Origin: an uncultured Pirellulales bacterium
GTDB lineage: Bacteria; Planctomycetota; Phycisphaerae; Sedimentisphaerales; Anaerobacaceae
DNA: 30,743 bases
Direction: 5' to 3'
Assembly: GCA_964539795.1 (NCBI GenBank)
Contig: CAZIKS010000006.1
Location: 9,738 to 40,480, forward strand
Shown one piece after another: positions 1 to 30,743 of the stretch. The notes under the pieces are model-generated. The model did no database searches and had not been told where the DNA came from. It was given only the letters and a program-made list of their open reading frames with translations. Position 1 is the stretch's first letter; each line of letters opens with the position of its first letter. The position numbers and the translations under genes were made by a program.

Positions 1-214
1 CTATATTTCTATCTACCATAAAACAAAATCCCTTTGTGGAACCTCTCTGACTTATCGGCGCTCCACATTTACGCCACAAGCTCACAAAACGCAAAATTTC
101 GCCTTTGGTCGCTTTTCAATAAGCCTTTGTGCTACTCTGCACAATTCAGTTACTTTAAGTTACCAATTTATACAACACACCTGCCTACGCAGCCGGTGCA
201 AATTACACAATCTC

Positions 215-1045
215 TTAAACAGCCTCTATTTTCTTCACAAATTCATCTATTATCCACTCAGGAGTCGATGCTCCTGCCGTAACACCTGCTGTTGTTTTAT
301 CAAAAACGCTACTTTTATCAAATTCTTTCCAATTTTGCAAATGAAACGTTTGATTATTATATTTTTTACACAACTCGGCTAGTCGCCGGGTATTGGCGCT
401 TTTCAGCCCACCCAGCACAAACATCACATCAACCCGTTTACAAAGCTCCACTGCTGATTCCTGCCGTCTTATTGTCTCTCTGCACAAAGTATTAATCACT
501 TTCAACTCGCTAAACCCCCATTTCGCTATCGCCCCAAGCATCCTGCTGAATTGTTCCGGCCCCTTCGTCGTCTGGCAAACTACTCCCAGCCTGCCGTTTT
601 TGGGAAGCTTATGCAAATCCGACTTATCGGCAATTACTGCCACATCATCAGCAAAACCCACAACCGCCTGAACCTCGGGATGATTTTCATCGCCGATTAT
701 CACTACTTTATAACCGTCCTGATTGAGCTGCCCTGCTATCTGTTGAACCCTTTTAACCAGCACACACGTCGCATCGATTATATCAAGCCCCCTTTCCCTG
801 AGTTTGGCTATCTGTTTGGGAGCTGCCCCATGAGAACGAATAAGGACCGTCCCGGAAACAATTTCTTCCACATTGTCAACTGTTTTCAGACCCGCTTTTG
901 CCAACCGCTCAACCATATCATTGTTATGGATAATCGGCCCGAGGCTGTAAACCTCTTTTTTCTCAGCCAATATCTTCTCAGCCATACTGATTGCGTTTTT
1001 CACCCCGTGACAAAATCCGCACTGCTCAGCTACTATAACCTTCAT
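215..1045 (-). CDS. ispH: 4-hydroxy-3-methylbut-2-enyl diphosphate reductase (IspH/LytB). The ORF-track frame continues to 1090 (MMILFGKLQADKRLG-), but the IspH-like N-terminus begins at the ATG at 1043-1045.
   Basis: The translation shows the IspH hallmarks: N-terminal GFCHGVKNAI (IspH Cys ligand region), HNNDMV, DATCVLVKRV, ENHPEV, VVCQTT, TLCRETIRRQ, GGLKSANTRRL and the C-terminal GVTAGASTP. Length of about 276 aa is typical. Confidence 0.9.
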   Translation of the reverse strand: MKVIVAEQCGFCHGVKNAISMAEKILAEKKEVYSLGPIIHNNDMVERLAKAGLKTVDNVEEIVSGTVLIRSHGAAPKQIAKLRERGLDIIDATCVLVKRVQQIAGQLNQDGYKVVIIGDENHPEVQAVVGFADDVAVIADKSDLHKLPKNGRLGVVCQTTKGPEQFSRMLGAIAKWGFSELKVINTLCRETIRRQESAVELCKRVDVMFVLGGLKSANTRRLAELCKKYNNQTFHLQNWKEFDKSSVFDKTTAGVTAGASTPEWIIDEFVKKIEAV

Positions 1046-1094
1046 ACCTAACCGTTTATCTGCCTGTAATTTTCCAAATAAAATCATCAAAACC

Positions 1095-1290
1095 GTTATT
1101 TTACACCAAAATCACCATCTATTCCACAAAAACCCGCCAAATAAACCCTGTTCCATCCCCCTCCGAACGCATAAAAAGCCGCAATAATCTGATAGATTCG
1201 CTACCTTCGCCACTACTTTTCCAAAAAATTTAAAAAATTTATAAAAAAAAACGTTATAAAACGAACTTTGCCCGCACTATAGTAACGGCG
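1095..1290 (+). repeat. Intergenic repeat-family copy R1 (diverged), upstream of ispH
   Basis: It shares the ordered modules ccaaaatc..ccacaaaaaccc, gcataaaaagccgcaa and aaaaacgttataaaacgaactttgcccgc with the other copies. Confidence 0.4.
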
Positions 1291-1305
1291 TAGAATAGGT
1301 ACGGT

Positions 1306-3186
1306 ATGAATAACAACAAAGATCAAGATTATGTTGCTCTGGCCGAGCAGGCCAGGCTTGGTGATAAGCCGAGTCTCGACAAACTAACCGAGCTGGTCCA
1401 GCCGAGATTGTACGCCTATGTTTACCGAATCATTCTGCAAAAAAACCTCGCTCAGGATATTGTTCAGGAGGCCCTGCTCGAAATGTTTAAAGTTATAGAA
1501 AACTTGGAAAAACCGGACAGGTTTTGGCCCTGGCTACGGGGTATCGCCTACAACAAAATTCGACTGCAATACGCAAGACAATACCGTCGTAGAACCGTTT
1601 CAATATCGAATCTTCAGCTTGAGGACACACAAAAGGCACGCCAGAAAGGTTTAGCAAGTCTAATGACCCAGGAATTGAGACAAATCGTTTTTAATGCTAT
1701 GCAAAGGCTAAAGCCCCCCCACCGCGCAGTCCTCGCTATGCGATGCTACGAAAACATGGAATATTCCCAAATCGCAGAACTCATGCAGAGAAACGAATTC
1801 AGCGTACGCTCTTTGTTCTTTCGGGCAAAAAGGTCTCTGCACAAACAACTTTCTCGCAGCGGATTTCGCAAAGAATTTTTCCTCACAGCATTGGTTATGT
1901 TTGGCAAAATGACCGCGCCAAGCGAAGCCTCCGCCGCGGAACTCTCCGTAACCGGAGCAACCGTCAATGCTGGCTTCACTGCCAATATGACCGGCCTGGC
2001 AACCAGCACACCCGTAATTATAACCCTCATTACCGCTGGCTTCTTGGGCGTCTGCTCTGTCACCGCCCCGTCATGGATTGATAAACCGATGTCCTGGGCT
2101 GAAAAAACTACTGTTGCGGTTAAAGAAAAATTTGCACAGCATTTGCCTGCCGCTAATCAACTCAACGATACAAAAGAGCTGTGTTGGTATTATTTCCCCG
2201 AAGAAACAACCGGCCCGGTTATGACAAGACTTCTCAAGTGGGACACCCAGACAGAAAAATCTTACCATCAGCTACTCCAAAACGACCGCGCAAACTACTT
2301 CTTCGACAGAACCACCGCAACCGTTTACATCAAAAATCACAGGAACTGGCAATCCAACCTGGCCGTTCAGCGACTCCCAACCGACAGCCTCCACTTGCGG
2401 CAGTTCCTTACAAAAAACGAAAACCAGCCGGACCAAATGCAGTATGTCCCCGCTGAAGGCCGGGCTCTGCTCGTTAGCATAAACCACAACGCCACTCAAC
2501 CACAGTTAACGTATAACTACAACGTTTTGGACGAGGAATACTTTAGATACAGCTTCCCTGATGGAGTAAAAGTTGTCGATAATCGAGACGCTATGCATAA
2601 ACGCGGCTGGACTTATTTCACTATTTCAGGCAATATGGCAGGAAAAAAAGTTTCTGGAAAAGGACGCCTTCCATTCGTTTACCACGCAACCAAACAATAT
2701 CCCCCCTGGCTGAAACTGCGGGTATATGGCCGGATGAACATTCACGATGGTGCCGAAGCAGCATTTATATATGATGATGCCGGCAGGATGCTCGCAAACT
2801 ACCCGACCGGAACTTTCTTCAAGGCTCTAACCCGCCCATGGATGGGACTGCATACTATCGATACGGTTCGAAGGGACGCCGCCGAAAAAAGCATCCCCTT
2901 CGAGACCAAATTCATACCAGCCGGAAATAAAGCCGAAATCGTTCTAAACGCACCGCAAATGAACTTGACTTACACCATCGACTTGGAAAAGGATATTATT
3001 GAAAAAATCATATTCTCAACGCCACAGACAATGGGTCTTTATGGTATGTTGAACTTTTATTATCTCGAGGATATTGACCGGCTTGACGATGACTTTACAG
3101 AGCCTTCCTGCGGCGATTCCACAATGCCGCAGGAAAAAGAAATGCCCCAACTGTGGCTGTTAAAATTAGCTGAACCTGGTTTGTAA
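1306..3186 (+). CDS. ECF (sigma-70 family) sigma factor with a long C-terminal extension. Sigma regions 2 and 4 occupy about aa 1-185. They are followed by a predicted TM helix (VIITLITAGFLGVCSVTAPSW) and a roughly 400-aa extracytoplasmic domain of unknown fold.
   Basis: The N-terminus has ECF region 2 (DIVQEALLEMFKVIENLEKPDRFWPWLRGIAYNKI) and region 4 (PPHRAVLAMRCYENMEYSQIAELMQRNEFSVRSLFFRAKRSL). A single continuous 626-aa ORF was seen and no stop separates the sigma part from the extension. Confidence 0.8.
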   Translation: MNNNKDQDYVALAEQARLGDKPSLDKLTELVQPRLYAYVYRIILQKNLAQDIVQEALLEMFKVIENLEKPDRFWPWLRGIAYNKIRLQYARQYRRRTVSISNLQLEDTQKARQKGLASLMTQELRQIVFNAMQRLKPPHRAVLAMRCYENMEYSQIAELMQRNEFSVRSLFFRAKRSLHKQLSRSGFRKEFFLTALVMFGKMTAPSEASAAELSVTGATVNAGFTANMTGLATSTPVIITLITAGFLGVCSVTAPSWIDKPMSWAEKTTVAVKEKFAQHLPAANQLNDTKELCWYYFPEETTGPVMTRLLKWDTQTEKSYHQLLQNDRANYFFDRTTATVYIKNHRNWQSNLAVQRLPTDSLHLRQFLTKNENQPDQMQYVPAEGRALLVSINHNATQPQLTYNYNVLDEEYFRYSFPDGVKVVDNRDAMHKRGWTYFTISGNMAGKKVSGKGRLPFVYHATKQYPPWLKLRVYGRMNIHDGAEAAFIYDDAGRMLANYPTGTFFKALTRPWMGLHTIDTVRRDAAEKSIPFETKFIPAGNKAEIVLNAPQMNLTYTIDLEKDIIEKIIFSTPQTMGLYGMLNFYYLEDIDRLDDDFTEPSCGDSTMPQEKEMPQLWLLKLAEPGL

Positions 3187-3439
3187 TAAGCCCTTAAAAC
3201 TCTTTTTTAGAAAAACTGATTTAACCTTAAAATGTGAAGGTTGGAGCGAGGCGGTGAGATGGTTCTTCACGGCCCCGCTCCCGTACATGAAATAAAAAAA
3301 GTTCTCGGCGTTATACACAGGACAAATGTCAAAGTCCGAGTGTAACCAATAGTGCGGAGAAAATTCTATTATTATAAAACGCTGCAAACTCGCTTCAAAA
3401 ATCAAGGCTCGCAGGGGCTTCTCTCTGCTTGAACTTATC

Positions 3440-4270
3440 GTGATACTGGCCATTATTATGACCTGGATTGGCGTTATGCTCCCCGTAATGGGTAAAGCAA
3501 GACGCCATGCAAGGACGATTCAGACTATGGAAAATCAGCGACAAATCGTCATTGCCCTCACCTGTTTCGCAACCGACAACAACGGCCGATATCCAGATTC
3601 AGTCGCTACTATAGGCTCTGCCACAAATTGGAACTGGCAGGAGCCTACAATGCTCACTTCTGCCTGCAGGCGCGGTTCGAATGTCAATCGGTCGATGAGC
3701 TCCTATCTCCGCCCCTACATCGAGGATGCAGCTATTATGTTCTGTGCCAATGCCCCCGAAAAATACAAATACCTTCAGCAGGCCTGGGATGCCGCCGAAA
3801 ACTGGGATAACCCCGAAACCCCCTACCCAATGGACCCCGTCATAGGAACATATTGCTTTTACTGGAATTACAAAGGCTTCCTCGACGGACAAAAAGAACC
3901 CTTTAAAGGCCCACACGGCCCGTCCCGAGCGCCCGGAGAAAGCAGTTTGCTTATTAGCGATTATTTCGGCTACGGCCATTGGAGAAACCCCAACGCCTAC
4001 GGAAGCTGTGAAAAATTCGACGACGCCTCCGTCGCATCGGGAACCCTCGTCTCTTCGGATTTCTGGTCCTTTTGTCCCCTTGATGAAAACGCCGGCCTCG
4101 ATACCATCGAACTAAAACTCCACGCCGCCTATACTGACGGCCGCGTCGAACGTTATTCACCCTCGCAAACTATACCTATGAGAGTTTCGATGACTTCCGA
4201 TGGTGCCGTCCCCTATCCCGACTCTCCCGGCCCGGGCATCTTCTACATCCCCCAAAACGCCTTGTATTAA
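3440..4270 (+). CDS. Prepilin-type N-terminal cleavage/methylation-domain protein (DUF1559-like, type II secretion pseudopilin-like). The true N-terminus is upstream of the GTG at 3440. The frame is open from 3353 and encodes ...IKARRGFSLLELIVILAII.
   Basis: The class-III signal-peptide-like motif GFSLLELIVILAII is followed by the ARRHARTIQTMENQRQIVIALTCFATDNNGRYPDS region typical of the PVC-group 'prepilin-like' family. The C-terminal LHAAYTDGRVERY resembles the H-X-DG end motif. No ATG, GTG or TTG occurs in frame between the stop at 3350 and the leader. Confidence 0.7.
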   Translation: MILAIIMTWIGVMLPVMGKARRHARTIQTMENQRQIVIALTCFATDNNGRYPDSVATIGSATNWNWQEPTMLTSACRRGSNVNRSMSSYLRPYIEDAAIMFCANAPEKYKYLQQAWDAAENWDNPETPYPMDPVIGTYCFYWNYKGFLDGQKEPFKGPHGPSRAPGESSLLISDYFGYGHWRNPNAYGSCEKFDDASVASGTLVSSDFWSFCPLDENAGLDTIELKLHAAYTDGRVERYSPSQTIPMRVSMTSDGAVPYPDSPGPGIFYIPQNALY

Positions 4271-4561
4271 ATTATTTCTATAACAAAACCGACACGTCTC
4301 CACAAACCAACTGAAGCCGGTCTGTCTGTGAGTTGTAGTTTAGAATTTATTCTTTTGCCAACGGTATCGAATATACAAAGGTTTGCATCGGACTTTCTTG
4401 AAACAGCACTTGCCGCTATAGATATGAATTTTTGCACACTATGCCCCCACGAGTGGTAATTTTTTCCTCTTAAGTGTTGTTAAAACCAACAAAATATGGC
4501 TGCAAGTACCGATTCAACTGAACTCCCAGCTTATTTAATTCAAATCAAATTAGTGATAAAA

Positions 4562-7102
4562 TTATTCAAAAACCATCAGCCAGTTATTGACAAATACATC
4601 CAGATCCAGCCAATTGATGGAGTTATCAGGAGGAATACTTATATCACAGTCAGGATTATAGCTGGCTTGGCCGTCTTCAGTCAACCAAGCCGCTCCAAAA
4701 GTAGCAAAATCCTCAAAGTCCACATCGCAGTCCGGCTCAATATCGCCGACTATCGGTTCACTCGGTATTTCACCTATGAGCTTCAGGTTCGGCACCGCAG
4801 TGGCAACATACAAACCCGGATTATAGAAATCATCCCAGTACAGAGGGTCGCCGTGCGTACTGTTGCAAAACGCCAACATTACACGCTCGTTGCCCGTGTC
4901 TGAAACCATACAGTACCCGTCCGAACTGTAAAAGCTGTTGTTGTGGCTGAAGTCTATCAACAGATTGCTCGTGCCGTTGTACTCAAACGGCGTCTGGAAG
5001 TGAAAATTCTGCCATCCCGTTGAACTTATTGACTCATTGTTCTGATAGACAACTTTCCATTCGCTCATCTCAACAAACCATGGGCCCGGACCGGAGTAGT
5101 CACTTTTGCTCGTGTGTTTCATTCTGATTGTCCAGTTGTTGAGAGTCTGACCCGGAACTTGGTAAATATCGAGCGCCAAGTCGGTTATAGTTTGCTCGTC
5201 CCCTACATCACTGGACAGATAGATTACCTGCGTTCGGCAATCCTGGTAGTACGTATGTATCGGCCAATATGCGTACGCATTCGTCTGCGGCTCGTACGTG
5301 GTATATATATGATTGTCAACGTCCAATGTGACCGTGGCCGGCGCTGAGTCACCGCCTGTCGGGGATATGCCCCCGTCGTTGGCCTTGAAACAAAAGGTGT
5401 CCTCACCAGCAAAATACGTGCAGGGCCAGTACTCAACGACATTGCCGTTGCCCACGAGCATATAGGGTACACTTATTATCGCACCGGCCCCCGGGTCCGT
5501 CAATCGACCATGTTCGGGCAGCGTAGCTATCTTGTAGCTTAACTGTCCCGGTGGATTCGGTAAACCGTCGTCGGTGGCAATGAGGGTAATCGTCTTGGTT
5601 GTACCTGAAACAGCAGGGACACTCTGGCCGAACGCCGTGGGAGGACCTTCGTTCTGTGAAACGAAATCGATGCCCCATTTATTGCCCGAACTGCTCGAAA
5701 GGTCCGTTGACGTACCAGTGGTAGCAAATTGATTCGAAAAGATATAAGGTGCTTTGTCCGCACTTACCGTAAAGCTCTGCCCTGAAGGCACTTTAACTAT
5801 AGCGTAAATACCCGCCGCATCGCTTGTTCCCTGATAAGTACCTCCTCCGGTTGCTGTCACTACAACATCAGGAATCGGGTTACCCACAAGGTCCGTCACT
5901 CGCCCGCTGATAATCTCCCCCGAACCGCTCGTATACACGTTGTAAACACACTCCTCCAGTATATTGAAAGATGGCGTTGAGTTGACTGTCGGCAGATTGT
6001 ACCATGCATCGTCGTTGCCGCACCAGCCCATATTCACATGATGGTACAGTGTCGAAGAGGTATAGCCGTAACCGTCACAAACAACCGCGTGCCCGCCAAC
6101 CCCTCCCTTGATACCCAGTACCGTCGGTTGTTTGGCATCGAGGTTCGTGTTGACCATGTTTCTCAGCGTTGAGCCCAGGATAGGGTCCTGCGAGTATATT
6201 GAATTGGAATAGCCGAAGATTGCCACTAAATTCGTATCTGCGTAATGCAAATACCCAACAGAACCTCCGGACCCATATATTGTGCCTACGGCCTCGGCCA
6301 CATCATGGCAAAGGCTGCCTATCTCCTGTCTCTGGTATTCCGGCGTGCCTATCAAGGGCTCCAGCGGCATATTCGACCAGGTGTACGAACCTGGATATTC
6401 GTGGTACCGCATAAGTTGAGATGTCGCCGTTGCAACACACCCACAGGGGTAATTTGTGTTGCTGCCATCTGGGCCCGGTGGTGTGTAGTAGTTGTAGCAT
6501 GACTCCATATTGCTGTAACATTCAACATTGCTCTGCCCCCATTTGCTCTGCACAAGCGGAGCTACCCAGACCTCCGACACCGTGGAAAGTCCCAGCGGCT
6601 CAATTACATCTTCTGCCGCCGCCGACAGCTCCTGCCATTTGCTGTTGGCCTTAGCCGCCCGTGCCTGAAGAGCCTCGACGTTCGTCAGTTGTTTCGAAAC
6701 GTTGTCCCTTGCGAGTTCTTTCGCCGTTGCGACCCGGCCGGGAACGTCACTGCTGACCAGCGATCCAAGAGGGTTATCGTCCGAGCTGTCGTAAGTACCA
6801 TCATCAGCAAAACAAATAATCGGCTCAACAAAATCGTCTGCCGGCACAACCACAAAACCGGATGGCTCCAAATAAATAATGTAATAGCTCGGATTGCCCC
6901 TCTCATCGGTAAACGTCTCAATATCGCCAATCTTTCGACCGACAGTTGTACTGAGCGGGTTCACATTGGCTTTGAGCCAGCCTCGTACTGCTCTTCCAGC
7001 CTGCTCTGCTGTCGTTGGCCGGGCCCACAAACTGCCGCAACACAACTGCAAAACTACCAAAAAAACTGTAATCACAGGAATTGTTTTTCCCACTCTTCGC
7101 AT
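4562..7102 (-). CDS. Secreted multidomain cysteine peptidase of family C10 (streptopain/SpeB-like). It has a signal peptide, a C10 propeptide-like region, the catalytic domain, CarbopepD-regulatory-like and Ig-like beta domains, and a C-terminal dockerin-like Ca-binding repeat pair.
   Basis: The N-terminal signal peptide is MRRVGKTIPVITVFLVVLQLCCGSLWA. The SpeB-like catalytic Cys context is CGCVATATSQLMRYHEYP (compare SpeB HCVATATAQIMKYHNYP). The propeptide-like stretch is YYIIYLEPSGFVVVPADDF. The C-terminal DIEPDCDVDFEDFATFGAAWL / DISIPPDNSINWLDLDVFVNNWL pair resembles dockerin repeats. Confidence 0.8.
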   Translation of the reverse strand: MRRVGKTIPVITVFLVVLQLCCGSLWARPTTAEQAGRAVRGWLKANVNPLSTTVGRKIGDIETFTDERGNPSYYIIYLEPSGFVVVPADDFVEPIICFADDGTYDSSDDNPLGSLVSSDVPGRVATAKELARDNVSKQLTNVEALQARAAKANSKWQELSAAAEDVIEPLGLSTVSEVWVAPLVQSKWGQSNVECYSNMESCYNYYTPPGPDGSNTNYPCGCVATATSQLMRYHEYPGSYTWSNMPLEPLIGTPEYQRQEIGSLCHDVAEAVGTIYGSGGSVGYLHYADTNLVAIFGYSNSIYSQDPILGSTLRNMVNTNLDAKQPTVLGIKGGVGGHAVVCDGYGYTSSTLYHHVNMGWCGNDDAWYNLPTVNSTPSFNILEECVYNVYTSGSGEIISGRVTDLVGNPIPDVVVTATGGGTYQGTSDAAGIYAIVKVPSGQSFTVSADKAPYIFSNQFATTGTSTDLSSSSGNKWGIDFVSQNEGPPTAFGQSVPAVSGTTKTITLIATDDGLPNPPGQLSYKIATLPEHGRLTDPGAGAIISVPYMLVGNGNVVEYWPCTYFAGEDTFCFKANDGGISPTGGDSAPATVTLDVDNHIYTTYEPQTNAYAYWPIHTYYQDCRTQVIYLSSDVGDEQTITDLALDIYQVPGQTLNNWTIRMKHTSKSDYSGPGPWFVEMSEWKVVYQNNESISSTGWQNFHFQTPFEYNGTSNLLIDFSHNNSFYSSDGYCMVSDTGNERVMLAFCNSTHGDPLYWDDFYNPGLYVATAVPNLKLIGEIPSEPIVGDIEPDCDVDFEDFATFGAAWLTEDGQASYNPDCDISIPPDNSINWLDLDVFVNNWLMVFE

Positions 7103-7349
7103 TTTCCTCTCCTTTACAAAAAGTTGTTCCTTTGATTATGAGCCCAAAACCCACTCTCCTGCACTCTTTTTTAGATATTCCACTGCCTTAAGCATTTGCC
7201 TTGCTCCTCTGGAAATGGCAACTGAAAAGCATGTACATTATATCCCGAATCGCCTTTGAATTCAAACATTCTCTTTTTTTTGCCAAATATCAAGAGAAAA
7301 ATACTCTCCTTGTAACTGTAAAAATCGAGCGAAGTCCACACATCCACAA

Positions 7350-7478
7350 TACAACCGAAAAGCCCAAAATAGCTCATAAAATCACAAATCCATAAGACTT
7401 ATAGTATCAAAGACTTAAAAAACAAAAGACAATTAACATTCTGAAGATACGACTGCTGCTTCGAACACAGCCGGAAAT
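7350..7478 (+). repeat. Intergenic repeat-family copy R2, upstream of the C10 peptidase gene
   Basis: The sequence is caaccgaaaagcccaaaatagctcataaaatcacaaatccataagacttatagtatcaaagacttaaaaaa...ttaacattctgaag. Confidence 0.65.
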
Positions 7479-7499
7479 TATGTAAGTCAGGTCTTGCTT

Positions 7500-7859
7500 T
7501 TAATCGATTTCTTCTATTCTCTCAACCAGGCTGCTGCATCCAATTCCGTATTTGTGGGGTTCTCTTTTCATAAGGAAAAAAATTACAGTAGGCTCACTTT
7601 CTATGCTGCCAAAGAACTTCTCTCTCCTGGCATCCTCAAAAAATTCTCTTTCAACGTCTTCATCAAAACAGTACGTTCTGTCTAATAACGAAGAGGGGTA
7701 TTCCCTTATAAGTTCTTTGAGTTTCTTTCTGGAAATGTGAATTCCACCCAGAAGTGGATGGATTTCGCCGTTCTCATCCTGCTTAATCCAGAGTTCCCTG
7801 TCATCTTCAATTTTCTGAATATACGTGCCTCCTTTTGCTGTAAAATATCTTCTTTCCAT
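7500..7859 (-). CDS. Hypothetical protein (119 aa), acidic, with no recognisable domain.
   Basis: A clean ORF in an otherwise empty intergenic space between rhaA and the peptidase gene. Coding potential cannot be verified beyond ORF length. Confidence 0.4.
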   Translation of the reverse strand: MERRYFTAKGGTYIQKIEDDRELWIKQDENGEIHPLLGGIHISRKKLKELIREYPSSLLDRTYCFDEDVEREFFEDARREKFFGSIESEPTVIFFLMKREPHKYGIGCSSLVERIEEID

Positions 7860-7953
7860 GATGAATTATTTTATCATCGCCCCAGCATAATTTGGCTTGC
7901 CGATGACTACACTTCTGTAATGAGCAAGGGCAAACCGCAGTCAACCTGAAAGT

Positions 7954-9240
7954 CTAACCTGCGTCACTTTTGCCAAAGGGAACAGATAAACTCCTTTTTG
8001 CTAGAATATTTTTTTCATAACTTTTAATTTCATCTATCCATTTGGTCCCAATCGGAACGTCGGATTTCATACAATAATAATCCCATACTGCGCCGAACGG
8101 CATCGTCTTTAGTTCTTCCATAAGGGCAAGTCTTGTAGTAAGGTCGCCGGAGATTTCCGCCTCTTTGAGTGTGTCGGCTGGTTCCAACAACGCCATCAAG
8201 AGCCCCTTGAGCAAGCACCTTGTTCCGATGATCCAGGCGGCAATCCTGTTTATACTTGCATCGAAGAAATCCAGGCCGATGCGCACCCTGTCGAGGAAAT
8301 CACCTGTTACCAGTTCTCTTGCGAGCGACTTAAGCTCGTCGTCTAGGATGACAACATGGTCGCTGTCCCAGCGCACGCCCCTGCTGATATGCAGAAGTAT
8401 CCGCTCAAGAAAAACCAGCACGGACGATATCTTATCCGAGACAGCCTCCGTCGGATGGAAATGTCCTGTGTCCAGACAAAGCATCAGCTTATTCTCGACA
8501 GCGTAACCAAGATAGAAATCATAGGAGCCGACAACGTAACTTTCCGTGCCGATGCCGAAAAGTTTCGGTTCCACCGCGTCCAGGTTATATTTTGAATCAA
8601 TTTTTTCGGAAAGTATTTCATCAAGTGATTTTTTCAGTCGTTGTCTCGGGCCCTTGCGGTCGACCGGAATATCCTTGTATCCGTCCGGGACCCAGATATT
8701 TGTTACACATGGGCTTTTAAGTTCTCTGCCTATATACTCGCCGATTTTTCGGCAGGCAATCCCGTGCTCGACCCAGAATTTGCGAATACCCTCGTCGGAG
8801 CTTGCAAGAGTAAAGCCGCTCTCAGCTTTAGAATGGGAGAAGAAGGTTCCATTGAAGTCCAGCTTGAGACCTTTCTCTTTAGCCCAATCTATCCAGGCCG
8901 AAAAATGTTCTGGCTCCAGCTTATTTCGGCAGATGTGTTTGCCGCCGGTTTCGGCATAAATGGCGTGCAGATTCAGGCGGTGTCTGCCGGGTATAAGACT
9001 CAGCGTTTTGTCCAAATCCATTCGCAGTTCTTCAGCGGTCCGCGCCCTTCCCTGATATTTGCCGGTGGCCGTTATATGGTTGCCGCTCACCTCATTTTTA
9101 CTTTCGAACCCCCTTACATCATCACCCTGCCAACAGTGCAGTGATATTGCTATTGTGCTTAGCTGTAGCACAGCCTTATCGGTATCGACCCCAATTTCAG
9201 CATATTGCTCTTTTGCTAAATTATATCTTTGTTCTATCAT
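7954..9240 (-). CDS. rhaA: L-rhamnose isomerase
   Basis: Strong collinear similarity to E. coli RhaA in the motifs [33 protein letters not shown] and [13 protein letters not shown]. The length is 428 aa. The start overlaps the rhaB stop by 4 bp (ATGA). Confidence 0.92.
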
Positions 9241-10778
9241 AGTCTGTCCTGTTCATTAATATTTTGAATTAAATCTAAGAAACTTTTTTTATAATTACCA
9301 ACATCGAGGCCTTCTATCTTGTCGACAAGTTGTTTTTCAATTTCAATATCGATATCGAGCTTATGTGGTTCCCTGCCCTGCAATGCGGCAAGTGCAAGGA
9401 TAGCAGCTCCAAGAGCGGTGGCCTCGTTTATGTTCGTCTTGTATACTTTACTTTGCGGGTAGAATGCCGTTAGCAGCTTGAGATATGGTTGATTTTGCCT
9501 GAAGCCCCCTTCGACAAATATCTGTCCGCCATCTTGATAACCGGCGGCATCCAACGCACATGAGGTCTGAACGGCAAGTGAGCTGAGCAGTGCGGCGATA
9601 GAATGGTCATAATTATCTGCGAAGGAGGGTTTTTTTACCATAGACCGGAACTGCTCAAGTGATATGTGGTTATCGCCGTCTATCAAGGTTGGGCTGGAGA
9701 GGGGAAACAGGCCTGCACCCTGTACAACAGAAGGTAAAATAAAAACATCACACCGGTCAAACAGCAGATTATAAAGCTCATAATCAAAAGCCGGCAGCTC
9801 ACTTCTTTTATGAATGGCTGTAAAGAGCTTCATATAAGTTTCATATTCAAGACCGCCCATGAAGATTGAAGTTTTGACGGGCCTGCCGAAAACATCCTGA
9901 TTATAAAATACATTCCTGCCGAGCTCCTGTGGCTTGAAAGACACGCTATTAGCAGGTTTCATAGCAACGCACCATGTGCCTGTTGAGTTCAGGACAAAGT
10001 TGTCGTTTTCGGTGAGCAAAAACGGTAACAGGCTTGCATTTGAATCATGAACACCAACTGTGACAATGCAATCGGTGGAAAGGCCGCATTGTTCGGCGAT
10101 CTGCGGGCTTATGGTGCCGAGTTTGTCCCAGGAAAAACAAATCTTTTCAGGAAGTTTTTCTATAAGTCCCAGCTTTTGTGCAATATCTGAATATGTATTA
10201 TTTTTATGGTCATAAAGATAAGTGTGGCAGCCGAGCATTGTGGGTTCTGCGGCAACATTGCCCGTAAGCCGGAACCCGAAATATTGCGGATACAAAAGGA
10301 TGTGCTTCGTTTTCTCCATCTCATCAGGAAAGTTTTTCTTCAAATAATAGAGTATCTTGGCGAAGTTTATCATTTCTCCTATTTCAGCGGTTGCCGTTTG
10401 TAGTTGCAGGTCTAATCTGTCGCCGAATTCATCAAAAAATGCATCGCAGAATTGACGCCCTGGTTTATTTGTATATGCAAGCGGCGGACAGGTAATGTCC
10501 CCGTTTGAATCGATGCATACTCCCATCGCTCCGTGAGTAGTTACAGATATCGCTGAAATGGAATAACGGTCTGAAAAAAATTTCAGCCTGTTAAGAAACC
10601 AGTCAAAAACGGCCTGCGGCTGCTCAAGCTTAAGGCCCGCCTGGCCGGTAACTTCTCCGAAGTTCTTTGAGTCCTTCTCAAGAATCTTGAGATCTCTGTC
10701 AAAAACAAGAACCTTTTTATTGGTCTTGCCGATATCCAATATAACAATTGCACGGGTTTTCACCTGATAATGCTCCAC
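9237..10778 (-). CDS. rhaB: Rhamnulokinase (FGGY carbohydrate kinase family)
   Basis: It has the FGGY N-terminal fold ([27 protein letters not shown]) and C-terminal kinase motifs ([28 protein letters not shown]). It sits between rhaA and rhaD, translationally coupled to rhaA. Confidence 0.85.
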
Positions 10779-10784
10779 AACAAA

Positions 10785-11597
10785 TCAAAGGCCGGTTTCT
10801 GTTTCAAGAATAGATTTGTCGTAATCAAGGTTAAAACGTTCAGCAAGAGCCAAAAGCTGCCCGTCGCTTATGACGGAATTTATGCCGCCGGCGGCTTTGG
10901 CTTTGAGGTATATCTCCGCGGCTTTTTCGGCGACATGGATTCTGCCCATCGCCTCGTCAGGGTCTTTGCCGGTTGCAAAGATGCCGTGGTGCTGCCAGAC
11001 TGCCATATCTCTTTTTTGACAGGCCCTTGCCGTTTCAATGCCAATCTCCATACTTCCCGGCACAAGCCAGGGGATAAATTCTATGCCTTTTGGGAAAACA
11101 ACCATGCTTTCAGTTTGCATCTGCCACAGGAGTTTGCTCAGTTTTTCGGTGGTAAGCTCTTCGACGAGAGTCAGCGTGATAAGATTCGTTGCGTGATTAT
11201 GTATTACAACGCGTCTGCCGGTCTCCTTAATGGACGAATGGCTGCCCAGGTGAGCGAATAACTCGGAGGTCGGGCTAGCGCCTTTTGTAAAGCCGCCGAC
11301 AATAGTGTATGCAGAACCTTTGTCGTTAAGCTTGATAAAACCGAGATTTTCAAGCGGTGCAAGTTCGATGTTTCTGAGAAATTTACCTGTGCCAGAAATA
11401 AGGAATACGTCGTTTTCAAGGTCAGGGTATTCTGTCGGCAAATCTATCCAGTCGCCTTTTGCCTTTTCTGTAAGCGAGGCCTTTTCTTCGTCATCGAGTC
11501 TTACGCTTATGTTACCCCCGTTTGCTTCTATCCAGCCTTTGTCCCACATGTCACGGCTGACACGAGCAACTGTCGTTATTAAATCTTCACAGTTCAT
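10785..11597 (-). CDS. rhaD: Rhamnulose-1-phosphate aldolase (class II aldolase)
   Basis: Near-collinear with E. coli RhaD in WDKGWIEANGGNISVRLDD, ISGTGKFLRN, PTSELFAHLGSH, VIHNHATNLITLT and a 270-aa length. It lies 6 bp upstream of rhaB. Confidence 0.9.
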   Translation of the reverse strand: MNCEDLITTVARVSRDMWDKGWIEANGGNISVRLDDEEKASLTEKAKGDWIDLPTEYPDLENDVFLISGTGKFLRNIELAPLENLGFIKLNDKGSAYTIVGGFTKGASPTSELFAHLGSHSSIKETGRRVVIHNHATNLITLTLVEELTTEKLSKLLWQMQTESMVVFPKGIEFIPWLVPGSMEIGIETARACQKRDMAVWQHHGIFATGKDPDEAMGRIHVAEKAAEIYLKAKAAGGINSVISDGQLLALAERFNLDYDKSILETETGL

Positions 11598-11652
11598 TAG
11601 AATCCTGTCAGAGTATTAAATAATTCATAAAATTATTATCAATAAAACACCA

Positions 11653-13260
11653 TCAGGGCTTTTTTGTAATAAGCCACATTGTTGCGGTAATAAACCAACT
11701 GACTGTCGTAATCATCATCAACGGCTTGACCTGCTCCAGTTCCATACGGCCTGCAAGTAACAATAACGACGCGCCGATTAACAAAATAAGCGATATCCAT
11801 GATATCACCCTTGCCAGCAGCATTATCGTCGTTACATTTGATGGACGCATTTTCTTTTGATAGAAAAAACTAAGTGTGATATACAGAAGCGCAGCAATAA
11901 ACCATCCCGGCAGAGAAACAAAGAACAGTTGTATCCCTGCATACTTAACCATTATCAGGCAAATACAAACCGTACAAATCCACGCAAGACCAGCCGCCCA
12001 GTTAAATAACCTCCCCGATACTTCGGCGTAATTGCTCTGCAGGCCTAATTTCTTGATAACCCAGAAATCAACAAAAATCACAGCTCCCATCGGCATCAGA
12101 AGCATGCCATAAAGAGCAACAAAACCAAGCAGTTTCATCGCGATAGCTGGGAACATCCCCATAATGGTAGCAACAGCGCCTGTCAGCAGTGTAACTGTAA
12201 AACGCGGCGTCTTTGGTATGATAGCCTGAAATGCAAGACCCGCACGGTAAATAGTAGGATTTGCAGTGGTCCATCCTGCGACTATCACGCATAATAAACC
12301 CGAAATGCCGGCGGCTTTATAAGCCAGTGGGCCCGGCAGAACGTCTGTATTGGTTGGTTCAAGGTAAAGCTGGTAGGCATAAAGAACAGACGCGCACAGC
12401 CATGCCATGAAATGGCCTACATACATACCCGCCCCTGATGCTATTGCATATCTGGATTTACGTGCAAAACGAAATACCGATAAATCAGACATCCCGATAT
12501 GCATTGCCATATTACAGAACCATGCAAAGAAGGTTACGTGCCAAAACGTGAATTTTATCTGGCCCGGTAAAGGTTCGCCGCCTTGCCAGATATGTTCCTT
12601 GGCCAGTTGCCATAAGTCGCCGGCGGATTTGATATCTGCGCCGGTTGTGTCGATAAACTGTTTTAAACCGATAAAACCAAACGCAAGAAAAACAAGCACC
12701 ATCCAGGGCGCGGCAATGTTGGCGAACCTGGCGACCGCTTTATAACCAAAAGCGGCAACAATCGAAATAAGGCTCCCAACTGCCAGCACCGCCAGCACCC
12801 AGCCTGCACTGTTCGGGTAAATGTCGTTAAGACCGGGCATCGGGAATTTGAACCATACCCCGACTGCCGTTGCTGAGACGGTAATCATCGAGCCTGCAAG
12901 GAAACAGAACATCACTCCGTTAGCAAGGTTGTAAAGCGTAACAAGATTTCTTCCGCATATCTTTTCCAACTGGTAGTACAAGGTCAGGCGGGCTCGGGTG
13001 GCAATGGGTGCACACAAAAACATCCAGCTTAAAACCGCCAATGCGTTGCCTGCAAGCAAACCCGCAATCAAATCAAATGCACCAACACCTGCGGCAACGA
13101 ACAACGGGCCTATCATCAGTTCGGTCCCGGCGCAGTGCTCGCCTGCGTACATCCCGACAAAGTCCCTGAAACCTAACAGGGCATTTTGTGGGACCGGCTG
13201 ACGCTCGTATTCATCATGGCCGTGCTGTTGTATCTGGTCCTGCTCGTCTGACATTTTCAA
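11653..13260 (-). CDS. Polytopic membrane transporter of the APC superfamily, NCS1/cytosine-purine permease-like, with about 12 TM plus an extra C-terminal TM pair. It heads the rhaDBA operon and is a candidate rhamnose or rhamnose-derivative importer.
   Basis: About 14 hydrophobic helices are present. The LGFRDFVGMYAGEHCAGTELMIGPLF region is NCS1-like, and FFAWFCNMAMHIGMSDLSVFRFARK resembles the NCS1 TM6 N..D.SR motif. The family assignment is by eye only. Confidence 0.65.
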   Translation of the reverse strand: MKMSDEQDQIQQHGHDEYERQPVPQNALLGFRDFVGMYAGEHCAGTELMIGPLFVAAGVGAFDLIAGLLAGNALAVLSWMFLCAPIATRARLTLYYQLEKICGRNLVTLYNLANGVMFCFLAGSMITVSATAVGVWFKFPMPGLNDIYPNSAGWVLAVLAVGSLISIVAAFGYKAVARFANIAAPWMVLVFLAFGFIGLKQFIDTTGADIKSAGDLWQLAKEHIWQGGEPLPGQIKFTFWHVTFFAWFCNMAMHIGMSDLSVFRFARKSRYAIASGAGMYVGHFMAWLCASVLYAYQLYLEPTNTDVLPGPLAYKAAGISGLLCVIVAGWTTANPTIYRAGLAFQAIIPKTPRFTVTLLTGAVATIMGMFPAIAMKLLGFVALYGMLLMPMGAVIFVDFWVIKKLGLQSNYAEVSGRLFNWAAGLAWICTVCICLIMVKYAGIQLFFVSLPGWFIAALLYITLSFFYQKKMRPSNVTTIMLLARVISWISLILLIGASLLLLAGRMELEQVKPLMMITTVSWFITATMWLITKKP

Positions 13261-13297
13261 CTGCCTTTATCCCGAAGGGAAACTCTGCTGATAAAAC

Positions 13298-13465
13298 GAT
13301 AATATCAAAATTACCCTTCAAACGCAAACCCTCAATTTAACACCTTCTGGCTGTAATTAGTAAGAAAAATTCCTACAACCAAAATACAACCCAAACCCCC
13401 ATTAGCGTGTAAAATCAAAAAAATAATGAACTTTTTAAACATATGTTTTAGGACAGTCGGCTTTG
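13298..13465 (+). repeat. Intergenic repeat-family copy R3, upstream of the transporter/rha operon
   Basis: The sequence is aatatcaaaatt..ggctgtaattagtaagaaaaattcctacaaccaaaatacaacccaaaccccc...aatgaactttttaaac. It is near-identical to R7 over roughly 60 bp. Confidence 0.7.
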
Positions 13466-13672
13466 TCGGAAAAAATTCATTTTATGAAGGCTGGAGGGGA
13501 TTAGTTTTCATCTCTGCCTACTGAATACATAAAATATCTAATATCACCTGTGGGTGGTGATTATAGCTCGACCAGCTTAGGAAATCGACTGAAATCTACA
13601 AGATATGTCTTCCATAAGTTTTTGCATTGCAACATTGTTACATTTGGATGACTTTTGACACCCTCCGACATA

Positions 13673-14842
13673 CTAATCCGACTTCAGAAAATACTCGAAG
13701 AAATTATATATCTGGCTGTTGGATTCAGGCGTCGGTGTATGTCCTTTCCGGTTGGTCATAGCTACTCTGTTCTTATATCCGAGGATGTCATTCACAGCGA
13801 TTGTGTGATTCAGTGCCTTCCACCTTTCCGCGGTATCCTCCGAACCGCCGGAGACAAGAAAAGGTCTCGGAGCCATAAGAGCGTGTACTTCATGCAGGTC
13901 ATGACCTTCTTCGACAAGCTTTTTATAGGCCCCGGTCCGTGGCTTGTCCTTACTCGGAACACCTGCTTTCCGCTGTTTACCGGATTCCCACCCAAGATAC
14001 CACGGCTCCCAATAGTTCACGTTCGGACGAGTTTCATCAAAGACAATTCCCGGGTCGGACCAAACTGCACATGCAAACTTTTCGTAAAAACATGAGCCGA
14101 ACATTGCCCACTTGCCTCCATAAGAATGCCCTATGATGCCTATTCGTTCGCCATCCACTTCGGGCAACTCTGCAAGAACCGTATGGCAGTTCGCTGCAGC
14201 ATAGGCCAGTGCAGACAGGGGCTGAAGGGCGGCCTCTCCACTGGATTCGCACAAAGGTTTATAATTGGGTTTCAGCCTGCAGAAATCAGGTGTCCCGATT
14301 GACAGAACTACAAAGCCGCGTTTGGCCAGCTGATATCCGAAATCAAGGTTTTCCTTACCTAACCCCACTGCCGTCCCCGCATCATAAAACACTACCACAA
14401 CGGCCGGCAAAGGCCCCTTGTCTTCAGGTATCAAAAGATACCCGTTTACAGTCTGTTTGCCGGGGGCGATTTCAATTCGCACTCGATGCTGTATGAAATT
14501 ATCGCGTTTGGTTTTTTCGAGTTCTTCAATACCCGGCTTTTTTAGCAATGGCGGCCATAAGCCGAGATTCTCTTCCCAGAATTTTAATATCTCTTCACGG
14601 CGTCTTTTCCAGTCTTCGGGCGTTTTAACTTTTTTTCCGTCACCAAACAACAGCGGCGATTTATATCCACCGTAATCATTTTCATATTCGGCAGGTGGCC
14701 CGAAGGCTTCCGCTATATTGGCGGGAATGTCCTTATCGGTGTTCTCTTTCGAAACTTTCTCACTTGCAGTCAACCGGCTGATACCGGTAAACATAAGTAA
14801 CACGACAAAACCAAATATCAGGATTCTTACACGGGCTGCCAT
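13673..14842 (-). CDS. Secreted alpha/beta-hydrolase-fold esterase (acetylxylan-esterase or dienelactone-hydrolase-like). It is a possible carbohydrate esterase.
   Basis: It has a signal peptide (MAARVRILIFGFVVLLMFTGISRLTA), the nucleophile elbow GHSYGG, and downstream acid/His regions (SDPG..., HALMAPRP). Confidence 0.75.
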   Translation of the reverse strand: MAARVRILIFGFVVLLMFTGISRLTASEKVSKENTDKDIPANIAEAFGPPAEYENDYGGYKSPLLFGDGKKVKTPEDWKRRREEILKFWEENLGLWPPLLKKPGIEELEKTKRDNFIQHRVRIEIAPGKQTVNGYLLIPEDKGPLPAVVVVFYDAGTAVGLGKENLDFGYQLAKRGFVVLSIGTPDFCRLKPNYKPLCESSGEAALQPLSALAYAAANCHTVLAELPEVDGERIGIIGHSYGGKWAMFGSCFYEKFACAVWSDPGIVFDETRPNVNYWEPWYLGWESGKQRKAGVPSKDKPRTGAYKKLVEEGHDLHEVHALMAPRPFLVSGGSEDTAERWKALNHTIAVNDILGYKNRVAMTNRKGHTPTPESNSQIYNFFEYFLKSD

Positions 14843-14885
14843 TAACTAAATCCTCCTTACCTTATACTTTATTTGTTCAACCGTC

Positions 14886-14940
14886 TATAATATCAAAATA
14901 TTCTTACGGCTGCAATCGATGAGTTTTTAATTTAGTCCTG
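14886..14940 (+). repeat. Truncated or degenerate repeat-family copy R4, upstream of the hydrolase gene
   Basis: Only the left-hand modules are present: ataatatcaaaatattcttacggctgcaatcgatgagtttttaatt. Confidence 0.3.
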
Positions 14941-14989
14941 GAAGATTACAAAATTATATCACAAAAGTATAAACCTTTGAAAAATTATA

Positions 14990-16012
14990 CTATGATTTTT
15001 GTTCGAGTTCGGCACGGAATTTCGGCAGAGCGTTCGGGTAATTATCCCGCAGGAATTCAACTAACTTTTCTCTTATATGACAGCGTAAGCTCCAGGCCAT
15101 TGAGGCGTCGGCGGCGCTCATTAAGGCCCTCAGTTCCACCGTTTTTTCAGTGGTCTTTGTTACCTGAAGAACGCATACCTTTTTGTCCCAAAGCTCTGAT
15201 TCGTTGAGCAATTCCTGGAGTTTTTGGCGGATTGCATCGACCGGTACGCTGTAATCCACATATATGAAAACGGTTCCGAGTATATCAGCCGACTTTCGCG
15301 TCCAGTTCTGGAACGGTTTTTCTATGAAGTATGTTATTGGAACGATAAGACGACGCTGGTCCCAGATTTTTACCACTACATAAGTCAGGGTAATCTCTTC
15401 AATTCTGCCCCATTCATTTTCAACGATAACAACATCGTCGATACGTATCGGCTGGGTAAATGCTATTTGCAGTCCCGCGATAAAAGTGCCGATGGTCCTT
15501 TGTGCGGCCATACCCACGACGATCCCGATTATACCCGCTGAAGCGAGAATTGTAGTACCAAGCTGGCGTATATTCTCAAAGGTCATTAGCATCGTACCCA
15601 GGGCAAGAATGCAGACAACTACGAAAACTATCCGCTTGAGCACACGAAACTGAGTGTATATTTTTCGGGCTCTCAGATTGTCTTTTGCTTCGACATTGAA
15701 ACGGGCAAGAAGAAATGCTTCCAGGACACTTGTTAATTTTATAATCAGCCAGGATACAGTGCCGATAAATAGCAGGCTGAGTAGATGTTTTTCACCTTTA
15801 AAAGTTTCACCAGGTGCCATTGTTTGAATTATCACTCTTACGATAAACACTACGGCCGTCCATTGCAGAGGTCTGTACAGGTGGCTGACAACAGCTTCGT
15901 CGAGTGTCCCTTTTGTACGCCTGGCGATGGCAAGAAATATCCTGTACAATACGAAATGGCCGACCATACCTACTGTAAAAGCTATAAGAAATAACCATTT
16001 TACCTCATTCAT
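14990..16012 (-). CDS. mscS: Small-conductance mechanosensitive channel (MscS family). The ORF-track frame extends to 16072, but the ATG at 16010-16012 (MNEVKW...) is the likely start.
   Basis: Three N-terminal TM helices are followed by the MscS pore/beta-domain signature GTTILASAGIIGIVVGMAAQRTIGTFIAGLQIAFTQPIRIDDVV and the C-terminal cytoplasmic vestibule. Confidence 0.85.
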   Translation of the reverse strand: MNEVKWLFLIAFTVGMVGHFVLYRIFLAIARRTKGTLDEAVVSHLYRPLQWTAVVFIVRVIIQTMAPGETFKGEKHLLSLLFIGTVSWLIIKLTSVLEAFLLARFNVEAKDNLRARKIYTQFRVLKRIVFVVVCILALGTMLMTFENIRQLGTTILASAGIIGIVVGMAAQRTIGTFIAGLQIAFTQPIRIDDVVIVENEWGRIEEITLTYVVVKIWDQRRLIVPITYFIEKPFQNWTRKSADILGTVFIYVDYSVPVDAIRQKLQELLNESELWDKKVCVLQVTKTTEKTVELRALMSAADASMAWSLRCHIREKLVEFLRDNYPNALPKFRAELEQKS

Positions 16013-16082
16013 AATTGACCTCTTAACAAAGATTTCCCATTTATATCTGCTCGGTAAAGTTACAAACCTCAATTTTTATACA

Positions 16083-16275
16083 ATATCAAATATGCCTTGA
16101 AAATCAACCTTCCTTATGGAATCTGAGTCTTGACTTGTCGTAAAAGCCGCCAAAATCCCAAATAGCCCACAAAACCACAAAAATTTTTAATCCATCAGAC
16201 TTGTAATATCAAAGAATTAAAAAATCGCAAAAATGACGAACATTTTGAACATCCGATTGCTGCCGTCTTTGCTGC
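16083..16275 (+). repeat. Intergenic repeat-family copy R5 (full length), upstream of mscS
   Basis: The modules are aatatcaaatatgccttgaaaatcaaccttccttatgg, ccaaaatcccaaatagcccacaaaaccacaaaaat, aatccatcagacttgtaatatcaaagaa and the core aatcgcaaaaatgacgaacattttgaacatccgattgctgcc. Confidence 0.75.
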
Positions 16276-16450
16276 TGTGATTGGTGAACGTAGAGGTGGA
16301 GTGACTCTTCTGATAAGTTCGGCGATTTATTATAATTTCACATCTCTAATCTTTAGTGATATGTCTCTCTTTCTCAATTCTAAGAGAAACTTTCTACAAG
16401 CTGTTTTTGCTCGCTCATCAATACCTCTTTGAGTCCCGCCTCAGAAGTCT

Positions 16451-16942
16451 TTAGACTGCGCCCCATAATTCCAGGTGCCGAATGACATCTCCTGACTTAA
16501 TAGTGGTTCCGTTGTGGCAACCGGTAACGTTGCAGATTGAGATGGCGTTATTATAATCCAGCTTCGGCGTTAAGCCGATGACGACCATATCCGCCTCAGG
16601 TTTGCAGCTGCAGCTTACCAGCTTCTTGAACATAACACCGCAGTGGGGACAGTATAATTCGTCTTTCACTCTGTCTTCCAGCTTGCCTGAAAGGATAACC
16701 TTGTCGAAATCGCCCTGTATGGCCGAGAGGACGAGTTCGCCTTCCATGCCGGCTCGCTTATATTTGACTCGCAGGCCGGCAACGCCGTTTATCTTGTGTT
16801 CCTCATCAATAATACTACAGCCGTTCGGACAGTATGCTTCGGTAACAACATATCTTACTTCTTGCTCCTCCGTCCGTCGTGTACTCGCCTTCCGCTTTAT
16901 CAGTGGAATAATCAATTTCCCGTCTTTACCGAATCGTTTCAT
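16451..16942 (-). CDS. Cysteine-rich hypothetical protein (163 aa) with several CxxC-type pairs. It is a putative Zn-ribbon or metal-binding protein.
   Basis: The motifs are CPNGC, CPHCG, CSC-x-KPEA and CNVTGCHNG. It is flanked on both sides by copies of the repeat element. Confidence 0.55.
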   Translation of the reverse strand: MKRFGKDGKLIIPLIKRKASTRRTEEQEVRYVVTEAYCPNGCSIIDEEHKINGVAGLRVKYKRAGMEGELVLSAIQGDFDKVILSGKLEDRVKDELYCPHCGVMFKKLVSCSCKPEADMVVIGLTPKLDYNNAISICNVTGCHNGTTIKSGDVIRHLELWGAV

Positions 16943-17084
16943 ATCTGACTCCGTATTAAAAGTTTGCTTCTCGGCTTTATCGAGACGTCAAAAACCAAAA
17001 ACTGGTATTCGCTTATCCGCGAGCGCTTTCAGCGCTTGGCCCGGCTGTTACAAATGGCCATTTACATTGTAGCTCTTTCCTTTT

Positions 17085-17228
17085 GAATTTACAACCGTAA
17101 TAAGTCGGAAAATGCCCCTGCAGCCAAAACAAAATATAAATCACAAAACTGCAAAAATCCTAAATCCATAAGGTTGATAAAATCAAAGTCTCTAAAAGAG
17201 TTAACATTTTGAATATACTATTGCCCTA
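17085..17228 (+). repeat. Intergenic repeat-family copy R6, upstream of the Cys-rich gene
   Basis: The sequence is cagccaaaacaaaatataaatcacaaaactgcaaaaatcctaaatccataaggttgataaaatcaaagtc...gttaacattttgaatatac. Confidence 0.7.
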
Positions 17229-17244
17229 ACATACATAGCTATCG

Positions 17245-19155
17245 CTACCAGCCTCCACCTCCACCTCCGCCGCCACCTCCGCCGCCACCACTGGACCCAC
17301 CTCCACTGCCCGAGCCCCTGGGTGACGAGGACAGGCTGGAACCGATAGCGGAGCTCATGGCAGACAACCCGCTTAACACAGATGATACAGACTCAGTACC
17401 CGCCAGTCCTGAAGAGCGTTGAGAATAAGGGCGGTAATAGGGAATATAGACATTCGAGACATCGGATATATGGCCGAGGTAATCAGTAGTGACGCCAAAA
17501 GCAATAGCCCAAGGTAGAAGGTCCTCGAAATTTAGACCCATTGTCTCACTGCGTTTGAGTGAACTGCGCATTTCTTGCAGACGCTGCATTATAGCTGCGC
17601 CTTGCTTACTTTTTCGGGCCATGGCAGCACCGGACATGCAAATCAATGAGCCGATGAAAACACCGGTAATACCTGTATCAAACATCCAGCCGCTGCTCTG
17701 GTAGTTTTTAAGCGACACTGTGAAAATCACTCCCAAACCGATAACAACAAAAGGAACAAAGAAAACACTTTTCAACAAACCTTTGAAACCGTTACGCTTC
17801 ACGTTGGATACGAGCATCATGCCGGGAATTCCAGCAAACATTGATCCCCACAAGGCAAAAAAAAGCACCTCCACATCCTCAATGGCCGCCAGTGCCAAAG
17901 AAGGCAAGATAACAATCACGCCTATCATAAGAAAAAGCATTTTGGCTTTTTTCGGCAGTATCACGAACCAGCCCAACGTTTGAACCTGTTGCCACGCTTT
18001 TTTCTTGATATTAGGAATGTGTCGATAAAAGTGATTCTCTAACTGGTCGCTGCTTACTTTTTGTCCTTCAGCTAAATGGTCCAGAAATAGCTTCTTTATC
18101 AGAAGTTCTTCGTAGCTGGCCAGTTCGTCTTTCTCAGGTACTTTAGCCAGTTCAAATTCGTAGCAACCGGGTTTGAGCATCTGCTTCTGTCTGATTTCAT
18201 CGATGTGAATATAACCCCGTCGGGCTAAGTCAATGATTGTCGCCGTTATATCCTGAACGTCAAAGCTCTCATCGATCAGTAGCCCAGCCAGCCCGGGCAT
18301 GATATTAAGAACGTCAATATTATAAACTTGTTGTGGTTCTGGTACCGGATCCCTGCCGACCTTAGACCATATGATTAATAACATAAGCACCGCTGCAACT
18401 GCACCAACTGGAAAGACCCAGGGCTTGATATGGAAGGTATAGGTATTAGTTGCACTGCTGTAATTTTCCAGCATGCCCTTTGGCAACGATACTTTTATCT
18501 CGAATTTGTCTTTCCGGTCGATTCCCTTGGCGCTGAAATGAACCAATCGTCTGTCTTGCTGATTGATTTGCCATTTTGCCTGAGGGGCCTCGGTATAAAA
18601 GATGACCTCGAGCAGGTCTGGCTCGACTGCTTCCGGAAGGGTCAGCGTTACAGCGGCCTCGTTAATGCGGTACTCGCAATCTCGAATCAGTGGTTTCCAG
18701 TAAAGAACATCACGCCTGCGATACTGACCAATAGCTCCCCTGATTCGATAGCGGATTTGAAAAGTGGTTGTTGTGTTGCTGTAGGGTGGATCCGCTGCAT
18801 TACGGCTGCGCCACTTGACATTAATCTTGCCTTTTACCTCTTCGACGATGTAGCCGCCCTTACGCCTGATACTGCCTTTCTCATAAACTTCATCGTTCTC
18901 ACTAACATCTATAATTTCAATCCCATCACATCCGTGCAGCGAGTAATAGCGATAAAGACCGTTCCAGTCTCCGCTTAGCCGTACCCGTTGTGTTTCCACA
19001 ACATCGATGGACGTGTCCCTGTTAAGGGTCATCTTCACATCAATATGCTCATAGACAAGCTGCCTCTGTAAAGCTATACCCGGCTTAGCTGAAAACGACA
19101 AAAAACCGGCCAACAAAAAAACCAAATATTTATATGGGATACGGCAACTATTCAT
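17245..19155 (-). CDS. DUF2207-family membrane protein. It has a signal peptide, a large extracytoplasmic domain, about 4 TM helices, a cytoplasmic region, and a Ser/Gly-rich tail ending in poly-Gly. The likely start is the ATG at 19153-19155 (MNSCRIPYKYLVF...), preceded by GAGGAA. The ORF frame continues to 19218.
   Basis: The architecture and the C-terminal ...SGSGGGSSGGGGGGGGGGGGGW tail are characteristic of DUF2207. A good RBS (gagagGAAcaaaATG) sits at the internal start. Confidence 0.78.
   Translation of the reverse strand: MNSCRIPYKYLVFLLAGFLSFSAKPGIALQRQLVYEHIDVKMTLNRDTSIDVVETQRVRLSGDWNGLYRYYSLHGCDGIEIIDVSENDEVYEKGSIRRKGGYIVEEVKGKINVKWRSRNAADPPYSNTTTTFQIRYRIRGAIGQYRRRDVLYWKPLIRDCEYRINEAAVTLTLPEAVEPDLLEVIFYTEAPQAKWQINQQDRRLVHFSAKGIDRKDKFEIKVSLPKGMLENYSSATNTYTFHIKPWVFPVGAVAAVLMLLIIWSKVGRDPVPEPQQVYNIDVLNIMPGLAGLLIDESFDVQDITATIIDLARRGYIHIDEIRQKQMLKPGCYEFELAKVPEKDELASYEELLIKKLFLDHLAEGQKVSSDQLENHFYRHIPNIKKKAWQQVQTLGWFVILPKKAKMLFLMIGVIVILPSLALAAIEDVEVLFFALWGSMFAGIPGMMLVSNVKRNGFKGLLKSVFFVPFVVIGLGVIFTVSLKNYQSSGWMFDTGITGVFIGSLICMSGAAMARKSKQGAAIMQRLQEMRSSLKRSETMGLNFEDLLPWAIAFGVTTDYLGHISDVSNVYIPYYRPYSQRSSGLAGTESVSSVLSGLSAMSSAIGSSLSSSPRGSGSGGGSSGGGGGGGGGGGGGW
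17248..17330 (-). repeat. Low-complexity (GGN)n coding repeat encoding the poly-Gly/Ser tail of the DUF2207 protein
   Basis: The plus-strand sequence is a simple repeat: ccagcctccacctccacctccgccgccacctccgccgccacc... Confidence 0.8.
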
Positions 19156-19267
19156 TTTGTTCCTCTCGAAAATTGACTCTGCATTCGGTTCGTCTTTATT
19201 ATATTTGAAATTTTCCAAATAACCCTGTATATCCTTTCTTAACTAACCTGCTAAGCCTCTTTCCCAA

Positions 19268-19435
19268 TAGAATATCAAGTCTGTCTTGAAATGCAACCTT
19301 TCTTATCGACTCTGTGTGATGCCCTTACGGCTGTAATTAGTAAGGAAAATTCATACAACCAAAATACAACCCAAACCCCAAATAGCTCATAAAATCGCAA
19401 AAATGATGAACGTTTGGAACTTCCGATTGCTACTC
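19268..19435 (+). repeat. Intergenic repeat-family copy R7 (full length), upstream of the DUF2207 gene
   Basis: The modules are aatatcaagtctgtcttgaaatgcaacctttcttatcga, ggctgtaattagtaaggaaaattcatacaaccaaaatacaacccaaacccc, aaatagctcataaaatcgcaaaaatgatgaacgtttggaacttccgattgct. Confidence 0.75.
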
Positions 19436-19572
19436 TGGCCACGAGCGGATGAAATGTCCTATGCCGCAGACCTTGTGGTGGTAATGAGTAAAACCAAATT
19501 ACATATGGTTTTTTTAACGCTACAGTAATGATTTTGTATCAAATGGAGAATAATAGAAGTAAAAAAATGGAC

Positions 19573-20742
19573 TCATTTGGTTGACTTGAATTTTGCAGAA
19601 ATGAACTTGAACAGCGCCTGGTCCTGAGGGCTTGGTGGTTTCGTCCGAAGTTGCTGAACATGGCGGCCAATTCGATATGCGCCGGTCAATCGCCACTTGT
19701 TCAATGTTGGAGGCAGCGAAAAGGCTAAAAAGAAAATCAGGAAAAAACATATTTCAAAATTCCACTCTGTGACAACGCCATAATAGTCAAGGACAAATGG
19801 CAGCAGTATTCCAGCCAGTAAGATGCAAATCGGTGCAATGAAAATTTTGTCATATCCGGGAATTATCAAACGGCCTGTAAAAATACGACCCATTAGGCTG
19901 ATAGGTGGATGATTGATACCGCCATAAACAACAATTCTCCAAAATGCCACAAGGACAGCTAAAGGCACGAGTAGGGCAGGTTGATAAGGTTCACTAATAA
20001 CCCAGCGGATAACGTGAAGCCACCACGTCAACAGCAGGCTAAATAGAAATGCTCCAAAATAGGACATATGAGTATCATCATAAGTTTTGAGGAATTTGAA
20101 AGGCCATCCGAGTTGTTCTATGGCCTTTTTTCGGAATTCTTTGACAGCGTCGATACTCCAGTATCGAGTATTCCAGGGGAACTCTTTTAAAAAACAGTGG
20201 AAACCGGCATAACACAAGAAATATAGAAAAATAAGCGCCAATATCGCAACATACAGGTTTGCAAATGGATAAAACACAAGGGGAGCAAGAAAAGGCAAAA
20301 GGACAATAAAAATGATCTGCTCTGCTTGGAATGTGAAAAAAATCATCACAAGGTAAACAATTAAAAAGGCAACAGCCGGTACAGGTGCTAAATGCGGTAT
20401 GTTGGAGTAGGCAAGAAGTGTCAATACCGCCAGTATGGCCAGATCTACCCATATAAGATGGACAGGGCCCTGTGGTAGCGGATTCTTTATTGACCAGGGG
20501 CTTAAGCAAAGCCATTGCCAATACTTACTGTTGTAGAATGGATGAAAAAAACGAACTCGATAGAAACCGTATAAGCCCGAAGCCAGAGCCAATATCAGTA
20601 TTCTGATTTTGAGTATTTCTTCAGGGATTTCAATACCCAGGCGGATAAGATAAAGGTCCATAAGGTATGTAAGCAGATAGAATGTGCTCAGTATAGCTGT
20701 AATATGTAGTGGTGGCAGGACCTGACGCCATTGTCTGTTCAT
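19573..20742 (-). CDS. Polytopic membrane protein (about 10 TM, 389 aa) of unknown family. It is translationally coupled (ATGA overlap) to the upstream ABC ATPase, so it is the putative permease/transmembrane partner.
   Basis: Hydrophobic helices run throughout and no recognisable ABC-2 or FtsX motif was seen. There is a 4-bp overlap with the ABC ATPase stop at 20739-20742. Confidence 0.7.
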   Translation of the reverse strand: MNRQWRQVLPPLHITAILSTFYLLTYLMDLYLIRLGIEIPEEILKIRILILALASGLYGFYRVRFFHPFYNSKYWQWLCLSPWSIKNPLPQGPVHLIWVDLAILAVLTLLAYSNIPHLAPVPAVAFLIVYLVMIFFTFQAEQIIFIVLLPFLAPLVFYPFANLYVAILALIFLYFLCYAGFHCFLKEFPWNTRYWSIDAVKEFRKKAIEQLGWPFKFLKTYDDTHMSYFGAFLFSLLLTWWLHVIRWVISEPYQPALLVPLAVLVAFWRIVVYGGINHPPISLMGRIFTGRLIIPGYDKIFIAPICILLAGILLPFVLDYYGVVTEWNFEICFFLIFFLAFSLPPTLNKWRLTGAYRIGRHVQQLRTKPPSPQDQALFKFISAKFKSTK

Positions 20743-21518
20743 GACTTCCTCCCATGAAGGTAGTTTTCGATATTGTCAAACACCTCAGGATGAATCAGTT
20801 TTTCAAGTACATCAGGTAGCCCCCCGCTGCAGCCTGCAACTTTTCGCAGGCCTTCTGCACTATCGTAAGCTAATATTTTACCCTGAGTTATTACAGCTAT
20901 CTTGTGTGCAAGCGATTCAACTAACTCTGGCACGGGCACAGCCATAACCACGGTGACATCTTTACGGTCGGCCAGACGTTTGAGCACCTGGCTCAAAGCC
21001 ATCAGCGCAGAGGAGTCAAGGCCCCCGGAAAACGGTTCATCAAGGATGAGAATGGAAGCTTCGCTCACCAGGGCCGAACATATACCGATTTTTTTTCTTT
21101 GCCCGGTCGAATAGGAATGAATGGGTGAATCGGCATTTTCGTGTAAATCGAATAGTTTCAAAAGCTGTTCGGCATGGTCCATCAAACGCTCTTCTTCAAC
21201 CTCGTAAACTCTACCCACAGCCAGTAAAAACTCACGGCCTGTGTTGTATAACGGCAGGTAAGGATTGTCTGGAAGGTAGAGAACTTTTTTGCGAATCTCG
21301 ATTTCCTCTTCGATACTGTTGCGGCGTCGATGGCCGTCGATTTCCACGTATCCCTTAATGGGCCACAGAACGCCGCCCATAAGACCGAGCAGGGTGCTTT
21401 TACCCATACCATTAGGCCCCATTATGGCAATTAATTCACCTGCTTCTACCGTCAAAGAAACATCTCTAAGAATCGGCTTGATACCATAATGGTGCCACAC
21501 ATTAACCACGTTTATCAT
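20739..21518 (-). CDS. ABC transporter ATP-binding protein (single NBD, no fused TMD)
   Basis: It has Walker A GPNGMGKST, the Q-loop, the ABC signature YSTGQRKK, Walker B ILILDEP and an H-loop. Confidence 0.92.
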   Translation of the reverse strand: MINVVNVWHHYGIKPILRDVSLTVEAGELIAIMGPNGMGKSTLLGLMGGVLWPIKGYVEIDGHRRRNSIEEEIEIRKKVLYLPDNPYLPLYNTGREFLLAVGRVYEVEEERLMDHAEQLLKLFDLHENADSPIHSYSTGQRKKIGICSALVSEASILILDEPFSGGLDSSALMALSQVLKRLADRKDVTVVMAVPVPELVESLAHKIAVITQGKILAYDSAEGLRKVAGCSGGLPDVLEKLIHPEVFDNIENYLHGRKS

Positions 21519-21643
21519 ATTTGCGTTCCCTTAAAATTTCCGCAGCTTTTTTTTCATAATCAACATTTTCTATGTCAAACAGTTATGAAAAGGCATTATA
21601 TGTCCCGTTCTGCAACTTTATTCATTTGCAAACCGGCTGGAAA

Positions 21644-23104
21644 TTATTCTTTTTTGTTAGAAGCATTTCCCGTTTTTGCCGGCTTATCAGAGGATTTACT
21701 TCGCTCTGAAACTGTAACAGCAGCTTTATCATCCGGCATGTCACTAATTTCCTGTAGTCTCTTTGCTAAGTCGATTCCGGTAGCAGCTTTCATCTGTTCC
21801 AGAAACTTTACAAGAGCTCCAGGGGCGGCGGTCATAAGTCGGTTTACTGCACTGTCACCATCCCCGCCTCCACTGTCGATAGCAACAACATTGTCAAACT
21901 TAACCTGGCCGATAGATTTGGCTCCTGCATCAGCAACTGTTTTGATAGCCTCTAAAGCGAGATTAAGTTGTGCTGCTTTTCCATAGGCATTCCAGGCTTC
22001 AGCTTTCTTCCGCAAGCCTTCAGCCTCAGCTTCGAGTTGTAATTGAGTGCCTTTGGCTCTTGCTTCGGCTACTTTCAAAATAGCCTGACTTTCACCTTCG
22101 GCTTTAAGAATAGCCGATTGTTTCTCTGCATCAGCAGGCACAACAACTTCCGCCCGGTACTTTTGCTCTTCAGCCTCTGCTTTGGCTGCCTCAACTTTTT
22201 CTCTTGCTCTTTGTTGCTCTTCAAGGACTTTCTGTTCCTGAATAACAACCTCCTGTCTTGCTTTTGCTTCGGCAAGAGGACCTTGTTGTTCGGCTTTCTT
22301 GGTAGCAGCAAGAGTTTCACCATGGTACTGCTGTCTTGCAACATCACGATTTTTTTCCGCTTCTGCGATCTGTTTCTCCTGTTCAGCCCTGACGACTTCG
22401 CCCTCTCTTCTGGCAGTTTCTGATTCCTGCATTGCATCTCTGTCGGCTTCTGCCTGCCCAATTGCCGCATCCCTTTTAACTTCGGCGGTTCTCTTTATTC
22501 CAAGAGCTTCAAGATATCCTCTTTCGTCACGAATATCCTGAATGTTGATGATGTCAATTATCACACCAATTTTGGCTAATTCCTCACCGGCCTGCTCAAG
22601 AACTTTGTTTACAAACATATCTCGCTTTTGGTAAAGCTCCTCAACAGTCAAAACACCGATAATATCACGCAGTTGCCCTTCCAGTGTTTCTTTAATAATC
22701 TGTTGAATTTGTCTGTCGTCTGTTCCAAGAAACCTTTCTACTGCTCTGGCAATCATTCCTTCCTCACCGGATATCTTCACATTTGCAACAGCATCAATAG
22801 TTACAGGAACACCTTCTTTTGAATATGCCTTTTCTACTCTTACATCAGCAAGATTCATTGTCTTAAGGGAAATTCGATTGACTTTTTCCAAAACAGGAAT
22901 TTTGAATTTGGCCCCGCCGACAATAGCTCTCCATCCCCTGACAATAACAGTTCCATCTTTGGTTTTTACCTTGTTTTTTCTTCCTGTGAAAATCAACGCC
23001 TCGTTTGGTTCTGCTTTCAACCAGTTATTTGCGAGAATCAGCACAATCGAAATTCCCGAAACAACCAGAACGGCAATAACAATTATCAAACCTAAACTCT
23101 CCAT
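21644..23104 (-). CDS. Flotillin-like SPFH/band-7 protein (YqiK/FloA-type). It has an N-terminal TM anchor, an SPFH domain, and a long Ala/Glu/Lys/Gln-rich coiled-coil region.
   Basis: The N-terminal TM is LGLIIVIAVLVVSGISIVLILA. The SPFH core and the EA-rich flotillin repeats (AEAEKNRDVARQQ..., EAAKAEAEEQKYRAE...) are present. Confidence 0.9.
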   Translation of the reverse strand: MESLGLIIVIAVLVVSGISIVLILANNWLKAEPNEALIFTGRKNKVKTKDGTVIVRGWRAIVGGAKFKIPVLEKVNRISLKTMNLADVRVEKAYSKEGVPVTIDAVANVKISGEEGMIARAVERFLGTDDRQIQQIIKETLEGQLRDIIGVLTVEELYQKRDMFVNKVLEQAGEELAKIGVIIDIINIQDIRDERGYLEALGIKRTAEVKRDAAIGQAEADRDAMQESETARREGEVVRAEQEKQIAEAEKNRDVARQQYHGETLAATKKAEQQGPLAEAKARQEVVIQEQKVLEEQQRAREKVEAAKAEAEEQKYRAEVVVPADAEKQSAILKAEGESQAILKVAEARAKGTQLQLEAEAEGLRKKAEAWNAYGKAAQLNLALEAIKTVADAGAKSIGQVKFDNVVAIDSGGGDGDSAVNRLMTAAPGALVKFLEQMKAATGIDLAKRLQEISDMPDDKAAVTVSERSKSSDKPAKTGNASNKKE

Positions 23105-23165
23105 AATAATTCTCCTTTACTTAAAATTATATTAGTGTTTTTATTGCTAGCTTACAAAATGACTT

Positions 23166-23726
23166 CTACTCCACAACTGCCGTTTTTCCCGCAACCGACT
23201 TTATTTTGACAAACTCTCCTCTTTTGTATTCTCTCTCGGGATCAGCCGCTCTTGCATTGAAGTAAGTACTTTGACCTGTTTGTTCGTTGGTTGCTTCTAT
23301 TTCGCCGGTACCTCCGTCTTTTGGTATTGGAACAACCACTCTGCCCTGTTTCCCGACAAATGAGGCCAGCCTAATCTGGCTTGTTGATTGTTGTTTGTAC
23401 AGAAGCTTAAGCAGATTATAACCGAGAAACCAGGCTGTTCCTCCACCGACCAGACCACAAATAACATGATGGAGGGGCCACTTAAAATAAAAAGACAAAT
23501 ATCCGCCTGCGCCAAAACCAACCAGGAAAAATAATATCAGTTTTAAACTTAATATACCGGGCTCTCCGAAATCGCCTGCACCTGCGTCTACATCCAAATC
23601 CGCATCAATATCCATATCGACATCTGCGTCAACATCTGTATCTGCGCCGAACACCGCCATTAATACCAGAAGCAGGCCGGGTATAATGGCCAGCAGACCA
23701 TAAATTAATAATACACTCATAATCAA
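23166..23726 (-). CDS. NfeD-like (YqiJ-type) membrane protein with a C-terminal OB-fold. It is the partner of the adjacent flotillin.
   Basis: It has two TM segments, an acidic D-rich loop (DTDVDADVDMDIDADLDVDAG), and a C-terminal beta-rich domain (GKQGRVVVPIPKDGGTGEIEA...GEFVKIKSVAGKTAVV). It is positioned immediately upstream of the flotillin gene, as in yqiJK operons. Confidence 0.75.
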   Translation of the reverse strand: MIMSVLLIYGLLAIIPGLLLVLMAVFGADTDVDADVDMDIDADLDVDAGAGDFGEPGILSLKLILFFLVGFGAGGYLSFYFKWPLHHVICGLVGGGTAWFLGYNLLKLLYKQQSTSQIRLASFVGKQGRVVVPIPKDGGTGEIEATNEQTGQSTYFNARAADPEREYKRGEFVKIKSVAGKTAVVE

Positions 23727-23767
23727 TCTCCTTTCTGAGTATTGCCTGTTTTTCTAAATCGAAATTT

Positions 23768-23808
23768 CAAATCGCAACGCCTGCAAAAAACACGAACTCC
23801 GAATCCAC
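23768..23808 (+). repeat. Isolated copy of the repeat core motif, lying between ybjQ and the nfeD-like gene inside the cluster
   Basis: aaatcgcaacgcctgcaaaaaacacgaactccgaatcc aligns to the core aatcgcaaaaatgacgaacgttttgaacttccgattgc. Confidence 0.45.
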
Positions 23809-23809
23809 G

Positions 23810-24124
23810 TTACTCCACTACGACCGCTGTGCCGTAGGCTAAAATTTCCGATGCGCTCTGCATAACCATTGATGTGGCAAATTTCATACCCACAACCGCA
23901 TTTGCACCGAGCTTTTGTGCCTCTTCTATCATTCGGTCGATTGCCTGTTCCCGGGATTCGGCCATCATCTTCGTATAATCGCTTATCTCTCCTCCAACCA
24001 GGTTTCTAAGGCCCGCCATAATGTCTCTTCCGATATGCCTGGCACGAATCGTATTACCTCGAACAAGCCCCAGATGCTTTATAATTTTTCTCCCCTCGAT
24101 ATCTCCAGTCGTCGATAGCAGCAT
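23810..24124 (-). CDS. ybjQ: YbjQ/UPF0145 family protein (putative heavy-metal-binding domain)
   Basis: Collinear with E. coli YbjQ in MLLSTTGDIEGRKII..., RNLVGGE and LGANAVVGMKF...YGTAVV. It starts 4 nt after the anti-sigma stop. Confidence 0.85.
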   Translation of the reverse strand: MLLSTTGDIEGRKIIKHLGLVRGNTIRARHIGRDIMAGLRNLVGGEISDYTKMMAESREQAIDRMIEEAQKLGANAVVGMKFATSMVMQSASEILAYGTAVVVE

Positions 24125-24128
24125 TTTT

Positions 24129-24575
24129 TTATCTCCTTACATCTTTGTAACGGTCTTTTTTCCAGAAATAAAGTCTTTCCCGCAATACTGACACAAACAA
24201 AATTGCCAATCCCGCTATCAACGCCAAGAGGCCAGCTTTTAATATAATATCGACGGTCGGGTCTTTGATGAGATCTTCTATCGCCTTGAAGCCGCCGTAT
24301 ATCAACAGCAGGATAGCGGATATTGAAAACAAAATCCACCCCACGCCTCGCTCGATACGGTTATACACACCTGACCAGTACAGCCTCCATATCCGATCTT
24401 CGGGCTCAACGAACTTTACTTCGTCAGTGATTCGATTCAGACGCTTAAACTCTTCCAATTCCCCCCTGCATACAGGACAGGATGCCAAATGTTCTTCAAA
24501 AACCTTTTTTTGCTCACAGTCAAGCTCATCGTCCAGATAAGCCATCATCAAATCTACATAATCGGGGCAAGTCAT
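24129..24575 (-). CDS. Membrane-anchored anti-sigma factor with a zf-HC2 motif
   Basis: The N-terminus carries H-x3-C-x2-C (HLASCPVCRGE). A single TM helix (ILFSISAILLLIYGGF...LLALIAGLAILFVSVL) follows. It lies directly downstream of an ECF sigma gene. Confidence 0.8.
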   Translation of the reverse strand: MTCPDYVDLMMAYLDDELDCEQKKVFEEHLASCPVCRGELEEFKRLNRITDEVKFVEPEDRIWRLYWSGVYNRIERGVGWILFSISAILLLIYGGFKAIEDLIKDPTVDIILKAGLLALIAGLAILFVSVLRERLYFWKKDRYKDVRR

Positions 24576-24592
24576 TGCTGCCTACCTCCTTT

Positions 24593-25153
24593 TTATTTGT
24601 CTAAAAGCTCTTTTAGTTTTTTACGTGCATTATATAACCTGCTCATCACAGTGCCTCTCGTGCATAAAAGAATCTGAGCAATCTCTTCGTAAGAAAGGTT
24701 CTGAAAGTGTCGCAATACTATCATCTCGCGATGTTTTTCATTGAGCTGGTCAATCGCTTTCCAAACACGTTCCTCTACCTCATTTCTTTCTGCAACTGCA
24801 TGTGGGTCAAAACAGCTGCCGGCACTGCTCGCAACTTGGACATCGTCAACTTCTTCTAAGTTCTGTTGATGACGCCCGCTCCGCTTTCTCAAGTGACTAA
24901 AACACAGGTTTTTCAGAATCTGATAGAACCAGGGAAAGAATTTTCGTTTTGGATTAAGCTGATTTATCTTGGAATATGCCCTGAAAAAGGCCTCTTGAGA
25001 CAGGTCCAGTGCATCTTCATGATTACCCACAAGCCCGAGCGCAATAAAATATGCCTGTTTCATATATTTTCTGACAATAGCTTCAAATGCTTTTGCAGAC
25101 CCCCTCCGACATTGCTGTATTGCTATAGATTCTTCTTCACAAAAGCAGTTCAA
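24593..25153 (-). CDS. ECF sigma factor (RpoE-like, sigma-70 regions 2 and 4)
   Basis: Region 2 reads DLSQEAFFRAYSKINQLNPKRKFFPWFYQILKNLCFSHLRKR. Region 4 reads REMIVLRHFQNLSYEEIAQILLCTRGTVMSRLYNARKKLKELL. Confidence 0.9.
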   Translation of the reverse strand: MNCFCEEESIAIQQCRRGSAKAFEAIVRKYMKQAYFIALGLVGNHEDALDLSQEAFFRAYSKINQLNPKRKFFPWFYQILKNLCFSHLRKRSGRHQQNLEEVDDVQVASSAGSCFDPHAVAERNEVEERVWKAIDQLNEKHREMIVLRHFQNLSYEEIAQILLCTRGTVMSRLYNARKKLKELLDK

Positions 25154-25434
25154 TTTCTCCGACTCCCGGCCTTGAGTTTAAATTCATTCGACAAAGCCAC
25201 ATTCTTTCATACTTATATACGCTTTATGGCATTACTTTATTCAATGCTAATACCATTTTTTTCCCTAATCGGCAAGGCAAAGTTGGCGATTCTTGACAGG
25301 CCTGAAAATGCAATAATTCATCTGGGAACACGCGAAATTCTGACTTTCCGGTAGCAAAGTGCCAAAAATGATGCTCTGAATGTATTTATTTCCTCCCGTC
25401 TTCTTTATGAAGTCAAAAAGTATTGTGACAAGGG

Positions 25435-25595
25435 GTTTGTAATGTGTGAGCAAAATCCATACAACTGTACTACAGCCAAAACAAAATATATCTCACAAAA
25501 CCGCAAAAATTACAAATCCATAAGACTTGTAATATCAAAGACTTTAAAAACTGCATAAAATGACAAACGTTTTGAACTTCCGTTGGTTGACCACG
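25435..25595 (+). repeat. Intergenic repeat-family copy R8, upstream of the ECF sigma / anti-sigma / flotillin cluster
   Basis: The sequence is cagccaaaacaaaatatatctcacaaaaccgcaaaaattacaaatccataagacttgtaatatcaaagactttaaaaactgcataaaatgacaaacgttttgaacttccgttgg. Confidence 0.75.
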
Positions 25596-25725
25596 CTCTA
25601 AATATACGTATGTCTAAACCATCCGCTTCTTTATCCTTTCCCCTTTGAGGTTGTGATGGTCGAGATTGACACAGTTACATGTTTCTATACTATAGCTCTT
25701 TTTGGCCCTTCAATGGAATCTTCCT

Positions 25726-25790
25726 TATTGTGTCCTGGTGCCGTGATATGTCGTCAGTGTGTAGCTAAATTGTTTTTTTAGCAATGGCGC
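25726..25790 (-). pseudogene. Relic C-terminal fragment of a fourth DUF4139 paralog. It encodes ...APLLKKQFSYTLTTYHGTRTQ* immediately distal to the terminator.
   Basis: The minus-strand translation matches the conserved C-terminal end of the family (..IRKFEYTLTTYHGTRTE / ..FEYSVRTYHGTREE). It also matches at nucleotide level to 25890-25935 (ggtgccgtgatatgtcgt against ggtgccgtggtatgtcgt). There is no upstream ORF. Confidence 0.5.
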
Positions 25791-25793
25791 AGA

Positions 25794-25826
25794 AAAACAA
25801 AAAAAGCCCGCCATAAAGCGGGCTTT
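25794..25826 (-). terminator. Rho-independent terminator for the DUF4139 gene at 25864..27216. The stem is GCCCGC/GCGGGC with loop CATAAA, followed in minus sense by U7.
   Basis: The plus strand reads aaaaaaaGCCCGCcataaaGCGGGCttt. Read on the minus strand it is a hairpin followed by TTTTTTTGTTTTT, about 40 nt after the stop. Confidence 0.7.
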
Positions 25827-25863
25827 AATATTCTGATTTCCTATACCCGGATACTCAACCATG

Positions 25864-27216
25864 CTAATTTCTTCGGGAAGACGTTACCCAGTCTTCCGTT
25901 CTGGTGCCGTGGTATGTCGTTAGCGTATACTCAAACTTTCTAATTGAATTAGGCTCAACCATCAGGGTGAATTTAATCGTATCCAGGTCAACTTTTTCAA
26001 ACTGGCCAAAATCGCCGTTTTTCTCAAGATTCCAATACTGAGTACCAAAGTTTCGCTGAATTTCAACCTTTACAGGAAGCTCACGCGTATTTCTCACCTC
26101 GATACTGAATTTTCGAATCTCATCCCAGCCTGCTATATTCTTTTTATTATTGAATCTGTAGTTTTCCGTCTTGAAGTCCAGAAGCTTGGGTTCAACAACT
26201 ATATCAGCTACCGGGCCAAGGCTTAGCTCTACATCTTCATCTACGGGAATATACTTGAAGCTTGACTGGCCGACATAACCGAGGTGCTGCTCGTTATCGA
26301 CGCCCCTGTAAACTTTTAATATGCCTCCGGGAATGGGTGTATCGCCGAGCTTATGCTCTTCGTCGTTTTTGAAACTTAGAAATCTGATAACGCTCGGCCC
26401 ATATCTTTTTTCTTCATATTTATACAGATTTACTACAGGGACCTCCTCGACATCAAAGCTAATCAGCCGTTTCGACCATCCGTTCGGAATCGTTTCTGTC
26501 CCTTCTATCGTATAAAGGAAATACTCACTCAGACCCTCCTTTTTGATTTCTTTGGGGGCCATATCTGCTTTGTCCATAGCCTTCATCATCTCTTCTCGTA
26601 CCTTAACACCCCTCTTGATAGGTGCTCCAACGAATATTGGCGCTGCTACACCGGGCCTGCCGTATGGGTATTGCCTTCTTGCTAAATCTGCGATTCTGTC
26701 AAGGATATGGACCTTACCGACAATCAGTCTTGTCTGGGCATTTTCATAGTCTTCTCCGCTGTTGTTGGTAACTCTGACATAACCCTGCAGACGCATTGAC
26801 TTTTCATCTTCGGTTAAAGTACCCATGTAAAACGCTCGCCAGGAAAGCCCGCTTGTCAGATACGTAATCTCTACCGGTACTTTACCGCCAAAGCTGCTTT
26901 CAATATTCCACAGGCCCAAGTTTGTCACCCTCGCCGGATAAGTTAATTCCGCGATGTCGATTCTATCTGCGTTTGTTTTGGGCAGCATCTCCAGACTCGT
27001 TGGGTCGATAAGTGTATTCGCCCAGGAAAACTGTAGTTTGTTTTGTCCTTCTTTTAAGGTCAGTGCCCTGCTTTCCCGGGCCAATGTCATGTCTGCAGAG
27101 TTGTAAATAGTAAGCTGAACCGTGTCACGGCTGGGCAGCGTTACTAAATCTATCTTGGCCAAACCGGGCTTGCTTGCCGTGAAAATTATAAGTAAAGCAA
27201 ATATTATGCGTTTCAT
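25864..27216 (-). CDS. Secreted DUF4140/DUF4139 (MuiA-like) family protein, paralog 1
   Basis: A signal peptide is present. The protein is about 60% identical over the periplasmic domain to the C-terminal part of the fused anti-sigma at 28403..30280, for example LVTLPSRDTVQLTIYNSADMTLARESRALTLKEGQNKLQFSWANTLIDPTSL against VTLPRRDNVQITIYNSADLTLVREKRNLTLKKGWNWLQFMWANTLIDPTSL. The C-terminus is YTLTTYHGTRTE. Confidence 0.8.
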   Translation of the reverse strand: MKRIIFALLIIFTASKPGLAKIDLVTLPSRDTVQLTIYNSADMTLARESRALTLKEGQNKLQFSWANTLIDPTSLEMLPKTNADRIDIAELTYPARVTNLGLWNIESSFGGKVPVEITYLTSGLSWRAFYMGTLTEDEKSMRLQGYVRVTNNSGEDYENAQTRLIVGKVHILDRIADLARRQYPYGRPGVAAPIFVGAPIKRGVKVREEMMKAMDKADMAPKEIKKEGLSEYFLYTIEGTETIPNGWSKRLISFDVEEVPVVNLYKYEEKRYGPSVIRFLSFKNDEEHKLGDTPIPGGILKVYRGVDNEQHLGYVGQSSFKYIPVDEDVELSLGPVADIVVEPKLLDFKTENYRFNNKKNIAGWDEIRKFSIEVRNTRELPVKVEIQRNFGTQYWNLEKNGDFGQFEKVDLDTIKFTLMVEPNSIRKFEYTLTTYHGTRTEDWVTSSRRN

Positions 27217-27245
27217 TTTGGTTCTCCTTTGATTAGAGATTTTGA

Positions 27246-28406
27246 TTAGTATCTATAAATATCGATTTCCTTTCCCGGGCGAACATTTCGCCGATGGTAT
27301 CGCATCTTCAGTTCCTTCTTGCCGTGTGCCGGAAGTTTGATTTCAAATTTGAGCGTCTCGGCATCCTTGCGTTCATATTTAATATTACACTTTTTCATGT
27401 CCCACTGGCCTGGTATGTGTTGAATCATCGTGAGAACGGCGGGTTTGTCTTTGAAGTTTTCTAACTTTGCGACGATTTCCTCATCGGTATCGAAAAGAAT
27501 CACCTGGCCTCTGTTGTTTCTTCTTAAGTTGATTTGTTCATCTCTCATTTTCCGCTGGGTAACTACGATGTCCCTGCTGTCACCGATATAGAGTTCGGCC
27601 TTTTCACCGACGGGAATCTGTCCTGTTACATCTTCCCCTAAGAATATAGTACCTTCGTACCCGTCACCCTGGAACAGTCGGGCCTTGCCGCCCCATAGAG
27701 AAAATTCCCCTAAGCCGCTCTTCTTGTTGTTTGTGATTTCATAGCTCACAGGAATACCCACGTTCTGGTTTTCTAATTTCTCAGGGTCCCACGGCAGCTT
27801 CCCCGCATCGAATGTCCAGACCTTGCGAATAGGGACTTTATCGGCTTTTAGAAACAGCATCTGTTTGGTCTCCTCGTGGTCGATTCCCTGCTCGAAGGCC
27901 TCGCCGTAGTCCAAAAGTACCCGTGCCAGGTCAAAATCCTCTCCTGAAAAATTTCTTAGTACCAGGTAACTTTTCAAATCAACTGCAGTTTCGCCCTTGT
28001 CTGCGATGGCTTTATATGTTATCAGCCTGTCGATATTCCGGAGCAGATAACTGATACGGACCGTCTCGGCGTAGTCACTGTCACTGCTGATTTCCCACAC
28101 TAACGCAGCTTCATTGGGAGGATAGCTGACATTCAAAAGTGTCACCTTGTCGGGATGGTCGAGCACCGTCAGACGAATAGAGTCTGCATCGATACTGACG
28201 CCTTTCCATGAAAAATCCACCTTATTAAGGCCTTTCTGCAGCGTCAGCACGCGTTCTTCTTCAATCAGCGTAGCATACGGATTGTCCAGCCGAATCACTG
28301 TCGCTGCCCGCTCAGGCAGAGCTACAAGCTTAATCCTGCCATCTGCAATCCCGCTGCAAACAAACAACAGCAAAATCGCAATTAGTTTTCCTCTTTCAAT
28401 CTTCAT
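27246..28406 (-). CDS. Secreted DUF4139-like protein, a divergent paralog 2
   Basis: A signal peptide is present. The architecture matches in diverged form (LVALPERAATVIRLDNPYATLIEEERVLTLQKGLNKVDFSW; LRNFSGEDFDLARVLL against VTNNSGEDYENAQTRL). It has an ATGA overlap with the upstream gene and a 30-bp gap before the downstream one. Confidence 0.7.
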   Translation of the reverse strand: MKIERGKLIAILLLFVCSGIADGRIKLVALPERAATVIRLDNPYATLIEEERVLTLQKGLNKVDFSWKGVSIDADSIRLTVLDHPDKVTLLNVSYPPNEAALVWEISSDSDYAETVRISYLLRNIDRLITYKAIADKGETAVDLKSYLVLRNFSGEDFDLARVLLDYGEAFEQGIDHEETKQMLFLKADKVPIRKVWTFDAGKLPWDPEKLENQNVGIPVSYEITNNKKSGLGEFSLWGGKARLFQGDGYEGTIFLGEDVTGQIPVGEKAELYIGDSRDIVVTQRKMRDEQINLRRNNRGQVILFDTDEEIVAKLENFKDKPAVLTMIQHIPGQWDMKKCNIKYERKDAETLKFEIKLPAHGKKELKMRYHRRNVRPGKEIDIYRY

Positions 28407-30280
28407 GATTTGGTCTCCTTTGAATGTTGTTTTGTAAATATTTCTTCTCTGGTCCCATGATATGTTCTCACGCTATATTCAAAAGTCTTCTTACTTCGAG
28501 GTTCTATCTCAAGCGTAAAACGAGCGTGGGTGGCATCGTGTTTTTCGTAAGAAACATTCTGGCCCTCATACTCTAAATTCCAATACGCGGTATTAAAACC
28601 TCGGGTGATTTCAAATTTCACTGCAAGCTCGCGGGTATTGGTAACTTCCATTTTCCATCTGCGTAATTCATCCCAGCCGGTGATATTTTCATTAACATCG
28701 AAGACGAAGTTTTCCGTCCCAAAATCCGTCAAAACCGGTTCGACTCCGACCAGCCGGGCAGCGCCGAGATTTAGCTCAACCTCTTCATCGACCGGGATAT
28801 ATTTAATATTCGTTCCGCCTTTGTAAGATAGATGTCCTTTGTCATCCGCCAGTCCATAAATCTTCACATCTCCATCTGGAATCGGTGTATCGCCGAGATT
28901 GTGCTCCTCGTCATTGATGAAACTTAGAAATCTTATTGTCTGCTTACCCCAGCGCTGCTCATCATATTTGTATAAACTTTTGACTTCGATATCATCCACA
29001 TCAAACGAAAGCAACCGTTTGCCCCACTTATCAGGTATGCTTTCAGTGCCCTCAATGGTATAAAGGAAATACTCGCTAAGACCTTCTTTCATTATTTCCT
29101 TAGGCTTATATTTCTCAACAGGTATCCCTAATTTCCCGCTTTCATTCGAAAGTACATCCCCTAAGAAGAATTGTGATTTGGCCTCAGATTTCGAACGTCG
29201 GAGTGCATCTGGTCTGTTGTAGGGGTATTGACGTTTAGCCAATTCCGCTATTTCGTCAAGCTGGTGGACTTTGCCCACTATCAGCCGCGTCTGGGCATTC
29301 TCATAGTCCTCGCCGCTATTATTCGCTACACGGACATAGCCCTGCAGTTTCATTTTTTGCTCATCTGTTGAAAGTGTCCCCATATAAAACGCCCGCCAGC
29401 TAAGACCGCTTGTAAAATAAGTAACTTCAAAAGGCGCCTGCCCTTCGGCCTCTGAGCGAATAAGCCATCTGCCGATATCCTTGAGCCTCGCGGGAAATAC
29501 CAACTGCTGAATATCAATTTTATCTCCATCTTGCAGCGGTTCCAGGCTAAGCGAAGTTGGGTCTATCAGCGTATTCGCCCACATAAACTGAAGCCAGTTC
29601 CACCCCTTTTTCAGCGTCAGGTTCCGCTTCTCCCGTACTAAAGTCAGGTCCGCAGAATTATATATCGTAATCTGCACATTATCCCGCCGCGGCAATGTAA
29701 CCAGTTCGATAGCGCTGGCTGGAGCAAAAGGCGCTTTCTCCGGCACTTCTGCCCCGGTAATCATATCATCTGCGATACCTCTCATCCCTGTCCCGGCTTT
29801 CGGTTTCCCCGCTGCTCTTGCAGCTGCCACCTTCGTCTCAGCCGTAGCTCTTCTGTCAAAATCCATTCTTAAAGTTGCCTTAGACGAATCTTCATGCTCA
29901 AGTTCTTCTGCCGCTGGTCTTAGGCCTTTCGCAATTTGACGGCTTTGTTTTTCGTCTCTTCCAATGTCAGATACCAGCAGCGTCAATCCCATCAGCAAAA
30001 CCGCAGCCGCCGCACCCATCCATGCAGGCTTCCTGAACGCAAATATCGTCGATTTAGTGCCCCTCTTCGCTTGCTCTATAGTGTCGGAAATCAACTTATC
30101 GGAAACTTCTGCCTCTCCACGCAACAAATCCAGCGAAGCGAATTTACGTTTTAGCTGTTCAGCTCGCTGACGACAGTCGGCACAGCCTTTGAGGTGGCTG
30201 AAGATTTCCCCCGCCCGCCTCTCAGAGCCCAGCTCGAACTGATATTCTATAAGTTCTTTTTCTGTCAAGTGACGCTTCAT
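28403..30280 (-). CDS. Anti-sigma factor (zf-HC2 plus TM) fused to a periplasmic DUF4140/DUF4139 (MuiA-like) domain
   Basis: The N-terminus has H-x3-C-x2-C (HLKGCADCRQRAE). A TM helix follows (AWMGAAAAVLLMGLTLLVSDI), then a roughly 430-aa domain highly similar to the ORF at 25864..27216. Its start overlaps the ECF sigma stop by 4 bp (ATGA). Confidence 0.8.
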   Translation of the reverse strand: MKRHLTEKELIEYQFELGSERRAGEIFSHLKGCADCRQRAEQLKRKFASLDLLRGEAEVSDKLISDTIEQAKRGTKSTIFAFRKPAWMGAAAAVLLMGLTLLVSDIGRDEKQSRQIAKGLRPAAEELEHEDSSKATLRMDFDRRATAETKVAAARAAGKPKAGTGMRGIADDMITGAEVPEKAPFAPASAIELVTLPRRDNVQITIYNSADLTLVREKRNLTLKKGWNWLQFMWANTLIDPTSLSLEPLQDGDKIDIQQLVFPARLKDIGRWLIRSEAEGQAPFEVTYFTSGLSWRAFYMGTLSTDEQKMKLQGYVRVANNSGEDYENAQTRLIVGKVHQLDEIAELAKRQYPYNRPDALRRSKSEAKSQFFLGDVLSNESGKLGIPVEKYKPKEIMKEGLSEYFLYTIEGTESIPDKWGKRLLSFDVDDIEVKSLYKYDEQRWGKQTIRFLSFINDEEHNLGDTPIPDGDVKIYGLADDKGHLSYKGGTNIKYIPVDEEVELNLGAARLVGVEPVLTDFGTENFVFDVNENITGWDELRRWKMEVTNTRELAVKFEITRGFNTAYWNLEYEGQNVSYEKHDATHARFTLEIEPRSKKTFEYSVRTYHGTREEIFTKQHSKETKS

Positions 30281-30743
30281 TTCGTTTCTCCGCCGAATTC
30301 AGGCAGTTTCTGCGCCAGTGTCCTCAGTGCCCGATACATTTGCGTTTTTACCGTACCAACAGAACAACCCAGGACAGCCGCCACTTCCGGATAGCTCATC
30401 TGCCGATAGTAAGCCAGAACAAGTGTAGCTCGTTGTCTGGTCGGCAAAAAACCAATTGCCTGTCGTACCTGCTCTGTTCGCTCGGCTTTTAATGCTTCAT
30501 CTAAAGGATTACACGAATTATCTAAAATAGCGACAGCTCCCGGCTCCTCGCAGTCTCTATTGATACAATCGGTTTTTTCCTCTAACGACATTACTTTCAA
30601 CCGCCTGTTTTTGCGCAATCCACTTATTGCAATATTTGTTGCGATTGTTAACAGCCAGGCTTTAAGTCGCGTACCACGAAATGTATGGGCCTTCTCGTGC
30701 ACACGCTTAAAGGTTTCCTGAAAGAAATCCTCAGCCTGTTCTC
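30277..30743 (-). CDS. ECF sigma factor, partial. The N-terminus lies beyond the window edge.
   Basis: The frame stays open to the window end (..EQAEDFFQETFKRVHEKAHTFRGTRLKAWLLTIATNIAISGLRKNRR), which is ECF region 2. Region 4 reads TRQRATLVLAYYRQMSYPEVAAVLGCSVGTVKTQMYRALRTL. Confidence 0.85.
   Translation of the reverse strand, partial: EQAEDFFQETFKRVHEKAHTFRGTRLKAWLLTIATNIAISGLRKNRRLKVMSLEEKTDCINRDCEEPGAVAILDNSCNPLDEALKAERTEQVRQAIGFLPTRQRATLVLAYYRQMSYPEVAAVLGCSVGTVKTQMYRALRTLAQKLPEFGGETK

Follow-up and report, generated by a model that had tools for sequence, protein, structure and literature searches.

The window analysed here, a stretch of 30,743 nucleotides from an uncultured Planctomycetota genome, carries related intergenic sequences upstream of several genes, which raises the question of whether they form one family and, if so, what kind of DNA that family is. 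The original prediction described at least nine copies sharing a dyad-symmetric core of about 38 nt, and offered a site for a single regulator, a structured 5′-UTR or small RNA, or a REP-like repeat as possible identities.

Copies in the window and in related genomes

The family is real, oriented, intergenic and tied to the 5′ ends of genes, as six nhmmer profile matches in the window, all on the minus strand (E from 1e-10 to 1e-35), indicate. The same profile search returned no copies on the plus strand of the window. The profile covers 155 positions and has 28 copies in its seed, only three of them from the window; the matches at 7308–7445, 13343–13430 and 17115–17213 are absent from the seed alignment and are thus independent confirmations. 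Claimed loci are further linked by the direct-repeat families D1, D3 and D5 (80–85% identity over 85–98 nt), with R7 and R3 (19323–19420 and 13343–13440) sharing 85% identity over 98 nt (family D5) and R5 and R8 (16149–16233 and 25475–25559) sharing 80% over 85 nt. Read in the direction of the gene, the unit consists of module A, an optional module B, and modules C, D and E; in some copies these are followed by a hairpin in the leader and by a mini-ORF. The copies in the window are as follows:

7308–7450, minus strand: copy R2 (profile match 7308–7445, E = 4e-17, outside the seed), with a diverged A (7424–7450), B (7387–7417), C and D, upstream of a C10 peptidase gene
13343–13445, minus strand: copy R3 (profile match 13343–13430 at profile positions 67–154, E = 3e-12, outside the seed), with a degenerate A (13420–13445), C (GGTTGTA pair at 13374–13391) and D, lacking B
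14887–14915, minus strand: R4, promoter module only, with E overlapping the tail of D (..TTGCAGCCGTAAG), upstream of an alpha/beta hydrolase gene
16139–16254, minus strand: copy R5 (E = 2e-26), with A (16230–16254), B (16189–16219) and C, lacking D
17115–17218, minus strand: copy R6 (profile match 17115–17213, E = 2e-10, outside the seed), with a diverged A (17194–17218), B (17163–17192) and C, beginning 27 nt past the stop of a DUF2207 gene
19322–19424, minus strand: copy R7 (profile match 19322–19421, E = 3e-17), with A (19400–19424), C (GGTTGTA pair at 19354–19371) and D (19323–19345), lacking B; a U motif, GGACATTTCATCC, lies upstream at 19447–19459
25431–25581, minus strand: copy R8 (115 bits, E = 3e-35), with A (25557–25581), B (25515–25545), C and D, about 280 nt upstream of an ECF sigma gene (24593–25153) and with no E module directly after

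The predicted count of at least nine copies falls to six solid copies and one partial copy, since three of the claimed loci (1095–1290, the window start and 23768–23808) are unsupported. These three gave no profile matches even at E ≤ 10 with filters off, and none by sensitive BLAST; their resemblance to the family is confined to short motifs. The locus claimed at 14886–14940 is a real partial copy, comprising the tail of module D and module E at 14887–14915, but has no profile match to A–C. Two more copies lie just past the end of the window, on a contig that overlaps that end (L037), giving a local density of 8 copies in about 38 kb, or roughly one per 4–5 kb. The mixing of modules between copies was correctly foreseen: B is missing at 13343–13430 and 19322–19421, while other copies lack D and E or carry replacements for them. 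Median pairwise identity among copies is 71%.

Outside the window, copies occur in four GTDB MAGs/SAGs and about 26 metagenome contigs (Planctomycetota MAGs included), often at contig ends. The single match in a viral collection (L040) sits inside a 1293-aa ORF without other modules and was therefore set aside as chance, as was a match in L024 (61% GC). The genes downstream of the copies belong to different Pfam families and include a C10 peptidase, a permease/rhamnose operon, a hydrolase, an MscS channel, a DUF2207 protein, an ECF sigma factor, hemerythrin, MutS, a GntR regulator, a phosphotriesterase, a lipid A acyltransferase and an ankyrin protein. A masked all-versus-all BLAST found the flanks to be unrelated, except in duplicate contigs of one locus. 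After duplicates were removed, 25 copies point in the same direction as the next gene and six do not. In L016, two copies face opposite ways, one aiming at its own downstream gene and the other running off the contig end. Because the downstream functions are unrelated, and because the element has been gained, lost or swapped at the orthologous promoters of close relatives, the proposal of one regulator governing one regulon is unlikely. Literature on intergenic repeats in Planctomycetes or Phycisphaerae yielded nothing specific.

Sequence and structure of the A–D block

Modules A to D form a T-rich, unstructured block of about 150 bp that is usually followed by an ordinary promoter. Module A reads GGATGTTCAAAACGTTCATCATTTT, module B TAAGTCTTTGATATTAC..CTTATGGATTT, module C TTTTTGCGATTTTATGAGCTATTTGG..GGTTGTA-N4-GGTTGTA and module D ..TTACAGCCGTAAGG. 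Conserved motifs within the block are GTTCA-N4-GTTCA, TAAGTCTTTGATATTAC and the GGTTGTA-N4-GGTTGTA pair with an inverted TACAGCC. The module order first put forward was the reverse of gene direction, and its “core” is the gene-distal end of the unit. This 38-nt core does recur, with two occurrences at three or fewer mismatches where none is expected, but it corresponds to module A and its dyad is not conserved. Across 30 copies, the nested dyad (AATCG...CGATT and CAAAA...TTTTG) is not a feature of the family: 45% of the cells in the outer helix can pair, against 63–70% in structures slid by one column, the G–C and C–G pairs of this helix are present in only 1–2 of the 30 copies, and the inner helix is an A-run opposite a T-run.

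The absence of a conserved dyad bears on whether A–D might be a transcribed functional RNA, either a small RNA or a structured 5′-UTR or 3′-UTR element, which we consider very improbable. A start site for such a transcript could be supplied by module B, whose promoter-like TTGCAA-N17-TATTAC (the last three spacer bases being TGA) could initiate transcription through C–D, or by the TATAAT-like U motif found about 35 nt upstream of A in some copies. However, the “−10” of B ends in a conserved C rather than T, and some copies do not contain B at all. RNAalifold gave consensus energies of only −2.0 and −1.0 kcal/mol for the two strands of A–D, with mean single-copy z-scores of −0.6 and −0.2, and Rfam scans of the window and eight loci, at gathering thresholds and at E ≤ 1, returned no relevant match. 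The inverted GGTTGTA/TACAGCC arms are 83% pairable as conserved sequence, with covariation no higher than in shuffles; neither this pairing nor the predicted dyad covaries. An inverted repeat around B, TTGCAAAT/ATTTGCAA, is 78% pairable and covaries weakly (9 double changes against 4.8 expected, a value reached by 17 of 500 shuffles). Overall, A–D has no conserved secondary structure backed by covariation.

Several other identities for these modules were considered and rejected. A frame beginning ATGGATTTGCAATTTTTG... encodes a hydrophobic peptide in the consensus, and stops and indels break it in most copies; an antisense frame, ATGATGAACGTT..., has no Shine-Dalgarno and varies in length. A hairpin in module D (CCTTAC..GTAAGG) is not kept by other copies. 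ECF sigma promoters have a GGAAC-like −35 and a CGTC-like −10 about 16 nt apart. As was anticipated, the core does not fit this pattern, the two motifs in A (GGAWGTTCAAAACGTTCRTCA) being only about 11 nt apart. None of the sigma-54, LexA, cre, dif or ECF motifs fit module A on inspection. The opposite strand of B, TATCAAAGACTTA, fits the IHF consensus WATCAANNNNTTR, but positions that should be N are invariant and two consensus positions vary. An integron attC site is likewise rejected, given housekeeping genes between copies, the position of the element 5′ of operons and the absence of R″/L″ symmetry.

What the block does show is a pattern of tracts, motifs and distances. The T-tracts of A–D are spaced about 10–10.5 bp apart (periodicity power of 0.52 versus 0.125 in shuffles, with a z-score that is inflated because the copies are homologous). 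The direct GGTTGTA pair recurs with a period of 11 bp and a third copy is inverted, and the distance from C to the −35 box is 64–77 nt. Between different genomes, A–D identity is 62–78%, although conservation of module A in the loci fished from databases is partly by construction, as A itself was the search pattern. The 5′ edge of the block, at GGATG, is rather sharp, while its 3′ boundaries are ragged and modular; the level of conservation and the sharp edge could be explained as well by trans-mobilisation of the element or by selection for a binding platform. An A/T-tract-rich, helically phased region upstream of a sigma-70 −35 box is reminiscent of the UP elements and intrinsically curved DNA found upstream of strong bacterial promoters. 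UP elements cover about −40 to −60 and do not form long homologous repeats, whereas the conserved block of this family lies at about −60 to −210 and keeps specific motifs that are not A/T.

These features raise the possibility that A–D is a selected cis-regulatory platform, either activating or silencing, bound at many promoters by one lineage-specific DNA-binding or nucleoid-associated protein, so that copy number would reflect function and not selfish or neutral spread. Candidate recognition motifs would be the GGTTGTA repeats with their 11-bp spacing or else the palindromic TTTGCAAA-like sites on either side of B. Sequence blocks conserved without RNA structure, the phased GGTTGTA repeats with their inverted third copy, the weakly covarying inverted repeat around B, the 25 to 6 bias in orientation and the constrained distance from C to the −35 are all consistent with this idea. 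So is the intergenic region of R8, which, element included, is at least as conserved between the window and L018 as the coding sequences (96% identity between the orthologous copies of the element; 87–94% in the flanking CDS). On the other hand, common descent alone predicts constrained spacing, some copies lie between convergent genes, downstream functions are unrelated and, as described below, the block may be missing at orthologous promoters. We regard a selected platform as an unlikely, though not negligible, explanation of the family.

The predicted promoter module and the leader

The gene-proximal module, first listed on the plus strand as aatatcaa..cttgaaa.gcaacctt, has on the gene strand the pattern of a sigma-70-type promoter with an extended −10, TTGnnn-N16/17-TATTnT, in which the last three bases of the spacer are TGn. 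In 17 copies, the only invariant columns are the TTG of the −35, the extended −10 TG and TAT..T, with a spacer of 16–17 nt. Its hexamers, a spacer within 16–18 nt and the distance to the start codon (45–105 nt) would all qualify module E as a sigma-70-type promoter. The predicted promoter and leader modules in the window are:

13299–13327, minus strand: E of R3, TTGCGT-N17 (spacer ends TGA)-TATTAT, which precedes the permease-rhamnose operon and is conserved in L046
14887–14915, minus strand: E of R4, TTGCAG-N17 (spacer ends TGA)-TATTAT
16023–16040, minus strand: module G of R5, mini-ORF ATGGGAAATCTTTGTTAA (MGNLC*), with a stop codon directly adjoining the main gene's Shine-Dalgarno, GAGG
16080–16107, minus strand: E of R5, TTGATT-N16 (spacer ends TGA)-TATTGT, which precedes the gene for the MscS-type channel, the true start codon of that gene being likely at 16012
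19238–19257, minus strand: module F of R7, a stem-loop in the leader, GGCTTAGCAGGTTAGTTAAG, that resembles the family hairpin GCTCAG-TGGCGTAG-CTGAGC in weaker form
19269–19296, minus strand: E of R7, TTGCAT-N16 (spacer ends TGA)-TATTCT, upstream of the DUF2207 gene

A Bacteroidetes-type promoter (TTTG / TAnnTTTG), guessed from the C10 peptidase, was rejected in view of the canonical −35 and extended −10 and the Planctomycetota matches. A generic sigma-70 scan of the region found 22 promoters, against 23.8 expected in shuffles, so that the promoter call draws no backing from it; the generic promoter and terminator scan is uninformative because it is not enriched. The pairing of E with the block is not fixed: in L021 and L030, A–D is followed instead by a different, classical UP-like AT block and TTGACA-N17-TATAGT, and in L005 a full copy lies between convergent genes with a decayed −10.

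In many copies, E is followed by a predicted 5′ stem-loop, module F, and then by a mini-ORF of 5–8 codons, module G, whose end coincides with the real gene's Shine-Dalgarno. In the F hairpin, 88.7% of cells are paired (21–44% in slid controls) and three of the six pairs have compensatory changes; the covariation values are reached by 18–34 of 500 shuffles and the copies are related. A similar hairpin is present upstream of a 66%-identity ortholog without A–D (L042). A strict scan for F-like hairpins gave 9 matches against 4.5 expected, only five of them in leaders, and F is not a widespread independent motif. The motif ATGGGAAAT.. follows the leader hairpin at no fewer than 10 loci, with an in-frame stop within 5–8 codons, and the function of module G is putative.

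Turnover of the element and its likely origin

At orthologous loci the element may be present, absent or recombined. Blocks of synteny with L046 and L047, which are about 90% identical to the window, stop within two copies, R2 and R3, and at the boundary of a third, R5. For R2, homology with L046 ends at the B/C boundary and a different gene, for an aldehyde dehydrogenase, follows; for R3, the synteny block with L046 ends inside module C. At the R5 site of L046, the A–C block is absent while module E and the leader are conserved with the gene, homology starting about 10 nt upstream of the −35 TTG of E. The upstream flank there also differs, which makes the site a rearrangement junction and not a clean excision. 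DUF2207 orthologs at 77, 66 and 49% identity have no A–D upstream, and the block was not found in 60 kb from three further related genomes. L023 and L029 have the same flanks but differ in the C–D segment. This evidence of mosaics and breakpoints comes from metagenome contigs, in which repeats can yield chimeric joins; the arrangement is, however, identical in L046 and L047, which were assembled independently. The persistence of one promoter and gene without A–C in L046, and the absences from orthologous loci and from three related genomes, also argue against a selected platform.

Such turnover could also be the work of a non-autonomous mobile element, MITE-like, derived from IS200/IS605 or mobilised by another recombinase, with an outward-facing promoter. 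The high local density, the occurrence in several species, the assemblies that break at the element, the fairly sharp 5′ boundary, the copies in non-promoter contexts and the presence or absence at an orthologous promoter all point this way. However, four full copies with their flanks contain only internal or short chance pairs and no terminal inverted repeats, the 3′ boundaries are ragged, no transposase was seen beside any copy, and the family is old, its members having diverged. Nor was there any sign of a target-site duplication, the only “empty” site (L046 versus R5) being the rearrangement junction, and we find this explanation rather unlikely.

Among known systems, the Correia elements of Neisseria (CREE/NEMIS) are abundant intergenic repeats of about 100–160 bp that are associated with rearrangements and can supply functional promoters to adjacent genes. 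Their hallmarks are terminal inverted repeats of 26 bp, duplication of a TA target and RNA hairpins that RNase III processes, none of which is seen in the window family, and the family is strongly biased in its orientation to genes. BOX elements of Streptococcus pneumoniae and ERIC/IRU of enterobacteria are modular (boxA-boxB-boxC) or mosaic intergenic repeats of 100–200 bp that encode no protein and have reported effects on neighbouring gene expression; BOX and ERIC are largely palindromic, with predicted stable stem-loops. The window family resembles them in its variable module content, but A–D is essentially without predicted structure and the unit ends in a promoter. REP, BIME and REPIN sequences are high-copy extragenic repeats found also in PVC bacteria, REPs being palindromes of 20–40 bp with a GTAG or CGTC tag, typically at gene 3′ ends and mobilised by RAYT transposases (PMC3733652). 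By this definition the suggested REP-like identity fails: A–D contains no tagged 20–40 bp palindrome, and the unit is at least 150 bp long, non-palindromic and 5′ of genes.

The closest description is that of putative mobile promoters (PMPs), defined as 50–100 nt at ≥80% identity upstream of non-homologous coding sequences (Matus-Garcia, Nijveen & van Passel, 2012; PMC3488235). PMPs occur within one genome and across genera, are promoter-like, and lose similarity between copies close to the translation start; for large families, trans-mobilisation or spread by recombination is suspected, and the largest in that survey comprised 93 promoters in one genome (PMC3488235). The present copies share at least 50 nt at ≥80% identity upstream of at least two coding sequences in one genome (98 nt at 85%; 85 nt at 80%), and both the downstream coding sequences and the upstream neighbours are non-homologous, so that gene duplication is not the cause. 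The family differs from PMPs in its longer (about 150 to 330 bp), explicitly modular unit, in having its most conserved part 60–210 bp upstream of the promoter and not at it, and in its host, an uncultured lineage of Planctomycetota, the term “Planctomycetes” being absent from the main text of the survey (PMC3488235).

Our best reading is thus a large family of putative mobile promoters, and neither a one-regulon operator nor a classical transposon. Judged from sequence, the element is somewhat more probably than otherwise a dispersed, modular and recombining promoter-region cassette that acts as double-stranded DNA and not as structured RNA. Module E would drive transcription of whatever gene lies downstream, and A–D may modulate or insulate this promoter as a stretch of curved or protein-binding DNA upstream of it. 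The family would have expanded and been rearranged within a Sedimentisphaerales-like sub-lineage of Phycisphaerae genomes, presumably by duplication and by ectopic recombination or gene conversion between copies, which would explain why modules are swapped and copies coincide with rearrangement breakpoints. A more speculative extension, to which we give little credence, is that A–D with E, F and G is a self-propagating “expression cassette” of binding or curvature module, promoter, stabilising hairpin and coupling mini-ORF, and that a putative dedicated protein either mobilises it or binds A–D genome-wide as a lineage-specific global upstream activating sequence. If so, a large fraction of Phycisphaerae operons would be driven and co-tuned by one repeated module, through which genome rearrangement would also be channelled.

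Almost nothing is known of promoters and leaders in the Phycisphaerae/Sedimentisphaerales, most of which are uncultured, and the family offers a ready-made, replicated alignment of apparent housekeeping signals: a TTGnnn-N16/17 promoter whose −10 is extended (TGnTATTnT), a 5′ hairpin that recurs between copies and a mini-ORF in the leader. As putative mobile promoters, the copies would illustrate regulatory DNA arising by reuse, with whole promoter regions copied, mosaicked and exchanged between unrelated genes. The repeats could also serve as a lineage marker. Breaks in synteny between genomes of about 90% identity coincide with these repeats, which also account for intergenic contig breaks in these organisms.

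Copies and modular organization of the repeat

The 38-nt core of the original prediction, which corresponds to module A at the end of the repeat farthest from the gene, recurs at two places with ≤3 mismatches against 0 expected, and a repeat search connects the claimed loci to one another, for instance over 98 nt at 85% identity and 85 nt at 80%. A profile of 155 positions, built from 28 copies (three from the window, the rest from other loci), recovers six copies in the window (E 3e-35 to 2e-10), which without exception lie on the minus strand, and three of the six were outside the seed alignment. Two further copies sit just past the window end (locus L037), giving 8 copies in about 38 kb, every one aimed at the next gene. 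The claimed locus at 14886-14940 keeps the promoter module but nothing else, and the copies proposed at 1095-1290, at the window start and at 23768-23808 were missed both by the profile at E≤10 and by sensitive BLAST. The modules, written on the minus (gene) strand from distal to proximal, are as follows.

Module U (optional): GGAYATWYAATCC
Module A, the originally proposed core, at the distal end: GGATGTTCAAAACGTTCATCATTTT
Module B (optional, about 51 bp): TTTTTTAAGTCTTTGATATTAC..CTTATGGATTT
Module C: TTTTTGCGATTTTATGAGCTATTTGG..TTTGGTTGTA-N4-GGTTGTATGG
Module D: ATTTTCCTCAC..ATTACAGCCGYAAGGTCA
Module E, putative promoter: TTGnnn, a 16-17 nt spacer ending in TGA, TATTnT
Module F (many copies), leader hairpin: e.g., GCTCAG-TGGCGTAG-CTGAGC
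Module G (many copies), mini-ORF of 5-8 codons that stops at the real gene's Shine-Dalgarno: ..AGG..ATGGGAAAT..

Directly upstream of module A lie one to four repeats of the heptamers ATATTGG/ATATTGA (L014:90-126, L016, L023:180-220, L029:1626-1660), which vary in number between near-identical contigs and seem to have arisen by slippage of the opening bases of A (TTGGATGTT). Modules D-E are swapped for other shared modules in some copies (L006/L025; L009/L034). In L021 (~270-400) and L030 (~2800-2930), A-D is followed instead by an AT-rich UP-like block (AAATATTTTTGAAAAAAATTTATTTTTT) and TTGACA-N17-TATAGT; this near-consensus predicted promoter shows that the lineage uses canonical sigma-70 signals and that promoters other than module E can follow A-D.

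The 25-nt module A pattern was searched against species-representative genomes and metagenomes. The former yielded 4 loci (one Phycisphaerae MAG, two "Pirellulales"-labelled MAGs and one Planctomycetota SAG) and the latter 28, of which about 26 are real and bear further modules; L024 and L040 (the single viral match) were dismissed as chance matches. Among the real metagenome loci, about one in three has its match no farther than about 150 nt from a contig end, which is what a repeat that breaks assemblies would produce.

Upstream block, candidate promoter and leader

The original prediction allowed for a structured RNA, an idea that A-D does not bear out. Across 30 copies neither strand of A-D yields a consensus RNA structure (-2.0 and -1.0 kcal/mol), single copies fold no better than shuffles, and no Rfam family matches any module. 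The nested dyad is specific to two copies: its outer helix is paired in 45% of cells, below slid controls, and just 1-2 of the 30 copies have its G-C pairs. Both arms of the inverted pair GGTTGTA/TACAGCC are conserved and 83% pairable, with covariation not above shuffles, which is the signature of sequence motifs and not of a helix; a short inverted repeat around B (TTGCAAAT/ATTTGCAA) gives a weak covariation signal. Hairpin F is the sole part that looks like an RNA helix, being 88.7% paired with double changes in 3/6 pairs against 21-44% in slid controls, modest statistics drawn from related sequences. That A-D is a functional RNA is very improbable. Stops and indels rule out A-D as coding sequence. 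Its T-tracts have a period peak of 10-10.5 bp, which suggests intrinsic curvature, although the copies are not independent.

When 17 copies of module E are aligned, no column is invariant except those of the -35 TTG, the extended -10 TG and TAT..T, and the spacer is variable. The module lies 45-105 nt upstream of start codons, and E, leader and gene are conserved together in a relative without A-C (L046). A generic sigma-70 scan found no enrichment over shuffles and misses the E sites because of its scoring rule, so that the assignment of E as a candidate promoter draws on its conservation pattern and position. Downstream, the G mini-ORF has a conserved form, present in the window at the following position.

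16023-16040, minus strand: ..AGG..ATGGGAAAT(S)TCAGAT.., encoding MGN..* in 5-8 codons

It is also found in L008, L011-L014, L023, L027, L031, L033 and L034. Its stop coincides with the main gene's Shine-Dalgarno or immediately precedes it. Its nucleotide conservation extends to third codon positions, hence it could serve as an RNA motif or in translational coupling. The loop of hairpin F has the consensus (Y)GGCGTAG (e.g., L013:62-81, L033:1676-1695), which we take to resemble the ops element GGCGGTAG, perhaps by coincidence. The ops element recruits RfaH-type NusG paralogues.

Apparent turnover at orthologous sites and probable nature of the family

Upstream of DUF2207 orthologues with 77, 66 and 49% identity, found on other contigs, A-D is absent; the leader is partly conserved there, and L042 has an F-like hairpin. 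Three more distant permease loci (L048-L050, 60 kb) have no copy. L046 and L047, independent assemblies with about 90% nucleotide identity to the window, have three synteny blocks in common with it (window segments 13425-13657 and 7100-7384 were among those compared with L046). These blocks end at window copies.

7308-7450, minus strand, copy R2: block ends at the B/C boundary, followed by an aldehyde dehydrogenase and not the C10 peptidase
13343-13445, minus strand, copy R3: block ends inside the C module
16139-16254, minus strand, copy R5: block ends about 10 nt upstream of the module E -35 TTG

L046 has the same MscS promoter without A-C upstream. Compared with each other, L023 and L029 have both flanks in common and differ in the C-D segment. 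As assembled, the window and L046/L047 differ by several rearrangements within about 16 kb: in L046/L047 the permease-rhamnose operon has been flipped with respect to the hydrolase and MscS genes, the ECF-sigma/YbjQ cluster adjoins that operon, and the aldehyde dehydrogenase takes the place of the C10 peptidase.

The absence of A-D, the block ends inside copies and the C-D mosaicism argue against the shared operator originally suggested, at least as one conserved at fixed promoters, and favour a dispersed repeat that is turning over and recombining, with the proviso that metagenome assemblers can make repeat chimeras. Every copy is intergenic. With duplicates removed, 25 point the same way as the next gene and 6 the opposite way; L005, where the -10 has decayed, and L007 have full copies lying between convergent genes. 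The downstream genes are functionally unrelated. It is doubtful, given the orthologous sites, that the family is a global upstream activating sequence held under selection for one DNA-binding protein, a proposal to be set beside the conserved arms and the prevailing co-orientation.

Correia, BOX and ERIC elements, which have inverted termini and stem-loops, are modular and intergenic and affect expression. The family is like them in modularity, intergenic location and a presumed effect on expression but lacks their inverted termini and stem-loops. A non-autonomous element mobilised in trans would have to do without inverted termini; the dispersal of copies is consistent with this explanation, which we consider quite unlikely. 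The family falls within the operational definition of putative mobile promoters (PMC3488235) and is not REP/REPIN (as defined in PMC3733652), contrary to the REP-like repeat first considered. With no description of it found in the searchable literature, it is a previously undescribed family of an already known kind, mobile-promoter-like repeats, and it stands out, in a phylum that has been little studied, by its length, modularity, local density and coincidence with breakpoints of rearrangement.

The best-supported reading, and on balance a probable one, is that of reusable promoter-region cassettes. Module E would provide transcription, F and G would be leader features travelling with some copies, and A-D would act as a DNA-level upstream block, curved and/or protein-bound. 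Spread and mosaicism would come about through duplication and ectopic recombination.

Window genes and gene starts

The window has a GC content of about 45% and carries nearly all genes on the minus strand, in the order IspH/LytB; ECF-sigma fusion protein; C10 peptidase; permease and rhamnose-catabolism operon; hydrolase; MscS-type channel; DUF2207 protein; ABC ATPase and flotillin; ECF sigma with anti-sigma factor; DUF4139 paralogues. JGI and ENA metagenome contigs carry identical or near-identical DNA, and the permease homologues are MAG proteins named Sedimentisphaerales, Phycisphaerales or Anaerohalosphaeraceae, which places the source among the uncultured Phycisphaerae (Planctomycetota). 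On the plus strand, 1306-3186 encodes a 626-aa protein whose N-terminus is an ECF-type sigma domain, with regions 2 and 4 in the first 180 aa, and whose long C-terminal extension has no Pfam match.

The longest ORFs at 14990-16072, 11653-13260 and 17245-19218 over-extend the MscS, permease and DUF2207 genes, respectively, so the leaders are longer than the ORF list suggests. MscS most likely begins at ATG 16012, which follows GAGG; for many permease orthologues, among them the closest one (94% identical), the called length is about 475 aa and not 535; and DUF2207 probably starts at the ATG within GAACCGAATGCAG.

Two features concern the region upstream of copy R8 (25431-25581, minus strand).

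25798-25826, minus strand: canonical intrinsic terminator (AAAGCCCGCTTTATGGCGGGCTTT plus T-run) ending gene 25864-27216
25732-25763, 25898-25929 and 28446-28477: 32-nt DUF4139-related segment

The terminator is about 215 nt upstream of R8 module A, so the repeat is not the terminator of that gene. The DUF4139-like paralogues at 25864-27216 and 28403-30280 share stretches 72-86% identical (26649-26867 vs 29206-29424), and the 32-nt segment from both of their 3′ ends recurs in the intergenic region upstream of R8, a pattern suggestive of a tandem gene duplication that left a 3′ fragment behind.

Follow-up and report, generated by a model that had tools for sequence, protein, structure and literature searches.

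Seven co-directional genes on the minus strand of an uncultured Pirellulales genome (positions 19573-25153, with a sigma factor gene first, of the 30,743-nucleotide stretch analysed here, referred to as the window) are together probably best explained as a mosaic of three units: the core of an ECF sigma factor operon, an exchangeable cassette of an NfeD gene and an SPFH gene, and an unrelated ABC pair. A preliminary description of this DNA had treated all seven genes as one module. The gene content, order, strand and tight spacing that it reported were confirmed by our analysis; the single module was not, and the genes resolve instead into a sigma/anti-sigma/ybjQ trio, the NfeD/SPFH cassette and the ABC pair.

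The first gene (24593-25153, minus strand, TTG start) encodes a 186-aa ECF (group 4) sigma-70 family sigma factor, with Pfam matches to Sigma70_r2 (residues 26-92), Sigma70_r4_2 (128-180) and Sigma70_ECF and a score of 120 bits on TIGR02937 (cut-off 42.9). The placement in ECF group 4 follows from the presence of sigma-2 and sigma-4 domains only, without region 1.1 or 3, and an ECF assignment is also indicated by the anti-sigma gene directly downstream together with a predicted autoregulatory ECF-type promoter. The best equivalog-type matches in NCBIfam are SigW models, yet both scores fall under the cut-offs (118.4 bits against 209 for NF007223 and 106.4 against 243.1 for TIGR02948), and identification of the protein as a SigW orthologue was rejected.

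The predicted promoter (25215-25243, minus strand) consists of TGAATAAA (25243-25236), a 15-nt spacer and GTATAT (25220-25215), and lies approximately 60-90 nt upstream of the sigma TTG. We compared the region with 80 related metagenome loci. The motif TGAAKAAA-N15-GTMTAT was present upstream of the sigma gene in 57 of 62 related loci, with the spacing fixed at 15 nt. Scored with a position weight matrix (PWM), the window promoter reached 24.6 bits, compared with a maximum of 15.6 bits in 50 shuffles, and it was the sole site of at least 8 bits anywhere in the window. The motif resembles the TGAAAC and CGTA or CGTC elements of Bacillus subtilis ECF promoters (PMC5758882).

Copies of a lineage-specific intergenic repeat family were observed at 25475-25588, at 19323-19431 and elsewhere in the window. 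These repeats were considered as the promoter of the sigma factor, which would have pointed to a local regulon, and rejected, as the promoter conserved in 57 loci differs in sequence and lies 230 nt further downstream. A sigma-54-like reading of the repeat core (TGGAAC..TTGC) was also discarded: its spacing is one off, other copies lack the GG and the strand is wrong. The preliminary description had placed this core between ybjQ and nfeD. The 18-nt core CGGAWGTTCMAAAYGTTC is absent from that gap and matches three repeat copies (with at most 3 mismatches); the only part of the repeat found in the gap is a 9-mer, TTGCGATTT (23769-23777), which also occurs inside a coding region.

The second gene (24129-24575, minus strand), separated from the first by 17 nt, encodes a 148-aa zinc-finger anti-sigma factor. 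Its N-terminal anti-sigma domain matches zf-HC2 (PF13490, 43.5 bits in Pfam) and carries the ZAS zinc motif, C/H-x(23-26)-H-x3-C-x2-C, at the N-terminus; the domain is followed by two TM helices, separated by an extracytoplasmic loop of about 13 residues, and a conserved basic C-terminal tail. Alignment of 72 sequences showed at least 95% conservation of C3, H29, C33 and C36, and likewise of the juxtamembrane segment and the C-tail LRERLYFWKKDRYKDVRR. The TM segments are also strongly conserved, and the loop is the least conserved part of the protein. Because there are two hydrophobic segments (approximately residues 79-97 and 112-133, with some 13 poorly conserved residues between them), the C-terminus is predicted to return to the cytoplasm. 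RsiW crosses the membrane once, and its extracytoplasmic domain is cleaved by the site-1 protease PrsW; an RsiW-type anti-sigma factor was accordingly considered and rejected for the window protein, which is predicted to be two-pass with a small loop. Homologues of the anti-sigma factor fall into 1545 clusters. Among the best 120 of these listed, all but two are 148 aa long, and the named ones belong to Planctomycetota/Phycisphaerae.

The third gene, ybjQ (23810-24124, minus strand, 104 aa), starts 4 nt past the anti-sigma stop, as had been described, and its product matches the YbjQ/UPF0145 family over its full length (PF01906, 137.9 bits, residues 1-103 on model positions 1-103 of 103). Every locus with sufficient contig has ybjQ after the anti-sigma gene (76 of 76), with a gap of 2-5 nt in 73, and the order and strand of the three genes are kept in essentially all 80 loci, while YbjQ identity between loci ranges from 59 to 96%. 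The genes for sigma factor, anti-sigma factor and YbjQ stay together as a fixed unit across a large group of Planctomycetota from sediment. We know of no function assigned to the YbjQ/UPF0145 family, and our literature search found no report linking YbjQ to an ECF sigma/anti-sigma pair. In B. cereus, ybjQ is listed among the sigma-B-regulated stress genes (PMC3788345).

Behind this trio lies a slot with variable content. Of 59 informative loci, 33 have a co-directional NfeD-SPFH pair behind the trio, usually an NfeD (PF01957) with a stomatin-like SPFH protein (Band_7/Band_7_C) and otherwise nfeD-flotillin; in the remaining 26 the position directly behind the trio is taken by a hydrolase gene, LemA, a convergent ZIP transporter gene or others. 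The slot of the window lineage holds a YuaF-like NfeD and a flotillin, and the full order sigma/anti-sigma/ybjQ/nfeD/flotillin was found only in the window and in loci L034, L047 and L049, which belong to the window's own species-level lineage. Conservation of gene order, raised in the preliminary description as a check on the cluster, is thus borne out for the trio with an NfeD-SPFH pair and not for the flotillin version, which is confined to the window lineage. L049 and L050 share 94.7% identity as far as the ybjQ stop, where the similarity ends exactly, and 91.8% identity again from just past the SPFH gene (LemA-DUF3137), and between these conserved flanks one carries nfeD-flotillin and the other NfeD-stomatin-like genes. 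This difference is a clean cassette swap. The exchange of two SPFH classes in one slot argues that, as outputs of one stress circuit, they can functionally stand in for each other.

The restricted distribution of the exact arrangement could also be read as chance adjacency, nfeD-flotillin having landed beside a sigma operon with no regulatory or functional tie; in the genome loci nfeD-flotillin is a stand-alone pair in 36 of 39 cases, and a T-run lies past the ybjQ stop. Against such a reading, the slot otherwise holds the analogous NfeD-SPFH pair, the borders of the swap are clean, and the ECF motif also stands upstream of unlinked nfeD-flotillin genes in three relatives where none is expected by chance. 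We regard chance adjacency as very improbable; the association of sigma, anti-sigma, ybjQ, NfeD and SPFH genes is recurrent and real.

The cassette of the window consists of nfeD (23166-23726, minus strand, 186 aa), of the YuaF/YqiJ type, and, after a 61-nt gap, a flotillin-like gene (21644-23104, minus strand, 486 aa) of the SPFH2/FloT-YqiK type. The NfeD-like protein begins with three TM helices, the first two joined by an acidic D-rich loop, and ends in an OB-like beta-barrel; its gene is directly upstream of an SPFH gene. Pfam gave no PF01957 match at E<=1 for this protein, and NCBIfam and PDB sequence profile searches were likewise negative or marginal (best 3cp0, E 0.46); two homologues of approximately 50% identity do have PF01957, and the best structural match is YuaF. 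The flotillin-like protein scored 89.8 bits on Band_7 and 22.8 bits on Flot (PF15975), the latter under the Pfam cut-off of 27, and 242 bits on the NCBIfam FloT model, against an equivalog cut-off of 700. Its length, its A/E/K-rich repeat region and its YuaF-like partner fit a flotillin.

A wider scan for the promoter motif bears on sigma control of this cassette. In 609 kb of unrelated loci, only four PWM sites of at least 16 bits were found. One is upstream of the sigma gene in L034. Each of the others scores 26-27 bits and precedes an unlinked nfeD-flotillin pair, at distances of 118, 118 and 346 nt in L006, L007 and L008; the motif was absent within 400 nt of the unlinked pair in three further close relatives, L009-L011. 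With the recurrence of the slot, the swap and the motif at unlinked pairs, sigma control of flotillin is well supported in silico. The recurrence of the trio with NfeD-SPFH genes, the swap and the promoter motif at unlinked pairs also make a sigma-controlled membrane-scaffold or envelope-stress response, an idea already put forward in the preliminary description, the best reading of the region, with sigma dependence in vivo predicted from sequence.

Within the window, nfeD-flotillin would be expressed by read-through from the sigma promoter, since in this stretch the cassette lacks its own ECF promoter. The preliminary description had allowed for internal promoters; the 25215-25243 site remained the only ECF-type site above the 8-bit threshold, neither an ECF- nor a sigma-70-like promoter stands out in the 83-nt ybjQ-nfeD gap (23727-23809, minus strand), which is the left junction of the cassette, or in the 125-nt gap behind flotillin, and sigma-70-like matches in the window were no more numerous than in shuffles. 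In the ybjQ-nfeD gap, past the ybjQ stop, a short possible hairpin is followed by a T6 run, and folding found no convincing terminator there, the alignment fold covering four close sequences. Folding of four gaps gave z-scores near zero, and the flotillin-ABC gap likewise yielded no terminator. The sole convincing terminator hairpin (25826-25803) follows the upstream DUF4139 gene, and no Rfam family was matched in the window.

The last two genes encode a 259-aa ABC ATP-binding protein (20739-21518, minus strand) and a 389-aa membrane protein, here TM389 (19573-20742, minus strand); the 125-nt gap from flotillin and the ATGA overlap between the two genes agree with what had been reported. The former has an ABC_tran nucleotide-binding domain (NBD; PF00005, 99.6 bits in Pfam) closest to DrrA/GldA-type NBDs (best NCBIfam matches drrA and GldA). 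The latter had been called unclassifiable, and the structure check upheld this: the AlphaFold model has about 10 TM helices, and the large family of 1,644 members to which the protein belongs had no match in Pfam or among PDB folds, nor could the protein be placed in a recognised ABC permease family or fold. It is presumed to be the permease partner of the NBD.

Inclusion of these two genes in a sigma-controlled module, as originally proposed, was not borne out. All seven genes could form one sigma-controlled operon in which the ABC protein and TM389 have a functional part and, for instance, act with flotillin to export or flip a membrane component. The genes are co-directional, the 125-nt flotillin-ABC gap has no convincing terminator or promoter, and in L047 a decayed remnant of the ABC gene, its 5' end only, lies behind flotillin, which makes this junction older than the split of two strains. 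However, wherever else the NBD gene was found (6 of 6 contexts) it has a coupled TM389 homologue, with no sigma, YbjQ, NfeD or SPFH/flotillin gene and no ECF motif beside it; no ABC/TM389 pair is present at any of the 80 trio loci; and flotillin is followed by LemA-DUF3137, with no ABC pair, in L034 and L049. A seven-gene operon of this kind is distinctly unlikely. The ATPase and TM389 genes form an independent coupled pair, conserved separately in unrelated contexts, and are unrelated neighbours of the sigma unit; as no terminator was found behind flotillin, co-transcription of the pair in this genome is possible.

The closest known system is sigma-W of B. subtilis with RsiW and its regulon. 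Bacterial flotillins and stomatin-like SPFH proteins have been much studied, and their regulation is known mainly from sigma-W. The core sigma-W regulon includes yuaF-floT-yuaI and yqeZ-yqfA-yqfB, yqfA being floA (PMC3498285; PMC2636767), so that ECF control of NfeD-flotillin operons is already established in principle. The preliminary claim that the arrangement is not a described module holds in part: such control was known (PMC3498285, PMC2636767), and the fixed YbjQ partner and the SPFH cassette in the same operon appear undescribed. Both systems have an ECF sigma gene next to that of a membrane-anchored zf-HC2 anti-sigma factor, an ECF-type promoter for autoregulation, predicted here (TGAAAC-N16-CGTA in B. 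subtilis, PMC5758882; TGAATA-N16-CGTATA in the window), and NfeD-flotillin and NfeD-SPFH operons under the sigma factor, in our case as suggested by promoter motif and gene order. In contrast, the sigma factor is no SigW orthologue, scoring 118 and 106 bits where 209 and 243 are required, the two-pass anti-sigma factor with its loop of about 13 aa differs from single-pass RsiW with its PrsW-cleaved extracytoplasmic domain, ybjQ is added as an invariant third gene, the SPFH pair lies in the sigma operon and not at distant loci as in B. subtilis, and the host belongs to the Planctomycetota rather than the Firmicutes.

The cassette itself resembles E. coli yqiJ-yqiK and B. subtilis yuaF-floT (NfeD2-SPFH2) in having a 3-TM NfeD-like protein with a C-terminal OB barrel, best matched in structure by YuaF, encoded directly upstream of a flotillin of approximately 490 aa. 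Unlike these, the window sequences have diverged beyond the reach of PF01957 and the FloT equivalog model, the NfeD-like protein has the acidic D-rich TM1-TM2 loop, and the pair stands behind a sigma/anti-sigma/ybjQ unit. The NfeD1-SPFH1 (stomatin) cassette type of E. coli ybbJ-qmcA(ybbK) and Pyrococcus PH1510-PH1511 fills the slot in most relatives, whereas the window has the flotillin type; to our knowledge, no sigma linkage has been described for these model operons.

By analogy with B. subtilis sigma-W/RsiW, the anti-sigma factor may keep the sigma factor at the membrane. A perturbation of the cytoplasmic membrane would inactivate it, and the tiny, poorly conserved loop, set against the strongly conserved TM helices, juxtamembrane segment and C-tail, suggests sensing inside the membrane or at its cytoplasmic face. 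The released sigma factor would then transcribe its own operon, including YbjQ and the NfeD-flotillin scaffold, which could reorganise or stabilise the membrane, and YbjQ may act as a cytoplasmic co-regulator on the conserved anti-sigma tail or as the first effector.

The signal could instead be thiol-oxidative or metal (zinc) stress, with the ZAS zinc finger as sensor as in RsrA, and YbjQ and ZIP pointing to metal homeostasis. C3, H29, C33 and C36 are invariant (at least 95%), the best NCBIfam match of the anti-sigma factor is the RsrA model (E 6e-7, under the cut-off), a ZIP transporter gene is convergent downstream in 15 of 59 loci, and YbjQ is annotated as 'putative heavy-metal-binding'. 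However, the anti-sigma factor is membrane-anchored with strongly conserved TM segments and tail, and what recurs as output is a set of membrane scaffold genes (NfeD-SPFH and LemA). The ZIP gene is encoded on the other strand and occurs mainly in a single sub-clade, and the metal-binding label of YbjQ is annotation only. ZAS motifs also occur in anti-sigma factors that do not sense redox, such as RsiW, which counts against a redox role. We consider a redox or metal signal unlikely, and favour membrane perturbation.

A further, tentative proposal, possible though on balance doubtful, is that YbjQ, from a widespread family (UPF0145/DUF74), is an obligatory third component of the sigma/anti-sigma switch, bound to the conserved cytoplasmic tail of a two-pass anti-sigma factor that senses the state of the membrane inside the bilayer, and tuning the expression of interchangeable SPFH scaffolds, stomatin-like or flotillin. 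If true, this would amount to a dedicated control circuit for bacterial membrane microdomains. The invariant, translationally coupled linkage ties YbjQ/UPF0145 to a defined regulatory unit and provides a concrete, testable hypothesis for the family. Separately, the 389-aa protein brings to light a large family of ABC-coupled membrane proteins that lacks annotation and has no counterpart among solved structures. In the Phycisphaerae/Planctomycetota, where the anti-sigma family comprises at least 1,500 clusters, the regulator is physically joined to the membrane scaffold genes.

The seven-gene run on the minus strand comprises genes for an ECF sigma factor (24593-25153; Sigma70_r2, r4_2 and ECF domains), a zf-HC2 anti-sigma factor (24129-24575), YbjQ (23810-24124; full-length PF01906 match), an NfeD-like protein (23166-23726), a flotillin (21644-23104; Band_7 and a sub-threshold Flot domain), an ABC NBD (20739-21518; ABC_tran) and a 389-aa membrane protein (19573-20742). 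Pfam and NCBIfam gave no match for the NfeD-like or the 389-aa protein. The gaps from sigma to the ABC NBD are 17, 4, 83, 61 and 125 nt, and the NBD and 389-aa genes overlap by ATGA. ORF calls and domain searches thus bore out the strand, coordinates, identities and spacings in the preliminary description, which was largely right. Its reading of the run as one sigma-headed module survives in the link between sigma and SPFH genes, but not in the membership of the ABC genes or in the unity of all seven.

Conservation of gene order, checked with three anchors, was found for part of the run only. With the anti-sigma as anchor (80 metagenome loci of 215 relatives found), the order sigma, anti-sigma, ybjQ was kept in essentially every locus, and ybjQ followed the anti-sigma in 76/76 loci with enough contig, after a gap of 2-5 nt in 73. 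The anti-sigma family forms 1545 clusters; among the best 120, all but two are 148 aa long, and the named homologues listed are from Planctomycetota or Phycisphaerae. Sigma (53-94% identity across loci) is less conserved than its neighbors, the anti-sigma (65-96%) and YbjQ (59-96%). In a conservation profile of 72 anti-sigma sequences, the strongest conservation fell on C3, H29, C33 and C36, which are the zinc ligands, on a segment next to the membrane (EPED..W..YW...YNR.ER), on both TM helices and on a basic C-terminal tail (LRERLYFWKKDRYKDVRR); the loop of ~13 residues joining the helices was conserved least. Because this loop varies most, and because the anti-sigma and YbjQ are better conserved than sigma, the pattern argues against a periplasmic sensor domain and favors sensing within the membrane or at its cytoplasmic face, possibly involving YbjQ.

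The position behind ybjQ is variable. We clustered the neighboring ORFs of the 59 loci in which the contig runs 500 nt or more past ybjQ. An NfeD protein (PF01957, ~157 aa) came after ybjQ in 31 of them, three with an alpha/beta-hydrolase gene (peptidase S9-like) in between, and was followed wherever the contig reaches by a Band_7 plus Band_7_C SPFH protein of ~318 aa. A YuaF-like nfeD with flotillin occupied the slot in two loci (L047, L049), the hydrolase alone in 10, LemA-DUF3137 in two, a convergent ZIP transporter gene in six and other genes in eight. By this census the trio forms a core that does not vary, and an NfeD-SPFH pair is what it most often carries. The decisive comparison for slot content is between L049 and L050, which share 94.7% DNA identity between the promoter and the end of ybjQ, and 91.8% from ~20 nt past the SPFH gene through LemA-DUF3137. 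Between these matching flanks L049 carries nfeD-flotillin (2.2 kb) and L050 an NfeD-stomatin-like pair (1.5 kb), so the same operon slot takes two SPFH classes in near-identical strains. Counting positions downstream of either the trio or its SPFH cassette, a convergent ZIP-family zinc transporter gene was present in 15/59 loci (L056, L076, L080, L090, L102-L104, L106, L107, L109, L112, L113, L116, L118 and L120).

With the flotillin as anchor, an NfeD-like gene preceded it in 36 of 39 loci in species-representative genomes (Sedimentisphaerales, Omnitrophota and Caldisericia bins). The trio lay upstream in L034 only, whose proteins are 92-98% identical, and the ABC pair was near none of the 39. 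The window matches the L049 arrangement until ~30 nt beyond the flotillin stop and then continues with the ABC NBD, 389-aa protein and DUF2207 genes; in L034 and L049, LemA-DUF3137 stands behind flotillin. In L047 (3936-6419), all that is left of the ABC gene behind flotillin is a relic of its first ~66 codons, with a frameshift; genes for a TetR regulator and an RND efflux membrane-fusion protein come next. The relic shows that the flotillin/ABC junction turned over recently.

For the 389-aa protein, a word-index search recovered 63 homologues, and every named one belongs to Planctomycetota or Sedimentisphaerales. In six distinct genomic contexts an ABC NBD gene (258-281 aa; 259 aa in the window and three of the six) lay immediately upstream with a 1-4 nt overlap, one context having two paralogous membrane genes, and in none of the six was sigma, YbjQ, NfeD or SPFH nearby. 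The unannotated family (including P0001-P0063 and P0298-P0437) amounts to 1,644 clusters at 50% identity, among them tandem-fused forms of ~800 aa and one ankyrin fusion. The AlphaFold model of the 389-aa protein is confident, yet matched no PDB fold.

Upstream of sigma, a bipartite motif, TGAA(G/T)(A/G)AA-N15-GT(C/A)T(A/G)T, was found in 57/62 loci, mostly 70-180 nt ahead of the start codon. The window copy (TGAATAAA at 25243-25236, GTATAT at 25220-25215), written as hexamers TGAATA-N16-CGTATA, closely resembles ECF promoters of B. subtilis, which pair TGAAAC with either CGTA (sigma-W) or CGTC (PMC5758882). A position weight matrix (PWM) from 43 non-identical instances gave a single site scoring 8 bits or more across the 30.7 kb of the window, namely this copy ahead of sigma (24.6 bits; maximum 15.6 in 50 shuffles). 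At this threshold the window therefore has no second ECF-type promoter, whether ahead of nfeD, of the ABC genes, of DUF2207 or elsewhere, and the internal promoters considered possible in the preliminary description were not found as ECF-type sites. The flotillin and ABC loci, 609 kb in all, contain just four sites of 16 bits or more: one precedes sigma in L034, and three (26-27 bits, coding strand) are located 118, 118 and 346 nt upstream of unlinked nfeD-flotillin pairs in L006, L007 and L008. The motif was absent at nfeD-flotillin of the close relatives L009-L011 and of more distant ones. These sites are strong in silico evidence that nfeD-flotillin belongs to the regulon of this sigma family in part of the clade, and suggest that the pair was taken up into the sigma operon in the window lineage. 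In L008 (2566-2879), a GC-rich, inverted-repeat-like leader of ~310 nt with no obvious ORF separates promoter and nfeD.

A strong terminator (25826-25803) closes the upstream DUF4139 operon. Within the run, no internal gap folds better than shuffled sequence. In the four close strains that share the ybjQ-nfeD gap, six or seven T residues follow a short and variable putative hairpin. Read-through into nfeD-flotillin is therefore likely, and it may extend into the ABC genes in the window genome.

Other features of the window include a second ECF-type sigma gene (30277-30702, minus, clipped by the window end), which heads the operon at 25864-30702 with three DUF4139/MuiA-like paralogues (28403-30280, 27246-28406 and 25864-27216), and a third sigma-70 family protein (1306-3186, plus) with ECF-like sigma-2 and sigma-4 domains in its first ~180 aa and a C-terminal extension of ~440 aa without a Pfam match. 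Downstream of the ABC pair, an envelope-related minus-strand run (13673-19218) encodes DUF2207 (17245-19218), a 163-aa protein, an MscS-family channel (14990-16072) and an alpha/beta hydrolase (13673-14842), mostly with a repeat copy ahead; the PWM scan found the ECF motif at none of its genes. These repeats, which differ from the ECF promoter, form a modular intergenic family of ~85-110 nt whose copies precede six genes or operons of the minus strand (7347-7457, 13343-13451, 16149-16261, 17123-17225, 19323-19431 and 25475-25588, all in minus-strand orientation). Two T/G-rich modules occur in the family, and each copy joins at least one of them to a core (CGGAWGTTCMAAAYGTTC...TTTTTGCGATTTT); copies are kept at syntenic sites in the close relatives L045, L048 and L050. 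The family matches nothing in Rfam; candidate identities are a small RNA, a MITE-like element and a regulatory site.

The closest known system is sigma-W of B. subtilis, likewise an ECF sigma paired with a membrane anti-sigma of the zf-HC2 type; the sigma-W core regulon includes yuaF-floT-yuaI and yqeZ-yqfA(floA)-yqfB (PMC3498285, PMC2636767). The present system resembles sigma-W in outline but lies outside that family: the window sigma falls below the SigW equivalog cut-offs, its anti-sigma has another topology, YbjQ comes as an additional fixed component and the SPFH genes are in cis. B. cereus ybjQ is listed among sigma-B-regulated genes (PMC3788345); we found no report in the literature tying YbjQ to an ECF system. 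The most notable points about the system are the invariant linkage to YbjQ, the exchange of SPFH cassettes and the evidence from the promoter motif.
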